Origin: Marsupella aquatica
Lineage: Eukaryota > Plantae > Marchantiophyta
Assembly (NCBI GenBank): GCA_973895155.1
Contig: OZ316891.1
Span: 27,317,561-27,381,560, forward strand
Direction: 5' to 3'
DNA: 64,000 nucleotides
Shown: positions 1 through 64,000 of the stretch, in pieces
Layout of the letters: each line of letters begins with the position of its first letter
Position numbering within the stretch: the stretch's first letter is position 1
Position numbers and translations under genes: made by a program
The notes under the pieces: generated by a model
The model's input: only the letters and a program-made list of their open reading frames with translations
The model's database searches: none
Told to the model about the DNA's origin: nothing

Positions 1-319
1 ATAAAAAAGGAGGATAATGTGTTTACCATTGGAGCAAGATCTCCATATTCTTCAATTTGGGACTCTGGGTAAAATTCCATAATTTTGTCACCCAAATATT
101 GATCGGGTTCAAGTTGTTCCAGTGTTTCTTGATTGAGAAGATGACCAATAGAAGGGTTGTGCACAAATCTATGAAGAACACATTTGAATTCAATAACCTC
201 CTTTGATGGACCCTGCAAGGACATTATTGTCACATAAGAACATATAAATCTCTTTCAGTATTTTCGAAAGTTCATATACAATTTGGGGCAATCTCATTTG
301 CGACAACTATCTCAAATCT

Positions 320-874
320 CTACACCTCAAGGAATGAGCCAAGATCTAGTGGTGGAGCTTCTGCTTCCTCTTCCCCCTCCTCCTCCTCCTCATCAACATC
401 ATCATCATTCTCGGCCGCAGTTGTAATGATGCAAATTCTGGTGGTGAGAGTGCTCGTCATACCATCAATTGGTGGTTGTATCTCAAAACTCATCGGCCTT
501 GTACCCTCCTCAATTGCTTCCTCATTCAAGTCCCATGATTCATCCAACGTGACTAGTCGAGTCTGGATGCAGTCTATTTGCTGAGCACTCAACTCTACTG
601 CTGTCACATGTCGCTTTGCCAACAAAGCCCCACACGAAGTAGACCCACTTCCGGCACATAAATCAGCAATCCAATCTCCTTCACTAAAATGTTTGATAAA
701 CCAGTCTACGAGGGCTATCGGCTTTTGATACGGATTCACTACTTCCCCTAATGGTGTTACACATTTCTTGGTAACACAGGGTACCTTGATGATGTTGATT
801 CTTTTCTCATCATGCTCAAAATTATACATTTCCCTGGTCCTGATACCACCTTCATTATAGTATCCGATGGACAT
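320..874 (-). CDS. C-terminal half of a beta-class (N6_N4_Mtase-type) amino-methyltransferase domain plus acidic linker, part of copy A
   Basis: QKP-x-L motif followed by SAM-binding motif I 'IADLCAGSGST' and 'VTAVE'. No DPPY-like catalytic motif seen in this copy. Confidence 0.75.
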   Translation of the reverse strand: MSIGYYNEGGIRTREMYNFEHDEKRINIIKVPCVTKKCVTPLGEVVNPYQKPIALVDWFIKHFSEGDWIADLCAGSGSTSCGALLAKRHVTAVELSAQQIDCIQTRLVTLDESWDLNEEAIEEGTRPMSFEIQPPIDGMTSTLTTRICIITTAAENDDDVDEEEEEGEEEAEAPPLDLGSFLEV

Positions 875-892
875 GAATCAGCCAAAAACGAG

Positions 893-938
893 GGTTGAAT
901 CCCAAATGGGATACGCGTATCCCATTCGGTATTCAACC
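893..938. repeat. Single copy of the type-A palindrome, just inside a splice donor at ~961-965
   Basis: GTTGAATCCCAAATGGGATACGCGTATCCCATTCGGTATTCAAC. Confidence 0.85.
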
Positions 939-1154
939 TCTGGAATGCACGTTTGAACAACTTACCACATCCAAGAGTTTACCGCTCCATCTTTCAAGCT
1001 CCAAAGACTGCGTCTCCTTTGGAAACATTTGTTTACAGGTTGCCCAGTCTGGTTGGCCAAACAATTGTACAAAGAGTTTACTGATCTTCACAAGCTTCTT
1101 GTAACTTTCAGCCTCTTTTGCCATCTGCTCAAGATTAATCATTCTATCCTTGAC

Positions 1155-1907
1155 TCAAAGAAGAAGGGATTCCAAAAACCTGTCCTGCTCAATCCCTTGG
1201 ATCGCTCTCCAAGGCGTCAAAGCGAGCCCCCCTGCTAGCTTGTTCAAAGGTTTCACGACGGGTGTGGCCTTTTGCTTCCCTTTCTTCAGTATCTTCACCG
1301 AGGATTTTTGTTTGTTCTGCCCCTTTATCTCGAATCTATTCCACATGTCAAAGATCTGGTCTTGGAGGTCCCAAACTTTTCCAGATCTAAATAATATCTG
1401 AAAAAGAGGTTCGTGCTTCTTCAGTGTTTTCCCAACCCCTGGAATGAAGCCATCAAGACATACCTCCGACGCGCAGGCCTCTCGAGTCTCTTTTGTTTTT
1501 TGCATGCCTCTAGCAAGGAAGACCTTATGCATTGTTCGGATTTGATCAATATTGTTCATCTTTTTTCGATACTCCTGGTCAATATTGTGTTGAATACTGA
1601 GTTTTTGAACATCGTCCCTTGTAAGCCTTGCATAGACCCATGCTTGAAGTTCATTGAAGATTTCTCGACCATAAGCCTCAAACAGTTCTCTTTTAGCTCG
1701 CGCTCCATGATTACCCCCAATTACCCGATATCTCCAGGTCGATGCCTTGGCCGGGTCCCAATCTGCAACCGACGGACAATCTTCCGGAATAACAAACAAC
1801 ACAAATGGCATAGTGAAATTTGTTGGATTCAACTTCATCAAAGTTTTGATATTCTCCACGTGCAAACGATCAACAGTCCGAACCAACGTGGAGTTCTGAT
1901 CATTCAT
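1155..1907 (-). CDS. ParB/Sulfiredoxin-like domain, part of copy A
   Basis: 'RTVDRLHVENIKTLMK...PFVLFV...YRVIGGNHGARAKREL' matches the ParB/Srx pattern (y-x-I-x-G-x-HR-xx-A), with R replaced by G. Confidence 0.65.
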   Translation of the reverse strand: MNDQNSTLVRTVDRLHVENIKTLMKLNPTNFTMPFVLFVIPEDCPSVADWDPAKASTWRYRVIGGNHGARAKRELFEAYGREIFNELQAWVYARLTRDDVQKLSIQHNIDQEYRKKMNNIDQIRTMHKVFLARGMQKTKETREACASEVCLDGFIPGVGKTLKKHEPLFQILFRSGKVWDLQDQIFDMWNRFEIKGQNKQKSSVKILKKGKQKATPVVKPLNKLAGGLALTPWRAIQGIEQDRFLESLLL

Positions 1908-3024
1908 GTCATCGACCAGGAGGAGGTTTGTTGTTTTCAGAATGACGGTGGTCTTCTAAACTCTTTTTGTCTCCATTAAGTGAGACACTTCTTCCCTTAC
2001 AACCGACGTCTCTTCACGTTGCAGGGCCGTAGTCAGTTCATTTGTCGAATCTTCTTTCCTCTCGACAATCATTGGACCCTTCCCCTTGGATGTGACCGAT
2101 GGCCCACCTTGAGAAGTTGGAGGAATCTCACCTACCAATCTCAAAGGCGAAGGTGGAGCTGTTGACACAATGCTCGCAGGCGCAGACACAACTCTCTTTT
2201 GGATTTCTCGTCGATCCAACTTCGTCTTTGTTTTGGCAGGATCTTCTGAGATAGTTGCACCGAAATGTTCACCTGATTTTCCACCAGAGATATCTTGCGC
2301 TTTCTTCCTCTTTGTTGGCTCGAAGATTGCCTTCTCTTTTGTTGATGTTGTTTGGGAATCCTCCACCGTCCCAGAGGGATCCGTTGGCCTGTGTATCTTC
2401 AAGTTCAACAGAGTTCTCTCTGGGCACTTAAAGTCTTCTCCAACCACTGAACAATACTCAATTTTGGTGAAGTCCCGCACCACCTTCCAAGATGTTAAAG
2501 ACATAACTCAAACACCAGTACAAAAATGAATCCACATCAGGTGCCTCCGCCACAAGCTTGATAATCAAATCATCTGAAAATGTATTCATCGAGACTCGAT
2601 CAAGTTTTTCATAGTTTAGGACCAACACAGAAAACGTCTTGTCAAGACCAACACAAAGAAACATTGGCACCATCTTCACTTTCCTTGTTTTTGAGTCAAC
2701 AATGTCTACCTCGGCCGTGTCAATCACCAACCTTGGTGGCAATGCTCCTTACCCTTCACAACAATCAACCATAAGGCTGGGCCAGCATATGCTCTATGAA
2801 GATCAAGCTCACGAGCATCACGCAAATACCACTTATTCCCGAGGAATTTCTCCTCCGTATAGTGATCCTTTTTCCAGATTTCATCGATGATGGCTTGTCG
2901 GAAAGAGTCTGTGGAACCAGAAGCAATTGACTTGTTCGACATCTTGAAGAAAAGAAAACCACATATAAGAATTTCAAGCCTAATATGATCGAGGTCAAAG
3001 GTAGCAAGACCATAATAGTATGTC

Positions 3025-3513
3025 TGAATGCGAGATGGGATATGCCGTATCCCATCTTGTATTCAACGTTTCACTTTTCGCCTATTTTTTCTGAAAAGCC
3101 TAAGATCACTATGTTGAACACCAAGTGAGATACGCGGTATCCCACTTAGTATCCAATCACTCCTTTCCTGCTCTTTTGTTCAGAGATCTTCAGATTTGGG
3201 TGTTGAATGCCAAACGGGATACCGCGTATCCCACATTGGATTCACCCCCTTTATCGCGTTGAGGATTCAAAAACTCTTGAGATTTTCATGTTGAATGCGA
3301 AGTGGGATACGCGGTATCCCGCTTTGCATTCAACCTCCGTTCTCCATTCGTTTTCAATCTCAAAAGCAAATTTGGCCTAAGTGAATGTGAAGTGGGATAC
3401 GCGGTATCCCACTTCGCATTCAACCTCCGTTCTCCGTTTGTTTTCAATCTCAAAAGCGAATTTGGCCTAAGTGAATGCAAAGTGGGATACTGCGTATCCC
3501 CCTTCGTATTCAT
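3025..3513. repeat. Array of six ~45-bp type-A palindromes at an 88-90 bp period, inside the predicted 5'UTR intron of copy A
   Basis: Copies start near 3025, 3113, 3202, 3290, 3380, 3470. Consensus GTTGAATGCGAAGTGGGATAC-GCG-GTATCCCACTTCGCATTCAAC. Confidence 0.9.
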
Positions 3514-3550
3514 GTTACTAGTTTGATCCAAAAATTGAGGAGACGACATT

Positions 3551-3690
3551 CTCACCTGTAAATGGAACGTGAGCCGAGGGAATACGAATATCTATAGAGA
3601 TTGGGGATTGAGCAAGACATAGAGGTACCACGAGTGAGCAGAAATGAGCGTAATTTTTTGAGGAGGGCACTCTAATTTATACTTTCTCCT
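3551..3690 (-). promoter_or_regulatory. Putative TATA promoter and non-coding first exon of copy A
   Basis: Minus-strand GTATAAATTAG at ~3672-3682; donor AG|GTGAG at ~3552-3557; acceptor TTCTTTTCTTCAAG directly before the ATG at 2942. Confidence 0.55.
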
Positions 3691-3970
3691 CCTGAACAAG
3701 GCTAACTCCTAAGATTAGTTACAGGAAATAGTCGCGGCAAGGTCGAAGCAACTAGTCACGGCAAATAGTCGCAGCAAAGAGTTGGAAATATGGCAAAATT
3801 TATTATAGGTGCAATCCGATATGGGATACCCTTGTACAAATTCAATTGGCAACGAGATAGTAAATGAGTTTGTTACGAAATGCAACGAAAGATAGTAAAT
3901 CAATTCATGAAAAATAGTTTTACAAGGAGCTCAGGAGGAGCAGACCTAAACATGATTGAAAGAATGGGAA

Positions 3971-4525
3971 TCAAGCTAACCCTGAAGTTTCTCCATATAT
4001 TTCCACTAATCTGGCTTGCTGGTCTTTCTCTAGATTGAGCCAGTCCTCTTGAAATCGTCTTAGTTTTGATATCAAAAATAAGCCAAGGAAATCAATTGGG
4101 GGAAGATTTGGAGTTTCCATCCTAAAAACGTTTGCGAGATGAATATTCTGAAGTGTGTCTCCGTGAAGAACGCTAGCAAGCATTTCATTTAATCCCTCAA
4201 ACTGGCTTCGTGCTAGTCGAAGGAGACCCCATACTTGTGTACAAACTACAAGCTTGTTCCATTTCTTTGAAGTGGATCCAAGCCAAACCATTTTTTTTAA
4301 TCGTCCAAGTCTTTCTTCAGCTGAGATCTTGGAGGAATCAAATTCGTCCTCGATGCAAGACACTTTCAAAATGGGCCATATGTAAGTTTCAACAATTTCA
4401 TCAGGAAGTCCATCCAAAAGTAGTCCAAATTTGATTCGGCAACGTTTATGCTCAATTTGTTTCTTCTTCTCTTTCTCAAATAAGGTCACTAACCTCGCAA
4501 AGATTAGGTTCTCAAGGACGGCCAT
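3971..4525 (-). CDS. F-box-like protein (element cargo)
   Basis: 'LLDGLPDEIVETYIWPIL...LGSTSKKWNKLV' fits the F-box LPDE...L-x-x-x-(S/C)KxW pattern. Open 184-aa ORF. Confidence 0.55.
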   Translation of the reverse strand: MAVLENLIFARLVTLFEKEKKKQIEHKRCRIKFGLLLDGLPDEIVETYIWPILKVSCIEDEFDSSKISAEERLGRLKKMVWLGSTSKKWNKLVVCTQVWGLLRLARSQFEGLNEMLASVLHGDTLQNIHLANVFRMETPNLPPIDFLGLFLISKLRRFQEDWLNLEKDQQARLVEIYGETSGLA

Positions 4526-4730
4526 TCCAAATAGTTTGACAAGAAGGAAGGAATACCTGGAGTGATAGAAAATGGAGAAGTTCTGTTTTTGAAGAACCTA
4601 CAAAACAAGGATCAAAATATTTAATTTACTTTATTTATTTGATCAAAAGAAAAACATCATGTCGAAATCTTTGTGAGCCAAGAATACTGAACAAAACTCC
4701 AAATATTTGTGAGCAAAGAATCAAGAAGAT

Positions 4731-5087
4731 TCAATGGGAAGAGTTAACCCAAGGATCTTTGTTCCAAATCCGACAACACAAGTATGCCAATCGATGATAC
4801 TTATTTTGATCATCACGACAATAATTACACAAAGAATCGACATAATGCAGACAACCACTCAAAACAATTCTTGACCAAATTGGAACTCCTTGCTCATTCT
4901 TTTTGCAAAACTCAATTCGGAGCGGATTGAGACTATCTTGAGGATCTACGCCTCCCATCCAAAGCGCTCCTAATCCAACAGGAAGCACTTTGAGTTCAAT
5001 TAATCTCTTATACAATCGACAAGCACGTTTATCTCGGTTTTGAATCTGGACCGTCATTGAACTCACGGTTGAAAATATAAGTCTCAA
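4731..5087 (-). CDS. Small Cys-containing hypothetical protein (element cargo)
   Basis: 118-aa ORF downstream of a TATA/exon/intron module; no family recognised. Confidence 0.35.
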   Translation of the reverse strand: MRLIFSTVSSMTVQIQNRDKRACRLYKRLIELKVLPVGLGALWMGGVDPQDSLNPLRIEFCKKNEQGVPIWSRIVLSGCLHYVDSLCNYCRDDQNKYHRLAYLCCRIWNKDPWVNSSH

Positions 5088-5230
5088 AGAAAGCTAAAGC
5101 TTTAATAGTTCTTTACTCCAAAATGGCGGGCTCGAAGGAAGCAAGAGCTTTTGTCAAAATTGACCAGAACCTAGCCTGCAAAACCATCGCCGATACTTAA
5201 GATATCTTTTGCCATCGCCAAAAAGCTATT

Positions 5231-5937
5231 GCTGAATACCCAAAGGGCTACGCCGTATCCCACTTCGCATTCAAACTTCTCCTTTCGGACCTAACCTGAT
5301 TGATATTCAGAGGTTGAATACCATATGGCATATCAGGTATCCCACTTCGCATTCAACATTGAAATTTCCTTCATTTTTCAACCAAGAGCTTCTTATGCAG
5401 AGGTTGGATGCGAAGTGGGATACGCGGTATCCCACTTCGCATCCAACCTCTTTTTCTCATGTTTCGTCATGCCAAAACTGGATTTTTCAAGATTGAATCC
5501 CAAACCGGATACGCATCCTCGTGATTTCCAAAAAGATGTATTGCTCACCTATTTTTGTAGTCTGACTTGGGGGATATGAATATGCATATAGAGTGTGGAT
5601 TCGTCAGGAGCAAGCAAATGCGGGAGCAAGAAGAAATGAGCCAAAAAAATTGAGTCGGGGCTCTCCTATTTATAGTTTCCCTCGACCATGGTCAGTTTCT
5701 AACCATAGTTTCATCGTAGTCGATTAAAAGTGACCGTTGAAAGGAATCCTCAAGGAATATTCTTGACGGGTAAATCATACTCGCCCCTTTTACTGCGTTT
5801 GTTGGTTTTGTTTTTTTAAACTGCGATGGGATCCAAAATGGGATACGTCGTATCCCTGCTTTGGATTCAAGTCATTTTTTCCCATTTTAATAATCTAAAA
5901 TCTGGGTTATTAGAGGGAATACTAATTCCGTATCCAA
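5231..5937. repeat. Second cluster of type-A palindromes (about 6 copies, some degenerate)
   Basis: Copies near 5231, 5313, 5402 (GGTTGGATGCGAAGTGGGATACGCGGTATCCCACTTCGCATCCAACC, perfect arms), 5493, 5828, and degenerate ~5907. Confidence 0.85.
5544..5682 (-). promoter_or_regulatory. Second TATA and first-exon module, similar to 3551-3690
   Basis: Minus-strand CTATAAATAG at ~5666-5675; donor AG|GTGAG at ~5544-5549; shared blocks with 3551-3690 (gaata-c/t-gaatat, gagcaag, agaaatgagc). Confidence 0.55.
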
Positions 5938-5949
5938 CACTTTTTTGCC

Positions 5950-6390
5950 TTAGAATGTTTTTCCGCCGCGAGCATTTGAAACGAGAAGTGTGGTCACACT
6001 TCTCGTTTGATCCGTCACTATGTTTTCAGGGTTATCTCCGTGCAAAGAATCCAAATAGTCCAGTTTCCTAAGACCCATGTCGATGACGACCAGTGCCCAA
6101 TGGTTATGTCCCTCATGAATAGGGACCATGACCATCTCTACATCAGTTAAAATGTGCTCCAACTTTGAGGTCCAAGTTTGAACATCGTCATACTTATATC
6201 CACCTCAAGCAAGTTCCGAATAGAACCAAGTATCAAAAATATGAACCTGCGGGAGGTCGGTACCCGCGGATTCTGCTCTCGAAGCAATCAGACCAAAAGA
6301 AGCATTCAGAATTTCAGAAGTTATCCATCGCTCGGGACCTAAACATGCCATCTCGCGACGAGTTATGATGCATCCACTGATTGTCGACAA
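5950..6390 (-). CDS. Ulp1/SENP (peptidase C48) domain fragment, truncated before the catalytic Cys
   Basis: The His motif 'NHWALVVID' and the 'YLDSL' motif are present; the Q-x-N-xx-DCG motif is not found. Confidence 0.8.
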
Positions 6391-7392
6391 AACTAAATCC
6401 TAATCCATGTCAGGGTTGAGGCAAAAGTTTATCGCCACATCATCATTCAGGTTGAGAGAAGTGGGAAAGAGTGAATTGGCACCTGCCTCATTTGCAGGCT
6501 CCACTGCAAGTTCCACGGCAACATTATCGACATGTCCGATGACGGGCTCGACCTTGCATGGACCCTGATTTTCTGCCCAAGTGTGGGGAGGGGATGGATT
6601 GACGATGTTAACGGCCTCTTGAACTCCAGTGACAACCTAAAGGTAATCGGAAGGATCCTCAGACACAACCGGTGCAATATCATTTACAATTGAGTCCACC
6701 TCGCCAAATGACCCCACACGAGGCTCGCGTAGAGATAGAGGTATCCCACCGTCATTGTGTTCTTCCTCCACAAGAGGTCCTTTGGAACTCCCTAAGTGGT
6801 GGATCGGTCTTTGCGCCTCACCAAATTCCCATGGACGGCAAATTTGTTCCCCAACATTAATCATTCCAACACAAGGATCAGAAAATCTGTTATCGTCTTG
6901 ATGGGAAACTGTTCTAGTGACATGATAGTGCCTCCCTTCCTTTGCGCCACTTGCATTCGAGTTTTGCGTTGAGCTGCCCTCCCCTCCTGGAAGTTTCCAT
7001 AAGGATTTCACAAATTGTGCGACACCCTCCAACAACTTGAGATTCTCTGCATAAGCCATGAGGTCCATCACATCCCCCCTTTCCGAACAAAAAGAGAAAC
7101 ATTCCCTTTCCAGAAGAAGGGCATTCTTTCCTTGGAATGGGAACATTTTTATAATTTTTGGTTCCCCCGCGAAAAGCCCCACGGGGAGGGCAAACAGACA
7201 GACCAGAAGGCCAGACCAAGCGACATAAAACAAAGCCGAACACACAGCGCACAGGCACACATCACCAGCGCATATCCCACAGCCCCCCGACCACCAAACA
7301 GTGGAAAAGGGAAAATCAATCACCAACACAAGCCCAAGCCCAACATAAGAGGGCATTCAACAGTCAGATCATCCAGGAAGCCACGGTCCCCC

Positions 7393-10300
7393 TCAAGCAA
7401 AAGAATTGACAGCAATGCTGCCACTGCCTAGCCAAACCCTACGCAGGTCATCCATCCATGCCTTTGCCCGAATCAGGCGGGTGCACTTCCTGCCCGGGGG
7501 GCAGCGCCGACTAACAGCAAAAGCGTTCTCCGCTGCCTCATTCAGAACAAGTCCCAAGTCAAACACCCGTCTCCCCCCCACCTGAAACATGTGAGTGTTC
7601 CTTCCCGTCCAGAGTCGCCACAGAATATGGTGCAAGACGAAGATCCGGGCCACTTGCACAGGCTCCTTCCCGCAGGCCGCCTCTAAAAGAGCCATCAGAC
7701 CTCGTCCCATTGGGAAGCCCAGAATCTGCAACGAATCCTGACAGAGTAGCCAGCAACGGACCGCATGTGTACAGTGGAAGAACACGTGGGGGATCGTCTC
7801 CAGCCATCCTTTGCAAAGCTTGCAATCTCCATTACTCACCTCCATTCTGAGCGCACGTGCCCCAGTGAAAAGGCCCCCTACAATAATCCTCCACACAAAG
7901 GTCTTGCCTCTAATCGGAAGATCAGACCCCCAAAGCTTAGCCCAACACATATTCCAACGCATCTCAGGCCAGGACAGTGACCAGATCCGATTGAGGCGGT
8001 CATGGGATGCAGTCTTAGGCCTTAAGAAATCATACACTCTACAATTCTTGATTCTGAAGTCCTTCAGCGGCTCCGGTCTGTCTGTCCATCTCCACTGCTT
8101 GGCATACAAGTAGTATTCAGATCGGCAATTGTCTGCCCGCCAAAGGCACTCCAAGAACGAACGAGCCATCGTTCGATGCTCATCAGAAAAGCCACGCATA
8201 TTGTGCCATCGTAGCGGTAGGTCCTTCCAACATCCATCCTCCGTCGACCATCCATCACCAATAGACCTCAATCCCAGCCTGCCACAAATCGCAGCAATCT
8301 CTATGAGGGCTTTATTCGGAAGGGAATTGAAGCCCACCATACACCTGAGGGTATCCATGATGCTCCACCGGGAAGGTGGCCCCGTCCGCCCAGGATCGAA
8401 GAATAAGTGGGCTCTCACTAGCTCCCAGCTTCTCCAGAGACCTGTCGTGTAGGGGAGCCCACTAAATGAACGAGGCGTGCACAGTAGCAGCCGGTCCTGG
8501 AAGGAGTATCCATTTTGCCTAATAATTTTGTAGTTCGTCCACCCCATCAATTTCAGGTTGGCTGCCAACATCCTAGACCATTCCGTCTCAGGCGCGTTAA
8601 GTGCCTTAGTGAACCATTGAGAGAGTAATGCATCAGAGTGACTGCGGAAGTCCCGGAATCCCAGCCCCCCTTCCACACGTGGCAAAGCCATCCGATCCCA
8701 GGCCACCAGGGGGACCTTCCGTCCTCCAGTGGCATTATATCCCCATAAAAATTCCCTGCTCAGAGCAATCATCTTCTTCGCCAGGCCTACAGATGCCTTG
8801 CAATACATTACATGGTAGATCGGGATAGCAAGTAGTACCTGTTTGACCAGTAGTGAACGGCCAGTAAAAGAAAGAAGTTTGTTGGACCAAACAGAAAGTC
8901 TGGCACAAATCTTATCCAAACAGAATTTGTGCGGTTGTTCCGTGCTCAAACTCTCCCCAAAAGGTGCCCCCAGGTATTTCTGTATCTCGCCTCTTCGGCT
9001 GATAAGGCAGCCTGTGTTGTTCAGCCACTCTGGGATCCTTTCCAATGCCAATGGGATCACAACAGATTTCTTCAGATTCAGTCGCGCCCCACTAGCCATC
9101 TCATAGCATTCTAGAGCAGTGGTTGCTTCCTCAAAGGCACGCTCTGTGGCCGGGATAAACATCCCAACATCATCCGCAAACAGTCTATAGCAGATAGTGA
9201 ATCCAGGGGTGATCTGCAGTCCACAAAGTCGGCCCTCCGCCATCTCAATATCGAGAAAGTCCATAAGAGGTTGCGTGGAGATGACAAACAACAATGGTGA
9301 CAGTGGACAGCCCTGTCTTACCCCTCGTTTAAGCTCAAATGTGTTTGATAGTAATCCGTTCACCAAGGCCCTGGAAGATGCCTGTGCTAGCAGGGCCCTG
9401 ACCAGCATAGTGAAGCGTCCGCTGATGCCCAGTAGGTGCATGCATTCCCATAAGTAGTCATGTGAAACACGGTCAAAGGCCTTCTCGAAATCCAGTTTTA
9501 GGAACAATGCCTCTCTCCTCTTGTTGTGCACCCAGTCACATGTAAGCCAGGCTAAGGAAATATTTTCAAGAATGTGTCTTCCAGGTATAAATCCAGTCTG
9601 TTGCGGGCTAATAATCATGTGTAGAATCGGTTTGAGTCGTATAACGAGGATCTTGGCAATGAGCTTGTATATAGTATTTAACATTGTCAAAGGGCGCCAG
9701 TCCCTTAAAAACCGTTTATCAGGTTTCTTGGGTATGAACTTCACAATTCCTTCACAGATTCCAACGTCCAAAGCCCCCGTAAGCCAGAACTCCTGTATCA
9801 TATCCACCAGATCTTGCCCGAGAAACTCCTAGCATGCTCTGTAGACCTCAACTGTCATGCCATCCGGTCCCGGCGTTTTGTCACAAGGCAGGAGCCACAG
9901 CACCTCCTTCACCTCCTGGTATGACGGGAGTCTCTCCATCCTCAAATTCTCCGCTCCAGAGAGTGCAAACCTCGTGTTGCCAAGCAATCTGTCTCTGGCC
10001 ACACGAACCTCTTCCAACTCCGCTTCCAATCGCGGATCAGGCGAGTATAATGTTTGGCAGAACCTTTCTACCTCCTTCAGGATTTCTCCAGGGTCAGCTA
10101 CTGTACTCCCGTCCTCCCTATTCAGGGAAGGCATGGACTCACGAGATCGCTTAGCCCTCACTGTAGCAAAGAAAAACATTGTTGACTCGTCTCCTTCACT
10201 TAACCACTTAATTCTGGCTAGTCGTCGTCCTCTGTGTGCTTCCTCCAACTCTGAAGCATGTAGAGTATCTTCCGCGTCCATGAACTCTGCAATGTCTCCC

Positions 10301-11313
10301 TCTGAATGGTGTTCTATAATGGCCATCTTAAGAACTCGCAACTGAGCTCGCTGAGTTGCCATCTCCATCTCAGTTGTCCTTGGTTGGGCTTGAATTTCCT
10401 TCAATGTTTGACGCATTTTCCAGCTGCCCTTAGCAAAGCGCAGCCGCGGGTCCACAAAATCTCCTCATCCCACCCTCCAAGCAGCCTCCAGCCGCAGAAT
10501 GTCCTCCCTTCTCCGCAGAAACGCCGGGTTGGCCATGAAGAGACGCACTTTGCCTCTCTCCACCGTCTCTGTCAGTCCAGAGAGCTGCACATTCAACATA
10601 ACAGGATCATGATCCGAAAGGGCTGAGCCCCCGTCATGCAGGAGTTCCACCTCACAAAGCCATTCTCCCCTTTCACTAACATAAATCCTGTCGAGTCGAG
10701 ACTGTGACATCTCTCCATTCCGATTCCTTCTCCACGTGAAGCGCGGGCCAGCAGCTCCTCCCCTAATGTCCCACGCGTCTGTCAAATTAAATCTCATCTT
10801 CAAGAATCTCCAAAACTCAGCCTCTCTACCGCGGATCAGCGGCGATGTACCAGTCGAGTCCGTTCTGCGTTCTGTCATATTGAAGTCACCACACAGCACC
10901 CAGTCATTGTGTGGTAGCATCACCTTTAGATCATTCCATAGCAGAGCTCTTAGTCTAGCTGAATTGGGAGCATATATACACGCAACTCCGAAGGTCACCG
11001 CTCCCTTCTCGATCATAGCCCATACCGCCCTTCCCATATCCAGTGTTCCCGAGCCCACCACCCTTAGCTCAGGGTGTACCAGTAGTGCCGTTCCTCCCTT
11101 TCCCTCCTCCGGCTCAGAAGAAAAGTGCTGATATGATGGGAGAATAGCCCGCAGAGCCATATCAAGTCTAAATTGATCAGCTTTCACTTCTTGAAGGGCC
11201 AGAATCCCCAGCGGTACCTTCAGCGATCTTACCCAATTCTTAACAATATGCTTACGGTTAGGCTCACAAAGTCCACAGACGTTCCAGGATGCCACCCTGA
11301 GCCTTCCGTCCAT
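7393..11313 (-). pseudogene. LINE ORF2 (APE endonuclease, reverse transcriptase, zf-RVT) with two in-frame stops
   Basis: SWNVCGL, LQEVK, GDFN, SRLDRIY, SDHDPV; KLDFEKAFD, RQGCPLSPLLF, FADD; CKLC...HVFFHC. Stops at 10465-10467 and 9829-9831 in the same frame. Confidence 0.95.
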
Positions 11314-11367
11314 CCTCCTACTATGCCAAAATTATATCCTGGCACAGCCACCCCCCATCCTTGCGTC

Positions 11368-13533
11368 TCATAGTCTATTCCGTCCCCCGGGAGACATCCC
11401 CGTCACATCTCGACCCATAGGTCCACTCAAATATCCATTAATAGAGCCAGCAGGAGAGACACGCATGGGGGATGCTAAATGCGCCACTCCACCGCCAAAA
11501 GGAGCATTCCCCTGGACCCTCGCATCACAATCGCTCCCTCTAGGAATGGTGAGCAGCAGTCGCTTGTGCATTGTAATCCCGTCCGCACTTCCTGCATTAG
11601 ACATGGCACCACGTGAGAATCTAATTGATCTTTGCTTCTTAGCCTCACCTTTGGCCTTCTCAGTCCTTTCAGAGGGCGGTGTGCGAAGTTCTTGCTTGCG
11701 GGCTCTAGCTTTGAATTTGCTATGTGAAATATAAGCTTCATATTTAGACATCTCCGCATCAGATTCTTTGTGAAAGGAGAAGGTCTCATCATTTCCATCA
11801 CGCGAATTGGGAGTAGTAAGGGCTTCAATTCCTTGTTCCACTGAATTTCTCTGAGTAGTCCGTCGCCCAATTGACGGGACAACGACAGCCAGTAGTGGAA
11901 TCCTGGCAGCCTCTGTGTCTTGTGAGTCCTCCATGCAGCCAGCCCGCCCAGGCGTCAGGAGACAATTAGCACTTCTCTCCCTGGTTCCCGAAGAGAAAGC
12001 CGCCACCCGCAAATCTGGGTTCTCCCGCAGCAGCGGCCCCGAGTCCCGCCCTGCCAACTCCCCAGGAACCGGACTAACAATTAGCAACTCCACCTGAGCA
12101 ATATCCTCCTCCACTGAAAAGGGTACCTCCAGCACAGGAGGCACCATGGCTCCCCAAAAAATAGCACGTGCTTCAGCATTTTCTTTAGCCCTCAACACCT
12201 CCTCCTGATCAGCCTCAGAGTGTCTCTCGTCATCTTTCTCGTTCGGCGGGTCCGCTCCCGTCCGTAGAGCACCGGCAGTCTCCAAGATTACTTTACATTC
12301 ACGGGCCAGGTGACCTCTTTGGTTGCATCGAAAGCAGTGATAGGGGATATTTTTAAACGTCACCGGTTGCCAGATAATAATGTCATCACGAATTCGAATC
12401 TTCACACTGGCAGGGACTTCCCTGTCCGTGTCCCAAAGGATGCAAGCCCGATCGTGGGGATACAAACTGAATTTGTTTCCCTGAATGTAGTACAGCAGAG
12501 TCCCTAGAGAGCATGCAATCTTTCTTCTGCAGCCCTCTAGAGCAAGATCCCTAAACGGTATCTCAATCCACACTGGGAGCTTCATGAAGTTCTCACATTT
12601 AACATCAAAGGATGGATCCCATGGGAACGTGTATATAAATCGTCTCTCCATAAACCATGGTGCGTAGTTGAGTGCCAGATCCCTGTGATTAGGATCCTCA
12701 AACACTATCATGTAAAAGTTCTTCCCTACGAATTTAACCTGAAGTACCGGCCATCCCTCCTGGTTTGTCATCACTTCGTCTACCCATGCTCTAAAATCAT
12801 TGAGGAGCGGCGTTCTTCCCGTGAAGTAGCATATGAGAGCGCAATTATATAGTTGTCTCACATTACGAGCTGCTTCCGGTAGGTTCCATTCCACTTCTGC
12901 AAAGAGTCTCTTGTCAAGATCACCTTTGGACCTGATCGCAATCTCGCGCAGGATCTTGATACACTCTTCAGATTCATCATCCTCCACGGGCGCGTCCTGC
13001 ATCTCCACATTTTCTTGTGGCACCTCACTCCCCACCATTGCATCCTGGTTAACCTCATTCGCCCCTCTTCCAATTGTTCCACGCCCCCAATGCAGAGCTT
13101 CGCCTTCCTTCTCCCCTGCTCCATCCCCCTCCTGCAGGTTCTGAGGCAATTCCATTCCACTCACCGACTGCACCTTAGGTCCAGGTCCATTCATCGGATG
13201 CTCATTCCCATTCAAGTAATACAACTGAGATCTGGCCGCAGTTGTCTCCCCCAAATTCGGGTCGTTCCTCCCAGAGCGCGCATCTTGCGCAGAGAATCCA
13301 ATAGCAGGTCCACTGACCATAACACCCCGCGCAGGTGATCGCCCCACAGCTTCACCGGGTATCCCCCCCACCTCAAGCCTTGCAGCAGGCTCCCCTTGTG
13401 TCCTCCGATCTACTCGTCCACCAGCTAAGCGTCCCCCCCTCGCGCTCCTGCGGCTCGAGGGTCCATAATAGTCTATCCCCTGTTCCTCCATGATACAAGT
13501 GGCCTTCCTTGACTCTACAGCCTTTGCATCCAA
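11368..13533 (-). CDS. LINE ORF1 (DUF4283-like plus CCHC zinc knuckle)
   Basis: 'ALNYAPWF...LPVWIEI' and 'CFRCNQRGHLAREC'; open 721 aa. Confidence 0.9.
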   Translation of the reverse strand: MDAKAVESRKATCIMEEQGIDYYGPSSRRSARGGRLAGGRVDRRTQGEPAARLEVGGIPGEAVGRSPARGVMVSGPAIGFSAQDARSGRNDPNLGETTAARSQLYYLNGNEHPMNGPGPKVQSVSGMELPQNLQEGDGAGEKEGEALHWGRGTIGRGANEVNQDAMVGSEVPQENVEMQDAPVEDDESEECIKILREIAIRSKGDLDKRLFAEVEWNLPEAARNVRQLYNCALICYFTGRTPLLNDFRAWVDEVMTNQEGWPVLQVKFVGKNFYMIVFEDPNHRDLALNYAPWFMERRFIYTFPWDPSFDVKCENFMKLPVWIEIPFRDLALEGCRRKIACSLGTLLYYIQGNKFSLYPHDRACILWDTDREVPASVKIRIRDDIIIWQPVTFKNIPYHCFRCNQRGHLARECKVILETAGALRTGADPPNEKDDERHSEADQEEVLRAKENAEARAIFWGAMVPPVLEVPFSVEEDIAQVELLIVSPVPGELAGRDSGPLLRENPDLRVAAFSSGTRERSANCLLTPGRAGCMEDSQDTEAARIPLLAVVVPSIGRRTTQRNSVEQGIEALTTPNSRDGNDETFSFHKESDAEMSKYEAYISHSKFKARARKQELRTPPSERTEKAKGEAKKQRSIRFSRGAMSNAGSADGITMHKRLLLTIPRGSDCDARVQGNAPFGGGVAHLASPMRVSPAGSINGYLSGPMGRDVTGMSPGGRNRL

Positions 13534-14577
13534 TTAGGAAATAGTCAAGGTCTTCTTGTACTCACCAGAAGATTCGACGATGGCTCGAAGTCCCGTTGCC
13601 ACTCCACACCTCCTCGTCTCCAAGGCGCACCAAGGTCAGTCCTTCTTCTCACCGCTGTGTATGCCCGCCCATCCTTCTATTCGCAGGTTACGACGTTGAA
13701 ACAGCTCTCAGCTCGTCCCTATTCTCTCTCCTCTCGCTGCCAAACCTTCATACAGAATCGTCTCACCGCTCCATCCCAGGTTATGAGAAACGGAGAGTGG
13801 CATCAAAAAGTCTCCACGCCGTCAATGAATAAGCCACGATTGTCGAGGACGTCCCACTGTCCCGTGCTCCTTCGATCCTCTTCAGCTAAAAGGCCTTCCC
13901 TCACACCTCCGTAAGCGATTACCTCCCATCAAGTCCCCGCAGCTCCTCCCCTCTGGAAGAGACCATTCTTGGTCACATCAACCAGCCAGCACAGCCACAT
14001 ACGGAAAATTGATCCTCCCAATCCCATCTACCATCAGTCCGCTTACGCTCCGGTCTCCTCAAAGCCCATCCTGGCCCTTTCACTCATCACTTTTTCGCCA
14101 CTCTCGGTTATAGCCGAGCACAGAATCGGATCCACCCAACACTCACCGATTTATCCACCAATGTGTAACAGTTAAGACTCTCCTTCGCCATTGCTTGTAT
14201 CTGAGGAAACATTCTCCATCGAGCAAACTGCCCCCCGTACCCACCATGCCCGTGTCTGTGTACACACGGTGCGTCTCCCTTCTCCTACACCCTAAACCGA
14301 CCTAAAACCTTCTAAAATCTCCCGAGCCGTCCAGAGCATGGAGATGTCGAGAGTGAGCAAGAGTGGGTTCATTCGCATGCGGTGTCTCCTGCGTATCAAA
14401 ACCTTCCCCCTCGGGAAGCAACGCCCACACCCGATCCAGGTGTGGATGATTCCAAGCTCTTGAGAGAGAGCACAAGTCAGCGCCCGTAAGCAACCAGTTC
14501 TCAAGGTCACCAGCTCCTCGGTGGATCTCGAAGAAGGGCATTCTTTAAAACTTGCCCACCAATAAAGAAGTCCAACA

Positions 14578-14864
14578 CTCGGGGGGTTGACTATCAAAAA
14601 TCTTAGGAACCACGTGCGATCCAAAATAGGTATTTTTCATAGAAATTAGCTAAATTTTTAAAAAGTGTAGGAAGCAAAAGAAGGTATTATAGACCAATAT
14701 TTATAGAATATTCTCTAATATATACCTTTTATAAAGTAAAATAGGTCATTAATATTGAAAATATAGAATGTTTTTGGAATATTCCCATTATAAAATAGGT
14801 GTGTTTATATTAGGCTAGGATTGCACGTGGTACCCCAAAATATACACTAAGTTAACCCTCCGAG
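14578..14864. mobile_element. MITE copy 1 (287 bp, AT-rich interior)
   Basis: TIR CTCGGGGGGTTGACTA / TAAGTTAACCCTCCGAG; inner IR GGAACCACGTGCGATCC / GGATTGCACGTGGTACC; perfect 8-bp TSD GTCCAACA (14570-14577, 14865-14872). Confidence 0.92.
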
Positions 14865-16546
14865 GTCCAACACAATTTCCTCCTTCTCGGAAAATCGAAG
14901 AATGATTGCCTTGATAATTTTGTTGGGCTTAATGTTTGATGTAAATGTTCTGCCACCGGGGGTCCGGAAAGGAATGAGTCTATACAAGCGATCTCCAAGA
15001 GCGGATTTTTGCTTTGCTGCAACCTCTTCCTTGGAAAGGCCAGCATAATCTTCTTTGGCTGGTCTTGCTAGTTCAAGCTGATCAGCCAAGAAATGACCTT
15101 GAAACCCTCTGAAATGTTTTTCCCAATCTGGTTCTTGTTCCTGGGAGACTCCAAGAAAAACAATGGACTCAATAATACCCGACATGAAATGCGATGAGTG
15201 GACTTCTTTCGCACTCTTCCAATAGCTTCCATACTCCAAATGAGCATTATAACTAGAAGGTAGATCAGTGAAAGCTTCAATAATTCTGGCCAACAAGAGA
15301 CCTGGGTGCACGAAAAACACGATAGTCACCAAGTCGTTGGCGAGGACATTCACGACAGTCTTCAAGAAATTCAGCAGCTCCGATTGTGTCCAAGTATTTT
15401 GAATGAGTGTGTCATATCGACAATAGCAAGTGACGCATTAATCCTCTCCCTACAACTCGTCAAATCAAAAGGAGGCTCCGCGGAAGCAAGAAGATTCCCA
15501 GAGTAAAATATTCAATATGGATCCATTCTCTTGCGGACAGTTCCCCCAAATTTCTTTTGGTAAATATTCCGTAACCTATTCTTCAAAGGTTCTGGCATAT
15601 CGGATTTTGCAGAGACCTTGACTAAACTCTTGAAATAAGCATTGTCAACCATTGAGCAACATCGATCCAATTCTTCATTTGTGAAATTAAACTCGCGGAC
15701 CACATCCGACCAAACGGCCCCAACATTGAAAACACTTTCATAGGTCTCGTAGTAGAACCGCAAGATTGCACCTTTCAGCTTTTTAGTATACTTGGCTTTC
15801 ATGGCAAGATCGGACATTGAAGGTATATCTGTCCTTGCATGTCTTCTCTTCATCAAGAGAACCTCTCCCGATTGAACTTTATTCAAGATAGAGGTAATGT
15901 CAGATTCTTGCGCCCCCTCAAATACCCTGGATGTCGTCCCAGTAAGTTGTTTTGCTTCCCTCTTCTTCCCAGTCATCTCTCCATTGTTGTCAGGTAAACT
16001 ACCGGACAACCAACTATTGCAGACCGACATCCACAACTTATAGAGGCTCTCCAATGCGAAAAGGATCCAGTTCTATCCGCTGATGCTACTCACTTTCAGT
16101 GTGACTTTGGCCAACCCTTCGCAATCCTGAAACCCAACAACAAATGGTAAGAACAACACAGTAAACCAAACCTTTGGAGAAGGTATCTTAGAGCCAAGCC
16201 TTGGATTCTACACGAGGCTCGTGTGGACCACAAAAGAAATTATGGTGTCAACAAGAACGGACCTGGAATTCTTGGGATTTTTGCCTAGATGGCACTGGCC
16301 ACACTGGTCGATTCATTTCTGGATATTGCATTCTCGCATGCCTGACCTGGTCGATGAATGGTGATGAGAAACGATGTGCTTCAGCTTGCAAGTTGTTTGC
16401 ATGTGAAATCTCAACCAACACCTTAACAGGTGTCGACCCCTTGAGAATTCTTGCACGACGGAATTTGAGGAGGTTGGCAGTTTCAACCAAAGATGGCTGT
16501 GTCCGAGAACTCTGAATGATTTTCCTCGCGGCCATAGTTGAGTGTT

Positions 16547-16861
16547 CCTGGGAAAATATTTTTTATAATAAAAGGTGAGACCGCGAAAACCCCACGGCCG
16601 GGGGGAAGCAAACAGCCCCATAGATACATCAGAACAACTCCCTCAGGGAGGCCAGCGGCAAAAGCAAAGGCCAGAATCACAATAAAAAAAGAAAAAAGGG
16701 GGGACTAAACCTAGTGGCCCAAAATGTGAGTGACCCATACATCATGTCAACTTCTAGAGCCCTAGAGCCGGTAAAGCGAGGTATCCCATTCGACCTCTTC
16801 CAATAGCTATCACTCCTAGACCAGCAACGCAGCCACAGAGGTGACTCTGCCAGTACTCCTA
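16547..16861 (-). mobile_element. 5'-truncated LINE (3' end only, 315 bp)
   Basis: 16-bp TSD GCCATAGTTGAGTGTT (16531-16546, 16862-16877); carries the same 3' motif CCGCGAAAA(G)CCCCACGG as the LINE end at ~7167. Confidence 0.85.
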
Positions 16862-18986
16862 GCCATAGTTGAGTGTTGACCACTTATTGCAAAATATTGA
16901 TACTCGGATAATTGTTTAGAATCAAAATCTCTGACGGAAAGATCGATAAGACTGTAAACACCATTAATCATCTTGTAAGGCACCAAATCTACAGGCAAAG
17001 GTTCCTGACCGGCATTTAAAATCATCAACTGAACAAGATGGTTGACATGGTCTTCGTTGAGTAACCTCTCATTCATTTTTGCCGGCGAAGGATAGATATT
17101 CATCAAAGGAATGAGGAAAACTTTTGACAGCCCAAAAGAATACCAGCATCGGTTTTGCTACAAAGTCTTTTCTGCCCTCTCAAGTCTGGCTTGATCAACG
17201 ATTACTTTAGAACTCGAGTCAGCATTCATCTCTCCCATGTCATCCATGACATCCATCTCAATCATCTCCACTTTCTTACGTTGTTTCTTCGGGATTGGGA
17301 CACCGGTTTCCGATGCCTCTTCCATTCCCCCAGTCTCTCTTTTGCGGCCCCTTCCACGCTTGGACTTCTCCGATCTTGTCACCCCATGGTCTGTGGATAC
17401 GTTTTGCACTTGAGTATTGACCTTTTGAGATTTTGAGGGCACCTTCTGTTTCATGACAGCTGAAGGTGTTGCAGCGGAAGGTGTTGCAGCGGAAGGTGTT
17501 GCAGCGGAAGCCTTACGAGACAAATCCTTCTTAACGACACCTTTTGATACGGGTTTTGCTATCTCTTCCACAACTGCCTGCTTCTTTTGAGCCTTCTTCT
17601 TGACAGCCTTCTTCTGTTCTGGCATTTCGCCGCTTTAATCTTCTTCTGTGGTTGTTTGGACTTTGCGATCTGTGGCCCTTTCACCTCATTAGAGCTAGTG
17701 TGGATTTTTGCCTGAGGGACATTAGCTTTCCCAACCTTCTCTGGAAGAGCGATCTTTGAAGACAATCTCTTCTTCTTGGAAGGAGGAGTGTCTTCTTCCA
17801 TTCACTTTCTTTTCTTTTTCTTCTGCACCTCCATCTTAGTCTCAGAGTCCTTTTCCTCTTCAGCCTCTGAGCCTCCCACTTCCGCGAGTTCTTCATCCAC
17901 GGCTTGGATCTTATCTTCAAAGATCTCCTCTATTCCAACCAACTCAGGACTCAAAGAGTCACTGGGAACAATGCTTGGTTCATCTGATGTACCCTGTGAA
18001 CTTGATGATCTTGAATCTAAACTCGACGACGATCCAGGTTCCTATACAACTTTGCTTGCTTTGAGATTTGGGCCACCACCATGACATCCGTGCCTTTTCT
18101 GATTCAAATTGAAGGCCTTCACTACAGGATGGATTGCAACCCAACGTTTAATCCTTTCCTTGTCAACTAGATCTGGGAAAGCAATTTTTGGAACGATCTC
18201 GATCTCCTGCCGGAGTTCATCTTCCGGTAAAGATAGAGACATGACGTAAACAACATGCCTGGTTGCAAAAAGGTGAGATTGATAATCTTTGAAGAACAAA
18301 AAACTAACCCTTCCCAGCCCTGAAACAATATCCTCAGCAGTGAGAACATTATCTGGATCCATGAAACAATGAGTGGATGGATCAAAAAATCCTAAGGACG
18401 TTATGTTCATTGTCGCATCATTTGGCTCAAGACAATGTGCACAACAATATTGTTCAACGGGAAGAGAGAACTCTCTATATCCACAATTAACGCGGTCCTC
18501 CACCGTCACTGTCAGAAAGACCTTTCGCTTCTGGTGCTCTGGTGCTTTTGAAATCCTACAATCGGCAAGCACACCCAAGTACTTCCAAAACCTCTTGGGC
18601 TTGGCAATAACGATCCCCCGCAACCAACACCTCCAAGGATCACCCTCCATACGCATTTCAAAAGACCATGAATTGACGATTGGATTTTGGTGGCTAATAG
18701 TGCTTCGCTTAGCGGTTGCGGTAGGCACGGGTGGCTAAAACAAACATACGGGAATCCTAGGAAAGAACCAATATGGAAGATTTAGAATAGAGTCCAAGAT
18801 GTCAAAACAAATGCCGAGATTTTATTATTCACAAAAATGTACAATTCGTCCAGAAAACAACTCATTCGACCAAAATGGACTTTGCCCGCTCGACTACCAT
18901 CTTCTAAAGTTGGGGCACATATTGATCTGGGTGCCTCGATCTCCAACTAAACAACTCATCTAGTACTAAGTCTTGACAGATGAGTT

Positions 18987-19840
18987 CTAGGGAAATGTCT
19001 CCTAGGCTGCTTCCTTCTTCAGCCTCTTGATAGTCTGGAGGTGGCCTTCCTCCTGGGCCGTCATGATAATCAGCTTCTTTGTGAGCATCTATATCTGACT
19101 CTCACGGAGCTCATCAAGCTTGGTGGCCTGCTTCATCACTAGGCACAACTCTTGACATGTCTGAAGATGATTCCGCTGAGCTCGAAAATATCTTCCAGGA
19201 TAATCCTTTCTAATCGAACTAATCTCTTCATCTTTCTCCTTCATAGTTTCTCGCAGGGTCTCAAGTTCCTTGAGGACATCCTCAGTCATTTGGGACTCCT
19301 TCTCATATTTATCTTTGATCGATTTCAAATGTTTCAAGGCATTGTCGATTTGGCCTTCAAGGTAACAAATGAGCCTCAGGTGAGTAACATGCTCTACACA
19401 AGAGTCACGTGAAAGCAAATGGAAATGATATTTACTCCAACGGATTTTCGTACGGAAGCACTGATGGGATGAGGATCGTCCGGGATCTACACGAGAGTCG
19501 CGTGAAGATAGAGATAAAAAACGTCTAAAACTGATTCGGAGAAAAAAGATTGAGGGTTACCTTCAAGCATGATCTGCCCATTCATAGCATAGTACTGGAG
19601 ATCATCTACACGAGTCTTGTGTAGAAAACTTAGTACTGGGTATCGCATAACACAAATAAATCTAATAGGATAATGTCTACACGAGACTCATGTGGAAGGA
19701 ACCGCTGAAATTTGAAATAAAAACAAACAACGAAAAGAAAAACTAAAGATCTACACGACTGTCGTGTGTAAATACCTTCAACTCTGGTGAAAGCTGCGAC
19801 CGACATCTCCCGGACCTCCGATTCTGATAGATTTGCCATG
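18987..19840 (-). pseudogene. Multi-exon coiled-coil hypothetical gene
   Basis: TATA-like GGTATATATTTC at ~19978-19989; first exon 'MANLSESEVREMSVAAFTRVE'; heptad-like 'LKSIKDKYEKESQMTEDVLKELETLRETMKEKDEEI'. Exon structure is uncertain. Confidence 0.4.
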
Positions 19841-20413
19841 AAACCTCTTTGCACATGTGAAACAATTTGCAAAATATGGACGGAATTGAGCACAACTCAG
19901 AGGGAGAGACGAATGAGCGAAAGGGCGGAGAATGAGAGGGCAAAGATGAAGGAATGAGGGAATGAGCGAATCTCCTTGAAATATATACCTGACACAAGGA
20001 ATGGGCGAGCGTAAAAATGGGCCAGCGTGAAGCGTGAAGACATCATTAAGAGCGCCGCCAAAAATATCGACGAATCTTACCAGACGACAATCGTGTAGAG
20101 CTATCAGCCTATCACATTCGAGTAGATGTGCTTATTCTTTTGTCATTATCTGTTGTCATTGTCTGATATGATTAATTGCGCCACCAAAATATCGGAAAAT
20201 TGGACCACACAATGATCTAGCAGAGCGGCCACCCTATCATTTTTGTCCATTATATTCGGGATTTCTATCTGGGAATGGTATTTATTGATTAGTCGTCTTG
20301 ATTCTCTAGTCATTCTCTCGCCAGACATGAATGGTTCCGAGGACAGGTTTTGGCATGGGTTTGAGTCCAAGGACTGCTTTTGGGCGCCCAATCGGTACGT
20401 CCCTTCTGGGATT

Positions 20414-20475
20414 CCATTCCTGTGACTGTCTCATTCCTGTGACTGTCTCATTCCTGTGACTGTCTCATTCCTGTT
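20414..20475. repeat. 17-bp tandem repeat (CATTCCTGTGACTGTCT), about 3.5 copies
   Basis: Read directly from the sequence. Confidence 0.9.
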
Positions 20476-21181
20476 ACTCTTGGAGAATGTTTTTTTAGGA
20501 CAATTATCTGTACCTCATTTCTTTCAAAAGTTCTACTAAATAGGGGTACTGTAATAGCATATTTAGGATTTCAAAGAGGAATTAGACCTCATTTCTTCCA
20601 TAACTGCCCTAATTTTAGAGTTAGACTTCATTTCTTCTTTAGTCAATTGAGGACGATTGAGGGTCCTAACATGGGTTATGTCTTGGTCTTGAGGAATTGG
20701 ACTTCAATTGTAACACAATTTATCAGTTGGGTGGTTCCTTAATGTGATATTACATGGATTGGGGATTTGTACCCTGTTGGAATTTGTACACTGATGGACC
20801 TTTTACCCTATTGGAATTTGTACCTTGTTGGACTTTCCTTCTCTCTTAGAGTGAAGCATCAAATAATAGTGGGTCCTTTCCTTACTTCTTGTGGGATTTT
20901 TGTCATAAATGCATATGATTGTGATAATCCGGTTACTTTTGGGAGATGTTTAGACCTAAGCTGATGCTCTACACGAGGCTCGCCTAGCCATCGAACCTCC
21001 TTGTGTTTCCTTCCACTACCTGTATGTATTAATAATTCTACACAAGCCTCGTGTTGAGGGTTATCGATGTGCATGTTTTATTATGGTTAACTAGGTCTTT
21101 TCCTGCCGGTGAATAATTCCCGTCTTGTGTCCACACGAGAGTCGTGTTGAAGTTACTGTTAACCTCGAATCGGTCAAGAAT

Positions 21182-24100
21182 ATGTTTTTCCCTGGGGATC
21201 GAGTTAATCTCTTATTGAACGATGAACCGGTTGCAGGTGGGACGGTTTTCAGCATTACTCGCTCGGACTCTTGTCACAACATTCTGATTGGCGAGCATAG
21301 AATCAATGAACATTTTTGTTGAGGATGCATTCTTCCACCTTGCTGAGTTACCTTATCCAAACGCAGGGGCGGACCTGGTTGGTGAAAGCTTAAATTCAGT
21401 AATTTAGTGGGATCGGTCCAGAGTCAGGTTTGCGGAAAGCCAGCGCCCGGTTTATCCAGGTGACAACCAAGAGGAGATTCCTCTAGAACGAGAAGCAGGT
21501 TTTGGGGAGCAAGATGCCACGGGAGACACTGTCCATAGTCAGGACAATGTTCTCTTGAGCGAGGACCTGAGCGATCAAAGTAGGTGGTTCAAGAAGTTTG
21601 CTTTGCTTTACGGAGATGATGATGAGACACTACTGGCTCGAGGGTGTATCACAAATCCACACCCTCAAGCATCAATTAACAATGAGAGAGTTGGAGATGA
21701 TCATGTCGGGATCAATATTCTCACACTGGCCGCCGACAACATCTCAAAGATGACGTTCCCTTATTTTGTTGAGGGAACGCCTTGCACAATCAAATGGCCT
21801 TTGCGGAGAACTCGGATCGAGCCTGGAATGCAATTGTTAAGCGATCTATTGGATCAAAATGAATTCCTGAATCCCGAGCGATCAATTGTATCATATGTTA
21901 AACCAAAGCGAGGCTATAATAATCAACATTGCAACCCGCAGGCTCCTGAGGAGAAGGAAAGGAAGAATATTCATAGAAGGCGTAACAGAAAGAAGACTCG
22001 GGAATCTATTGATGTTGTCTTCCAGGTTGAGTGTTGCACAAAGAATTGTTGTAGGAAACAACAGTGGGAAGTGGTCAATCAGATTAGAGATGAATTTTAT
22101 GGTCTCTCTCACGCCGATCAACAGACGTACATTTTGAACCATCTACACGGGAGGGATACGGAAACTATAGAGGCCGGGATGATTATTTTCATGGGACACA
22201 TGTCTATAAAGAAGGGTTTTGGACCATCCATGGTTTCTCCAGAGGAACCTTCTATTCAATCTATAGTCACTATCAAAATGGGGCAAAAGTTGGCGTTCAT
22301 GGCAACCAAGGATCAATGAAAACCAAAGACTACATCACATTATTTGTGGAGTGTATACGAAGTGTATTCCAAAAATGTGCAGAGCCTATGCCTCATCTCC
22401 ATAAAATTGGAGAGTCTAGAAAGCAGGAGGTCGTGTATAGGGTTCCCATAAGCTACGAGAGGAAAGATGTTTATGAAGAGGCTTGTGAGCTTAACAAGAA
22501 TCTTGGAGCTTCTTCTCCTGTCATCACTACTTTCTACAAGATATTGGAGAAAAAGTTTCCCAATTTCCAATTTCCTGATCGAAGCAATTTTGCAAAATGC
22601 GATCTCTGTACTACAATCAAAGAGACTCTTCGAGGCAAGAAGAGACAAGATGTTGTTCTTGAAATCAAGGCCAAAAGAGAACGTCACATGCTGGAACAAC
22701 AGTCCCGGAGAAGCATGTATTATGCAGCCAAACTAGCAGTAGATCAAGAGCCAGAGAAGTATCTCTCGGTGATTCATGACAAAATGGATCAAGCCAAAAC
22801 AGGGATACCAAAAATGACTTTAACTCTTAAAAGTCAAGCGGGTAAATCAATTTCGTTATCGATGACGTTGACTGGAATGCTCACGCATGGATGGGATCCC
22901 AGAATCTATGCCCATTTTGCACTTGGTGGATTGTGGGCGAGTGATCCTGATTTCACAGTCTCATCTCTTTCAAAGTTGTTCAGGGATCTTGAGTCATTCT
23001 CTAGGGATAAGACTGGAGACTTATCGCCGAGGAGCACAGACATGTCTGATCCTATTTTTGTTGCGCTTTTAGATCGTCGGGCTTTTGAGATTGGCTATCT
23101 AGAAAGGAAGAATGTGGATTTTGACCATTTTAAAGGACTTGAAAACAAGGCTCGCGCGAGCCTCGCATGGAACCCTCATCCTCCAATTCTTTTTGACCAC
23201 TTCCATGCCATTTTCACCTCCAACTTGACAATTCAGGGAAGGACAATAAGAATCAGATCGTGATCGCATATTGTAGTGAGCTTGTTCTTTGAGGAGTGTT
23301 TGAGTCTGTTACACTCTCCTTCCTGATGGTTGGTCATACTCATGAGGACGTTGATGCATTCTTTTCACGAGTAGGAATTTGGATTTATAATCATGAGTTA
23401 ACAACTTTCTTTAGTTTGATGGTTGAAGTTTGGGAGTGTGAGAAGAAGCATCCAGTCCCAAGATTCATCCGTGAGGTTGCTGGATACAAAGCTTATGTTT
23501 CTTCTTATGTGAAGAAGATCCAAGGTCAGTTGGCCCCTGTGCAGTTCTTGTTTTCAATGAAAGAAAATACACCTATTTATCAATATCGGGAGAAAATTGA
23601 TTCGCCGTGGCTACCTGCAAAAGGTCACTCCATTTGGAAAACTACTGGAAAGGACTTTGTGTTTCCCTCCGAAAATCCTCTTTCAAAACAAATGGAGTCG
23701 ACTCATAAGCGAGCGAGTGGCATTCTCAAATACCTCGTTCATTACATTTCATGGCTAAAAGCCGCCTGGAAAGATGTCACATCAGAGGGATATCATTTTC
23801 GATCCCCGGAAATTGAGTATTGGGAAAATGTCATCAGGGTCTTCAAAGGTTCCCTATGCTCTGCGCCTAATCTAGAGAGGGACTATCTGCTACTCGATGG
23901 GTTTTGGCCAAGAACTAACCATGGAACCGGATATCGAGCTGAGGTTGGGATTTCTGAGAATAACATTGGCTCTATCAACAATGTCGTGGGCAGCCTTGAG
24001 CGTGAACTTCAGGAAGATCAATATGAGAGACAGACAATATTTGTTGGCCACCGCTCGGAGCAAGAAAGGTCAAGATTCTCCCCACTTGAGGATATTAAAA

Positions 24101-24471
24101 AGGATACGTTTGTTATTCTTCGTCCAACAGATAAATTTGAACAAATAGTTCCCCTTCGATTCTGGCTAGGAAGAGCCATGGATCGTGTTGTGTGGGTTCC
24201 AGATGATGCTCATGCTGGGGAGTTTGAGGCGGAATGGTGGAGACCTGTCCATCAAAAATTGTTTGTCCCAGACTCTGAACGATATCGGGATTGTTTCAAT
24301 TCTAAACAGTCCTGGGAAGTTGATCCAAATTACCAAAGTCCTACAATCCGACACGACTGGCTCCTCGCAACGTCTACAATCAATGGCTGGAATTCAAAGG
24401 CAAAGGGTAAAGTGAAAGTTCCAGGTCATGTTCTTGAAAGCGTGAATGCATACATTTCCGAGAACTTCTGA
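21182..24471 (+). pseudogene. Sola-like DD(E/D) DNA transposase, degraded
   Basis: CCxxxCC + 'IRDEFYGLS...QQTYIL'; 'KCDLC'; 'SVIHDKMDQAK'; 'HLQLDNSGKDNKN' (alternate frame ~23215-23253); 'SFLMVGHTHEDVDAFFS'. Frameshifts and TGA stops. The superfamily assignment is from recalled motifs. Confidence 0.7.
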
Positions 24472-24818
24472 ACGGAGTGTTTGTTTCTGCACGAGGCTCA
24501 CGTAGGGCCTCCTCATTTTGCCTTACCAAGGAAGGTTTAGGTTGACCATTTGGATCTGCACGAGGGTCGCGTAGAGTGGCCTCGCTTTGGTCTCTAGGCT
24601 AGGGTCTACTAAAAGCGACATGGCCGTAGACCCGGGATTCGCACGCTTTGGCCATTTCTTGGTCTTGTCCAAAAGGGAACTCCTCACTCTCTTTTCCCAT
24701 TCTGTGGTTTCTCATTCACTTTCAATCTGCTGTTGATGTTAGTTTTTGTCGTCATTTGATTTGTGTTAGTTTTCGTATTTCTTAATCTGATTTTGAGAGG
24801 ATCTCTTGAGTTCTTTCG

Positions 24819-25352
24819 ATGAATCCACCAGTGACGTCCAAGGACCTCGCCGTGACCAACAACTCAACAGAGGTTTCCCCGCCTCATAGCTCAAAGGAGG
24901 GGAACGCCCAAAGGAGGTCATCCAAGATTTACACGCCTGCGGATGGGTTTGACCGTAGTTGCAATTCTGACAAAGAAGGATCTTTTTTAAGAGAGTGTAC
25001 TCGATGTAAAAGGTTTTTCTTGTCAAAACTCGATGGAGATACCTGTGGCTTTCCCAATTGTAAGACACCTGGAGAATAAAAAATGGATGATTCAAAGATT
25101 AGCCGTGGAGGAAATTCCGTGCCGCCTATGGAGGGGCAGGAGGCATTGGGTACGAGGAAAGCCGGAAAGATGCCCAGGGAGACTGTGAACAAAAGACGCA
25201 TGAAGGAAAATGTCAATGTCTACTATGGGAAGGGAAAGAAGCAAAGGCGGGCTCCGATGGACCATCGAGCTTGGGCAAAGGAAGCTTTCCTTGACTGTCG
25301 TGAATCCACTCCGGACTCGGATGAGTGGATGTCATCTTCATGGAACGATTAA
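24819..25352 (+). CDS. Small hypothetical protein with CxxC...CxxxxC zinc-ribbon-like motif and basic tail (one in-frame stop)
   Basis: ORFs 24819-25079 and 25083-25352 are in the same frame; flanked by type-B palindromes. Confidence 0.35.
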
Positions 25353-25524
25353 GATTTGAAGCCATTTGGGAGAGTCTTAAGTTTTTGAAGCATTTTGAGG
25401 AAAACGCGAGTCTCGCGTAGATATTTGACTCCAGAAAATTTAGATTGTGTTCGCTCACTTTTGTTTCTGCTTTAAGCTGGTAAAGGAGATTTCCTTATCT
25501 GAATGCCCATGTCTCTATGGGCAT

Positions 25525-25665
25525 CTCATTATTTTCTTTAAATCAATGAGTGCACATCACTCTATACTATGATAAACCTCCGATTATTTTCTTTAAATTA
25601 GTGAGTGCAAATCACTCCATACCATGATAACCCTCAATACTTTCTTCGAATCAATGAGTGCACAC
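25525..25665. repeat. ~55-bp tandem repeat, about 2.5 copies
   Basis: ATTATTTTCTTTAAAT..TGAGTGCA.ATCACTC.ATAC.ATGATAA.CCTC repeated. Confidence 0.8.
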
Positions 25666-25739
25666 CAGAAATTACCACATTTTGATGTGTGATTATTGGC
25701 AGGGGTCACAACTACATTTTTGCATTTCAGGACCAGGTT

Positions 25740-27242
25740 TAACCTAACCCAAGACGACGTTCCTTCCATTTACGACGGACTATACGTCGTTAAGCTCCGG
25801 ACTATTGTCGGATGTCATCCGGAGTTCCGACGGGATCGGATAACGTCAACTTGTGTGACGTTAACTTTACGTCCTTTAAGACACGGTAAGTTACCTCGTA
25901 TATCATGTTGTACCTTACATTACGTCTTACTAGACGTGGTAACTTACCTGTTCCCGGAAGACGTAAATGAGAACGATGTATAGGACGACATTCTTAAGTT
26001 TAGGCGTTTGGAACGACGTATCTTCAGATGCATCGTCATAGAATACCATATGTGCATCGGGAAAAATGACGTTAATTCCACATATTAGCGGAGGACAGAT
26101 TGAACTATAGGCGGGAGGCTCACTATAGCCTACATTCCTGAGTGAAGACATCAAAGGTCCTCAGTGTAGAGAAGTTGAACCGTGGGAGGCAAAGTGTTCA
26201 GCTATGGTGCGAAAGTTCTTTGCAAATGTGCATTGTTGTTTCCTCCCGCTTGGTGAGGAGGAGAAGATGGTTCGAGGGTTCTTTGGCCGTGGAGGGCTTG
26301 TTGACAAGCTATGTACCTCACAGAATGATTTCTTGATTGCAAATACGTGGAAACAGGTTGTGGAGCACTTCAGTGACTATGCTGTCTTGATCGAGCATTT
26401 TGCTGAAACCGTGCATTTCATCTCTACTCGGTGGGTAGAGTGCTCCATTCTTGCCAACAAGCAGTTGGATCTAGGAGAGTTCTTGTTGCATCCGAGCAGT
26501 GATCGTGGTCTAGAAGATTCGCCCGAGGATGATGATGGTGAGGCCTACCCTCCCACCTTGTCTTAATGTGACCTGTCACCCACTGAACTTCAGATTGCTA
26601 TGTTTGATTACAAGGAAAGTTGTGCAGCCGAGGTGGAGGCTCAGAGGCTACAGGCCGGTGAAGCTGTTGTGCGGAAGAATTGGAATGTCAGCCAAAGGCG
26701 TGCTTCGTACAAGAAGAGGAAAGCGGACGAGGAGTACTACTGGTCTAGAGAAGGGACTCCTTAATCAACATCAGTCTGGAGGGAGGGTGTAGAGAGATGA
26801 CCATGACTCATGTAGGCTACATTTGCAGTAGAAAGGATGGTACAGCTATTGTGTATCTCTATTTGGTCTATGTGCAGCAATAAACACATCCATGAGTGCT
26901 ATTTGTCGCAACAATTGTGTGGTTTGAATGTTGTATCTTTTTCCTGTGATTAACGTCGAAGAAAATTTAGTACGTTGACTGAACCGTCGTATCTAATTAT
27001 TAATGTCGTTCTACTCAAGGTAATATATTTTCGTCGCGCCATACATTGTTAAGAACGTCGTTTTCACCGTGTTACGACGTATAGAAGGACGTTAATAAAC
27101 CCTTATAACATCGGCTGATGGTTCGGTACAAGACGTTAACTACCATTACGTCGAATTGGCGTAGCTATAAACGACGTTAGAGAATTTGGTATCGACGTAA
27201 ATTATTTCAGACGACATTAATGACAATTATCCCTTGTAGCAG
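25740..27242. mobile_element. CACTA-like non-autonomous remnant
   Basis: Dense ACGACGT/ACGTCGT motifs in both orientations at 25750-26070 and 26950-27220; right end CCCTTGTAGC resembles a CACTA terminus (..TTGTAGTG). No matching left TIR found. Confidence 0.45.
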
Positions 27243-28542
27243 AAGGCCGAGGGATCATGTCCATAAATGTATGGTTATTACTTGTTTCTTTGCCAAGTGA
27301 TTAACAAGCCCATCCCACTCTGCAAATTGATAGATGCCTAGGCCATGAAATATGTCTGTTTATATGCGAACCGTGACAACAGTCAATACAAATGGGGATA
27401 GTGAGTCTATCATGTCAATCCTCCTCGTCTACGATAGCTGATGGCATGAAGCCCTTGCTCAACAACACCCATGCCATGTACAACACTTCCGCAAAGTGTT
27501 GTACATGGCAAAGTGGCAAGGCATGCATATGGAAGACTTCAAGGATTCCGAATTCCCTCTAGCTGGGCAGAAAGAATAGAGACTACAACAATGGTAAGAC
27601 CCAGACTAAACTTCTCAAGCATAAAGCCCTTGCAATAGTTCAAATTATACGTACGCTCAAGTCTAACAGCTTTGAATCTTAGCATCTCTGTTTGCCGGAT
27701 TATACAAGATATTGTCTCTATCGTGAACAAGCTTCTTTTCACTTTACCTTTCTGCGGCAGGTGGAGTTTGTACTTGAAGCTGGAACAACACATGAGAAAG
27801 TTTTGCAAATAGCTTCTGCTAAACAATCAAAAGTCTGCGGACACTGAATTTTTCAAATGGAAAGCCTAAATCCGTACATAATGAGGGATGCAAAAAATAG
27901 GTGCCAGGTGATATGCTGGAGATTAGTACTTTACTGGGACAGGGATGTTGCATGTGTGCGTGTTGTCTTATGAGTGATGGTTATTTTGCTCAACACTATG
28001 GTTATAATACATATGTCATCTAGCTATGTTTGGATGCAAGGCTCACAAGGGTGTACACAACCTTAGGTTCTCACTACATAGCTTGTGTGATTTAAAGGTA
28101 TCGTGGATCATCTTGCAACAACTTTCTAGTCAAGGAAGCAAGAGATAGGACATTATCATTTCAAGAAGTTGGTCAAAAGACACCGCGTATCCTAGAGTTG
28201 GGAAATGTGTTGAACCAATCATGCGTTATAAGTGTCGTGCGCATATACATCGCTACACAACATACATTGCTTGTCACATACATCCAAACATAGTCACATT
28301 GCCACATCACAAACACAAGAGAATGGAATACAAGTGGAACTCATGTCCACACATGTCCAAAACCCACAATCGCCCCCTAGCTGGGAGTAAGGTCCCCTAA
28401 CTCTAGCTAGCCATGAGTTCTACAAGGTTGATATACACCTTTTCAGGTGTGAAGATCAGGAGGCCGGGTGCAAGTGAGCCCCATCGATCACCTACCTGCA
28501 ATCCATATCTGCCAAAAGAACACAAATGATAACTAGTCGGCT

Positions 28543-28700
28543 TCACCGACACTGAGGACACAACCATGATCCACTAGGAATCACCTGCAATGGTGGTGTC
28601 AAACATGACATGTGCCATCCTCTAGAACACTTATCACAAATCAACATAGTAACTGCTCCCTGAGTAGATCCACACAACATACATTTCAAGCCAGCACGAA
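28543..28700 (-). CDS. PHD finger at the integrase C-terminus (not in ORF track)
   Basis: Manual translation: CMLCGSTQGAVTMLICDKCSRGWHMSCLTPPLQVIPSGSWLCPQCR*, i.e. C4-H-C3. Confidence 0.92.
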
Positions 28701-28718
28701 CATGTGCCAAGCTTGGAT

Positions 28719-29835
28719 CTATTGTACCATCAATGTTGGGAAGGTGAATGGTGCACAGTTGCGCACATGATCATTCCAAACCATACCATTGTGTCCCTCC
28801 AACATCAGGACACCAAAAGGCAACACTTCACGCACACGTAAGATTGTCCGGCCTGCGGTCACATCAAGTGTTGTGGGTGCTGTCTGCTGCAAATAAACAT
28901 AATCATCGGGATGAAATCGTCGAATGCTTGCACGGTAACCTCCTCCACGAATAGTGGTATACCTCAAAGTATCACGATGTTGGGCAATGGCAAGGTTGTC
29001 AAAAGCCATGGGCATCACTCTCTGAAATACCCGTGCTCTCTCTGAACACACCTTGACCCAAACATCAGGATCATCCAAGTTCACAACTGGTGCAGCACGA
29101 CGAATAGCTGCTGGCAAATCTGGCTCTCTACCATAGAGCAAAAAGTAAGGTGAGAAGGATGCAAGTGATGCTTACCAACTGAAATGGTAGCCCATAGCTA
29201 ACCAAGGTAGCTGAGATCCCAATCTCCCAGATGACCAACCTGCAAGCCATACTTAGGCAATCCTCTCTTCATAGTTTGCACAACTCTCTCAGCTAATCCA
29301 TCTGCCTTAGGATGATCACGAGAGGTAGTACGATGATCAATCAAAGCTTGTTCACACAAACTCTCAAACTCTCCACGGAACTCAGTTCCCTGATCAGTCA
29401 ACACCTCAGCTGGTGCTCCAAAAGGAGTGAGTACGCGATCCAAAAATGTAGCAGCAACTCCTCCACTGGCTTTATCTGGCAACGCCACTAGCTCAATCCA
29501 CTTGGAGAAGTGCTCCACCATAACCAAAACATACCGATTATGGCGTTGGGTAAGAGGTAATGGACCAGCAAAATCCAAACTCCAACGATATCCCAAACCC
29601 ATGATCGGTAACGGGTGCAACTGGGGAGTGGGAGCACTCTATCGCATACCACACACTTAGCTATCAACTGCTGGACATGAGTGTGCATACCACGCCACCA
29701 ATACTGTGTCTGTAGCAAGCTATAAGTGCGCTTCACACCAAAGTGACCCAACTCCTTGTGTGCATGTCGCACCAAATGTACTCGTTGTGATGGTTTTGGT
29801 ACCACCAACACCCTACCATCATGCAGTACTCTCAA
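28719..29835 (-). pseudogene. Gypsy integrase (H2C2 plus DDE core), frameshifted
   Basis: 'HKELGHFG...CVVCDR', 'WSLDFAGPL', 'LTDQGTEF', 'DGLAER'. Confidence 0.92.
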
Positions 29836-30200
29836 AAGATGGTTTCCCTCCCATCGAAACCTCTTGGCTCTTTGTAGAACCCTATCACGTTCTTTGGCAT
29901 CTACGCAAATATTCCAACACTCTCACATCATTGTGAATATCTTGCTGTCCAAAAGTTACCTCACCAACATCCACATCTGAAGACTCATCATCCACTCCAT
30001 CCAATGAGGTAGAGTCCACAGATCCACTATATGCTGGCACCCAACAAAGAAAGGCAGATGCATGCCATCCTGACACCATCTCCTTATCTGACTCATCATG
30101 CCATCTAGGTCCAGTCTCATCCTGCTGACTGGTACATGGATTGCAGCTTAATCCATCTGCATCCAAGTTCACTTTTCCAGGCCTATGCACCACCTGGAAA

Positions 30201-31583
30201 TCATACTCCTATATATAACAACAATGCCCATCGTGCAAGCTTCCCTGTAAGCTTGTCAGACTCCATTAACCACTTAAGAGACTGATGATCAATGATCAAG
30301 GTGAAGGGGTTACCAAACAAGTAGCAACGAAAGTGTGCAACAGCCCACACTGTTGCCAAACACTCTCCCTCATAAGAGCTATACTTAGCCTCTACTGAAT
30401 TATTTGATCTACTGGCATAAGCCACAACAAACTCATTCCCCTCGTCATCCTTCTGAGTCAGCACTGCTCCAAGTCCTACTCCACTCCAATCAGTGTGTAG
30501 CTGAAATGGTCTGCCTGAAATGGGTCTTCTCAAAATAGGGGATGATGCCAACCTTTGCTTCAACTCCTAAAAGGCATGCTCCTGGTCATCACCCCAAATC
30601 CATTCCTGATCCAACTTAGTGAGTATGGTCAAAGGTTTAGCAAGTTGGCTAAATCTTTTAACATACCTCCTGTAGTAGCTCACCAATCCCAAGAATGCAC
30701 GAACTCTACTCACATCAGTAGGACAAGGAATCTGTGTAATGGCCTCCACTTTAGTCTGCTGTACACCCAATCCCCCTGGGTATATAGTGTGGCCCAAATA
30801 CTCAATCTGGTCTTGGAAGAACTTACACTTGCTAGGATGGAGCTTCAACCCATGTGCTCTCAATCTCTCCAACACAGTCTGCAAGTGATGCTGATGTTCT
30901 TCCATAGTAGAAGAATAGACCAAAATATCATCAATATAACATCTGACAAAATCCAAACCTGCAAGGATTCGATCCATGACTCTCTGGAACTCAGCTGGTG
31001 CATTCTTCAACCCAAATGGTAAGAATAACCACTGATACAAAAAATCTTTCCCATAAGAATCAATCCCCCAGAATGCTGTCTTGGACCTGTCAGCATGCCT
31101 AATTGGAAGCTGATGGTACCCTGCCCTCAGATCCAATGAACTGAAAACCTTTGCATGCCCCACAGCATCAAAGATCTCCTCAGGTGTGGGCATGACATAT
31201 CTATCATATTTTGTCTGGCGATTAATGGGTCTGTAATCACCACACATGCGCCTATCTGTGTAATTGCCATGCACATCCTTCTTGGCTGGCATCACTGTGG
31301 CAGATGCATACTCCCCATATGAAATCTCCACCAATCCAGCCTCCAACAAATCTTGAGTTCTGCTTTGAATCAGAGCTCTCTCCATGTCACTGTAACGGTA
31401 TGGCTTACGAAAGATTGGCGCATCACTAGCCAATTCAATCTGAATACCAGGACCCTTTAATGTCCCCAAATCTTTCATGCTAAATGCAAAACAATTCCAG
31501 TAACTCTTCAGGAATCGATGCATGCGATGTCTCTCCTCCCCTGTCAACTTAGGGCCAAGCTGTGGTTTCCAACTCTCCACCAA
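30201..31583 (-). pseudogene. Gypsy reverse transcriptase and RNase H
   Basis: 'RMCGDYRPIN', 'LDLRAGYHQ', 'PFGLKNAP', 'YIDD', 'LHTDWSGVGLGAVL', 'YEGECLA'. Confidence 0.95.
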
Positions 31584-31628
31584 ATCCCTAATATCTCTTT
31601 GTAGGGTAGAAGAGATAGCCGATGATTG

Positions 31629-32822
31629 CTATTTTGCAGTAGATTGAGCAGTCCCTTCCTGCTCAACAATCTGTCCAGCCTTGGCCAATCCTGCCATAGG
31701 TCCATGGACTGTCTGCTCGCCCCCAGCTGTGGTCAGTACTATCTCAGTGGACCACAAGCTCACCAAGGGACAATCAGTAATTCCAGCAGAGCGCATCCGC
31801 AACTGTTCAGCTACTCCCAAGCTGATAATCCAAGTCAAACAATTCAGGTCCATTGCTTGACCAAGAACCTGGCGCCGCAAACCCTCTGACACAGAGGCAA
31901 CTGCAGTGGTGCCAGTCAAAAATCCCATAGCACGCTCTCTCTCATCAGTAATAGGTTCCACTAACTGCTGGAGAGCTGTGTCCCACAAAAGTCCAGGGCC
32001 ACCTACTCTGAATGCATATGAAGCAGAGTGTCTTACAAGAGTGGGTAATGCACAACGTGGGCACCCAACTGCATTGACCATTGCCAATGGAGGTCTATCA
32101 AGTTGGGTCACACCCTATGCACGACGCCCTGGATCCAAAATATCATCCACCACTAAGGCTAGTGAGCGTGGAATGCTGTCAAATGCGCGCTTCAGCACCT
32201 CACATGGGATCAAATTAGTCCACCACAAGCGTGGACAATGTGCACGAGAACCCACACGTGCAGCATCCAATAACACACCAAGTCCAATCCAAGACCTCAC
32301 CTGGTGAACACTGGCAACAATCCGACTACGATCATCACCTAACAATGGCACATTCTCCAAAATGTATGCTGGAGACTGTGTCTGATGTAGCTGGAGATGA
32401 CGTAGCACCCGTAACATCTCCCAAAACAATGTAGAGCGTGGATCATGAAGTCCATGCCCAACGCCAGCTCTAGATTGGCCCTGACATGGCCAACCAGCAA
32501 TCACCAAATCAATGGGGCCAACACGATGCAGATGATCTGCCCCCAGCAATAAAATATCAGCAGGTAATGCATGCTGATAACCACGAATAGCATCCACTGG
32601 CAGCAACTGTGGATATCTATCCACCAACATAGCCACATGTCGCAATGAGACCCTCCATGCTGTCTCATCTGACTCCACATACAAATAACGACGAACAGGA
32701 ATTTCTACCTGAAGAACAGTAGCCAATCCAGTGCTAATCCCACCAAAAAGATCCAACAAAAAAATACCCTCCGGTGGATATTGCCAAGCAATAGGAGTGG
32801 TATCCAATGGTGAAAGAGTCAC
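31629..32822 (-). pseudogene. C5 cytosine DNA methyltransferase domain (DNMT3-like) in frame within gypsy pol
   Basis: Motif I 'LDLFGGIS', IV 'GWPCQ', V 'DPRSTLF', VI 'ILENV', VIII 'AH(C)PRLWWTN', IX 'ERERAMGF', X 'RRQVLGQAMD'; one TAG at 32115-32117. Confidence 0.92.
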
Positions 32823-32843
32823 AGGTGCATCTGCAAGAGGTTG

Positions 32844-35487
32844 CTATGCTCCTGACTGTGGTGTAAAAGCATGATGCCATGCATCATGTACCAATTGTGC
32901 TGCTGTCTGTGGCAAGGCCTGTGCAGTGCCCCACACTGGTGGCACAACACTGCCAATAGGTAATCCTCGCATGATGTGCTCCTTATGAGACTCCTCCAAT
33001 GGTGGAACATCTGCTGCATGCGCATTACCCTCAATCAAATCATCAGGTCCAGCAATTAGACCACTGAATGCTGCCAAAGACAATGGTGTGGATTTAGGGC
33101 CTCCCACAGGTCCACTAAATCTCACTGGCAATTTTCTCAATCGAGCATCTCTTGACTGCCAATCAGGTCTATATGACACTGATTCCTCCCAAAAATCAAG
33201 AATAAATCCCATGGGGTAGAGCACTGTACATCCCACCAACACATCATATGACTCTGCCTTAGTTAGAATAGCTCGCGCCTGTATCTGTGAGCTATCTGTG
33301 GTATGACCTTCCTGAATCCTCAAATCAAGAGGTCTCCTGGTAATGTGCTGTGTAGGTGTAGGTCCCCCTAATGAAGTCTGAATGGGAAAGGGACAATCCT
33401 CCAAATCCTCTGGACGAAATCCCAATCCATGTATGGCAGACTTTCCCAACATCAAGGGCTGAGCACTAGTATCCAGTAACACCCTCTCTGGTTGGTATAC
33501 TGCTCCAGAAGGCCCAACTAATCGGAAGATACCACTCCGATTATCTAATGATACAACACTAGGTTTAAACCTAGTCCTCTCAAATACAGGGCGTGCTGAT
33601 AAATCCACCAACCTCGCTGCTGCTGCATGCCATGTCTCACTAGTAGCAGTAGGTGGCATGGTCTTCACTGCATCAACACTGCAAGTTGCTTCTGCATGGG
33701 AAGCAACCACTGGAGTGTCCTCACAGAGTGTAGCTGCCAATTTGAACACTTCTACACGACCAACTCCCAAGTTCAGCATGTCTGTTGCTGAAAATAATGG
33801 GGCGCGTACCATGGCAGTAGCCGCCCCCAGCAAGGTACTTGTCATCCCTGCTGCATCACTACCTAATTCTGCCAACTTACCCACATCAGGGTTTGTCCGA
33901 ACCGGGTTCATAGAGGCAGTCTAAACTGTCTCTGACAATGTAAAAGACTGAGGAAGCTTTGTCTGCCGATGTGCATCCCCCCTTTGTGGATCTAACTCCA
34001 CTACTGCTCCTCGGGGCTCAAGAGCTTTGGCTACCCCATGTGTCAAAGCTACTGATGCATCAATATGTGCAGTGCCACACATGAATCCCATGGTGGCAAG
34101 GTCTCCATCAGCTCCATAAGATGTGGAAGGACCATGGGATGTGGAAGGTCCATAGGATGTTAATGCCCCATCACCAGAAGTAGGTCTCACCTGGGAACTA
34201 GCCATGGCAGCTAGCTGTTGCTCCAATTGAGCAATCTTAGCATCCTTTGGATCTATGGTTACAGCAGGGGCAGCGTTACCTCCCTGTCTCCCTGCATGTG
34301 GCATGCCACGACCACGTCCACCGCCTCTACCTCCTCCTCTTCCCTGATCATGTGTACGGGATCCTCCTCTCCGTAACTCAGGATGGAGTGAGAAACACCT
34401 ATCCTTGGTGTGTCCAGGAGCTCCACAATGATCACACTATCGCTGATCAGGTGCTGATGCTCCCCCTGATCCTCTATGATCTGGGCAATATCTCTGTGCA
34501 TGATCCCCACCATAGGTCCAACATCTTGATTGCTGTCCAGCATAAGAGGGCACAGGTCTCTGGCTGGTAGACTCTCGTGCAGTAGGCTTCTCCCTCTGGC
34601 TCTTCCGTGTCGTAGGCTGTGGTGTGGATGTGGATGCAACCTTTGGTGCTTCCTTGGCAAATCCGGAAGTCACCACCTTCTCATTCACCATATTGAGCTC
34701 AATGCGCTCAGAAAGTGTAAAAACAACTGCTAATGTGGGATCTGCATCCCTAAGCAGAGTGACATCTCTCACTTTGCGTTGCAATTCTCTGTCCAGAATT
34801 GCATACCAAAATTGGACTGCCTGAGCCTCTGTCACTCCCTTGGTGACAGTGATCAATCTGCGCATACGAGTGTATGCCTCACGTAGACTCTCTCCAGTCT
34901 TGCGCTGGAACTCCTGAAGACCCTTCAACTTATCAGTTCTTACACCCTGATAGCTTCAGTACCTCAAAGAATTCCACCACAGGGTTAAATGTTGGTGTAA
35001 CTCCAATTCCTGTCACAATCACACCGGCAGGGGTAGCGGTGGATGCTGCTGGAGTGCTGCTAGAAGAAGCAGCAGCTATGGCAATGGGTTGGGCAGCCGC
35101 ACTAGTGCCATAGGTGATGGACAAGTAATTAGGCGACCAATGCTGCCTCCATGCCTCAATCTCAACCAAATGAGCCTTCCAAAACTCATGGTAGTCATCC
35201 ATGGGTGGCCCCTCCAAATGCTGAAATAATCCCTTCCATGCCATGAAAGGGGTAAACAATGTGGCGTTACGCAATGTCTGCATATTGCACCACGTATCAA
35301 ACTCCTGGATGAAGTCATCCAGATCAATCGTGCCAACTGCACCAGAGTATCGTCGTGGGCCCTTTGTAGCCCCGTACATCTCGTCCATATCCCACAACAA
35401 AGGTGCAACCACCTGATGATGAGGAGAACTGGTCACTGAGTCCTCATCAGAATCACTGTCTGAAGCTGCACTACGGACTGCTACCAA
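32844..35487 (-). pseudogene. Gypsy gag and aspartic protease
   Basis: 'FQRKTGESLREAYTRMRRL', degenerate knuckle 'CWTYGGDHAQRYC', protease 'VLLDTSAQ...YDVLVG'. Confidence 0.85.
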
Positions 35488-36138
35488 TGCCGCTGGCCGA
35501 AACTGTGCCCCACTCCGAGTGAAACCAGTCCGTCATCCATCGGGTAATCCAGCAGCACCAGAAGAATCCGTGGTGACCAACCCTAACCTAATCTATGTGC
35601 TAACCCTAAGGGCAATCTATCCCTGTCAGCACCACAAGCACTCACCATGGTGTGTTGGGCATCACTCCAACATCACCAGGAGAGAAATACACAGCACACT
35701 AGAATGTCCAGTTGCAAACCCGGATCACTCCTATGGAATCAAGCGCCCACACCGAACCAACATGGCGCATAAACAGGAAACAAGTGTGGAGAGGATCCAA
35801 TCAACAAGAATAGTCAAACACTAACTCTCCACACCAAGAGTGATCACACATTGATCAAACAAATATTCATAATGTTCAATGAAAGGCCTTCATAATAGGC
35901 TTCATGATGTCCCAATGTTATAGATGAGAAACCATGCACAATTGGTTCAATCTGTGTATTTAGATGAACTTAGAACTATCAAAAACCTCTAAAGAGCCTC
36001 TGATTTGGCCCGAAACAAGGCTCTAAGCAAACAAGAAAGTGTATAAAGCCCCCCGGCGCTTGAATCTAAACAACAAGTTGTGAAAACTTGTGTGTACACA
36101 AGGTGGGATGAGAACTTGTCAGTTAAGTGCTTGCGGTT

Positions 36139-36308
36139 GGGAATAGCCCTGGGATGGGTGACCTCCTCGTGCTCGACCTCGTGCCTCCCCTCGCACTCAC
36201 GACCCGGAATAGCCCCGGGATGGGTGACCTCGACCTCGCGCTTGCTTGTGCTTGCGATGGGTGACTTTGCGCTCGCGGTTGGGAGCACTTTCGGGATGGG
36301 TGACCTCA
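36139..36308. repeat. Three copies of GGGA-x-AGC-x-CGGGATGGGTGACCTC in the gypsy 5' region
   Basis: At ~36140, ~36205, ~36281. Confidence 0.7.
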
Positions 36309-37766
36309 CGCGTCGCCTTATGCGCGCACAGTTGTGTGTGTACACAAAACAGAAGTCGTCGGGCTCAAAAATGGCAACATTTGCCACTCAAAATCAGCGA
36401 TTTTCTTCATAAAAACGGCAACCTCAATGGCTCTTGACCTCTGCAAACCTGTCGCGCACGGTTCTGGGACATTTCGTGAGCGTCCCTTGACAATAAAACA
36501 CTGCGAGCACTCAAAATTCCAACAGATCTGTCCACAAAACAACAGTGCGATACAAGTAGCAACCTTCGGCCATCTCTTTCCAGATCCAGATCTAGACTCC
36601 GACTCAATCCAGATCCAGATCTAGACCAAATCCAGATCCAACAACGTTCAAGCTTGGCCAGAACCAGATCGAATAGCAATAGAGTACTCAAACAATAGAA
36701 CCAACGATTCAAGAAACATGAATCCATGTCAAACACAAATCCAATTGATTCGAGCTACCACAAACCGTCACCGTCAACGACAAACTCAGACTGAGCTTCT
36801 GTCCGCACAATAGAGTTTGAAGCTCACGATCTTTCAATATAATCTCCATACAATTGGCACAATGATCCCGGTTAACAATACCCCATCGATCCCGCACCGA
36901 TCCGATCACACACGTATGTCAGGCCAACGCACCTTGCACTACTCAAGGAATCCACGTTACACAAGCGGAGCTCATAGCCACCAGAGCCACTCAAGTTCCT
37001 CTCTCTCCAAGGCTCAACATTGAAAGATGACCTTTCAATGCCTCACAAGTGAGAAGTACCCTCTCACACAAACCTGACGAAACCTTATCGACTCATATAG
37101 CACACATACCAAACATACGGATCTAGATAGTACGATACACTCTAACACTACCTAGAATGGTGTGACATAAGGCATATTCTTGATGGACATCGGGTCCTTA
37201 TGTTGTAGCACTTGGAATTTGACAGCTTTTGAAGCAAAATGCCTAGATGAAACTTTGTCCTTGGACCAAAAAGTGTCACCATGCAAGTTGGATGTTAGTC
37301 ATGTACTTTATGTTTGGACTACTATCATACCTAAGTACATACTTGAGCGGCCTGGAGTAGTGGAGGGCCAAAACTTGCATGCGACATCAACAATGCCTAG
37401 ATTTGCGTTCAATATGCTTGGACTTGCCTTACACTTGAAGTCCTATCCAAAGCCAAGCTTCCCACACCAAGGCTAGGTAAACACGGGGATACACAGATGG
37501 GCATAATTGTAAGTTGGCTCAAAAGACCAGAAGATACCATTGTCGTCAATCCAAGGGCATGTCCACAAGCCCTTTGGGTGGGGGCAGCATGTAAAGGACC
37601 AAAGGTGGTCTTGGGATGGCCGGTATCCAGAAGAATAGATGGTGGGGGTATGCTCACCTGCCATCAAGAGCAAGAGATTATGTTGAGATCTCATGGATTA
37701 GTGAGCCCATGAATGATTACGTAGAGATCATGACACGTGCTTGAGGGGAAGGAAGGGGCACCTGGT

Positions 37767-38052
37767 CTCGGGGGGTTGACTATAAAAAATCTTAGGAACC
37801 ACGTGCGATCCAAAATTGGTATTTTTGGTAAAAATTAACTAAATTTCTAAAAAGGGTATGAGGCAAAAGAAGGTATTATAAACTCATGTTTATGGAATAT
37901 TCTTTAATATATAATTTTTATAAAGTAAATAGGTTATTAATATTGAAAATGGAGAATATTATTGGAATATTTTCTTTATTAAATAGGTCTATCTATATTA
38001 GGCTAGGATTGCACGTGGTACCCCAAAATATACACTTAGTTAACCCCATGAG
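37767..38052. mobile_element. MITE copy 2
   Basis: Collinear with 14578-14864; degenerate 8-bp TSD CACCTGGT / CACCCGAT. Confidence 0.9.
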
Positions 38053-39911
38053 CACCCGATTGGTTGGCTTCTTTGGTGAGCTGGAGAGATGTTTGGTCCA
38101 CTGATTCAAAACTCACAATCAATAGTTGAACATTCTTGGAAACATTCTTAGACCTGCAGTTTGAGACACAATCATGAGTGATCTCTTGGAGCTTGCAGAT
38201 CCTTTGCAAAGCTGAAAGCTAGGTCTATAAAGGTAATATGTTCCCTTGTGAATATCAGGCAAAATTGTATCAATTTGTGAAAACAAATGGTAGTATGTGA
38301 GGGTTACTCCATAGTATACGTGATAAACATCAGTATGTGTAAAAGAGAATCTCTTCTTCGAGCATCTGTGCCAAGTCTACATCTAATCCTCTCCATTGTA
38401 TTTGTTGGGTGAGAGTCACTCTACCCTTCAAGTTCCCATGGCCCAACTCTGAATGCAAAATTCTTCTATTTGCAATATCATTCTATATTAAAATGTTGAG
38501 AATAAAAGTGATCCATTATTATTTTCCAAAATCCTTCAAATATTAATTAGCAAATCATGCATGTGTCTAAGACTATGGAGCAAAGTCTAAGCGGCCCGAC
38601 CACTAACTTGGAACCTCGCAGGTTATCCTCTATGACAGATCCCTTGTTTTCACTTTCTACTATAGGGATTGGGGGTAAGAGACACATGGAAATTGGTCCA
38701 TATATAGGTATTATGGACATAGGTCCATAATAACGGTTGCCTAGAGCTGCGTTATCCTATACTTAGCTCCGCCTCAGGCAGGCTCACTACTCTTCACTCA
38801 GTTGCAACAGTTTACGGGTCTTTGTTCAACCAGAATTACTCTGTTACAGGGAAAAGGACACATTTAATATATACAATTCTAATTGACTCACGTCTTTGGA
38901 CTGCGATACTACACTTATGGTTTTGAAGGGTGGTTAAACCACAACTACAGGTACAAAAGACATTTTCGTGCAATTGACGAAGAGGGAGCACAATGGCCAG
39001 TCGGCGTACATGGGATGGGCCAAAAAACAAAATTCTTTCTATTTTGATTTTCCAAAAAAATTATTCATTTTTTAAAAGGGAGGAAAACCCCACATAGATC
39101 TTGTTGAGATCTATCCTTTGAGCCTTATATGGCCTTCTGAAGTGGATGGATGAGATTGCTAGATGCAAATTAGAATGGATGGCCAAGATATCACGAATTT
39201 GAGTTTGAATGGACAGCCAGGATCTCAAAAATTTGAAATCCACCAATTGAGGGGATTGGTTTTTCTTTTTTCTCACTTAATATTCTAGAAGTTTGCCTGA
39301 AATTCTTTGTACCCCTAGATCTCGGAGAGGCCTTTCTCTTGAGCCCTAGATCGCATTGGACGGTGGGCTAATGGCGTAGGGGCAAGTGCAGATCTGGCAA
39401 TTGTTGTGAGGCACAAAGAGCATCTCGTGTTCTTCGAGTGAGGAATCAAATTTGAATGAGCGTTGGTGGAGTACTTGAATGTGCTTTAAGGTGGGCACAA
39501 GATTCATTCCCATGTAATTATAAATTTTATATTTCATAATAAATTATTTAAGAGTGAGTTTAAAGCCCGGTCCACCTTGCATCCTAAGCTTGGATGGACA
39601 AGATAAACCCCCATTGATTGGGCTCAAATATAGGAATACTTTCATATAGTGTTCATCTCCATTCTGTCCAAAGTATGACTGGTAAACTGCCACCTGACCT
39701 GTGACAAAAAGTTCCATTTGATTCTCTTGGTCACGAGCCCTTCCAATCGGTCAATCCATCCAACTTCCTTTGAGCTTACTTCTTGCTTGTAAGCTCTGTG
39801 TCTCCTATGAAAGGTGAGAGCTCTTCCACTTCTTCCGCTTTGCTTTACTGTTTAATGCGTGGTTTTTTCCAAGTTTGCTAATAGGGAGGCTCATAACTAA
39901 TTTTATCCTGG

Positions 39912-40130
39912 GCCCATGAGGGAAAGTACACTAGTCTGTAAAAGATATGGTCCATCCAGGGTTTGTCATTGAGCAATTTCAATAGGGGTGTCAAAGTTCT
40001 CCCATAAGCGAAGTCGGCCGGCCCACATGGGAAAGTACACTAGTCGGTAAAAAGATATGGTCCATCCAGGGTTTGTTGTAAAGCAATTTCAATAGTGGTG
40101 TCAAAGTTCTCCTCTAAGCAAAGTAGTCCT
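39912..40130. repeat. ~110-bp tandem duplication
   Basis: GGGAAAGTACACTAGTC...GGTCCATCCAGGGTTTGT...GGTGTCAAAGTTCTC occurs twice. Confidence 0.85.
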
Positions 40131-40460
40131 TATTTTTTTAACCTACCACCGTTATGGGGTACATAATTGGTAGCCCATAGCAAAAGTCGACCTTGTTTTT
40201 CCTTTAAACATTTTCGCTTTTGATTTTATAAAATTCGGCCACGAAAACCCCATGGCAGAGGAAACCAGAAGGCACAACCCAGAGACCAGCACGAGATAAC
40301 CAGCCAACCAGAACAGAGTCATGACAAGTATACGATGATCACCCATTTACCAACATTCATACATCAAAAGCACCCAGCCTACTCCTTGCTGCCTCAATCC
40401 TTTAAGCGTCCCCCTAACAGAACCAAAATCATATCTACCCCATTGAAAGCCACAGCAGTG

Positions 40461-43400
40461 CTAACCGGATGAAATCCAACAATCACTACGTTGCATCCAT
40501 ACTATCCTCTCCCTATTTATAACTTCTTTCACTCTCAGCAGTCTGGTCCGTCTATTACACATAGGTAGAGTCAGCCCTACCGCAGCCACATGATCTGCTG
40601 CCTCAGATAAAATAAACCTAATATCAAATTTGCGTACTCCATTGTTCTGGAACATGTGCTCATTGCGACCCAACCAAAGTGCCCACAAAATCTGGTATAA
40701 TACAAACAGCTTGATTATCTTCAGATGCTCTTTACCAAGAGCCGAGTCAATCATCCCAATCAGCCCTGCATTAAAGTCTACAAAGATGCCTCCCAGGCAC
40801 TGAACACAAAGGCGCCAACATTTCTGTGCGTGCAGACACCTGATGAACAGGTGAGGAATGGATTCAGAGATTTCAGGGCACAGCTTGCACACTCCGTTGC
40901 CCTTGCCAATCCTCGCTGCCCTCACCCCAGTGAAAAGCCCCGACGCCACAATCCGCCAGAGAAATGTCTTGGCACGCATTGATAGGTCAGAGCCCCATAA
41001 CCCTGCCCATCCAGCACTCCATTCATCCTCTGTCCAATCCCCCACGTTCTGTTCAGACTCTCTGAATCACCCACCTCAGGCCTGAGAAGCCTGTATGCTC
41101 TTTTATTTGAAATTTTGAATGTTCTCAGTGGTGTTGCATTGTCTGTCCAGCACCAGCAGCTAGGTCCAGGTTCAAATCCCCATACGCATAGTGAAATACT
41201 CGTCAGCATTGTCATAAATCTCTGACCCAATGTTATATGATCACCAGTAAAGCCCCGTAGATGTGCCCATCTCTCAGTCATCCCTCTCCATCCGTTCTCA
41301 TCCTCCGACCAAAGATCCTGGATTCTTCTGAGACCTAATCTGCCACAAAGTACCGTCACCGCTGTCATCTCTTCTCCGCTCCACGACTGAGATCCCTTGG
41401 TGCAGCGAAGCAAATCCCCAATAGACCATCTCCCAGGTACCGTGTCAATGGGACAGAAAATCAGATGTGCTCTCAACAACTCCCAGGCTTTCCAGAGTCC
41501 TCCTGTATACGCCAGTCCATGCCATGCTCCTGGGCAGCAAAGCAGCAACTTGTCGCGAAAGGTGTAACCATTTCTTCTCAACACTTTATAACTGGCCCAT
41601 CCAATAAGGTTCAGGTTTTTAGCAAACATCCTGGCCCATTCTGAGTCGGGGTGGTCAATAGCCCCAGTAAACCACTTTGAAAGTAGTGCATCCGAGTGGC
41701 TACGGAAGTCCTTGAAACCTAATCCCCCGTCCACCTTGGGTCTAGAAATCCAAACCCAGGAGACCAGTGGCACTCTTCTCCCCCCTTCATTGTTATGCCC
41801 CCACAAAAAGTCCCTACACAAGGCTGTCAGCTTCCGTGCCAGGCTCGTTGATGCTTTCATAAACATAGTATGGTAAATTGGTATAGCAAGTAAGATATGC
41901 CTAACCAGAAGCGAACGTCCCGTGAATGTAAGCATCTTGTTTGACCAAGAAGAGAGTCTCTTCCCAATCTTATCCAGACAAAAGTTGTGTAGCTATTCTG
42001 TCTTCAAGTCCACACCCAATGGTGCCCCAAGGTACTTTTGAAGCTCCCCTGGAGCACTGATCACACACCCTGTGTCTCTCAGCCACACCGGAATAATCAA
42101 CATTGCCAGCGGTATCACAATTGATTTACGCAGATTAAGCCGAGCACCAGTGGCCCCCTCATAGCACTGAATCACCTTCGTTACACGCTGAAAACTTCTC
42201 TCAGTTGCAGGGATAAACATCCCCATGTCATCCGCAAAGAATCTATAGCAAATGGTAAGTTGCCTGGAGACTTGAATTCCATCTAACCTACCTGCCTTAA
42301 TCTCAGCATCCATAAAGTCCATTAAGGGTTGCGTTGAAATGACAAACAGAAGTGGTGAGAGAGGGCAACCCTGCCGAAACCCTCGGTGCAGGTTAATTTC
42401 TGCGGAAATCATCCCATTCATGTAGACCCTCGAGGATGCCTGCATCAGTAGCGCTTGCACCAGTCTGATGAATTGTCCACTTATTCCTAGCAGATGCATG
42501 GTTTCCCATATGTAGCTTTGATCCACCTTGTCGAAAGCCTTCTCGAAGTCCAGCTTAAGGAAAAGCGCTTCAACTCGCCGGTTCTTCGTCCAGTCAAACA
42601 TAAGCCATGCCAAGGAGATGTTTTCAAGTATATTTCTTCCTGGAATGAATCCGGTTTGTTGCGGGCTGATGAGTCGTGGTAAGATCCGTATTAGCCTAAG
42701 TGCCAGGATTTTGGCAATTAGCTTATATATTGTGTTCAGCATTGTAAGTGGTCTCGATCCAATCCCTCAGAAATCTCTTGTCAGGCTTCTTTGGGATAAA
42801 TTTGATCATTCCTTCTTTGAGCCCCGCTGCCAGGTTACCTGTCAACCAAAATTCCTGCACCATTGCTACCAGGTCATCCTGCGTAAACTCCCAACATGCC
42901 TGGTATACTTCCACCGTGATCCCATCCGGTCCAGGAGCCTTATCCTTAGGCAGCATCCACATTACTTATTTTATTTCCTTGTTTGATGGCAGCCCTTCCA
43001 GCATAGTAATCTCTGCTATCCTAAGAGCACACCTCGTGTGTGCCAAAAGCTTCCCTCTTTCGTTCAGCATCTCCGCCCTCTCTCCACTGGTTGGCGCCAT
43101 TGGTGCATAAAGTTCCCGACACGTCTTCTCAACTTCCCTCAAGATCATCACCGGGTCAGTGATCACTTCTCCTCCTTCTAGCGTTAAGCTCTTCATTGCC
43201 TCCCTCTCACGTTTAGCCTTAACAGTGGCAAAGTAAAAGCGTGATGGCTCCTCTCCCTCGCCTAACCACTTAATCCTAGCTAGCCTTCTTCCTCTGTGTG
43301 CCTCTTCTAGTTCGGTAGCATGTAACTGATCTTCCGTATCAATGTAGTCTCTCAGCTCTTCATCCGTATATTCATCCAGTATTGCCGTTTTCAACACTCT

Positions 43401-44378
43401 TAGTTGATTACGCAGTAATAGCAGTTCTTCCTCCCTCTTCTTGGGTGACCCTTGTCTCTCAATATATATCTGCCTCATATTCCAGCTAGCCATGTCAAAT
43501 GCGCGTATGGGTTCAGTGCAGTCCCCTTTTCCCTCAATCCATGTTGCCTTTAGGATCTCCACCATACCTTCCATCCCGACAACAGCTGGGTTGGCCTTGA
43601 ACAAGGCCCGCCGCATCCCGATGGATCCAACAGTCCGCTCTTCCATCATTCGTATACAGAGAGCAATTGGGTCATGATCAGAAAGTGCTGAACCCCCGTC
43701 ATGCTCCAAATCCAACAGTTCGTGGATCCACCCACCGTTATTGCTAAAGTAGAACCGATCAAGCCGCGATTGTACCATAATTCCATTCCTATTCCTTCGC
43801 CAGGTGAATCGTGCCCCCCGCGCCTCCCCCTTTATAAGCCAAGCATCCACCAGATTCAGCCGAACCTTCAGGAAACGCCAAAACTCCGCTTCTCTACCCT
43901 TGATCAGAGGTGAATTGCCAGTCGAATCTTCCCTGAGCTCTGTCATATTGAAATTGCCACATATCAACCAGTTGGTTTGCGGTAGCTGCTCCTTAAGTTC
44001 ATGCCACAATGTAGCCCTTTGGCGTGAAGAGTTCGATGCATACACACTCAAAATTCCAAAAGTGCAATTCTCATACTCTACCAGCACCCATACTGCTCTT
44101 CCTAGTTCAACAGTTCCTGACGAAATCAACCTGAGAGCCGGGTGGATGAGTAAGGCGGTTCCCCCCCTGCCCTCGTCTGGTGCCAAAGTGAAGCTCAGAT
44201 ATGAAGGCATAATGACTCGTAGTGCCATATCGAGCCGGAACTGATTCGCCTTGATTTCTTGTAGTGCAATGATTTCTATCCGCTCCTTCCTTGATGCTAG
44301 CCAATTCTTCACAGCGTTCTTCCTGTTGGGCTCACATAGCCCACAAACATTCCACGACACAACTCTCAGGATACCTGC
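40461..44378 (-). pseudogene. LINE ORF2 (EN-RT-zf-RVT) with frameshifts and stops
   Basis: SWNVCGL, SRLDRFY, SDHDPI, KLDFEKAFD, RQGCPLSPLLF, FADD, CKLC...HLFIRC. Confidence 0.93.
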
Positions 44379-44416
44379 CCCTTATCTCCTCCTCTCTCTT
44401 CCCACGTTGGTAGCCG

Positions 44417-46399
44417 TTATATGCGCATCCTACCTCCTGAGGAGATGCCAGAGCCCACACTCCCAGACCGACGACGCCTGGGTGTGGCAACCACAATCTC
44501 CCCTGTCTCCTCCATCTGGGAATCCACAATTTTCAACGAGGAGTCCCATAGTTCAGTCGGCCCGTCTTCGCTTGGTACAGCAGCAATGTCAAATGTTGAT
44601 CCCTCTCCCCTCCCGGCCCTCTCTCTCTTAGCTCCCGTCCCTGCATCAGGCAATTCACCATGTGAGAACTGCAGGGATCTTTGCTTTTTGGAATCATGCA
44701 CTGTCTTGTCCCTCTTAGGTGCAGGCGGCGTTCGCTTATCAAGCTTCCTTGCTCTATCCTTTCCCTTGTTAGACACATACGCTTCATATTCAGACATGTC
44801 TGTGTCCGTATCACCGTGATATGAAAAAGCCTCCATCACCAATGGCTCCCTGGGGGAGTCAACGCAGTCTCCCGCCTCCACGGGGACCAACTCCAATCCC
44901 ACAGGGTCAAAGCAGCGTGCCTCAGCATCCAACCTAGAGGGAGCCGGATCAGGCTGTATCCCTTCTAAAGGTAGCACATCCCTTTCAAAGGTCCCCGGCT
45001 GCAGCGTTGCATCCGCCTCCACAGCATCCGCGCACAAATCCTCCCCTGGCCCAACTCGTTCTTCCCGCAGCCCTGCCTCTACCCCTCCCAGTTCAGGCAA
45101 CAAAGGAATTACTTCCTCACGAACAAGAGATTCAATCGCTCCAATGTCTGCTGCTACCGTATCCTCTTCAATGTGAGCCGTTGTCACTGCTCCCAGCCTC
45201 ACTCGTAGGTTCATGGCAAGTTGCTTTCTCAGCACTTCTTCTGGATCTCCTTCAGCAACTGAATCCAGTTCCTCAGGGGTGCCTACTAGGTCTTCATTGT
45301 TATTCTCAAGATCCGCCTCTGCAGCCACATCCCTCCCCTCCCTGCATTCTCTGGCTAGGTGCCCCTTTTTGTTGCATCTAAAGCAGTGGTAGGGGATGTT
45401 CTTAAACAGGATCGGCTGCCAGATGACTATGTCCTCCCGAATCACCACCCTAGCACTCCGAGGCACCTCATGTTCCGTATCCCACAGAATATAGGCTCTG
45501 TCATGCGGGTAGGAGCTGTAGTCATCCCCTTGTATATAATGCAACAGTTTTCCCAGTGATTCCGCTATCTTCATTCTGCATCCTTCCAAAATCAGTGCCC
45601 TGAATGGGAGCTCGATCCATACCGGCAACTTGGTAAACTTCTCTGTTCGTATGTCAAATGATGGATCCCAGGGAAAGGTGTAGACCAATTTTTGTTCTAG
45701 AAACCACGGGGCAGAAACCAGTGCAACGTCCCTGTGATCAGCATTTTCAAATACCACCAGATAAAAGCTCTTCCCAACAAATTTGACTTGAAGCACAGAC
45801 CAGTTGCGCTCCTCCACCATAACATCCATGACCCAATCACGGAACATTGGTAACATTGGGGTCCAATCTGTAAAATAGCATAGCATACCACAATTGTACA
45901 GTTGTCGAGCATTGTTTGCTGCCTCCCCCAGATTCCATTCGACCGATGTGTACAGCTTCGTGTTCCAGTCGCCTTTGGAATTTGCCGCTACTTCTTTTAG
46001 AATACTTATGCATTGCTCAGTTACAACCACCTCCTCCTGATCTGTCTTGTTTGTATTTGCCGTTTCACTCCCCTCTTGTTCCGAGTCAATCCCTCTAGCC
46101 TCAATAAGTGGCGATGCCCCATTCTGCGGATCAGGCGGCGCTGCCTTCCGGAGTGCCAATTTTTGACGTTCCTCTTTTTGATGTTGCGTCGTATCAGTCC
46201 CGGCCAGAGCTCGGTCTTGGCCATTCAGAGCCTCCCTTGGTTCCTGAAGCTTCTTACGCGCCCTCTCCGAATTTGCGTATAAGTCAAAGGGTTGTTGTAT
46301 AATTACCCACCGGCGATCAAATCCACGGCCAACCCTGGGGAGCGACGAGCTACAAAAATCCTGACGGCTGAATCTATCAGGTTCCACCATAGGAAGCAC
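44417..46399 (-). CDS. LINE ORF1 (DUF4283-like plus CCHC); start codon uncertain
   Basis: 'LPVWIEL', 'CFRCNKKGHLAREC'; homologous to 11368-13533. Confidence 0.88.
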   Translation of the reverse strand: MLPMVEPDRFSRQDFCSSSLPRVGRGFDRRWVIIQQPFDLYANSERARKKLQEPREALNGQDRALAGTDTTQHQKEERQKLALRKAAPPDPQNGASPLIEARGIDSEQEGSETANTNKTDQEEVVVTEQCISILKEVAANSKGDWNTKLYTSVEWNLGEAANNARQLYNCGMLCYFTDWTPMLPMFRDWVMDVMVEERNWSVLQVKFVGKSFYLVVFENADHRDVALVSAPWFLEQKLVYTFPWDPSFDIRTEKFTKLPVWIELPFRALILEGCRMKIAESLGKLLHYIQGDDYSSYPHDRAYILWDTEHEVPRSARVVIREDIVIWQPILFKNIPYHCFRCNKKGHLARECREGRDVAAEADLENNNEDLVGTPEELDSVAEGDPEEVLRKQLAMNLRVRLGAVTTAHIEEDTVAADIGAIESLVREEVIPLLPELGGVEAGLREERVGPGEDLCADAVEADATLQPGTFERDVLPLEGIQPDPAPSRLDAEARCFDPVGLELVPVEAGDCVDSPREPLVMEAFSYHGDTDTDMSEYEAYVSNKGKDRARKLDKRTPPAPKRDKTVHDSKKQRSLQFSHGELPDAGTGAKRERAGRGEGSTFDIAAVPSEDGPTELWDSSLKIVDSQMEETGEIVVATPRRRRSGSVGSGISSGGRMRI

Positions 46400-49342
46400 C
46401 TGTTGATATCCCTCCTCTCTTCACCCCTCCTTGGGCTCATTGCGCATAGGTGCCTTACCTCTCAGAGACATCTTGCTCAAGTCCCAGAGAAATTTCGAAA
46501 GGGGGAATTACAGCCACACAAGAGAGTCTCACCTTGTATAGTGCAGTTCTTCACACCCCTGTTGCCCCTTTGTTTCTCCCCGTCTTCCTTACTTGTTTCC
46601 AGTTGAATCCCGGAATAATCCCGCAGTTGTGATTACTTAGATACCGTTGTCCTGCCCCTGCGTTATTGCCCAATGATAACCAATCCTCCATCCCGGCACT
46701 CCTGTGCAGTCGCCATTTCCAGACAGCCTTACGGCCCACCCCACTTCCTACCTCCCTTATCGTCCCGCTTTCGCTTTAGTCCTTGTTGCTTCCTCAGATC
46801 CCCGCTTGCAGATTCAGAAAGGCCTCCCGTCAATCCTCCCGTTCTCTTCCTAATCGTTCCGGTCTGATCTTAGTACCCAAGGATGACCCACCTCAGTAAT
46901 CGTCTTCTCCTTTTGCTCTGCACGCACCGCCCACCGTCCCCGTCGCTGTTTCTTTTATTATCCTTCAACCCAAAGCCAAGAATGAATCACGCTTCAACAA
47001 TGATCAACCTTACCCCGTTCACACTCAGTTGATTAGGGAGAGGCATAGCAGCACAATGATCCACGAGTAATCGTCGTCACAGCCCAACATGCTACAGTGC
47101 CATGCATGAGATTCCCTCAGTTTCCTATCGTCGAGTTGGCCATTCCAGATCGCGTAAGATTGATGGAATCAGTAAAAAAGATGTAAGTGTAGCCTCCTCC
47201 AACGTTTCGGAACAGTAGCCGCGATTCCACAAGCCGGTGCTTGTGGCCGTGTCACCTCTAAACCTGATCAGCGACCCCGTAAGAACAGTATTGAGTCATA
47301 TCCAGCTACGAGTAACTCCTTTGTGAAATTACCCCTTACCAGTGTAATTAGGTCCCCCGACCCCTAATCCTTATCACTCGTGATCAGTGAACACAGTTTT
47401 CTTCCACTTTCACCGTGCACGTAAAATCACAGGGCTAAGAGACGAAAAGAAAAAAAACGTGAGTCACCATCACTTCCGCTTTGCGCCAGAGCTCACCCTC
47501 GAAGAAAGGTAATCGTCACCGAATAGCACGCTGCCTTCCCCAACTTACTCTCAATGTAATACACCGCACCCGGATCCACACCCTTCCAAACGCATTGTTA
47601 GACATCCTCCGCCATTGACCAAGCACTGCACTTCGTCCTTCCTGATCACTGTTAATCAATCTTACGAGCTGTAATCCGTATCAGCTTCCTAAAACCGTTC
47701 CACCCTAGGTAAGATTATCCCCTCAAGCATAAACAGAGAGTCACACGCAGGGCTCCTGCGGCACCGACCCTAATCCGTGCCGGTCATTTCATCTTTTTCC
47801 ACTTATCTTTCTTCTCCGGGCATCCCTTCGAGCGCTTCCAGCTTCATACGCAATAGTTACACCCCCCTAAGCAGGAGTAAACACCTTAGCACCCGGTCCA
47901 CTATCAATCGTTACACTCATCCCCAAGAACCAAATCCAAGTACACAAGGCACACCTTCAGCTCCGTCAGTCTCCTTCAGCTTCATCTCAGTCGGGATTCC
48001 GCATTTTAGCATTTTTCAATCTCAAGTCGACCTTGTTTTTACCACCCTTATGGGATGTACATAATTTGGTAGCCCATAGCAATTTTTTACTCGCTAGATT
48101 TTAGAGAATTTTGTATCCTTTGGCCAAGATTCTTCTTGCGTTCCACATTAGGGTCTCAAGATTAGTCACCCATTCAAATTGTTTTAGATTTAGTTCATCT
48201 GTAGAACCCTTGCTTCACCCTCCTATGAGGTTCACACCCAAGCTCTACCAGGCTAGTCAGTTTGCCAATAGGTAGGGTTTTAGATTTTTCTGTCCCTGGC
48301 GGTTCTTGACCCTCTTACCTATGAAGTTCACACCCTTACATTTCCTAGGATGCAGCTTCAGCCCATGTTCCATGAGATGCTCAAACACCTCCTTGAGGTG
48401 TAGCTCTACCAGGTTCGCCAATTTGCCAATAGGTAGGGTTTTAGATTTTATGGGTTTTACTACATTGCCACTGTTTTATGACACACACATTGCCATTTTT
48501 TTTTTCTTTTTCTATTTAGCACTTTGCCATGGATTTTGATTGTGGGTTTACAAAAGTAACTTGATTTAAGTCTTGGGGATCTGACGGTTGTAAGAACTCC
48601 CTATGGCCAGATCGAATGGCTGCTTGTGCCCTCATCTTCACAATGACCACCCTAGGGTCCACTTCCACAGGGTTGGGTCAGCTGCCCCCATGGTCCTCGC
48701 GTGCTCTGCTCAACTGTGCACCCGCTCCTAAGGACCATCTTTGCCCCCCCATTGACTACGATTGAGCTCCTGCTGGGAGCCCTGGCCGCGGCCGCGGCCG
48801 CGCCTTTGCTCCCACCCAGCTTCTTGATCAATCCCCCCTGCGCAGCCAGCAAAGCTGCGACCCAGGTGCTCGATCGATCCCTCCCCCTACCCAGGCAGCA
48901 AAGCTGCGACCTGACCTGATTGAGATCTCCTTCCCCATTCACGAGCAAGGATGCTGCGAATGCTCGAGTTGTTGCATGTGAAAAGAAAATCAACGAGGCT
49001 ACACCGTTCTTTTCTAATTAAATTAACACTTCATTCAATTGCTTCCTGCTGCCTTGTACTTGTGCACGTTTGTTTGGCCAGCTGAACAAGGTTTGGAAGG
49101 ATCGCCTTTTCCATACACGAACAAGAGCACGGCCAAGTCTAGCTATGGGATCAAAACAAGCCTAGCAGAAGACACAGGCTATTGACAACAAAGGAGAATA
49201 CTCGGGAGCAGCTGTAAACTATTCATTGTAACCTCTTCGTCCCAAGCAATTTTTTTTTCTAATCCTAACAACTTTCCTAACTTGCCGCCGCCCAACTTGT
49301 GGTGCAGAATTGTATTCTGCCACCCACATAAGGTGGCGCACA

Positions 49343-49490
49343 CTCCGGGGGTTGACTATAAAAAATCTTAGGAACCACATGCGATACAAAATATGCATTT
49401 TTCATTAAAATTAGTTAAATTTTTAAAAAATGTAGGAAGCAAAAGAAGGTATTATAAACCCATATTTGTAGAATATTCTTTAATATACCA
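49343..49490. mobile_element. MITE copy 3 (left half only)
   Basis: CTCCGGGGGTTGACTATAAAAAATCTTAGGAACCAC...; similarity ends near 49490. Confidence 0.85.
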
Positions 49491-51896
49491 TGTTTGTCAA
49501 CATAACTATTCACCTTAGCTGCAGAGTCCCTTGCCAATGTAAAAACCAATGATTGTTTGCTAGATGTGCCCCATGTCCAGTCCCCACATTTTTTTGGTAT
49601 TCATTTATCATTTTTTGAAGTGCAATGAGGACAGGAGTGAGGATAAGCCAAAGGAGATGCAGATTAATTACCAGTGACATTTTGACATAGTCTTGATTTT
49701 CTTTCCCTTACTCTAGCAAATCCAGCTATGATGGCCAATCCATTCCCGCCATGTTATCAATCTGTCAACCTCCTTTCACAAAGACTGACAAGCTAAAACA
49801 CAAATAAACTTTTTAAGAACATACACACAAAGAGATGTCGTTGGTAGTTTGGATAACTTTGGAGTGGGTCCAGTTTAGGGTTACCACCAATAACATTGTC
49901 ACCTCTAATTATCAATATAATTCAATATGTTAATTTATTTTTCAAAATTAGGGGTGGCGGTAACTAGTGTCACTTGGTTGAAAATCAAGGGCTACCCCTA
50001 ATTAGTGTGTGTGACACTAAATACTATAAAAAGTGTAGATAAAAACACTACTCAAATGGATTACTGTAGGACATAAAAAAATGTGCTATACTACACTGCT
50101 GCTGCAGGCCGAAAACTTACGATGTCTATTGCAGGAGTCCAAAACGTATTTTTAAACCAAAACAAAGAAAGTGCTTCTAGCCGACCCTTCAGTCGTGTCC
50201 CTGACTACTTGAAGACTGTACCAACCACATCGATACGAGAATGTCTCGCAAGTTGATGTGTATAATAGAGCCGAAGGCATTTTAGACAAGAAAAAATAAA
50301 GAGTTTGCCCAATTGCTCTTTCCTTTGTGCCAATCATGTTGCATTCCCAGGAGGCCCGCTGGCGTACACCATGCTCCACCTGTGGTGCACGGTGGTCCGG
50401 GATCTCATGATTGACACGAGAGCAGCAAGTTAAGTGCTTCTATGATTGATTCAATCAAAGGATAAACGAGCTTCAATCTAGGTGTCAAGGGGCACAAAGT
50501 CATTGTTTTGAGAGCTAACGACTCAGATTCATACCAGGTCTGGTATTGCCCTGACCTTTCGAAGGTGCTCTCTCAATTAAACTGAATGCATCCGTGATTC
50601 TCTTCTAGGTGACTTAAATTATGGACACGTTCTCCTTCGAGACATGAGCACATTATCGATGTGTCATGCCTAGGTGTTCGGATAGGGTCTTCAAGGGTTT
50701 AAGATTGCGTCTGAGCAGGGACTCTTCGTTGTGCTCTACCTTTTGATAGTATATGCAAAACGAACCATAATGCTTCTGAAACTAGGGTCAAAGGAGAATC
50801 ATGAAAAGATCATCATTTCCTGCCGCTGGATTCTCCTTCTTCGCTGCAAGTGAATAGTCTCAATTGGCTTTCTGCCACTACCAAGCTGAGAGGGATGCAT
50901 ACCAACATAGAGGGTACAGAAGAGGATGATAGTGCGGACTGCCTCAGGTCGTGAGGGATCGTTACGCTGAAGTCCGCGCTTCCTTTGGTGCACTTTTCTT
51001 CCTTGCGAGGGATTTCGCCCGAACTCTGTATCTTAGGCTAGATGTGTCTTGGTGTTTCTGTGCGGCCAGGCTCCCTGATCTTGAGGTCCTGGGTCGCACA
51101 GTTTTCATCTTTCCCGGCATCTTTGTGGAATCCCGATGTTTGTAGGATTCTGTGCTGTCATTTTGCAGTTTTCTGTTGCATACTCGGAATTCTGTCTCCA
51201 CATGAGAGGAAATTTTACCTGAAATTCCGGACATGCGTTACCTTGCCTTCTTGGCTTAATTTCTACCTCGGACGAACAAGGAAGCATGTTTCTAACCATG
51301 GAATACCACTTGGAAAGGCTTCTGAAATACTAAAAGTTAAATCTGAATCATTTTGAATTCAACTGAGTTGCCAAGTTATGTGCCTGCTTTGAAATTGCTT
51401 TTATGACGATTTGTAGTTGTTTACCTAGCTCATGCAGCGCATTACATATTCCATTGGCTTTATTGTGAGAGTTTGATTTGATAATGCTTGCTGAGTTCTT
51501 CATGTCCAATCAACTGCTTTGATGGTGAGGAGGAAGTAGGTGGAGCATAGTGCAGCTAAATCCTGGCTGTTGTAATTCTTGCCACACACGCCACGAAGGA
51601 TCCTCCTGAAGTGCCTGCTCAAAGCTCAGCTAAGTTAGGCAGATTCCACTCCCTCCTTTTCGGAATGGAAGTACTGTCAATATGGACGATCTGGGCACGG
51701 CACATGGTTGTCCTACACCTAAATGATTTCTCAATGTAACTGCAAATAATCAGTGGAGCTGTAATGAAGTTAGATCTTGGTGTCATGGAGAAGTCCCGAA
51801 TCCAAGTCAACTTTATTACAAGGCAATGACAGCCTTCATCGGCAAAATGTATCATAATTTGCACATAAATGATGAATTCGTACACGCTTGAATGCT

Positions 51897-54800
51897 TCAT
51901 ATCTGAAAACAATTGTGGATAGCTCTCCCACATGCGGCGATGGAATTGATATTATTTACGGAGGAAATCCCTTCCCAACCCTGATTATTAGAATGGGCCA
52001 TACCCTGGGGAAGAGAAGTATCGTTAACAGGCCTAGAAGTTTGTGGCAGTGTGGGTGTTAGAGGTTTAGTAGGCAAGCGAATGGCAGGGTCAATGTTTTC
52101 AGGCAAACCTCTATGTCGACCACAGAGCATAACTACAACTAAGATTAGTTTCCCTGTTGGAGTCCATGTTCCAGAGAAGCTATAAGGCACTTCCTCGCAT
52201 GGGATTGTCTTGTCAAGGCGTAATTCACAGTGATATCCGATCGATAGCCCAATGCTACCATACGCACTGCAAAGGACAGGAAGATTCAATGATGGGTCTT
52301 GTCAATAATCAAGGAACAAGGCTGATAGCTCTCATAAGTTCACGCACCTACTGCACCTGTTGTTCGAGTTTGACTCATAATGCATGCATTGCAAGCCAAG
52401 CAATCAATCCTGTCTTCCACATAAAACTCTGTTATCAATCCATCACTAGCATCTTGAAACAGAGTTGAGAATTTTCTCACAAATGAGTAAAAATTTGAGG
52501 TAGCCTAATCTGGGCTAATTACCAGGGTTATTCTTGGTAGATTGGGCTAGTCTCATTCACAAGTGGGTGAAAATGCCCTGCCCAAGAGATTGCTGAGAAT
52601 AACTTGAGATTTCCTCTGGTTCAAAGGAAACATTGGGTGGTTTGAAGGAAAGAGTACGAACCTGACCACTTCAAAGACGATGTTGAAAATAGAGAAGTTC
52701 AATGGGTCTTGTTTGATGCTTTCGCTCTCGGAGAGACACAAAAAGAGTATAGCGAAGACCAAGTAGCTGGTGTCTCTAGAAAGGAGTTTCCTGGACTGAA
52801 AAACTATTACATTTCCGAATTTGTTGTGTGTCTTCAACTTCCATTTACTACTTTGAGACGCCACTAGCTCGGTGTCATCGTAGTCGTTAACTTCATTGCT
52901 CGTTTGAAGAGATAAGAATACAGGGTAGGCCGATATATACCTGTAGTGCACAATACGTTTTGACAATAAAATGAGCACTTGGTTACCCTGAGTAATTACT
53001 TTGACATGCATAGCCATGTTGAGTGTATTAATAAAAATTGCATCTCCTATGAAATATATGATTAACCTGTCTCTTCAAGCTTATGTTAATATTTCCTAGC
53101 CAATATTGCTCTCTTTAATTAGACTATTATTTTAAGTACATGTTTTAGAAAAAGAAGCTCCAATGGATTACCAGGTTGACATAGAACTCAGATGGACCAT
53201 TCTGAAACATTATGTTGAAATAAATTGGTATGTGTTTTTTGTACATTCACACTTTTAGGTATGGTAAATGGCTACGTCCATCTCGGTTGGATGTTAAAAT
53301 GTTATTAGTACATCTCAACATCAATCTCATATATTCTAAGAATATTACTGAGAAGGGCATGGATTGGTCCCAGGGGATGTTCAATGAAACGGCTGAAGAG
53401 TTTTAATACTTACATCATGACTACGAAGAGGAATAGTATTGCTGGTGCAAGTCGACCCAGATCAACCACAGTACCACCAGAGCTTCGAGCGCCCACTGCT
53501 TCATAAATTCCAACCACTAACTTTTGCACAGTATTCATTCCACCCAAAGCCTTGTCCCACTCCAAGGCGCACAAGAAGATGAGTTGAAGGCTTGTAAAGG
53601 CCATAAATGCCACAACCAACCACATGGTTTGAGACCTTGGGAATAAGCTGGTAAAGCATCTCCGAGGGTGTTGCAAAAGGTACTCATATACTGGCTTTTC
53701 CATTTCCCCAGCTGCCATGTGATGGATCCAAACCAATAGCCTCAAGGCTGGTGGGTAAAGTGTGTTTCCCAATAATGGTAGAATGGTGTACAGCATCAAC
53801 AAGAGACTACTCTTCTGGAAAGGTATCATGCTGTCGTTAGTCAAGTAGTACCCAGAATTTGAGAATGCAGCCGTTGACGTATAGAATGCATAAAACGTTG
53901 AGTTCATACCTTCTCTTTTGACAATTTCACCGTTATCAGCAAACCGCAGGAGTTGAGAACCTATTATGAACCCTAGGATTTGGACTCCAACAAAAAAACA
54001 AAGAACAACTCTACCGATGACCACAAGGGCTCTGTATTCTACAGTTCTCAGCGCCTCTCTTTTGTCCACACACATTCTAAAACTCCGCTTCTCATCTTCT
54101 CCGTGAAAACTATGGGGATGGTTGATTCCCACTTGTGTAGCATTTGTCTCCCTCGCCTGCGAAGGACTGAGATGAAGGATGACATCCGAGTGTTGTGGAT
54201 TCTCCTTAGAATTGACGACTTCTGTGCCTCCATCATGACTGATTTTCGAGGCTTTGAAGGTTCTAACTTGGGCTCTACATGAATCTGCAGGCTCCTTATA
54301 GTAAGCATCTTCAGTATTTTGTTTGATGCAGAGGTAGAAGTAGAGCCTCCTAATGTAGAGGGGTAAGAGGGAGATAAGAACTGGTGCTCCCATGTTCATC
54401 AAAAACCAAATGACGAATGTATGAAAATATGTGAGATCTTCTGCCCTGATTGTCTGAAACCCTATCCCACATAAGACGGAGAAGGATGTGTACATAGCAT
54501 CCACGAAGCCAAGTTGCCTTGGGTTGGATAGTGGGAGAATGTATATGACCAGGGACCCCAGAGTACCAAGCATGATGAAGTACGTTGCATGAATGCGATA
54601 GAATGTGAAATGTTTCTCAATCCAAGAAAACTTCTGCACCTTGAAAACCATCACGATGATGTCATTTCCTCTACTACGAAGGCCTTCATCAAGACTCCGA
54701 AGCCCCTCATCTAGACTTTTACTCCATCTTCTCACGTGCTCGCTAATTTTCGACCTCACGGTGGGTTCATCGGATGTGCCCACCTCCTCTTGTCCACGCT

Positions 54801-54948
54801 CAATCGACCCAAGGTCAGCACGCCTGGTATTTAGAGGTTGTAAGGGAACTCCTTCATTTGAAAGCAGTGTTGCACTTGACGTAGCAACCTGCTGTTCAGT
54901 CCTAGGGAGACTATCAAAAATATCAGCACTTGTACGGCTGTTTTCCAT
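51897..54948 (-). CDS. HKT: HKT/Trk-family K+/Na+ transporter; exons 54948-53414, 52940-52662, 52266-51897
   Basis: Four pore loops (CGIGF, FSNSGY, ARSSGG, SAYGSIGLS), 'MMYISAYP', 'FNIVFEVVSAYG', 'GRHRGLP'. GT-AG junctions keep the frame (AT|G, AG|T), matching the usual two-intron plant HKT layout. Confidence 0.93.
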
Positions 54949-57900
54949 GATCACACTCTTCTTTTTGAGGTTCTTGCAAGGACATGTGGTAACCTTGTGA
55001 GGATTCACTGGTAAATGCAGGAACTCTGAAGAGAACTATGACCAAACTGGATTGGACACAATGTGTAAGAAGAACTCGTGTGAAGTATTTTGGCGTGTCT
55101 TGTACACATTGCCATAGATGATGAATTTTCGGATAGACAGTGAGGTTCTCCTGCAGTGACGATATTTCAAACGAAGTCAGTGGCATGGTGGCTTTGAGAA
55201 GTGAAATCCGAGAAATTTCTTTCAAGTTAGTGACGCGTCCATTCATTTATCTCAAAGACACTTGAACGCTTGAAAGTCTATCAGGATTGGTGGTACTCTT
55301 GGACCTAGCTTGTATCAGTTTCAGAAAGTAAATAATTGTGATTTTCCATGGAGAAAAATTAGACATCTCCAGGGGAGAAGGTTTTGCTCTGTAGCTGCTG
55401 ACAAATTCTGCTAGGACATCACCTGAAATTCTACCGAGCGAACCTTCCTCCTTAAATCCAATGCAAGCACATGCTTGCTTTCTAATGACTACAAGACCTT
55501 TATGATGTTTAGTGATGAAACCGACGTACCTGATGACATTGGAAGGACTAATTGTCGAAAATTTCGATCATGGTAATCGTCGTCCTGCTTCCACAGGACG
55601 CCACTAGCACATCTGCCTCAATTCAGGACGATACAGCGCGCCATCCTACCTTATTGTTCAAGTAATTAAAACGATTTAGCAACACTGACGCCAATGTAGA
55701 GGAGTAAGCGCAACTGGAAACATGCCGGGGTACCTTACTCTAAGCATTTACTCCATATGATGACATTCATTTGAAGGTATGTTTGATCGGTGGCACACGT
55801 TTGACTTCGAGTACGAATCGTCTACCGTAACTTTCTGTAGGATTGGAATCCCATGATGAGTAAGGGACTTTCTTCTGAGGAACGTCGGGATGATACAAGC
55901 AGGAGACTGTCCGCGACTTTCGTCGCAAGATTCTTGCACATCCAACCCAGGAAAGTTTTACAGGCGTAAGTCGTACTCGAGGTCAAACTGTGTGCGTACA
56001 AACTGAGAAGACGATCATGTCATGGGCAACTCTGTACATCCGCCGATACATCTCAAACTTACGTATCATTCCAGGAGAAGAGACTCTGTTCATAGTTGGA
56101 AATCAAATTCAGGTTCGCCATTGTCGAAAGAATTGCAAGTGGCACAAGTGGCAACTTGCAATGATTATCGCATGAATGCATTCCTTTCTCAGGACGAGCA
56201 TAAGCGTTGGACTGTAGGAAAGACTATAGTCGAAAAGACTATAGTCGAGAAGATCATGCATGATTCCGACAGCAACCCTTAAGTATACAGACAATGAGAG
56301 AGCACGTAATTGTCAGTGTCGTACCTTGTTCTCGAATTCAGTTCAACGCTATCAGCCACTTGAGAATCACCAGGTACCCGTGTGCCCGCGTACTGCGAGC
56401 CGTTTATCTATGAAGCCAGTCACGACTAGACAGCCAGAGTCGGAATAAATGTAAGGCAGTTGCTTCAAACACTTCAAACTCTGATCAAGCCATGGAATTC
56501 ACGTATACAACTGAATTCACAACTTAGTCTGCCTAAGATGTTGGAGTGTGCTTTGTTGGAGTGTTCAATTCTTTGGAGTCTAAGATTGCCCGTCCTGTCA
56601 CCTAGGACAGATGTCCAGTTTCGATCCGGGCATATATAGGACATCGTGCCTTTCCGGTGCAATCAGGTATGCAACTCCTTCCTGAATAATTGAATGTCAC
56701 GTTAACGATGATAAATTTGAACATGCCGAAGCATGGGAAAGGACGACTCTCCAGAAGGGCGTGAGCAAGGACACGGCACTGGTTGTTACTTTAAAGCTTG
56801 ACAGCTCGGAGGAATGAGAACGGCAAGCCATAGTAGCCGCTGTACTTTCATATTCATTATTATACCGGTAAGCTTGGCAAGAGCAGTTTAACAAATCGCG
56901 ATATCAATAAACTAATAAAGCGACCAAAAACACATTCGTACTTCCAATGAATCCCAGATCTTGATGCATCTTACCTGCAGACTGCAGCACTGGAGATATT
57001 CCATTGGTGAGATTTACTAAAAGTCGGCGCAACGGAGGGATATCCTGACAAGTTAGTACGACAGATACGCTCAACAGCAGACAGTTAATGTACCCGATAT
57101 CTCCTCGCTCTAGACATACGTTCGTTTCATTAACCTATCTCCCCCGGCCTGATCAAGCTCGATCGTCTTGCTTGAAAATCTGCCTCGAGCTCGACATGCC
57201 TGCAGGACGGAGGATCCAACAGCGAAGAAACGATTTAATCGGTTGAGAATGCGTCGCAGGAATTACACCAAACTACTAAGCAAGCGGCCATTGTGTTCCA
57301 GTGTTACAGATTGAGGGACCAGCTACCCTCGACATTATTGCTACATGTAACTTTTTATGTAGTTAGTGTTCTTCCATGGGGTATCTTACGTACGTTTCAG
57401 CTTGAGCGGGAGGTCGTTAGGGGAAATAGACGGGACAATCTGCTGACAACCGGCCCCGATCTGTAGATGAGAACGTCGGCCTGACGAACTGGCTCGGGAA
57501 CTGGCTTTGCTCACGATCACCTCGGACAGCCAGTGCTCTAACTGAAGTCAGTGCTTCGTTATGACAAACGTCATCTGCAATCGAAGGATGCTTCGGGACG
57601 ATGACTGTATTACGATGTCAACCTTGTTGCCTTACGTAATCCAAAATGATTTTGTCGCGTACGTATTGTCATCATGCATCTGGCCGAACTCTAAAAGAAT
57701 TATGTGTAGGAGAACGGACTCTCAAGTGATTAGCTGAACAGTAAGTAATGGTGTCCAAATCGCCTCTGTGCTTACGAGCAGCTGATAGTGAGAGCATATG
57801 ATTCGACAGAATGCAAGCGCAAGCTGGCTAGCTCAAGACATGGATCCCGACCTGGATCCAGTGAGTAGAGCCTGCTATTCCGTGCTGGATTTCCTCCAGC

Positions 57901-60237
57901 TCGTCGCACCAATTGATCAAAACTAAGCTTGCGGCAACCGGCTCTTCAATTGAGCGTGTACAGAGCTTGCTTTTCGATGATGGATGAGCCAAAGCATGTA
58001 GCTCCAGTTAATCAAAACTCGCCCCGAAGGTCAAAATTCGCCCCGATGGTTTTAGCTTTCGCTTTAGACCTTCATTACATTTGTGTTAGATCAAGAAAGC
58101 CGCCATTCGTGTACCCAAACAATGACTCTTCGAATTTGCCTTAGTCATCGCCGGCGACCTGCATCCTCAGGTACAGGTTTCTCAGGTATCACATCTCAAG
58201 AACAGCTAGCGAGCACCGGACTTGAGATAGGATACGCCTTACTCCACTCTGCTGCCGAAAGCTATCGCGCTAAAACAGGTCGAGAGAAGGTGCACGGGAT
58301 CCTCAGATATCGACCGGAATTAAATATTCAGGGTACCAACCGACTAACGAAGTCTCAAGCAATGGACGGGAAATTGCGAATGGTCCTCGTGAACTCGCTA
58401 GCTACATACACTCCAGGAGTGCTGTGCAGCGTTAACAGCTAAGCACGTGATAGCGCGGAGGAACGCAAGTCGAACATGTACTGGTAAATCTCGAGCCAAC
58501 CGTACATGGTATAGAATAGAAACTAGTTTCAAGGTTAGGATTTACAATCTGAAAAACTTTCTAGTCAGCGAAACCCGGCCTGGTTGCGAGCTTAAAGTAG
58601 TCGTCCCTCATGGACCGGTCTCAAATCGCAGAACGGTGGGACTGTTGACTGGCGCAAGCCATCCAACGCGAGGCCGGGTGAGAAGGAATTGAACGGTACG
58701 TTACCATATAGCGAGAACGATAGGCATGCGCATGGAACAACCTGCGCATTCCTTATGAGGTCTCGTGTTGAGAAGAAGTTGGCTGGGTATTGCATTTCGG
58801 CGGGCTGGTCGGCAGTTGGGCCCAAGCGTAGAGACAGGTGACAACTGGCACTAGGAGCAAACAAAACTTAATCCATTTAACTGTACAGCGCGAGCGAGCT
58901 AGTGAGGCAGCTGGTCAGCTAGTATATACGTAGGAAACAATACTTCCCGCTGGCATTGATATCGATGGTTGTCTACCTAATATGCATTTGAGAGCAGGTC
59001 AAAGGGCAATTAGTTAGTTCCGTTAGAAGCCAAATCTAGTCAAGCTTCTTCAGACACGCCATTTCTCAAATCGAATGTTCATTCGACTGCTTCGTAGGGA
59101 TCGTCATACGACGGATCGTTCGTTATCTCCGACCTAGAATACGATAGCTGTTGAAAGTTAAGTTTCTTCCTAGTACGGAATGATTACATACTGTCGCAAA
59201 GTGAAGAGCCTTGGCAATGAGTGAAACAGTTACAGCCTGATTCGAGGCGCTAGTAGCCATATCGATGAATAAGACCCCTGCGACCAGTAATTACTTCGAT
59301 TGGGAAGGATCGAAGCGTTTCTTCCAACTGAAGAGCATCAGTCACGAAACTCGATTTCGAAAGTGAGCACGTGCGGAGTGTGAGCTGACGCTGTCGATTC
59401 TGTGTTCCGAATAGAAACGAATTCTTGTTAATATGAAGTTTCCCGACACATCTACTGCTTCTGAAACCCGAATGATCTGGCCGTGATTTCATCCCCAAGA
59501 ATCTAGCTGCGGCAATTTTAGGCTAGTAGGTCCGAGAACAAACGAAACAACGTGGACTCAACTCCCACCAAACGTCAATGAAAGAAACAGGTGTAAACCA
59601 ACAAAGGATGCCAACAGTGACAGCATCACGGACGAGTCATTTTCATGCCGGCAGCGTTACATTACTTCAGCTCGATCTATGGAGAAAAGGTTGGTCGATC
59701 AAGGCACCCACTGTACTCTCTGCTGACACGGAGTTCTTTCGCAGCTACGCCGTGAAAGTGAATGAAAGTAACGGAGGATCGGAGATAAAGTTTGACAGAC
59801 TTCATGTATAGGGTAATGCAGGTCTGGAGGGTTACTAGAGTGTAACCTTGTTTCCGGAATATGAAAAGAGGCAGAATATGAAAAGAAGCTGACCTCCGCC
59901 GGTCAGTTTCTTTGAATATTCCGGGAGCATATAACCCAACCTTGCCCGGAAAGAGGTTACTGGCTCGACTTTTCAGGACAGCAGATTATGACTATAGCAG
60001 GCCCCTGCAGAAATGGTTACACACCGGTAACCTCTTCTCCTGACAGGAATTACGGAGCTCTTGTGGGAATGTCACACCGTGGCCCGTACGGGAAGTGTGG
60101 CATTCTAGTACTCTCCAATCGCATATGCCTGGGATAACCATCCTTGGTTAGAATGAACCCGAGTTGGTCCTGTTGTGAGCTCTCCTGTGCTTTACTGAAC
60201 TACATCTTATTACTGATTCGTGAACAGAAGCTATAAT

Positions 60238-60352
60238 TGGGGTCTAGGTTCCTAGAATTAAGTTTTTGGGGTCCAGGTTTCGTAGCTACAATCGGGGTCT
60301 AGGTTTCTAGAGTGAAGCTTTTGGGGTCTAGGTTTGGAGAGTGAAGCTTCTA
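60238..60352. repeat. Degenerate ~28-bp tandem repeat (GGGGTCTAGGTTT...), four copies
   Basis: Read directly from the sequence. Confidence 0.75.
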
Positions 60353-62299
60353 GATAGATTGAGAGGATGGGAGGTATTGTATGTCAAGATATGATGTATG
60401 GTTGTTTTTGTCATCATCTTTTTAGTTATTCAAAGAATGAGCATACATATATTCCAGAAAACAAAATGTGTCAAAACAAAAGGTGCCTAACCTGGAGATG
60501 TCCAACTGGAAACATGCTCCCACATGCAAAATTATACCTAACCAAGGAGAGGGAACCAAAGTCAGAGGGAGAGTCAGAGCTAAAGAGACTAGTGACCCAA
60601 AGACCTAAACTACCTATTGGAACTGATGAACAAAATGGATTAACCCTAATGTGACCCCAAATCTCTCTCCTCCATCCTAAAGCCAAAATATTGCAAATAA
60701 TAGGATACTAGTCCAACGTATTGTTGATTGATAGTGGGTGATGTTAAACAAAAATGTTGTCATGCAAGTGAGATGGCCATAATGAGCACTAGAGTAAATT
60801 GATGTCACAAACACCAGTACATATCATAGTGTTTAAATAACTATATTCTTAAATCCTGAATTATAACACATTGCCCATGATACAGTTTTTGATAAAGCTG
60901 TTGGGTTCTCGCTTTTTGGTAAGATTGACACTTCCATCCAAACCCAGAAGAGAAATCTAGGGCAAATGCTTTTGCCGGCTGAAATGCTTAATACTCTTTG
61001 GCTTGAAAGATGCCCCAAAATTTTCATTGCATCCTCTATTAGATTTCCTCTGCATCTCATCCTCAATAGCGCCATGCTGCATGCTAACATTCTTCTGCAG
61101 CAGACAAAGACTCTCAAAAAGAAATCTGCTATCACTAAGGCCAGAGATGGACTTGCTACCATGGTCACTAGAGCCACTGACCGGCACAACAACACCTTAA
61201 CCAGCAGCCATGCAGGAACAAACTAGGATTTGGGGTTATTGGTAGGATTTGTAAGAGCTGCCCCACCTCCCCTTGGCTGGGTGGAGGTTGGCAAGCTTGT
61301 AGTGGCAGCACCTCTTGCTCCGATCACAATAGTAAGCAACCTAAGAAAAGGTCTCTGTCCTTTAGGTGCAGGAGTAGGCATACCAGGTGGGATTATTCTG
61401 AACCTAGGGACTTTGCTATCTCTCATTGGAGGCCCATCCATTGGAACTCCCTGGATGTGGGATTGTAAGTGGATTCATTTTTTGGCCATTAGTAGATGGT
61501 TGACTAGGACTCATTTTCTCCCTAAAGTCTTGACCTAGGAGCCAAGGGCTTTGTTTTCTTGGGTGCCGGTGTTGTTGAGGCCTATGCCAGTGTTCTTTTG
61601 CTTGCTCCTGGGTTTTGCCCCTTGCGCCCCCTCTGGTCCTTGCTGTGGGGTTTCTTGGGGCCTTTTCTGTTTTTGTTATAAATTTTAGTTTTAAATAATT
61701 TATTTTTTAAAAAGTTCTGAATTATAGAAGCAAGAATGTATATTCTCACCTTGTGGAAGTCTATCCAAATATCTTGTGAAACTATTGTGATCGATGAGAG
61801 CTTCAATTTGTATAAACTTACTTAAACCACAATCATTTCAAAATTTTGCTGTGTATTTTTTCCACTTTCTAAAGTAATGCACCACGTGGAGTGTCACTCA
61901 ACGAAAAATTAGTTTGTGGATCCCTGGCTACATTTTTGGGCTTGGTTTGAGTAATAATGTATGTAATATTAGCTTTAGCTCGAGTTGTGAGAGGCAGAAA
62001 GGTATAAAACCCCAAAGACTTCCAAAATAAGTGGGTAAAACCAACGTTGCTAACCATGGTTATCTCCTCAGCCCTGGTTGCGCACTTTGGGGCCCTGGTT
62101 TAACCCTCTCTCCCTCCTGGCCTGGTCTATGCCAGATCCTTGAGTATTTTGCCCTTGAAGCTACCCTACATAGAATTGCATGCTCCAGAGCAAGGGCCTG
62201 CTTTGGTTTTCAAGGCAAAATCTTCTGTTGGATGTTTTTGCCTATGTTGGACAGGCCTGCTTTAGGTTTTCAAGGCAAAGGAAAACCAACCCCCCTTAA

Positions 62300-62482
62300 A
62301 GGAAAACCTGGCACAACACTGACTTTTCTTTGTATCGACCAAACAGTGTTTACAGCCCAAAAAGTGAGCTTGTTTATCTGATAGAATCTGAAGGAAAACC
62401 TGACATAACACTGACTTTTCTTTGTATCGACCAAACAGTGTTTACAGCCAAAAAAGTGAGCACGGTTATCTGATAGCATCTG
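62300..62482. repeat. ~91-bp tandem duplication
   Basis: AGGAAAACCTG.CA.AACACTGACTTTTCTTTGTATCGACCAAACAGTGTTTACAGCC.AAAAAGTGAGC occurs twice. Confidence 0.9.
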
Positions 62483-63212
62483 ATGCTTGGATGGATCTTT
62501 GGCCTATCCAAACATCATCTTCCTAGAAGTTGCAATGGATAATGACTGCACATTTTTAATCAGAGGCCATGGATGATTCAAAATGTTACACCGCTCATTA
62601 TCTTGTAGCTGCTGTTCACTGAATCACTGAATGTGTTCAACAGCATTAAGTCGAAGGAATGCTCGCATCATTCTGCTGAACAAGTCTTCCACTTCGGTAC
62701 CTTCAAAACGCCATCGCCATATCCTTCACAGCCCCCGTTCTCACAAAAGTGGAAATCATGGGCTCCGACAGAGCTTGAAAACATCGTAGGGGTCGATCAG
62801 TAAGAGAGCGCGACGAGAATTCGGAAAAAGTACTCATGAGGAATCGCCTTTTGCAGATCCTTTCCAGGCACTGAGGAGAATCTTTTCTCGGCGCACACTA
62901 ACGCGTCCTGATATCTCGATGTGATAAGGAGCAAGCCGATCAAAGACTTGGCCTCTGGAAAGTTCAATCGAGATGCTGAGGCGGTCGTTCACACTGTAGG
63001 TACGCGAAAGCTGGATGTCTGTGCGAGCTGGTGAATGACCGACCCCTCCCGGCCAGCCAATCTATACTGACCTCCATTTCGATCGTATGCGTAGTGGACA
63101 CTGACGCAAAGCTCTTCGAGTCACGTCAGTAGCTCCGGACAAGTAACCCAGCGTCGTCGCAAAACTTCAATAAGTCAAATTAGAAAATACATCTTTGCAC
63201 AACGCTAGTAGT

Positions 63213-63599
63213 ATGGCCCTCGCTATGGCGTCCTGCAGTTATGCAAGCCAAGTCTTGCACCAATCTTTAGCACTACCGAGTTCGAAAGTCTGGACCGCTC
63301 GAAGTAATGTAATTCGATTCACCCGCAATCGGCAATTTAGGTCTTCGTTTTTGGCGAAGGGACTTTTGCCGAGCGAGAAGGTCTGGCAGCGTCGTGTTTT
63401 TGGTGCCGTTGTTGTGGACGGTGTCGCTCGTCCTGCCACAGCGAAAGGAGTGGTGGTGGCAGCAGCAGGGCGTGTAGTTGCTGCCGCTGCTGCAGCTTCT
63501 TCTACTCTCCTTGAGGCTCTTCTATTCGACTGCGATGGTGTTTTGGTCGATACGGAGAGGGATGGGCATCGCATTAGCTTCAACATTGCCTTCGCTGAG
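63213..63599 (+). CDS. CBBY: Exon 1 of a chloroplast CbbY-like HAD-superfamily hydrolase
   Basis: Transit-peptide-like N-terminus, then 'ALLFDCDGVLVDTERDGHRISFN' (HAD motif I, DxDGV); donor GAG|GTGCGT at 63599/63600. Confidence 0.85.
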
Positions 63600-64000
63600 G
63601 TGCGTCGCCCCTCCCCGGACGAAGCCTCCCTTTTGCGATTGCGATTCATGAGGGGATTAGCAGGAGATGGCAGATAAATGTTGGCCTCTTTGGCTGAAAG
63701 CTTGAGCTCCAACTCATGAAGAGTGGGGTTTCTTCCTCACTTGGAAGCTTCTGATCTCTATGTGTTGGAGCTTAAGTTTTCTGTCAATCATGTCTAAGTT
63801 ACATCCAAATCTAAGTTTCGCATTGAACAGAGTCATCCACGATTCAAGCGGAACTTCCTGTTGTCCATGAACTAAAATTTGATGCGATAAGGGCCATGAC
63901 CATCTCAAGGATTACTAATTTTTATTGTAATTTGCCAGTTCAAGCTATCTGCTTTGGTGTTGCCGCTGACTTTCTCTGAGTTTTACATTTTTGCTGTATC

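Follow-up and report, generated by a model that had tools for sequence, protein, structure and literature searches.

Positions 3–25421 of a 64,000-nt window on Marsupella aquatica contig OZ316891.1 are interpreted here, with slightly better than even confidence, as DNA from the decayed remnant of a giant Sola1-type DNA transposon in a plant. Its cargo includes two divergent ParB–methyltransferase genes, and in one of these a Ulp1-like protease follows in the same frame. When intact, the proteins likely bound the element's own palindromes and marked the element against host silencing. Directly seen are the domain order, the in-frame join of methyltransferase and Ulp1 in gene B, a divergent transposase, two palindrome territories, the repetition of positions 1–7200 in related sequencing runs, and decay. 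Genes A and B both lie on the minus strand and are strongly divergent from each other; the transposase lies on the plus strand. All three genes are dead (stops, frameshifts, the loss of the catalytic half of A and three later insertions in B), and the window copy is incapable of any step of the mechanism discussed below. Positions 1–7200, to which the read data are confined, are covered by 796–2621 variant contigs in all four of the four runs.

Gene B (minus strand, 18728–5950) and its later insertions comprise the following features.

17158–18728, minus: N-terminal domain together with an acidic/basic linker; disrupted by stops and one frameshift (translation)
16263–17157, minus: ParB-like domain (AISGQHSTMAAR; E 1.4e-5), interrupted by a LINE tail
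16547–16861, minus: LINE 3'-tail in the ParB motif, with a 16-bp duplication (16877–16862 / 16546–16531)
16127–16262, minus: intron of 136 nt, GT–AG, phase 0, with a B-type palindrome inside (16207–16227)
15511–16126, minus: helical region (weak profile match, E 0.0028)
14530–15510, minus: methyltransferase (AIVD, YWKS, NIKP and IVLD/FFIGG in the translation)
14578–14864, no strand assigned: MITE within methyltransferase motif I, with 15-bp inverted ends and an 8-bp duplication
7130–14529, minus: full-length LINE (ORF1, endonuclease and reverse transcriptase by Pfam), with a 17-bp duplication (14546–14530 / 7129–7113)
6400–7112, minus: methyltransferase end and linker, in the same frame as Ulp1, with one B-type palindrome at 6713
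5930–6399, minus: Ulp1/SENP-like domain (PF02902; SENP1) with catalytic His and Asp

The ParB-like piece of B aligns with that of A (z 5.9), and the region 18045–18734 ahead of it has no Pfam match. The methyltransferase-like piece scores 15.3 bits, a value reached by none of 300 shuffles; in a profile–profile comparison of the ORF with the whole alignment the probability was 1%. The spliceosomal introns of the initial annotation are reduced to a single clear and complete GT–AG intron (16262–16127), whereas the other large gaps in B, at 7130–14529, 14578–14864 and 16547–16861, each bear a target-site duplication and were rejected as introns. They are, respectively, the 7.4 kb LINE, a MITE of 287 bp with two further copies in the window (37767–38046 and 49340–49495), and a 315 bp LINE tail that by eye resembles the end of the LINE.

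The join itself lies in 7129–5950, where one frame contains three internal stops and the two alternative frames have 24 and 18; two of the three (6402 and 6207) are open in other copies in 4/4 runs. The Ulp1 domain matches PF02902 with E values of 1.5e-12 and 5.5e-4, and its best PDB match is SENP1 (E 1.8e-6 and 1.6e-5), with residues 3–119 of 205 covered. It breaks off ahead of the catalytic Cys at a junction with A-type DNA, so that the Gln/Cys part is missing, and no QxNxxDCG motif was found downstream. As judged by these sequence matches, copy B joins a ParB-like, a methyltransferase-like and a Ulp1-like domain in that order; it is the only one of the two copies for which this arrangement is shown.

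Gene A, on the minus strand from 2942 to the window start, has this composition.

1956–2942, minus: N-terminal region and low-complexity linker, frameshifted (translation; one base more at 2730 in other copies)
966–1955, minus: ParB-like domain (VIGGNHGARA) and helical region (353.7 bits with the family profile); the ParB-like region itself, 1158–1955, has 127 relatives
878–965, minus: remnant intron, a GTAAGT donor without acceptor, with an A-type palindrome inside (893–938)
323–877, minus: second half of a beta-class methyltransferase (YQKP and SAM-binding DLCAGSGS) and acidic linker (PF01555, family profile and tblastn of residues 654–762 of the relative P0029)
213–325, minus: possible 113-nt GT–AG intron
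3–212, minus: possible Ulp1-like start, cut by the window edge (by eye, LEPDQYLGDKIM...NTLSSFF)

The stop at 1157 is open in other copies, as seen in the variant contigs. Positions 878–965 are the site of the deletion that cost A its motif-IV half, residues 488–653 of P0029 having no counterpart; in the variant contigs, other copies contain additional sequence at 872, and adjoining 893 they have another palindrome. What is left of the methyltransferase keeps DLCAGSGS and lacks the catalytic motif-IV half. It matches PF01555 with E 1.3e-5 and 25.7 bits, slightly below the cut-off of 26.7, and scores 77.7 bits with the family profile. If spliced, the candidate intron at 213–325 would let the methyltransferase linker read in frame into the Ulp1-like piece. 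This piece shows a weak likeness to the start of the B Ulp1 domain (z 2.9, p 0.035) and has no match in Pfam, the PDB or BLASTP; a Ulp1 domain in copy A is, from the sequence, only suggested. The initial annotation had given both genes the same three-domain order, which is upheld for B and unconfirmed for A; in A the Ulp1 piece has no database match and the motif-IV half is lost.

The Ulp1 piece might instead be a capture by one family or a chimera that arose by chance from decayed elements, in which case the three-domain protein would not be general. No Ulp1 domain was detected in the relatives scanned (0 of 38 longer relatives and 0 of 108 alignment rows), the piece in A is weak, and the domain in B is cut ahead of its catalytic Cys, all of which favours this view. 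On the other hand, the join in B stays in one frame for about 390 codons, with no frameshift, the region recurs in many variant contigs of 4/4 runs without two of the stops, and a deep contig of run X1 retains the A linker and the Ulp1-like piece at equal spacing (matches at 3–116 and 319–544, with 204 other letters between them). We consider such a capture or chimera quite unlikely. No ParB–methyltransferase–Ulp1 fusion was found in the literature searched, subscription papers and Repbase lying outside its coverage.

The ParB-like and beta-class methyltransferase assignments pass both profile and fold tests, the latter on a model of the relative P0029; the single-sequence model of the A ParB ORF reached a pLDDT of only 32. 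The ParB fold of P0029 resembles PadC (Z 9.3, r.m.s.d. 3.2, 98 residues aligned), KorB (Z 8.1, r.m.s.d. 9.7, 133 aligned, model residues 105–434, reaching the helical region), SerK (Z 7.9) and sulfiredoxin (Z 7.5). Its methyltransferase fold matches beta-class N6A enzymes with Z of about 20 (r.m.s.d. 4, 218 aligned), and Z is 17–20 for M.BceJIV, CcrM, M.MboIIA and M.PvuII. Among the sequence searches, word-seeded ones against proteins with the A ParB ORF and the B middle ORF found nothing, the PDB returned no significant sequence match for either the A ParB ORF or the family profile, the best PDB sequence matches of the A methyltransferase ORF (M.RsrI and M1.HpyAVI) reached only E 0.3–0.4, a Pfam scan of the window gave no ParB match, and HTH_ParB matched one of 108 alignment rows. 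A look-alike of the A ParB ORF, DUF3723, was noted with a score of 0.96. The conserved ParB residues are R131, G187, G188, H190, A194, H231 and N232. The family's GGxHxxxA comes without the GxxR pattern that we take to mark CTP-binding ParB, and its arginine pattern differs.

In Chara, Riccia, a fern and Ginkgo there are relatives that combine ParB with a D-x-P-Y methyltransferase. Their catalytic motif reads DFPY, DLPY, DAPY or DPPY, and that of B begins with Asp. Motif IV precedes motif I, the beta-class order, in B and in relatives. An intact (D/N/S)PP(Y/F) with FxGxG is absent from both window genes; P0029 and P0014 are among the relatives that have it. In B, AIVD is the start of motif IV and is followed by a frameshift straight after the Asp; motif I (IVLD/FFIGG) is degenerate and split by the MITE. 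Since motif IV is broken and the SAM-binding DFFIGG departs from DxFxGxG, the methyltransferase of family B may have been inactive. This degenerate motif I fits a protein that served as a sequence-specific regulator or chromatin tether, with a methyltransferase inactive at least in family B and deSUMOylation or plain binding as its output. Animal and several plant relatives have ParB without a detected methyltransferase, and DIRS1 elements are known to carry methyltransferases that are inactive, according to the available text of PMC4738411. Yet Chara, the fern and other relatives keep the D-x-P-Y and FxGxG-type motifs, A retains DLCAGSGS, and many of the short relatives are gene-calling fragments, and we regard such a tether as unlikely.

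The initial annotation proposed that a prokaryote-type module had been captured; the matches speak against a fresh capture. All 14 of the 14 named ParB matches are eukaryotic and the phage matches are limited to the methyltransferase part (23–29% identity), and on these grounds the ParB–methyltransferase module is assigned, from sequence, to an old eukaryotic lineage rather than to a fresh phage capture. Close-relative searches of viral contigs with P0011 and of prokaryote genomes with P0029 returned no relatives. A recent phage origin was rejected on the same matches and on a tree of 64 rows, each covering 130 or more residues of the ParB core, to which the B exon was added; shorter matches were left out. 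In this tree B forms a long branch and is not placeable.

The remaining features are the transposase, the palindrome arrays and the candidate cargo.

about 21152–24471, plus: decayed Sola1-type transposase (HDKMDQ, LDNSGKDNKN, GHTHEDVD), with frameshifts and stops
3025–3512: six 41-bp A-type palindromes with 88–90 bp spacing, upstream of gene A
5233–5868: second A-type array, with sites at 5233, 5315 and 5405 and degenerate ones at 5494 and 5828
19393–20099: 21-bp B-type array upstream of gene B (19393, 19486, 19605, 19676 and 19750; degenerate at 20079)
20968–21150: three B-type palindromes immediately ahead of the transposase
24486–25421: B-type palindromes (24486, 24555 and 25401), of which the final one is the last motif of the element
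3971–4597, minus: cargo ORF, F-box-like by eye, with no Pfam or PDB match
4731–5093, minus: small cysteine-rich cargo ORF (sequence)
19089–19556, minus: coiled-coil ORF, a separate cargo gene or the first exon of B (generic coiled-coil Pfam matches only)
24810–25079 and 25080–25352: two small ORFs with B-type palindromes around both

The transposase, divergent from gene B, matches PF25273 (DUF7869) with E 4.9e-19, has eight relatives and shares three acidic motifs with relatives in an alignment; the transposase P0001 spans it at 35–55%. Its head-to-head arrangement with B, already described in the initial annotation, is upheld. The Sola1 label presumes that its motifs are of the DDD/Sola type; the aligned sequences include no named Sola element. 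A metagenome scan with P0001 gave two loci with identical matches, apparently one locus in two assemblies, where a decayed distant transposase has no ParB–methyltransferase in its 10-kb flanks. In the window, no terminal pair of inverted repeats was found, the left end lying beyond the window or being lost, nor were element termini or a target-site duplication found. Hairpins at 5979–6008 and 25503–25524 were rejected as proven termini, no partner having been found. A cut-and-paste element with a ParB–methyltransferase–Ulp1 gene is supported for B, but for A its Ulp1 part is only suggested; the F-box-like and Zn-ribbon labels given earlier to cargo ORFs found no database match.

The best mechanistic clue, absent from the initial annotation, is the two palindrome families (41 bp, A-type; 21 bp, B-type), each confined to the territory of its own gene. 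Arrays precede the genes, and one palindrome also lies in an intron of each gene. The B-type motif has 13 matches, where 30 shuffles average 0.13, and the A-type core has 11, where shuffles give 1.9; each family scores in its own territory only, and neither in the LINE. The palindrome type switches exactly where the ParB gene type switches. B-type sites flank gene B and likewise the transposase, which argues that the two belong to one element. Many DNA transposons have internal repeats that are bound by their transposase, and B-type sites flanking the transposase would also be expected if the palindromes were transposase-binding, or purely structural, repeats and the ParB–methyltransferase protein worked without them. 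But the sites are not limited to ends: they occur throughout the interior, before each gene and in introns, and the motif changes with the ParB gene type. In red algal elements, moreover, such arrays travel with the ParB gene, as far as the available text goes (bioRxiv 10.1101/2025.02.11.637652). Repeats of this kind, independent of the ParB protein, seem to us improbable.

The preferred reading, of proteins that bound and marked their own element, may be given a tentative mechanism. The ParB-like domain and helical region would dimerize on the palindrome, by analogy with bacterial ParB/KorB on parS or operators. The methyltransferase could then write N6-methyladenine near the element's promoters, as the D-x-P-Y motif of relatives suggests, and the Ulp1 domain could remove SUMO from nearby chromatin or silencing proteins, so that expression of the transposase and cargo would be maintained. 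A and B would originally have been two families with their own protein–motif pairs, joined near 5930–5950 by nesting or recombination. In its fullest form, which we put forward as a possibility and not as the expected outcome, this would be a eukaryotic parS–ParB system in streptophyte giant transposons: the ParB of each family loads on its own palindrome, spreads, and brings along, as a single polypeptide, both a 6mA writer and a SUMO protease, with protein and motif co-evolving per family. The likeness to bacterial ParB/KorB lies in a ParB/Srx fold followed by a helical region and in palindromic sites in arrays. Unlike those systems and the phage ParB–methylase loci (available text of PMC4738411), the window has no ParA, a GGxH motif and introns.

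Part of this design is already in print. The available text on the Ectocarpus element Sola1-1_Ec32 (PMC12477816) describes a giant Sola1 element of 21.5 kb in which the strand opposite the transposase bears a gene for a ParB-like domain and an N4C/N6A methyltransferase, proposes self-marking, and gives a Physcomitrella Sola1 as the best match of its transposase. The layout of B and the transposase fits this description. The Ectocarpus element differs in its brown algal host, in having one such gene, which encodes a 1104-aa two-domain protein, and in its known termini and 4-bp duplication; that text mentions neither Ulp1 nor palindrome arrays. The red algal Plavaka accessory genes PAG2 and PAG3 (Bostrychia and others; available text of bioRxiv 10.1101/2025.02.11.637652) belong to giant DNA transposons with a PF01555 methyltransferase and a ParB-like protein. 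As in the window, tandem inverted-repeat arrays adjoin the ParB gene, and self-binding was proposed. Unlike in the window, the transposase is of the EnSpm/Plavaka type and the genes are separate, ParB being joined with a 2OG oxygenase and the methyltransferase with SET; Ulp1 does not appear as a term in that text. The VANC protein of VANDAL elements (eudicot Mutator), in the descriptions available, likewise acts as an accessory protein on its own element via family-specific motif arrays, but it has an unrelated MAIN-like fold and removes 5mC, whereas the likely output here would be an added amino-methyl mark together with deSUMOylation.

Marchantia DN4MT1 and bdelloid N4CMT share the beta-class amino-methyltransferase fold in a eukaryote (available text of bioRxiv 2021.02.12.428880; PDB entries 8s9m-o). 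They are host genes, and DN4MT1 has TSPPY (N4C) instead of the D-x-P-Y of our relatives, for which reason kinship with DN4MT1 was rejected; ParB does not appear as a term in the available text of that preprint. Retention of a bacterial-type N4C methyltransferase in land plants (bioRxiv 2021.02.12.428880, as available) would make domesticated host genes of this kind, caught among transposons, conceivable. Against this, both copies are pseudogenes, they are multi-copy, a motif found with them recurs around the transposase, and their relatives have D-x-P-Y rather than TSPPY, and we hold domestication to be very improbable.

The window copy is a relic, and the core design has been described before. 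The initial annotation knew of no prior description of the three-domain architecture, and none was found in the literature searched; ParB–methyltransferase on Sola1 and the idea of self-marking are in print (PMC12477816). With that core published, what the window adds is a land-plant host, the protease fusion and two gene–motif pairs, each gene lying in a palindrome territory of its own. If the proposal is true, plant transposons from Chara to Ginkgo would recognize and chemically mark their own DNA in bacterial style, and this lineage would have added a SUMO protease. It would extend the algal proposal to land plants and provide a local source of plant 6mA. The matched protein–motif pairs would be testable in vitro and perhaps reusable as targeted epigenetic writers. 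On the fullest, parS–ParB form of the proposal, the two pairs side by side would offer a ready-made specificity swap test, and the system would stand beside VANC as an independent second type of sequence-specific anti-silencing.

This eukaryotic window is rich in repeats: it holds LINEs and an LTR element, along with the gene for a TrkH-family transporter.

Features of the window
2942 to window start, minus strand: copy A, ParB-like and methyltransferase gene
about 18728-5930, minus strand: copy B, ParB-like, methyltransferase-like and Ulp1 domains
within the ParB motif of copy B: LINE tail, exact duplication
within motif I of copy B: MITE, exact duplication
shortly past the MITE and motif I of copy B: full LINE, exact duplication
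21152-24471, plus strand: frameshifted DUF7869 transposase (motifs HDKMDQ, LDNSGKDNKN and GHTHEDVD)
28546-28770, minus strand: PHD finger, LTR relic
29201-29638, minus strand: integrase, LTR relic
30570-31628, minus strand: reverse transcriptase, LTR relic
51897-55035, minus strand: TrkH/HKT-type cation transporter, host gene

The direct evidence for a three-domain protein comes from copy B alone. Between 7129 and 5950, the methyltransferase end, a linker and the Ulp1 domain share a single frame containing three internal stops; the other frames have 24 and 18. At two of the three, 6402 and 6207, and at the copy A stop at 1157, contigs from four runs covering two organisms show an open codon, in a comparison of the 40 best-supported differences. 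PF02902 and SENP1 (residues 3-119) both match the Ulp1 domain, in which His and Asp are present; the Cys motif is absent where the domain ends, at about 5930. Ulp1 is common cargo of plant DNA transposons. Copy B is distant from copy A: its ParB piece is found by profile search with E 1.4e-5, and its methyltransferase piece scores 15.3 bits, a value reached in none of 300 shuffles, although the profile-profile test of this piece failed. Spliceosomal introns had been proposed for this gene; one true-looking intron stands (16262-16127), whereas three other breaks are later insertions, each flanked by an exact duplication. The MITE family has three copies (14578-14864, 37767-38046 and 49340-49495); its inverted ends measure 15 bp and its duplication 8 bp. 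A second LINE (40461-46420) is about 66% identical to that within copy B.

The initial annotation had given both genes the same ParB–methyltransferase–Ulp1 order. This holds for copy B; in copy A, visual inspection and a weak score suggest an Ulp1-like piece at 3-212, for which the databases gave no match. The ParB-like region of copy A (1158-1955) has 127 relatives (phmmer, E up to 0.001). Organism names are attached to 14 of the 29 looked up, and every one of these is a eukaryote: Riccia (4), Chara (3), Adiantum (2), Branchiostoma (2), Ginkgo (1), Haliotis (1) and Exaiptasia (1). A tree of the ParB core places copy A in a supported clade with the Chara, Riccia, Adiantum and Ginkgo rows, the animal rows being separate. 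PF01555 is present in six of the 38 longer relatives and Peptidase_C48 in none of them; in the family alignment (102 of the 127 relatives plus six window pieces), seven rows contain PF01555, one HTH_ParB and none a C48 domain. Relatives keeping the catalytic half carry DFPY, DLPY, DAPY or DPPY; the motif of DN4MT1 is TSPPY (bioRxiv 2021.02.12.428880).

The folds were examined on P0029, a complete relative of copy A (AlphaFold model, pLDDT 76.7), and agree with the proposed domains. Residues 522-764 match beta-class N6A methyltransferases (M.BceJIV, Z 20.2, rmsd 4.1, 218 aligned; CcrM, Z 19.8), and the N-terminus matches ParB/Srx proteins (PadC, Z 9.3; KorB, 8.1; SerK, 7.9; sulfiredoxin, 7.5). 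Although a Z under 8 can reflect a common arrangement, four of the next-ranked matches belong to this one superfamily. P0029 residues 488-653 have no counterpart in copy A, where all that is left is an intron stump containing a palindrome; other copies carry additional sequence at this place.

Annotated abalone, lancelet and sea anemone proteins (P0062, P0093, P0116 and P0133) have the same ParB-like domain, with no methyltransferase detected beside it. The abalone protein hardly differs among four species and shows a weak match to Tudor, which may point to domestication. The atlas couples the copy A ParB ORF with fungal DUF3723 clusters (0.96); DUF3723, a typical Starship gene (PMC10175614), may be an unrecognised ParB-like domain.

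Two palindrome families, both absent from the initial annotation, accompany the genes. The 41-bp A-type forms arrays at 3025-3512 and 5233-5868 with a spacing of about 90 bp, and also lies in the copy A intron; the 21-bp B-type, of different sequence, has 14 sites between 6713 and 25421. The A-type core has 11 matches and the B-type motif 13, compared with averages of 1.9 and 0.13 in 30 shuffles; one A-core match, lying outside at 37613, looks like chance. Arrays precede gene A, the small ORFs, gene B and the transposase, and another lies past the transposase. Because the weight matrices were trained on these same sites, their scores carry information only outside them: for the A-type, the score past 5940 does not exceed 0.6; for the B-type, the maxima are 5.9 ahead of 5940, 8.5 within the LINE and 11.7 past 25530. 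Six of 26 CpG positions in B-type sites read CA or TG, as expected following host 5mC silencing.

As previously proposed, a Sola-like transposase lies head-to-head with copy B; from its motifs, we take this DUF7869 protein to be of Sola1 type. Its closest named relatives are from Riccia sorocarpa, which suggests that the DNA comes from a land plant, probably a bryophyte. The B-type motif flanks the transposase and also lies within gene B, which ties these two genes into one element. Because the motif switch coincides with the break-off of the copy B Ulp1, the simpler interpretation would be a joining of two families near 5930-5950; contigs over this zone are mixed, some crossing it and at least one departing at 5934. 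A hairpin with 14-bp arms lies nearby at 5979-6008, inside the Ulp1 region, and other copies are 4 bases shorter at 5975. Element termini were not found within the window. Just past the last B-type palindrome, the stretch 25503-25688 contains a perfect hairpin (25503-25524) as well as three tandem repeats of 53-55 bp, and may mark the right end.

In a separate element (25700-27240), abundant ACGTCG/GACGT repeats lie around an ORF (26129-26566); by eye this ORF resembles BRCT, and it has no Pfam match. In the minus-strand LTR relic (28500-35500), a C5 cytosine methyltransferase piece (32118-32843; PF00145, E 1.7e-11) lies upstream of the reverse transcriptase; C5 methylases occur on retroelements of charophytes and other eukaryotes.

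From family knowledge and the co-location of motifs and genes, we consider it most likely that the ParB-helical part would have bound the palindromes of its family, the methyltransferase would have written 6mA around the promoters of the element and the Ulp1 domain would have taken SUMO off locally, together keeping the element expressed. Counting against this are the lack of Ulp1 in any relative scanned, the degenerate SAM motif of copy B, the absence of ParB–methyltransferase near the one metagenomic transposase locus found, and the missing termini.

In published descriptions, a 21.5 kb Ectocarpus Sola1 element carries a 1104-aa ParB and N4C/N6A methyltransferase on the opposite strand, with self-marking proposed (PMC12477816), red algal Plavaka elements contain arrays of inverted repeats and accessory genes of the ParB and PF01555 kinds (bioRxiv 10.1101/2025.02.11.637652), and another group of eukaryotic ParB-linked methylases is known (PMC4738411; for further context, see PMC10175614, PMC12730594 and PMC13547354). 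The literature searched returned neither a ParB–methyltransferase–Ulp1 fusion, in line with the earlier view that this architecture had no description, nor any report from a land plant. The feature is real but decayed, and what is new here is its land-plant setting, the SUMO-protease fusion and the two adjacent gene–motif pairs.

Follow-up and report, generated by a model that had tools for sequence, protein, structure and literature searches.

Two palindrome families as candidate binding sites of ParB-fold proteins in a likely transposable element of Marsupella aquatica

Closest described systems

Transposon-encoded, sequence-specific regulators with mapped motifs have been detailed in few systems, VANC and TnpA among them, and VANDAL-like elements carry a Ulp1-type protease gene. 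In VANDAL21, the motif bound by VANC21 is amplified in tandem repeats that lie in introns and upstream regions (PMC5735166). The locus analysed here, in a window of 64 kb (the whole 64,000-nt stretch of Marsupella aquatica DNA under study), resembles VANDAL/VANC as described in that source in its putatively transposon-borne accessory protein, in motifs tandem-amplified in introns (here predicted) and upstream non-coding regions, and in paralogues each with a different motif. The VANC21 motif, however, measures 9 bp and its arrayed copies share one orientation (PMC5735166, in which the string 'palindrom' has no occurrence), whereas the motifs here are palindromes of 19–45 bp. VANDAL elements have a Mutator-type transposase and a VANC-family protein, while this locus has DUF7869 and a candidate ParB-fold/PF01555 protein; demethylation, a part of the VANDAL/VANC system, would be conjectural here.

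Noc, ParB and KorB bind palindromic sites. With ParB, Noc, KorB and BisD (sites parS, NBS, OB and bisS, respectively), the locus has in common a predicted N-terminal ParB/Srx fold followed by a helical domain, and candidate sites of palindromic form that lie close to promoters in a mobile element. It differs from them in its eukaryotic, intron-containing gene with a fused amino-methyltransferase, in the missing GxxR arginine, in that no ParA was seen in the window and in the tandem amplification of the sites.

Bacterial-type amino-methyltransferases are likewise found in eukaryotes in the form of MpDN4MT1 (10.1101/2021.02.12.428880), N4CMT and DAM-retrotransposons; rotifer N4CMT recognises a motif in a tandem repeat (PMC8885841), and DAM domains ride in retrotransposons (10.64898/2026.05.21.726589). 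Their catalytic motif is SPPY/TSPPY or NPPY, in contrast to DxPY/H in the homologues of the present protein, which also differs in its ParB-fold fusion on a putative DNA transposon; the term 'ParB' has no occurrence in the Marchantia (10.1101/2021.02.12.428880) and DAM (10.64898/2026.05.21.726589) papers. DUF3723 of fungal Starships is, as here, an accessory gene of a large mobile element, whereas Starships use a tyrosine recombinase (10.1101/2021.12.13.472469). The nearest feature neighbours of the ParB-plus-helical region of the homologue P0021 are DUF3723 clusters (score 0.94, 157–168 shared features), a language-model lead that comes without an alignment. No described precedent for ParB-like operator arrays of this kind in a plant transposon was found in the searched literature.

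Genes of the element

Gene A (323..2942, minus strand) is a broken copy with a ParB/Srx-fold domain, a helical domain and the C-terminal part of an N6/N4 amino-methyltransferase (Pfam match PF01555, E 1.3e-5), and its TATA box lies at 3681-3675 on the minus strand. The damage comprises stops, frameshifts and an internal deletion of the catalytic region at 872/873, where protein homology ends at 951-960 and restarts at 868; an internal intron is predicted to open at GT 965, and contigs from the public runs X2 and X4 have loose ends at 872. All eight matches of the gene A structure model (pLDDT 89) at E<=0.001 in Foldseek are Noc or ParB (Noc/ParB E 5.6e-5; whole-model Noc matches TM 0.44-0.50), and comparison in VIA placed the model with PadC (Z 10.8, rmsd 2.5, 97 aligned) and pNOB8 ParB (Z 8.5, rmsd 3.7, 181 aligned). 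On its structure model the N-terminus of protein A is a ParB/Srx fold, and the ParB label given to the gene in an earlier note holds at fold level on the Foldseek Noc/ParB and VIA PadC matches. Folded alone, the helical domain had no Foldseek match at E<=0.001 and a best VIA Z of 3.7 (KorB DNA-binding domain: Z 3.5, rmsd 4.1, 80 aligned), and HTH_ParB was touched by one of 56 family members (E 0.032).

SAM-binding motif I of the amino-methyltransferase is present in A. Motif IV, which is deleted in the window's copy, reads DFPY, DLPY, DAPY and DIPH in the homologues P0006, P0021, P0027 and P0028, so intact copies are predicted to be able to methylate adenine or N4-cytosine. A PDB search by sequence profile gave no match; word-indexed protein searches, which are weak evidence, returned no longer relative of either the ParB part of A or the methyltransferase part of gene B; and no relatives of A or of the 1101-aa protein P0128 were found in viral contigs. 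In a phage search with P0021 the methyltransferase part alone matched (301 records), with 24-29% identity among the 12 matches listed and none spanning 80% of the query. Downstream of gene A, a Ulp1-like start (3-254, minus strand) that is plausible by eye was unsupported by BLASTP, PDB and Pfam and was set aside.

Gene B (14547..17634, minus strand) is a distant paralogue, with a ParB piece that matched the family profile at E 4e-4 and four more weak pieces (E 0.13-0.57) in collinear order. Both ParB-fold paralogues in the window are broken. The 3' part of gene B (5980..7129, minus strand) holds a Ulp1/Peptidase_C48 domain that is truncated to positions 1-132 of the 217 in the profile (E 1.2e-12 and 5.5e-4) and is separated from the rest by an L1-type LINE (7130..14529, minus strand) with a 17-bp target duplication (7113-7129, 14530-14546); the empty-site joint 7126->14548 occurs in public runs X3 and X4. 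A MITE (14578-14858) is also inserted in gene B. On the plus strand, a frameshifted DUF7869 transposase-like gene (21152..24471; PF25273, E 4.9e-19) is collinear with P0128. Its protein had no solved-structure match, the term DUF7869 had no mention in the searched literature, and DUF7869-like motifs go under the label of Sola-type DDE DNA transposons.

Between the two arrays of A-type palindromes described below lies gene X (3974..~5093, minus strand), with its own TATA box at 5674. It is F-box-like as a lead, from the top ESM Atlas hits (score 0.93, 122 shared features), and has no Pfam hit. No element termini were identified within the window, and no ParA-like gene was present among the 38 ORFs scanned, in an element that extends past the left window end.

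Two palindrome families

The A-type palindrome consists of a 21-nt arm, N2-3 and the reverse arm, with a full length of 44-45 bp. The region 894-5871 holds ten full palindromes, one degenerate palindrome and two half-sites, close to the 13 or so copies claimed earlier; the arm has 11 matches with <=3 mismatches (shuffle mean 0.00), and all 23 hits of the arm position weight matrix in the 64 kb fall within 894-5846. Introns are predicted from GT..AG and TATA contexts alone (2943-3555; 5176-5548; opening at 965). Six palindromes form an array at 3023..3514 within the predicted 5'-UTR intron of gene A (2943-3555), with starts at 3023, 3113, 3202, 3290, 3380 and 3470 (90, 89, 88, 90 and 90 bp apart), which bears out the 88-90 bp period reported before. 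A lone half-site (3809..3829, plus strand) lies ~130 bp upstream of the gene A TATA box.

The second array (5231..5512), in the predicted first intron of gene X (5176-5548), had been listed as four copies in a second predicted 5' intron; the array is there, with three full palindromes (starts 5231, 5313 and 5403; 82 and 90 bp apart) and a left half-site at 5492 (89 bp further). Both this array and a degenerate palindrome at 5826..5871, ~150 bp upstream of the TATA box at 5674, belong to the separate gene X. The copy assigned to an internal intron is the N2 palindrome at 894-937, which sits in an intron remnant of gene A beside the 872/873 deletion, while a further site proposed near 5905-5937 fails the arm matrix.

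The earlier note's contention that the palindrome and the period are kept while spacers diverge stands: mean pairwise identity is 0.76 among palindromes (45 pairs) and 0.42-0.61 in 27 of 28 spacer pairs (shuffled 0.44-0.50), so that the spacers are far less conserved than the arms, with one exceptional pair (3290/3380, identity 0.93). The spacers nevertheless share ancestry (summed alignment score -94 vs -231 +/- 19 in 500 shuffles of seven spacers), and the arrays therefore arose as tandem repeats; judged by their sequence, they are old tandem duplications of a unit of ~89 bp. A CRISPR-like array was considered and rejected: the spacers are of common ancestry, nothing else of length in the window matches them, and no cas domain was found among the scanned ORFs.

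The B-type motif is a different, 19-bp palindrome, with nine matches at <=3 mismatches (0.02 expected) and 14 sites with a matrix score >15, all in 6714-25420. Single sites lie in the gene B 3' part (6714) and in gene B (16208). The group at 19394..20098 has five sites in a predicted first intron (19355-19775), spaced 93, 119, 71 and 74 bp, and a sixth ~95 bp upstream of a TATA-like box (19987). Three more (20969..21149, spacing 69 and 93 bp) mark the 5' end of the transposase-like gene, the last of them at its very start, and three lie downstream of that gene (24487..25420; starts 24487, 24556 and 25402).

Both motif types are clustered in the element within the 64-kb window and never intermix, A-type sites all falling in 894-5871 and B-type sites all in 6714-25420, and each set surrounds one ParB-fold paralogue. 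Under random labels, a perfect split of five A clusters from seven B clusters has a probability of 2/792 (hand arithmetic). The layout recurs at three predicted promoters: a TATA box with a site 95-150 bp before it, followed by a first intron that holds an array.

Both modules are represented, to a similar depth, in contigs from four public runs, which also contain the LINE-free junction; the element is multi-copy, and is likely transposable. In other copies, contig joints 3423->5475, 3504->5475, 3422->3369 and 5459->893 each correspond to an 88-90 bp unit (hand arithmetic), and spacers differ while the period stays. Bin depth in these contigs, which is no copy number, was 1.4-5.1 times that of the element body at the arrays, compared with 16-44 times at the MITE, and median loose ends were 16-50 nt at the 5403 palindrome versus 136-255 nt at the MITE termini. 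The comparison is only suggestive of a palindrome that behaves unlike the window's dispersed MITE; depth in the array bins is 2-5 times greater than in the body, and the window lacks one flank that is frequent beside the consensus palindrome, so further contexts exist. A core-motif scan of viral contigs found no sites, and none of 16 loci from a metagenome scan passed the full-palindrome filter or had the gene A ParB part. Two of the 16 (L010 and L012, which are one locus) have just one palindrome of partial similarity, which lies in an unrelated ORF; we took it as chance.

Explanations of the palindromes

We favour, with moderate confidence, the explanation that the palindromes are VANC-like cognate candidate binding sites for the element's own ParB-fold proteins. 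The closest folds of protein A belong to the ParB family, which includes several palindrome binders, and this was counted for binding. The second palindrome family and its apparent association with a paralogue add support that the earlier note did not have, and its proposal of cognate sites is partly borne out. Against this, both paralogues lack the arginine of the ParB GxxR motif, the helix-turn-helix domain of A is only putative, parS measures 16 bp, which makes 45 bp a long site for a single ParB-type dimer, and the co-location of motif and paralogue could be plain co-descent of two fused modules.

An alternative that we consider unlikely is that the palindromes bind a different factor, which might be a host transcription factor, the DUF7869 transposase-like protein or the product of some other element gene, with the ParB-fold methyltransferases as mere passengers. 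A DNA-binding domain in A is only putative, the transposase-like gene has B-type sites immediately on either side of it and its product could be the B-type binder, and transposases/TnpA are described as sequence-specific activators of their own elements (10.64898/2026.08.24.746577). The sites, however, are internal, at promoters and introns, and the two motif types, each going with one ParB paralogue, face a single transposase-like gene seen in 1-28000.

Less probable still is a neutral, decayed minisatellite in which a mutational mechanism (arm-to-arm templated repair or gene conversion) kept the palindromic half. The tandem origin of the arrays and the one spacer pair of 93% identity are in keeping with it, as is the same deviation in both arms of four of the ten A-type palindromes. 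Own arms are nevertheless no more alike than arms of different copies (differing at 4.2 positions, 4.6 when permuted; p=0.16), isolated sites recur just upstream of TATA boxes, and an unrelated second motif has the same layout. Conservation is also uneven along the arm, at 96% for 13 core positions, which are symmetric in the palindrome, and 69% for six middle positions (20 arms; positions picked after column counts were seen).

RNA hairpins in introns (as a small-RNA source or in splicing control) or DNA cruciforms seem very improbable. Every palindrome could fold (predicted -13 to -38 kcal/mol on the transcribed strand), and the predicted introns contain most of them, yet 27 of 210 stem pairs are broken even allowing G-U, and sites upstream of TATA boxes would escape transcription. 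Neither A-type nor B-type arms covary (B-type: own 2.23 vs permuted 2.25, p=0.55), and the lack of covariation between the arms of one palindrome points to double-stranded sites rather than hairpins. All 11 Rfam matches are far below the gathering score, and a miRNA reading was rejected. A true parS/ParB-like system, with a nucleotide-gated, spreading sliding clamp for long-range control or segregation of an excised form, is the least credible: the best whole-model matches, whose ParB fold spans both domains (Noc TM 0.44-0.50; pNOB8 ParB Z 8.5), and the action of BisD and KorB in this way on bacterial mobile elements (PMC12409273; PMC11790492) agree with it, whereas the arginine of the ParB CTP-binding motif GxxR is missing (B has GQHS; A, like its close homologues, has GNHG), mutation of a conserved arginine abolished nucleotide binding in BisD (PMC12409273) and no ParA-like gene was among the ORFs scanned.

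On the favoured reading, the palindromes are likely double-stranded sites to which the element-encoded ParB-fold/amino-methyltransferase proteins would bind; tandem duplication multiplied them in the promoters and first introns of a DNA element that is multi-copy and likely transposable. The predicted reader of the 45-bp motif is protein A, that of the 19-bp motif protein B, and the two-fold symmetry suggests that a homodimer binds. The position of the arrays beside transcription starts suggests that the protein regulates or chemically marks the element's genes, the most likely purpose being continued expression of cognate copies in the face of host silencing, a role that VANC has for VANDAL; the element would thereby recognise and regulate its own copies through palindromic docking sites. 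We offer more tentatively, as a possible but rather doubtful extension, that a family of plant DNA transposons co-opted a ParB-methyltransferase of bacterial origin and evolved matching parS-like operator arrays, each paralogue docking on its own palindrome and writing non-host 6mA/4mC on element promoters. This anti-silencing self-recognition would be independent of VANC and widespread, with a range from Chara to ferns, and DUF3723 of fungal Starships might be a parallel to it.

Two paralogues and two candidate motifs side by side offer a direct cross-binding test with a built-in control. Were the cognate reading true, a plant transposon would contain a self-recognition circuit run by an amino-methyltransferase and a DNA-binding module of bacterial partition type, which would suggest a route of 4mC/6mA writers into streptophyte genomes and provide a hypothesis for the uncharacterised Starship gene DUF3723.

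Palindrome arrays around genes A and X

The palindrome arrays around genes A and X are a real, structured feature. The motif, of which an earlier note had claimed about 13 copies, was recovered by an arm-gap-arm scan (21-nt arms, 2–3 nt gap) as ten full A-type copies: one at 894, six at 3023–3514 (period 88–90 bp) and three at 5231–5447 (period 82 and 90 bp), plus one degenerate palindrome (5826) and two half-sites (5492, 3809). Allowing ≤3 mismatches, the arm matches 11 times, where shuffled sequence averages 0.00, and all A-type PWM hits in the 64-kb window fall within 894–5846. A single palindrome, partly A-like with its flanks included, was also seen at one metagenome locus (contigs L010, 9993–10030, and L012); it sits within an unrelated ORF and was taken as chance.

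Gene A lies on the minus strand with its ATG at 2942, its frame broken by stops and frameshifts. Gene X, a separate gene between the two A arrays, has its own TATA box and a predicted first intron (all introns here are predictions from splice contexts), and an F-box-like product in ESM Atlas is a lead. Contigs of two runs depart from the window at 872 and, on a hand reading, continue as the missing coding stretch of gene A, so that the 894 site lies within an intron remnant adjoining a deletion; one contig joint suggests a further palindrome 88 bp away, within the stretch deleted here. Among the joints listed for public runs X3 and X4 (12 of 20), spacers between palindromes differ and units still measure 88–90 bp (hand arithmetic).

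A high-copy MITE of ~280 bp with GGGGTT..AACCC ends (14578–14858, inside gene B; 37767–38046; 49340–49495) provided, in its first copy, an internal control at 16–44x body depth, its flanks long and unrelated (median 136–255 nt), compared with 1.4–5.1x body depth in array bins, which the arrays fill partly, and short flanks (16–50 nt). This argues against dispersal of the arrays into unique DNA, short of proving confinement, because of this partial filling and because one frequent palindrome flank in the contigs has no match in the window.

The gene A family and the larger element

The middle part of gene A has a confident predicted fold (pLDDT 89), with 8/8 Foldseek matches to Noc/ParB at E ≤ 0.001 and a match to PadC (Z 10.8, rmsd 2.5, 97 aligned). 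The C-terminal part matches PF01555, and the helical domain, folded alone, gave no convincing structural match. HMMER retrieved 127 relatives; PF01555 is present in 5 of the 33 scanned, and sources among the 19 looked up include Chara (5), Riccia (3), Adiantum (2), Ginkgo (1) and Haliotis (1). The closest named relatives place the host among streptophyte plants. Fuller homologues carry a DxPY/H catalytic motif that is missing from the window's copy. For one of these, P0021, the ESM Atlas neighbours of residues 90–480 were clusters of fungal DUF3723 (0.94) plus a single viral cluster of ParB_N (0.91), a hint that DUF3723, an accessory gene of Starships, may be ParB-like. This tie of the family to Starship DUF3723 is a lead only, and no paper naming both DUF3723 and ParB came top in the literature ranking. 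Downstream of gene A, the frame at 3–254 (minus strand) looks by eye like a Ulp1 domain start, which, if true, would give gene A the architecture of gene B; three follow-up comparisons gave this reading no support.

Gene B is a distant, broken paralog whose pieces match the family profile collinearly (one at E 4e-4, four weakly). It is split by a LINE (7130–14529) flanked by a 17-bp target duplication; the empty-site joint is present in X3 and X4, and with the LINE removed a Ulp1-like segment runs continuously into gene B. A DUF7869 transposase-like gene, whose domain would carry the label Sola, follows on the plus strand. Variant contigs, hundreds to thousands per run, cover positions 1–25199 in four runs from two organisms and two studies (X1 and X2 possibly including the source sample), and the A module has a median depth 0.8–1.7x that across gene B and the transposase, contig depth not being copy number. 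These data support the A module, gene B and the transposase as one multi-copy family, with no single contig spanning the element. We regard the element as a putative transposon on gene content, since its ends were looked for and not found.

A near-perfect hairpin with 16-bp arms (5977–6010), where the Ulp1 homology of gene B ends and the A module starts, may mark a fusion junction. The ACGT/GACGT-rich stretch at 25740–27240 also has inverted copies of these motifs and an ORF of 145 aa (26129–26563); it may be subterminal sequence or a small element of its own. Further along on the minus strand are a second L1-type LINE (40464–46420, ~66% identity to the first) and a TrkH/HKT cation transporter gene (51900–55035).

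A second motif and the candidate binders

The B-type palindrome, CTACACGAG-N-CTCGTGTAG, differs from the A motif and occurs 9 times at ≤3 mismatches against 0.02 expected, with 14 sites at PWM score >15 (three weaker hits, 9.8–12.6, excluded), all within 6714–25420. A predicted first intron holds five sites and another lies ~95 bp before a TATA-like box; the transposase-like gene has three at its start and two just past its end, with spacings of 69–119 bp. Full A-type and B-type sites do not intermix, and short A-core matches in the B region (6741, 16781) are near the chance rate for a 7-mer. Perfect separation of 5 vs 7 clusters has a chance of 2/792 (hand arithmetic), although module fusion would also yield it.

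On the likeliest reading, a dimer of each ParB-fold protein would bind the palindrome that has multiplied around the promoters of its own module, thereby regulating or marking cognate element copies. We think it probable that the palindromes are selected binding sites; the anatomy is established, binding, binder and effect are what we infer, and the ParB-fold proteins are only slightly favoured as predicted binders. Binding by the transposase or a host factor instead is unlikely; B-type sites do adjoin the transposase-like gene, and each motif keeps to the surroundings of one ParB-fold paralog.

As the earlier note had it, palindrome and period are kept and spacers vary: palindromes have a mean pairwise identity of 76% (45 pairs), and spacers are 42–61% alike in 27/28 pairs (shuffled 44–50%) and 93% in one. 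An alignment of seven non-redundant spacers nonetheless scores above shuffles (−94 vs −231 ± 19), and the palindromes are better conserved; the A arrays thus go back to old tandem duplication of a ~89-bp unit with the palindromic half retained. Arm conservation is 96% at 13 core and 69% at 6 middle positions, classes chosen post hoc after inspecting the counts. Neutral repeat evolution is improbable as an explanation.

Function as hairpins, which the palindromic form would allow, is very improbable: the arms of one copy are no more alike than arms from different copies (p=0.16), 27/210 pairs of the transcribed-strand stems are broken with G-U allowed, and all 11 Rfam matches lie far under the gathering score, results that fit double-stranded sequence recognition better. 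A true CTP clamp is the least credible, the gene A protein sharing the ParB/Noc/KorB/BisD fold but failing the GxxR test, its arginine being absent; parS itself is 16 bp long.

Relation to known systems

In VANDAL/VANC, according to the available part of PMC5735166, a motif is amplified via tandem repeats lying in introns and upstream sequence, and the window's element works alike in this respect; it is not a member, its protein, its transposase and its type of motif being different. Compared with the gene A family, MpDN4MT1, N4CMT and DAM-retrotransposons have another catalytic motif, another fusion partner and another carrier, as far as the available parts of their descriptions extend. A Gypsy-type retrotransposon at 28722–35532 (minus strand), with an ORF for a C5 cytosine methyltransferase (PF00145, E 1.7e-11, 32118–32843) ahead of RT and integrase, matches the streptophyte Gypsy-DNMT3 elements in the available part of 10.64898/2026.05.21.726589. 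The literature searched, mostly titles and opening lines of abstracts, has no description of palindrome arrays around a ParB-methyltransferase gene of a plant transposon, and an earlier mention elsewhere is possible. Because paralogs and motifs come in pairs, the central claim can be put to a direct test.

Follow-up and report, generated by a model that had tools for sequence, protein, structure and literature searches.

Genes and repeats at the locus

The window, meaning the whole stretch of 64,000 nucleotides from Marsupella aquatica that was analysed, contains two genes with ParB-like domains (A and B), a DUF7869 transposase gene and two series of palindromes (types A and B, listed without strand). 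Introns and gene starts were placed from reading frames and homology.

323 to 3062, minus strand: gene A, with an N-terminal domain, a ParB-like domain with a helical part, and an N6_N4 methyltransferase
3025 to 5870: ten type-A palindromes, core GGGATAC-NNN-GTATCCC with an outer GAAT arm
4734 to 5093, minus strand: small Cys-rich gene upstream of gene A, with a counterpart upstream of the L005 ParB gene (E 3e-8)
5953 to 7137, minus strand: exons for a linker and for Ulp1 (Peptidase_C48; E 1.5e-12 over profile positions 65-133 of 217), making up the 3' part of gene B and ending before the catalytic Cys
6713 to 6733: type-B palindrome within an open frame of gene B's displaced 3' part
7130 to 14529, minus strand: full-length L1-type LINE that interrupts gene B and is flanked by a 17-bp target-site duplication (7113-7129/14530-14546)
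14550 to 14858: short repeat element at the other edge of the LINE, 3 copies in the window
14850 to 15515, minus strand: degenerate methyltransferase-like region of gene B, with weak family-profile matches (E 3e-4 and 8e-4)
15515 to 17157, minus strand: ParB-like domain of gene B and the helical region after it, interrupted by a short LINE remnant and an intron
16207 to 16227: type-B palindrome in an apparent intron of gene B
16547 to 16861, minus strand: 5'-truncated LINE remnant in the ParB-like exon (16-bp target-site duplication, 16531-16546/16862-16877)
17161 to 18734, minus strand: probable 5' part of gene B, assigned from the frames; a 230-aa frame that matches no Pfam family, and a low-complexity linker
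19092 to 19380, minus strand: small coiled-coil open frame, a separate gene or a first exon
19393 to 19770: five type-B palindromes (starts 19393, 19486, 19605, 19676, 19750; spacing 71-119 bp) in the 5' non-coding region of the minus-strand genes
20079 to 20099: type-B palindrome between the divergent gene starts
20968 to 21150: three type-B palindromes (starts 20968, 21037, 21130) at the transposase 5' end
21104 to 24471, plus strand: frameshifted DUF7869 DDE-type transposase, 43-55% identical to P0128 across three main segments
24486 to 24575: two type-B palindromes (starts 24486, 24555) directly past the transposase stop
25401 to 25421: degenerate type-B palindrome near the right end
25528 to 25704, plus strand: subterminal repeats of 53-55 bp in tandem, and a probable terminus with CAGGG as its last bases, common to many more genomic copies

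Modelled with AlphaFold (pLDDT 88), the gene A exon has Noc and ParB as its top Foldseek matches (E 2e-5), and it aligns with M. xanthus ParB (VIA; Z 11.2, rmsd 2.0, 92 residues), a C. crescentus ParB chain (VIA; Z 9.4, rmsd 5.1, 167 residues) and KorB (Z 9.1). As modelled, the domain is of the ParB/Noc type, with the ParB/Srx N-terminal fold, while the helical part that follows is covered by whole-model alignments only at rmsd 4.5-5.6 (6t1f, 8qa9, 7nfu). An atlas search with the N-terminal domain returned weak, unrelated matches only, and Pfam gave no confirmation of a Ulp1 for gene A in 3-254. The methyltransferase has lost its motif-IV part by deletion in the present copy, with a loose contig end at 872, and an additional degenerate type-A palindrome lies near 890-940. 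The nucleotide patch of ParB proteins carries the arginine motif GxxRxxA. The arginine is missing in gene A (GGNHGARA), in gene B (SGQHST) and in the relative L010 (GGLHT), so CTP clamping may not apply to this family.

Judged by its sequence, gene B is a distant paralogue of gene A. Its 16864-17157 segment matches the ParB family profile with a probability of 94% (hhalign, E 1.2e-7), and 16251-16562 matches the family profile with E 0.0075; a stop at 16073 is absent from the other contigs. The description of this gene in the earlier note as ParB-MTase-Ulp1 holds for the ParB part by profile but has to be qualified for both enzymes: the methyltransferase is degenerate, with DMTH aligned to the DxPY/H of the relatives and with KP and LDL retained, and the Ulp1 has its His and Asp exons and an incomplete His-Asp-Cys triad, no DCG-type motif for the catalytic Cys being present in 5000-6100.

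Pfam, run on the scanned frames, reports DUF7869 and no MULE or VANC-type family, and no ParA was found among them. The catalytic alignment with P0128 places D687 close to E726/D727/D729, a short spacing that we take to fit Sola1 transposons; the structure model of the transposase is of low confidence (pLDDT 54), and its fold search gave zero matches at E<=0.001. CMC transposases (CACTA/EnSpm, Plavaka) have a large insertion domain between the second Asp and the last acidic residue, and a candidate CACTA/CMC element ending at about 27240 was dropped on the ground that only 39-42 residues lie there, in an alignment region of low confidence in the model. The segment 25706-27240 may be a separate element.

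At the right end, 42-82 contigs with unlike flanks end at 25695/25704, and no left partner of this terminus was found within the window. Gene B and the transposase are both covered, at a similar multi-copy depth, by contigs from four public runs. Moreover, depth is unbroken from 1 to 7230, the A/B border is bridged by many tiling variant contigs, and no loose-end cluster marks a terminus at this border among the 12 listed of 466 loose ends; for these reasons, A and B seem to travel together in one composite multi-copy element. It was previously supposed that the shared motif ties gene B and the transposase into one element, which agrees with the sites covering both genes and with their similar depth; A and B, however, do not look like two separate elements, and the proposal of one site for each separate element subfamily is not supported as worded, since within a composite element the site goes with the ParB gene module.

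Sequence and placement of the type-B palindromes

The earlier note had counted about 14 copies of a fixed motif, TCTACACGAG-N-CTCGTGTAGA, in 16207-25421. The count is right, with 13 copies in 16207-25401 and one outside that interval, at 6713, and the palindrome family is real; the motif, by contrast, is a degenerate 21-bp palindrome, TCYACRCGAS-N-STCGYGTRGA, whose 14 copies in the window are all imperfect, and zero perfect copies of the fixed motif occur anywhere in the window. The excess over background, a check that the same note had named, is clear: at <=3 mismatches the fixed motif has 8 matches versus 0.00 expected (100 shuffles), and at <=4, <=5 and <=6 mismatches it has 11, 13 and 16 versus 0, 0.33 and 1.9. 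The corrected consensus, TCTACACGAS-N-STCGTGTAGA, finds 13 sites in 14861-27300 and 1 at 6713 at <=5 mismatches, where chance would give about 0.15 per 27.3 kb, and the symmetrised half-site from 28 halves reads T C Y A C R C G A S.

At <=5 mismatches, no type-B site lies in 1-5900, in the LINE or in 27301-64000. The reported absence of type-B sites from the copy-A region is thus accurate for 1-5900; the site at 6713 adjoins that region, yet it is assigned to gene B because the LINE, delimited by its 17-bp target-site duplication, pushed the 3' part of gene B away. Conversely, the motif-by-locus scan found no type-A palindromes in the B region, as had been stated.

The placement also conforms to the first description (introns, exon edges and spaces between genes): 12 of the 14 type-B sites lie outside coding DNA, to either side of the divergent gene starts (19393-20079 and 20968-21130) and past the transposase stop (24486, 24555, 25401). 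Sites centred in coding DNA number 2/14 for type B (that at 21130 falls in coding DNA as defined by homology), 0/10 for type A and 1/45 in L001-3/L005, and the binomial test of this non-coding placement takes clustered sites as independent. The flanks of the type-B sites are unrelated (mean 15/50 bases), while the cores are kept.

That the palindromes act as RNA hairpins aiding splicing or processing would suit the many sites in apparent introns and the 83% of stem cells able to pair, but covariation does not exceed chance (465/500 shuffles pair equally well, and compensatory cells amount to 1/126), the palindrome centre is too short for a loop, the asymmetric site of L002 occurs in both orientations (12 and 8), and an Rfam scan of 1-28000 gave zero matches, which together leave this explanation extremely improbable. 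Given their non-coding placement, unrelated flanks and lack of pairing covariation, the type-B palindromes look like protein-binding sites rather than hairpins.

Site types, ParB lineages and candidate binders

Eight ParB modules were compared (window A, window B, L001, L002, L003, L004, L005 and L010), with four of the five metagenome loci coming from one assembly. A palindrome family is present in 7/8, the 1.1-kb L004 having no site, and the site types are five in total. The ParB modules of L001, L003 and L005, which are 79-87% identical and form a clade of moderate support (82/92), have one common site; L002 (62-65% identical) and window A (46-54%) have different yet alignable half-sites, all beginning GAAT; B and L010, with 15-33% identity in the N-domain, have unrelated sites, and L010 is an unrelated DUF7869 transposon with the same layout and its own site. 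Four motifs were tabulated by locus, and each is confined to the surroundings of its own ParB clade, the two stricter thresholds giving 0 cross-hits; the fifth motif, that of L010, has 0 matches at <=2 mismatches in window 1-27300 and six other loci scanned, just as the other four have 0 matches in L010.

An unbiased palindrome search recovered 8-15 copies per family in A, L001, L002, L003 and L010, just 3 sites in L005, and just 4 in tile 20300-25700, the same as one background tile. Chara, Riccia, Adiantum and Ginkgo have members of the family. Homologue searches by word matching gave no result either for the A ParB exon, among longer proteins, or for the B methyltransferase exon, and scans of a viral collection for motif, ParB and transposase and of prokaryote genomes for ParB were empty. 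A convergent frame in L003 was tried as a transposase tail and not counted: its match was not significant, and a focused profile scored it marginally (4.5 bits versus 4.3 for the best shuffle).

The suggested co-evolution of protein and site holds up at the level of sequence comparison: site type and ParB lineage correspond one-to-one over the modules compared, never across clades, the B pair being represented by the window and contig depth, with no B-type relative locus in the comparison. Neutral relics (decayed MITEs, tandem duplications) or host transcription factor sites would account for the recent tandem duplicates among A-type, L003 and L010 copies; they are very improbable as a general explanation in view of the conserved type-B cores between unrelated flanks, the lack of any B site in the remaining 50 kb of the window, and the five mutually exclusive motifs, two of which occur within one metagenome assembly.

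The reading that we favour, with a probability of roughly 0.6, is that the 21-bp palindromes are binding sites of the ParB-like protein of gene B, which would bind them as a dimer and flag its own element as self for the fused enzymes. Site presence, non-coding placement, the one-to-one ParB match and the ParB fold support such self-recognition. The helical domain after the ParB domain may read each half-site, as in ParB-parS and Noc-NBS, and sites just past gene starts and in introns could load the protein along the element. The ParB family is fused to an N6/N4-type DNA methyltransferase, and in B also to Ulp1. The nearest solved relatives of the methyltransferase are DpnA and CcrM; it is intact in L001-L003, P0021 and P0027, where DVPY/DIPY/DFPY/DIPH precedes DLxxGxGS/T, the PF01555 beta-class order with catalytic motif IV before motif I. 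Catalytically intact members (DxPY/H) might deposit N6-methyladenine in cis and keep promoters from host silencing, while gene B, with its degenerate motif, would be mainly a binder or scaffold. The motif of L010 is degenerate as well, so methylation cannot be the whole purpose. Protein and site would change in step until they form orthogonal pairs, and the composite element would carry two such pairs.

The same ParB-like protein could instead regulate the element's own divergent promoters by binding operators, in the manner of KorB, and methylation would then be incidental; the binder is shared with the self-recognition reading and the output alone differs. The degenerate methyltransferases of B and L010, the fold match to KorB, and the clustering of 9/14 type-B and 10/10 type-A sites between genes or no more than about 0.7 kb from predicted gene starts fit an operator role, but sites also lie past stop codons and in internal introns, and the methyltransferase is intact in most relatives, which makes this role unlikely.

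Tracking of ParB lineages by the sites would also arise with another element protein as the binder, since the genes of an element share their history. The transposase or a TnpA-like product might bind for synapsis or self-activation: the transposase gene is flanked by six type-B sites, module A could have a second transposase to the left of the window, and transposases can be sequence-specific activators, according to one report (10.64898/2026.08.24.746577). Yet the two site types in one composite unit are each centred on their own ParB gene, arrays surround ParB genes on contigs without a detected transposase (L001, L002, L005; L003 with a weak hint only), the terminus carries its own, different subterminal repeats, and a palindrome family is present in 0/4 transposase-only loci, where the unbiased search found none above 3 copies in short sequences (1.9-4.8 kb). 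A transposase-type binder is accordingly quite improbable, and the ParB-like protein is preferred.

A more general, still doubtful extension is that a self-recognition code like bacterial ParB/parS is at work in giant DUF7869 transposons, in plants as in other eukaryotes: each ParB paralogue would recognise a palindrome of its own and direct an adenine methyltransferase and a SUMO protease to the element that encodes it, the pairs diversifying into orthogonal sets, two of them in one element. If true, land plants would have in such transposons a programmable source of site-directed 6mA.

Comparison with known systems

In bacteria, ParB, Noc and KorB bind to dispersed palindromes (parS, NBS and OB, respectively). 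Their structures (7bnk, 6t1f, 7ol9, 8qa8) have the same N-terminal fold followed by a helical domain, and their palindromes are dispersed and similar in size to the present ones; the present proteins, in contrast, share 11-20% identity with them, lack the nucleotide-patch arginine, belong to a eukaryotic transposon and are fused to a methyltransferase and a SUMO protease.

Among eukaryotes, Sola1-1_Ec32 of the brown alga Ectocarpus, a giant 21.5 kb DNA transposon, carries, as here, a ParB-like and N4/N6 methyltransferase fusion on the strand opposite to the transposase, whose best match is Physcomitrella Sola1, and the accessory protein was proposed to bind and modify the DNA of its own element (PMC12477816). 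Unlike the present element, it has one accessory gene and not two paralogues with different sites, and the accessible text of that report describes no binding sites, palindromes or Ulp1 (PMC12477816). Plavaka elements of Bostrychia (PAG2/PAG3) likewise have a ParB-like accessory gene near inverted-repeat arrays and a PF01555 methylase on the same element, with self-modification proposed as here; however, their transposase is of the EnSpm/Plavaka type, their ParB has a 2OG oxygenase as its fusion partner, the methylase is encoded apart from it in a SET-fused gene, the arrays are in tandem beside PAG3 instead of dispersed, and lineage specificity of the sites is not described in the available part of the source (10.1101/2025.02.11.637652).

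A literature search, which left most subscription papers and bioRxiv supplements beyond its reach, found no land-plant ParB-methyltransferase transposon with lineage-specific palindromes. The VANDAL elements of Arabidopsis are Mutator-like elements, and we know of no ParB fold or methyltransferase in VANC. VANC is an element-encoded protein with an anti-silencing function shown by experiment, and it co-evolves with motifs that are specific to each family and lie in introns and in non-coding DNA between genes and at the element ends, these motifs being 9-base, non-palindromic and in tandem repeats versus the 21-bp palindromes found here (PMC5735166). The trait shared with the present element, known here from sequence alone, is the family-specific motif in non-coding DNA.

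Self-recognition by accessory proteins is proven only for VANDAL/VANC and has been proposed for the algal ParB cargo genes; the present locus and its relatives supply testable candidate pairs of protein and site, with five types of site, of which three form an alignable series, and intact methyltransferases in L001-L003. Such pairs could reveal whether the ParB fold still reads palindromes in eukaryotes, may explain the origin of some plant 6mA/4mC and, as orthogonal binder/site pairs, could become epigenome-targeting tools. Lastly, the idea of ParB and methyltransferase cargo with inverted repeats has a precedent in proposals on algal transposons; new here are the plant example, the series of sites matched to ParB genes, and the presence of two site/protein pairs in one element.

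Paralogous ParB-like genes and their surroundings

The window's two ParB-like genes, each the centre of a module (A or B) with its own palindrome, and the transposase are arranged as follows:

3062-323, minus strand: gene A, paralogue of gene B, with ten sites of its own
~18734 to 5953, minus strand: gene B, divergent from the transposase
21104-24471, plus strand: DUF7869 transposase, frameshifted

Gene B codes for a ParB-like domain (profile match probability 94%), a degenerate methyltransferase region and a truncated Ulp1 protease, and is interrupted by insertions: a short LINE remnant, and a full LINE together with a short repeat. The target-site duplications of the two LINEs measure 16 bp and 17 bp, respectively. 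The L1 elements in the window are plant-type, and all transposase relatives bearing organism names are from Riccia, which together point to DNA of a non-seed land plant. The window also contains three copies of an AT-rich short repeat element (14553-14858, 37742-38046, 49318-49487) and, amid LINE and LTR remnants, an ordinary host gene for a TrkH/HKT-type cation transporter (52553-55035). In the model of the transposase relative P0128 (window 21104-24471), Tudor/Agenet-like domains seem present from weak fold hits (E at least 0.02) and are possibly chromatin readers.

In this copy of gene A, the part of the methyltransferase that bears the catalytic motif is missing. A search with the gene A exon yielded 127 relatives at E<=0.001. 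Those with names are from Chara, Riccia, Adiantum and Ginkgo, distant ones are from abalone, and PF01555 is present in 6 of the 36 scanned. The top structural matches of the exon model (pLDDT 88) are Noc and ParB; the predicted ParB fold superposes with Z 11.2 and rmsd 2.0 over 92 residues, and whole-length matches over the helical part are looser. The arginine of the ParB nucleotide patch is absent here. The nearest solved relatives of the methyltransferase are DpnA and CcrM, and in intact relatives a DPPY-like motif precedes motif I, which we take to indicate an N6-adenine rather than an N4-cytosine enzyme.

A-type proteins, including those of the metagenome loci L001, L002 and L005 discussed below, share a conserved 180-aa N-terminal domain (L001 643-1188, L002 393-953, L005 1047-1586, window 2461-3062) with no Pfam or atlas match. 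Two small minus-strand genes lie upstream of gene A (3974-5093); the Cys-rich one has a counterpart upstream of the L005 ParB gene (E 3e-8) and is thus a conserved cargo gene. The Chara braunii protein GBG86584.1 (P0006) is predicted to hold two tandem ParB-methyltransferase units, which echo modules A and B.

Palindromes and their correspondence with ParB clades

The type-B palindrome family is a real feature. The earlier note had placed about 14 copies of a 21-bp palindrome in 16207..25421; in the form given there, no perfect copy exists, and the motif is nonetheless in excess over background, with 8 matches at <=3 mismatches (0.00 expected), 11 at 4 and 13 at 5 (0 and 0.33 expected). When an inner position is written as S (half-site TCYACRCGAS), 13 sites fall in 16207-25421 and the fourteenth outside it, at 6713, which belongs to gene B because that gene was broken apart by LINE insertions. 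Type-B sites are indeed missing from the copy-A region (0 in 1-5900), and also from the LINE and the window's last 36.7 kb. Between 25 and 28 of the 28 halves retain the CGA core; the six CG changes are all transitions, which we infer to fit methyl-cytosine decay. The flanks are dissimilar (mean 15/50 bases), and a generous coding mask, spanning 70% of the region, leaves 12 of the 14 sites uncovered. Readings of the palindromes as hairpins or as neutral sequence are disfavoured; no covariation was found between stem positions of type-B sites.

The proposal that motif type follows ParB-gene phylogeny is borne out in other loci. A metagenome scan confirmed five (L001-L005; 5/59 candidate stretches), four from one assembly. 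The site GAGCGAGAC-NN-GTCTCGCTC has 15 copies in L001, 8 in L003 and 3 in L005, CCGATCC-AA-ACATCGG has 20 in L002, and none was found in L004 (1.1 kb). The loci sharing a site are 79-87% identical (clade support 82/92), and identity falls to 62-65% with L002 and 46-54% with gene A. The motif-by-locus table is diagonal; stray matches are confined to the window's last 36.7 kb and need the loosest threshold. Half-sites of A, L001-type and L002 are alignable from the outer GAAT to the centre, the B half-site is not, and homology-defined coding DNA holds 1 of 45 sites in L001-L003 and L005 and 0 of 10 type-A sites.

A transposase scan added five loci (L006-L010; 5/90 candidates). L010, an intron-containing, eukaryote-looking contig (CBDBZY010000041.1) filed in a bacterial assembly, carries a DUF7869 transposase and a divergent ParB-like gene (E 1.6e-30) in which a remnant of the methyltransferase survives (E 3.8e-8). 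It also has a fifth site type, GACTCAA-NN-TTGAGTC, with 36 copies inside a tandem array and 11 outside it (<=2 mismatches; 0.13 expected outside). L006-L009, too, look like transposon DNA of eukaryotes, deposited under prokaryotic metagenome assemblies. An unbiased palindrome search re-found these motifs; its largest family numbered no more than 3 copies in L006-L009 and no more than 4 in any of six background tiles, a level that L005 and one B tile, taken alone, did not exceed. Homologue and collection searches found no B-type relative together with its DNA.

Extent of the element

Coverage was taken from the contigs of four sequencing runs on two organisms in two studies; contig depth here does not equal copy number. 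The view that gene B and the transposase form one element agrees with the flat multi-copy coverage of 15257-27138, with thousands of variant contigs in the four runs; the idea that copy A stands apart does not agree with coverage running without a drop over 1-7230 in the two of them that were mapped there. Variants tile across the A/B border at 5826 (10 and 23 contigs) and again at 5971 (5 and 13), no large loose-end cluster lies there among the 12 of 466 loose ends listed, and none of the contigs listed bridges the last A site and the Ulp1 exon. Read most simply, the data point to a single composite element, >17 kb long with insertions excluded, that comprises modules A and B and starts left of the window. 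A 30-bp near-perfect palindrome (5979-6008) within the terminal part of the Ulp1 frame, at the point where protease homology stops, is possibly their old junction; 4 bases at 5975 are absent from other copies.

On the right, 42-82 contigs stop at 25695/25704, and the left partner of the 25704 terminus was not found in the window. Two runs have a contig joint linking 21121 to 25706, which suggests a terminus or the end of a deletion at 25706. The adjoining 1.5-kb multi-copy stretch (25706-27240), with ACGT/GACG-rich clusters at either end and a small gene between (26129-26761), may be a separate element. The terminal 90 bp (25611-25704) are common to a higher-copy family with different inner sequence (49-82 contigs), probably MITEs using the same ends.

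Predicted binding and known systems

Most probably, the ParB-like protein would bind its own palindrome as a dimer and mark or regulate its own element. We put at about 0.8 the probability that it is the binder, taking the self-marking and operator readings together; a self-marking output is moderately favoured, and a role as an operator-binding regulator only is unlikely. Transposases can act as activators (10.64898/2026.08.24.746577, in the part available), and binding of the sites by the transposase is even less probable, because two site types, each surrounding the ParB gene of its own module, share one unit and the terminus carries repeats unlike the sites.

In the available parts of the cited sources, the predicted ParB-like binder has counterparts. 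Ectocarpus Sola1-1_Ec32, for which the authors proposed self-modification, carries the same ParB-methyltransferase fusion on the strand opposite the transposase, as here (PMC12477816), and in Bostrychia Plavaka elements the ParB-like PAG3 adjoins inverted-repeat arrays (10.1101/2025.02.11.637652). Chlorophyte ParB-HTH methylase fusions have been noted (PMC4738411); Sola1 is listed for Physcomitrella (PMC9033089), and the label is a lead for the window's element. The available parts of PMC5751038 and 10.1101/2021.09.26.461848 give no defining motif. VANC, per the portion available, is a functional analogue that has been tested (PMC5735166), whereas function here is predicted. Relative to the literature searched, and as far as these searches show, the novelties are a plant example of a ParB-methyltransferase transposon with its own palindromes, the Ulp1 fusion, a series of sites that matches the ParB clades, and the coexistence of two site/protein pairs within one element.

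What the first reader, a model, noticed from the sequence alone, without database searches (positions are those of the whole stretch)
28543..35487. Gypsy retrotransposon with an in-frame DNMT3-like cytosine methyltransferase and a PHD reader
Seen: a full set of C5-MTase motifs (FGG, PCQ, ENV, PRLWWTN, ERAMGF, LGQAM) lies between protease and RT in the same reading frame, broken only by TAG stops, and the integrase ends in a C4HC3 PHD finger. Known: DNMT-carrying retrotransposons have been reported in dinoflagellates and the charophyte Klebsormidium. Inference: this extends such elements to a land-plant genome. The enzyme might methylate the element's own cDNA, and the PHD might guide integration by histone mark.
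Basis: partly seen in the sequence, partly recalled or inferred. Interest (0 to 1): 0.85.

Follow-up and report, generated by a model that had tools for sequence, protein, structure and literature searches.

The report
Bryophyte methyltransferase retrotransposon with leaky stop
This is a decayed copy of a retrotransposon family, shared by liverworts and peat mosses, that carries its own DNA methyltransferase followed by a conserved stop codon that ribosomes likely read through, which would load many enzyme copies into each particle and likely methylate the element's new DNA.

Summary
Confirmed and extended. Window 37167-28233 (minus strand, 8,935 bp, TG...CA ends, 4-bp target duplication) is a decayed Ty3/Gypsy element: gag, protease, DNMT3-type cytosine methyltransferase, RT, RNase H, integrase, PHD. 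It is no one-off capture. The same domain sits in the same place in Marchantia, Calypogeia, Sphagnum, Closterium and Klebsormidium elements, and after RNase H in Scenedesmus. It is under purifying selection (dN/dS 0.07-0.22 in 15 unsaturated pairs). The family has the split A-coding-B-A-B repeats described for KnitGypsy-Dnmt3. 33 of 35 loci have a stop there, 31 followed by CAR and 9 by the full tobacco-mosaic-type readthrough signal CAR-YYA, and five Marchantia proteins end 98 residues after motif X. Gag-protease-methyltransferase is therefore probably made in capsid amounts, and RT-integrase only by readthrough. Readthrough, enzyme activity and PHD histone binding are inferred, not shown; the Klebsormidium enzyme was inactive in yeast. 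Ten literature searches found no report of the land-plant elements or of the stop. Verdict: new variant of a known kind, testable in Marchantia.

The parts
28233..37167 (-). Whole element, 8,935 bp, TG...CA ends, layout A-coding-B
   Evidence: contigs of runs X1 and X2 join 37167 to 28233 with two letters between
37168..37171 (-). Target-site duplication, left copy (CTTA)
28229..28232 (-). Target-site duplication, right copy (CTTA)
36839..37167 (-). Terminal repeat A (inner border approximate)
   Evidence: joints 28368-36839 (X1, X3) and 28370-36898 (X1) in family contigs; 342-bp A repeat of L030
35389..36838 (-). 5' leader
   Evidence: sequence between A and the gag ATG
34395..35388 (-). gag with CCHC zinc knuckle (34436-34395); frameshift near 34955
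   Evidence: tblastn with Marchantia Mp_4g09160: 63% and 54% identity
33156..33524 (-). Aspartic protease (motif at 33479-33459; borders approximate)
   Evidence: motif position; Asp_protease_2 hit in relative P0004, E 0.0012, below the curated cut-off
31776..32780 (-). DNMT3-type C5 cytosine methyltransferase in linear motif order: I 32756-32739, IV 32495-32478, VI 32360-32346, VIII 32246-32214, IX 31943-31920, X 31865-31848
31623..31631 (-). Conserved stop and readthrough-type context TAG CAA TCA
30783..31259 (-). Reverse transcriptase core (YIDD at 30938-30927)
   Evidence: Pfam RVT_1 E 7e-34
30216..30596 (-). RNase H
   Evidence: Pfam RT_RNaseH E 1.4e-32
28731..29750 (-). Integrase (H2C2, core, C-terminal part), broken by frameshifts in this copy; left border approximate
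   Evidence: tblastn with natural ORF2 protein P0221; domains of P0221
28546..28686 (-). C4HC3 PHD finger at the end of ORF2
   Evidence: Pfam PHD E 3.2e-12
28372..28382 (-). Polypurine tract
   Evidence: matches the same place in 9 related loci by blastn
28233..28371 (-). Terminal repeat B, ending GCACGACA

Best explanation
This is a decayed copy of a Ty3/Gypsy lineage of green plants whose first frame encodes Gag, protease and a DNMT3-type methyltransferase and ends at a conserved stop that ribosomes likely read through to make RT, RNase H, integrase and PHD, so each particle would carry the methyltransferase in capsid amounts and would likely methylate the new cDNA before integration. Shown: the anatomy, the family's spread, purifying selection, the conserved stop and its CAR-YYA context, the split repeats and the 4-bp target duplications. 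Inferred: readthrough at a few percent (about 0.8); release of the enzyme by the protease inside the particle (about 0.7); CG methylation of the element's own cDNA (about 0.55). The internal B-NN-A junction probably templates the two TG...CA ends that integrase uses (about 0.6). The PHD probably binds unmethylated H3 tails and biases insertion (about 0.4).
For: Stop: of 35 loci that show both the methyltransferase end and the RT start, 33 have an in-frame stop at the homologous place, although the linker varies from 210 to 411 nt. CAR follows in 31 of the 33 and the full CAR-YYA in 9; the background frequency of CARYYA is 0.0021 per position. Synonymous sites between these families are near saturation (pS 0.64-0.83). 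ORF2 after the stop is 1,047 open codons in L021, L026 and L088, and L021 has an open 1,359-aa ORF1. Five Marchantia proteins of 1,278-1,281 aa end 98 residues after motif X. P0004, 79% identical to the window, ends at the same residue as the window's TAG. CAR-YYA is the readthrough consensus of tobacco mosaic virus (PMC2194720, passages). Enzyme: the best PDB hits are DNMT3A by sequence (E 6e-22 against 1.6e-8 for a DRM-type enzyme) and by fold (E 1e-12). All three catalytic motif patterns are present in 53 of 73 domains. dN/dS is 0.07-0.22 in 15 pairs, including 0.126 at dS 0.26. The CpG observed/expected ratio is 0.32 in the element against 0.63 and 0.57 in two LINEs of the same window. Related DIRS-borne Dnmt3 enzymes methylate CG in yeast (PMC5890265).
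Against: No readthrough, activity or binding was measured. The Klebsormidium KnitGypsy-Dnmt3 domain gave no methylation in yeast, a result its authors called inconclusive. 22 of the 33 stops come from one Sphagnum-like family with CAA-CCC/T, one base off the consensus, and 8 of the 33 are TAA. Five of the 35 rows are duplicates, and the loci share ancestry, so they are not independent. Klebsormidium P0107, Closterium P0119, L050/L051 and P0071 have no stop between methyltransferase and RT, and P0071 sits inside the stop-bearing clade. CpG depletion is not general: 0.54-0.78 in L021, L026, L030 and L088. In Candida Tca2 an in-frame gag stop gave no readthrough in a yeast reporter. The land-plant PHDs lack the acidic loop that DPF3 has. 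The model is of middling quality (pLDDT 63.6, target-recognition region under 50).
Confidence: 0.6

Rival explanations
1. The stop is a true end of ORF1, and RT-integrase is made another way: splicing over the stop, an internal promoter or reinitiation. The methyltransferase would still be made in Gag amounts.
For: The gene models of Marchantia P0013 and Sphagnum P0039 skip the stop region, although these are predictions on decayed copies. The Sphagnum-like family often has an in-frame ATG six bases after the stop. Tca2 is a precedent for an in-frame stop without simple readthrough.
Against: The ATG is absent in the window, L006, L021, L026, L041 and L088, while CAR-YYA is kept in all of them and ORF2 stays in frame.
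Confidence: 0.15
2. The anatomy and readthrough are as described, but the enzyme does not methylate the element's cDNA. It acts on RNA or host chromatin, or serves as a nucleic-acid-binding part of the particle.
For: No activity of the Klebsormidium domain in yeast. CpG depletion is uneven across families. The domain is less constrained than RT (0.07-0.22 against 0.03-0.05).
Against: Catalytic Cys, ENV and motif VIII Arg are kept in most domains. The domain stays within the processed polyprotein in two different positions across green plants.
Confidence: 0.23
3. A one-off or recent capture of a host DNMT3 retrocopy by one element, now decaying without function.
For: This copy is dead: five other stops and several frameshifts. 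Decayed copies within one family show dN/dS 0.39-0.71.
Against: The domain has the same position in Klebsormidium, Closterium, liverwort and Sphagnum elements. 463 clusters at 50% identity match at E 1e-30 or better, and 96 of the best 150 also carry RT, RNase H or integrase. There is no DUF3444, which plant host DNMT3s carry (PMC6453930, passages).
Confidence: 0.01

Closest known systems
KnitGypsy-Dnmt3 of Klebsormidium nitens (de Mendoza et al. 2018, PMC5890265)
   Same: Gypsy domain set, unrearranged Dnmt3-type domain in the polyprotein, purifying selection, DIRS-like repeat layout. Klebsormidium KFL_009030040 has protease-DNMT-RT-RH-integrase in the same order, 45% identical to the window's domain.
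   Different: Found here in liverworts and Sphagnum. A conserved stop with CAR-YYA separates methyltransferase from RT, whereas the Klebsormidium protein is continuous. The paper's text mentions no PHD. It describes an acquisition in the K. nitens lineage, while the data here point to an older lineage shared with chlorophytes.
SymbioDIRS-Dnmt3 of Symbiodinium (PMC5890265)
   Same: Dnmt3 domain in Pol, A-coding-B-A-B repeats; shown to methylate CG in yeast.
   Different: Uses a tyrosine recombinase. This family has a DDE integrase and makes 4-bp target duplications.
Stop-codon readthrough of tobacco mosaic virus, SIRE1 and MuLV (PMC2194720, passages)
   Same: In-frame stop between two reading frames; CAR-YYA context as in tobacco mosaic virus.
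   Different: The stop lies after gag-protease-methyltransferase, not after gag (MuLV, Tca2) or after pol (SIRE1), so an accessory enzyme and the protease fall on the abundant side.
EpiLTRs and DAM-LTRs (bioRxiv 10.64898/2026.05.21.726589, passages)
   Same: LTR elements that combine a methyltransferase with a chromatin-reader domain.
   Different: Those carry Dam plus a DNMT4-related enzyme and a chromodomain. The preprint itself sets them apart from the streptophyte Gypsy-DNMT3.
Host plant DNMT3 (PpDNMT3a/b, PMC6453930, passages)
   Same: Unrearranged DNMT3-type catalytic domain.
   Different: Host enzymes carry a C-terminal DUF3444; none was detected in the element proteins.

Membership tests
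Ty3/Gypsy LTR retrotransposons | Order gag-protease-RT-RNase H-integrase, RVT_1-type RT | tested here: met
Ty3/Gypsy LTR retrotransposons | TG...CA ends, short target duplication, polypurine tract | tested here: met
   4-bp duplication in 5 of 5 copies with both outer ends (window, L017, L023, L030, L044; L023 after correcting a two-base slip of the script)
Ty3/Gypsy LTR retrotransposons | Two full direct LTRs | tested here: not met
   No repeat between the window's ends; the family has split repeats instead. It works like a Ty3 element but is not a canonical LTR element.
Ty3/Gypsy LTR retrotransposons | tRNA primer-binding site after the 5' LTR | not tested
   No comparison with tRNA ends was run
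KnitGypsy-Dnmt3 lineage | Dnmt3-type domain between protease and RT | tested here: met
   Same order in Klebsormidium P0107 and the window
KnitGypsy-Dnmt3 lineage | A-coding-B-A-B repeats | tested here: met
   Complete in L030; B-NN-A junction in L009, L021, L026, L030, L088 and in contigs of the window's family. The window copy itself is A-coding-B.
KnitGypsy-Dnmt3 lineage | Common descent by RT tree | tested here: inconclusive
   All methyltransferase-bearing rows fall on one side of a branch with SH-aLRT 98, but branching among Klebsormidium, Closterium, chlorophyte-type and land-plant groups is open; quick tree, no bootstrap
KnitGypsy-Dnmt3 lineage | Methyltransferase and RT in one open Pol ORF | tested here: not met
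   Conserved stop in 33 of 35 loci: a variant of the lineage
DNMT3-type C5 methyltransferases | Motifs I-X in linear order; closest to DNMT3 by sequence and fold | tested here: met
DNMT3-type C5 methyltransferases | De novo methylation of DNA | not testable with these tools
   Needs an assay; the Klebsormidium relative was inactive in yeast
Host plant DNMT3 genes | C-terminal DUF3444 | tested here: not met
   No hit at E 0.01 or 0.001
Tobacco-mosaic-type readthrough sites | Stop followed by CAR-YYA, downstream ORF in frame | tested here: met
   Window TAG CAA TCA; full match in 9 of 33 loci, one mismatch in 22
Tobacco-mosaic-type readthrough sites | Measured readthrough | not testable with these tools
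   No translation data
PHD fingers | C4HC3 zinc ligands | tested here: met
PHD fingers | Binding to a histone H3 tail | not tested
   Nearest solved fingers are CHD4, DPF3, ATXR5, KDM5B and PHF21A; their preference for unmethylated H3K4 is recalled, not from a call

The most novel reading that the evidence does not exclude
A Ty3 lineage as old as green plants, with split DIRS-like repeats, an integrase, a PHD and a DNMT3. In bryophytes it uses a plant-virus-type leaky stop to pack hundreds of de novo methyltransferases into each particle, so new copies arrive already CG-methylated and the element writes part of the host's transposon methylation itself.
Probability: 0.35. Interest if true: 0.88.

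Novelty: new variant of a known kind. Interest (0 to 1): 0.72.

Why it matters
Why a retrotransposon keeps the enzyme that silences it has been open since the 2018 report, which rested on algae without genetics. The family is now shown in Marchantia polymorpha, a model plant with at least five full-length gag-protease-methyltransferase gene models filed as hypothetical proteins, so the question can be tested. The conserved stop adds a clue: the enzyme falls on the abundant side, which suggests a particle-level job. The split repeats with an integrase point to a poorly described way of making cDNA ends. They also suggest that programs looking for paired LTRs would miss these elements. Counts of DNMT genes in bryophyte genomes need to set these copies apart.

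Tried and rejected
No whole genome is held for the window, so intact copies could not be sought in the assembly. Viral contigs gave no relative or only short prokaryotic-type matches. The one strong hit in prokaryote genomes (L088) groups with the plant elements and is taken as eukaryotic contamination of a bin. No RNA holder was listed. Paired LTRs were sought and not found. A stem starting 11-14 nt after the stop is predicted in both clades, but the L021 clade shows no compensatory change (0 of 11 pairs), so it is left as a lead. The census used a pattern that missed known fused proteins and is not used. The careful tree did not finish; the quick tree is cited. The ESM Atlas did not answer. 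Earlier-finding look-ups returned nothing. No complex prediction was run, because no histone tail was at hand.
Full report
OBSERVATION. The minus-strand frame from 34955 to about 30206 has six stops, all TAG, while the other two frames have 136 and 110 stops over 28543-35532. Read with X at the stops, it gives the end of gag with a CCHC knuckle, a protease motif, the C5-methyltransferase motifs I, IV, VI, VIII, IX and X in linear order, RT and RNase H. Pfam supports DNA_methylase (E 2.2e-10), RVT_1 (7e-34), RT_RNaseH (1.4e-32) and, at 28686-28546, PHD (3.2e-12). The start of gag lies in another frame, and integrase and PHD are spread over three frames. This copy is dead.

HOST. No genome is held. 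The window has a plant-type HKT gene (E 2.6e-36 to HKT1;1) and two L1 LINEs with DUF4283. The element groups with Calypogeia, Marchantia and Sphagnum-like copies (SH-aLRT 99). A bryophyte is the likely host; this is inference.

ENZYME CLASS. Among solved structures, the profile matches DNMT3A best (E 6e-22), ahead of a DRM-type enzyme (1.6e-8) and M.HaeIII (1.3e-6); the window's own domain gives the same top hit, DNMT3A. A model of the natural L006 domain (pLDDT 63.6) matches DNMT3A/3B over its length (E about 1e-12, 20-23% identity). 53 of 73 domains hold all three motif patterns tested. No DUF3444 was found; host DNMT3s of non-flowering streptophytes have one (PMC6453930, passages).

SPREAD. 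A search of longer proteins gave 57 relatives among 7,996 scored, with named hits in Marchantia polymorpha (57-74% identity), Calypogeia fissa and Sphagnum fallax. Sphagnum troendelagicum and M. paleacea appear. A search with an intact second ORF gave Klebsormidium nitens KFL_009030040 (protease-DNMT-RT-RNase H-integrase in one ORF), Closterium proteins of the same order, Riccia sorocarpa (RT to integrase only) and a Coleochaete scutata transcript (RT to PHD only). A full HMMER scan found 463 clusters at E 1e-30 or better. Of the best 150, 96 also carry RT, RNase H or integrase: 89 with the methyltransferase between RNase H and integrase and 5 with it before RT. Of ten of these looked up, one bears a name, Scenedesmus sp. 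PABB004. In an RT-RNase H tree of 38 picked rows, all methyltransferase-bearing rows lie on one side of a branch with SH-aLRT 98; deeper order inside is open (quick tree; FastTree of 123 rows; DNMT tree).

SELECTION. Of 25 pairs compared for the methyltransferase, 15 give dN/dS 0.07-0.22, 7 are saturated, and 3 pairs of decayed copies within one family give 0.39-0.71. RT gives 0.03-0.05 between families and protease 0.08-0.37 (simple counting method).

THE STOP. Many natural relatives end 78-190 residues after motif X, and P0004 (79% identical) ends at the residue before the window's TAG at 31631. I gave the window and 54 of the 92 loci, leaving out the short prokaryotic-type matches; 35 showed both the methyltransferase end and the RT start. 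33 of the 35 have an in-frame stop at the homologous place; L050 and L051 (one distant GC-rich element) have none. Five rows are duplicates. CAR follows the stop in 31 of 33. The full CAR-YYA is in 9 (window, L006, L021, L022, L026, L041, L042, L046, L088), CAA-CCC/T in 22 rows of one Sphagnum-like family, and 8 stops are TAA. CARYYA has a background frequency of 0.0021. The second ORF is open for 1,047 codons in L021, L026 and L088. The first ORF is fully open in L021 (1,359 aa), broken in L026 and cut by the contig start in L088. Five Marchantia proteins of 1,278-1,281 aa end 98 residues after motif X; their DNA was not seen. CAR-YYA is the readthrough signal of tobacco mosaic virus, and SIRE1, MuLV and Tca2 are retroelements with in-frame stops (PMC2194720, passages). 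By contrast, position 32117 is among the places where nearly all family depth differs from the window, so that stop is private decay. Against the reading: P0071, inside the stop-bearing clade, and the Klebsormidium and Closterium proteins run through without a stop, so the stop is not needed by every branch.

ENDS. The element runs from TGTCA at 37167 to GCACGACA at 28233, flanked by CTTA on both sides, with a polypurine tract at 28382-28372. There is no repeat between its ends. L030 shows the full layout: A (342 bp), coding region, B (113 bp), two bases, A, B, flanked by AAGG. L017 and L044 are A-coding-B like the window, and all 5 copies with both outer ends have a 4-bp duplication. The junction GACA-NN-TGTCA recurs in L009, L021, L026, L030 and L088. 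Contigs of public runs join 37167 to 28233 with two letters between (X1, X2) and 28368 to 36839 (X1, X3), so the window's own family has the same layout; 24,001 contigs of X1 lie on the 11-kb stretch, which indicates a repetitive family but gives no copy number. The window copy most simply lost A-B by recombination between the two B repeats (inference). The same layout is stated for KnitGypsy-Dnmt3 in the legend of Fig. 4c of PMC5890265; the figure itself was not seen.

PHD. The finger is kept from Scenedesmus and Klebsormidium to liverworts. Its nearest solved relatives are CHD4, DPF3, KMT2D, ATXR5, KDM5B and PHF21A. From recall, most of these read unmethylated H3K4, and the window's finger lacks the cage tryptophan of H3K4me3 readers. 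The land-plant copies also lack DPF3's acidic loop, so histone binding is uncertain. PHDs in retrotransposons are known (PMC6673714 and PMC8557442, passages).

MECHANISM. Most likely every ribosome makes Gag-protease-methyltransferase and a few percent read through to add RT, RNase H, integrase and PHD. The particle would then hold the methyltransferase in capsid amounts and methylate the cDNA at CG, so that a new copy arrives pre-marked. The element's CpG ratio of 0.32, against 0.63 and 0.57 for two LINEs in the window, fits; but other families give 0.28-0.78, and host methylation could explain it equally well. The Klebsormidium domain was inactive in yeast, a result called inconclusive by its authors.

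LITERATURE. PMC5890265: parts 1-3 of 7 of the text, the Discussion, passages and a search of 3 supplement files. Marchantia, liverwort and PHD do not occur in the main text, and Marchantia and Sphagnum are absent from the supplements searched. bioRxiv 10.64898/2026.05.21.726589: passages only; it refers to 'streptophytes (Gypsy-DNMT3)' and never names Marchantia; its supplements were not seen. PMC12344493: passages and one supplement file without hits; its supplementary trees were not seen and could include bryophyte copies. The REXdb paper PMC6317226 has no occurrence of PHD, methyltransferase, Marchantia or readthrough. 10.1101/363937 and PMC11982613: passages, nothing relevant. Ten searches found no report of these elements in land plants or of the stop. 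Subscription papers, the Marchantia genome papers and repeat databases were not searchable, so prior annotation there is possible.

VERDICT. Real, and a variant of the known KnitGypsy-Dnmt3 kind. New, as far as these searches reach: the land-plant range, the probable green-plant-wide lineage with two domain orders, and the conserved readthrough-type stop. Interest 0.72.

Noticed in passing
P0469, P0561, P0043, P0048, P0051; L040, L045, L048: A second domain order, RT-RNase H-DNMT-integrase-PHD, makes up 89 of the best 150 representatives; the one named case is Scenedesmus. The methyltransferase seems to have moved within the polyprotein.
   Followed up: partly
P0060 (Tetraselmis gene model): A Copia-type protein (RVT_2, integrase before RT) with a weak DNA_methylase hit (E 0.0009), 26% identical to the window's domain: possibly a further capture, or a fused gene model.
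   Followed up: no
P0156: An element with protease-Dam-RT-RNase H-PHD-integrase: an adenine methyltransferase in the slot that the cytosine enzyme holds here.
   Followed up: no
window 31520-31615; L021:5097-5198: A predicted long stem starts 11-14 nt after the conserved stop in both clades and could stimulate readthrough; no compensatory change in the L021 clade.
   Followed up: partly
L088; P0181, P0300: Family members filed under bacterial bins (a Synechococcales genome, an Obscuribacterales protein) group with or match the plant elements: probable contamination.
   Followed up: partly
window 6637-13533 and 40461-46420: Two L1-type LINEs on the minus strand (DUF4283, zinc knuckle, endonuclease, RT, zf-RVT), each broken by a few stops.
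   Followed up: no
window 53410-55035: Exon of a plant-type HKT cation transporter with a long N-terminal part that does not match solved HKTs.
   Followed up: partly
window 21408-24471: Three plus-strand ORFs of 303-392 codons, the last with DUF7869 (E 4.9e-19): probably a DNA-transposon-related gene.
   Followed up: no
window 14553-14858, 37742-38046, 49318-49495: Three copies of a non-coding repeat of 150-280 bp, 81-89% alike, with high depth in public runs.
   Followed up: no
window 3089-3471 and 5207-5494: Two clusters of about 90-bp units, each with a palindromic core, in partly inverted arrangement.
   Followed up: no
L020:956-1423/5021-5488; L023: A copy whose integrase region is replaced by an inverted 468-bp piece of its own gag-protease region and parts of repeat A.
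   Followed up: no
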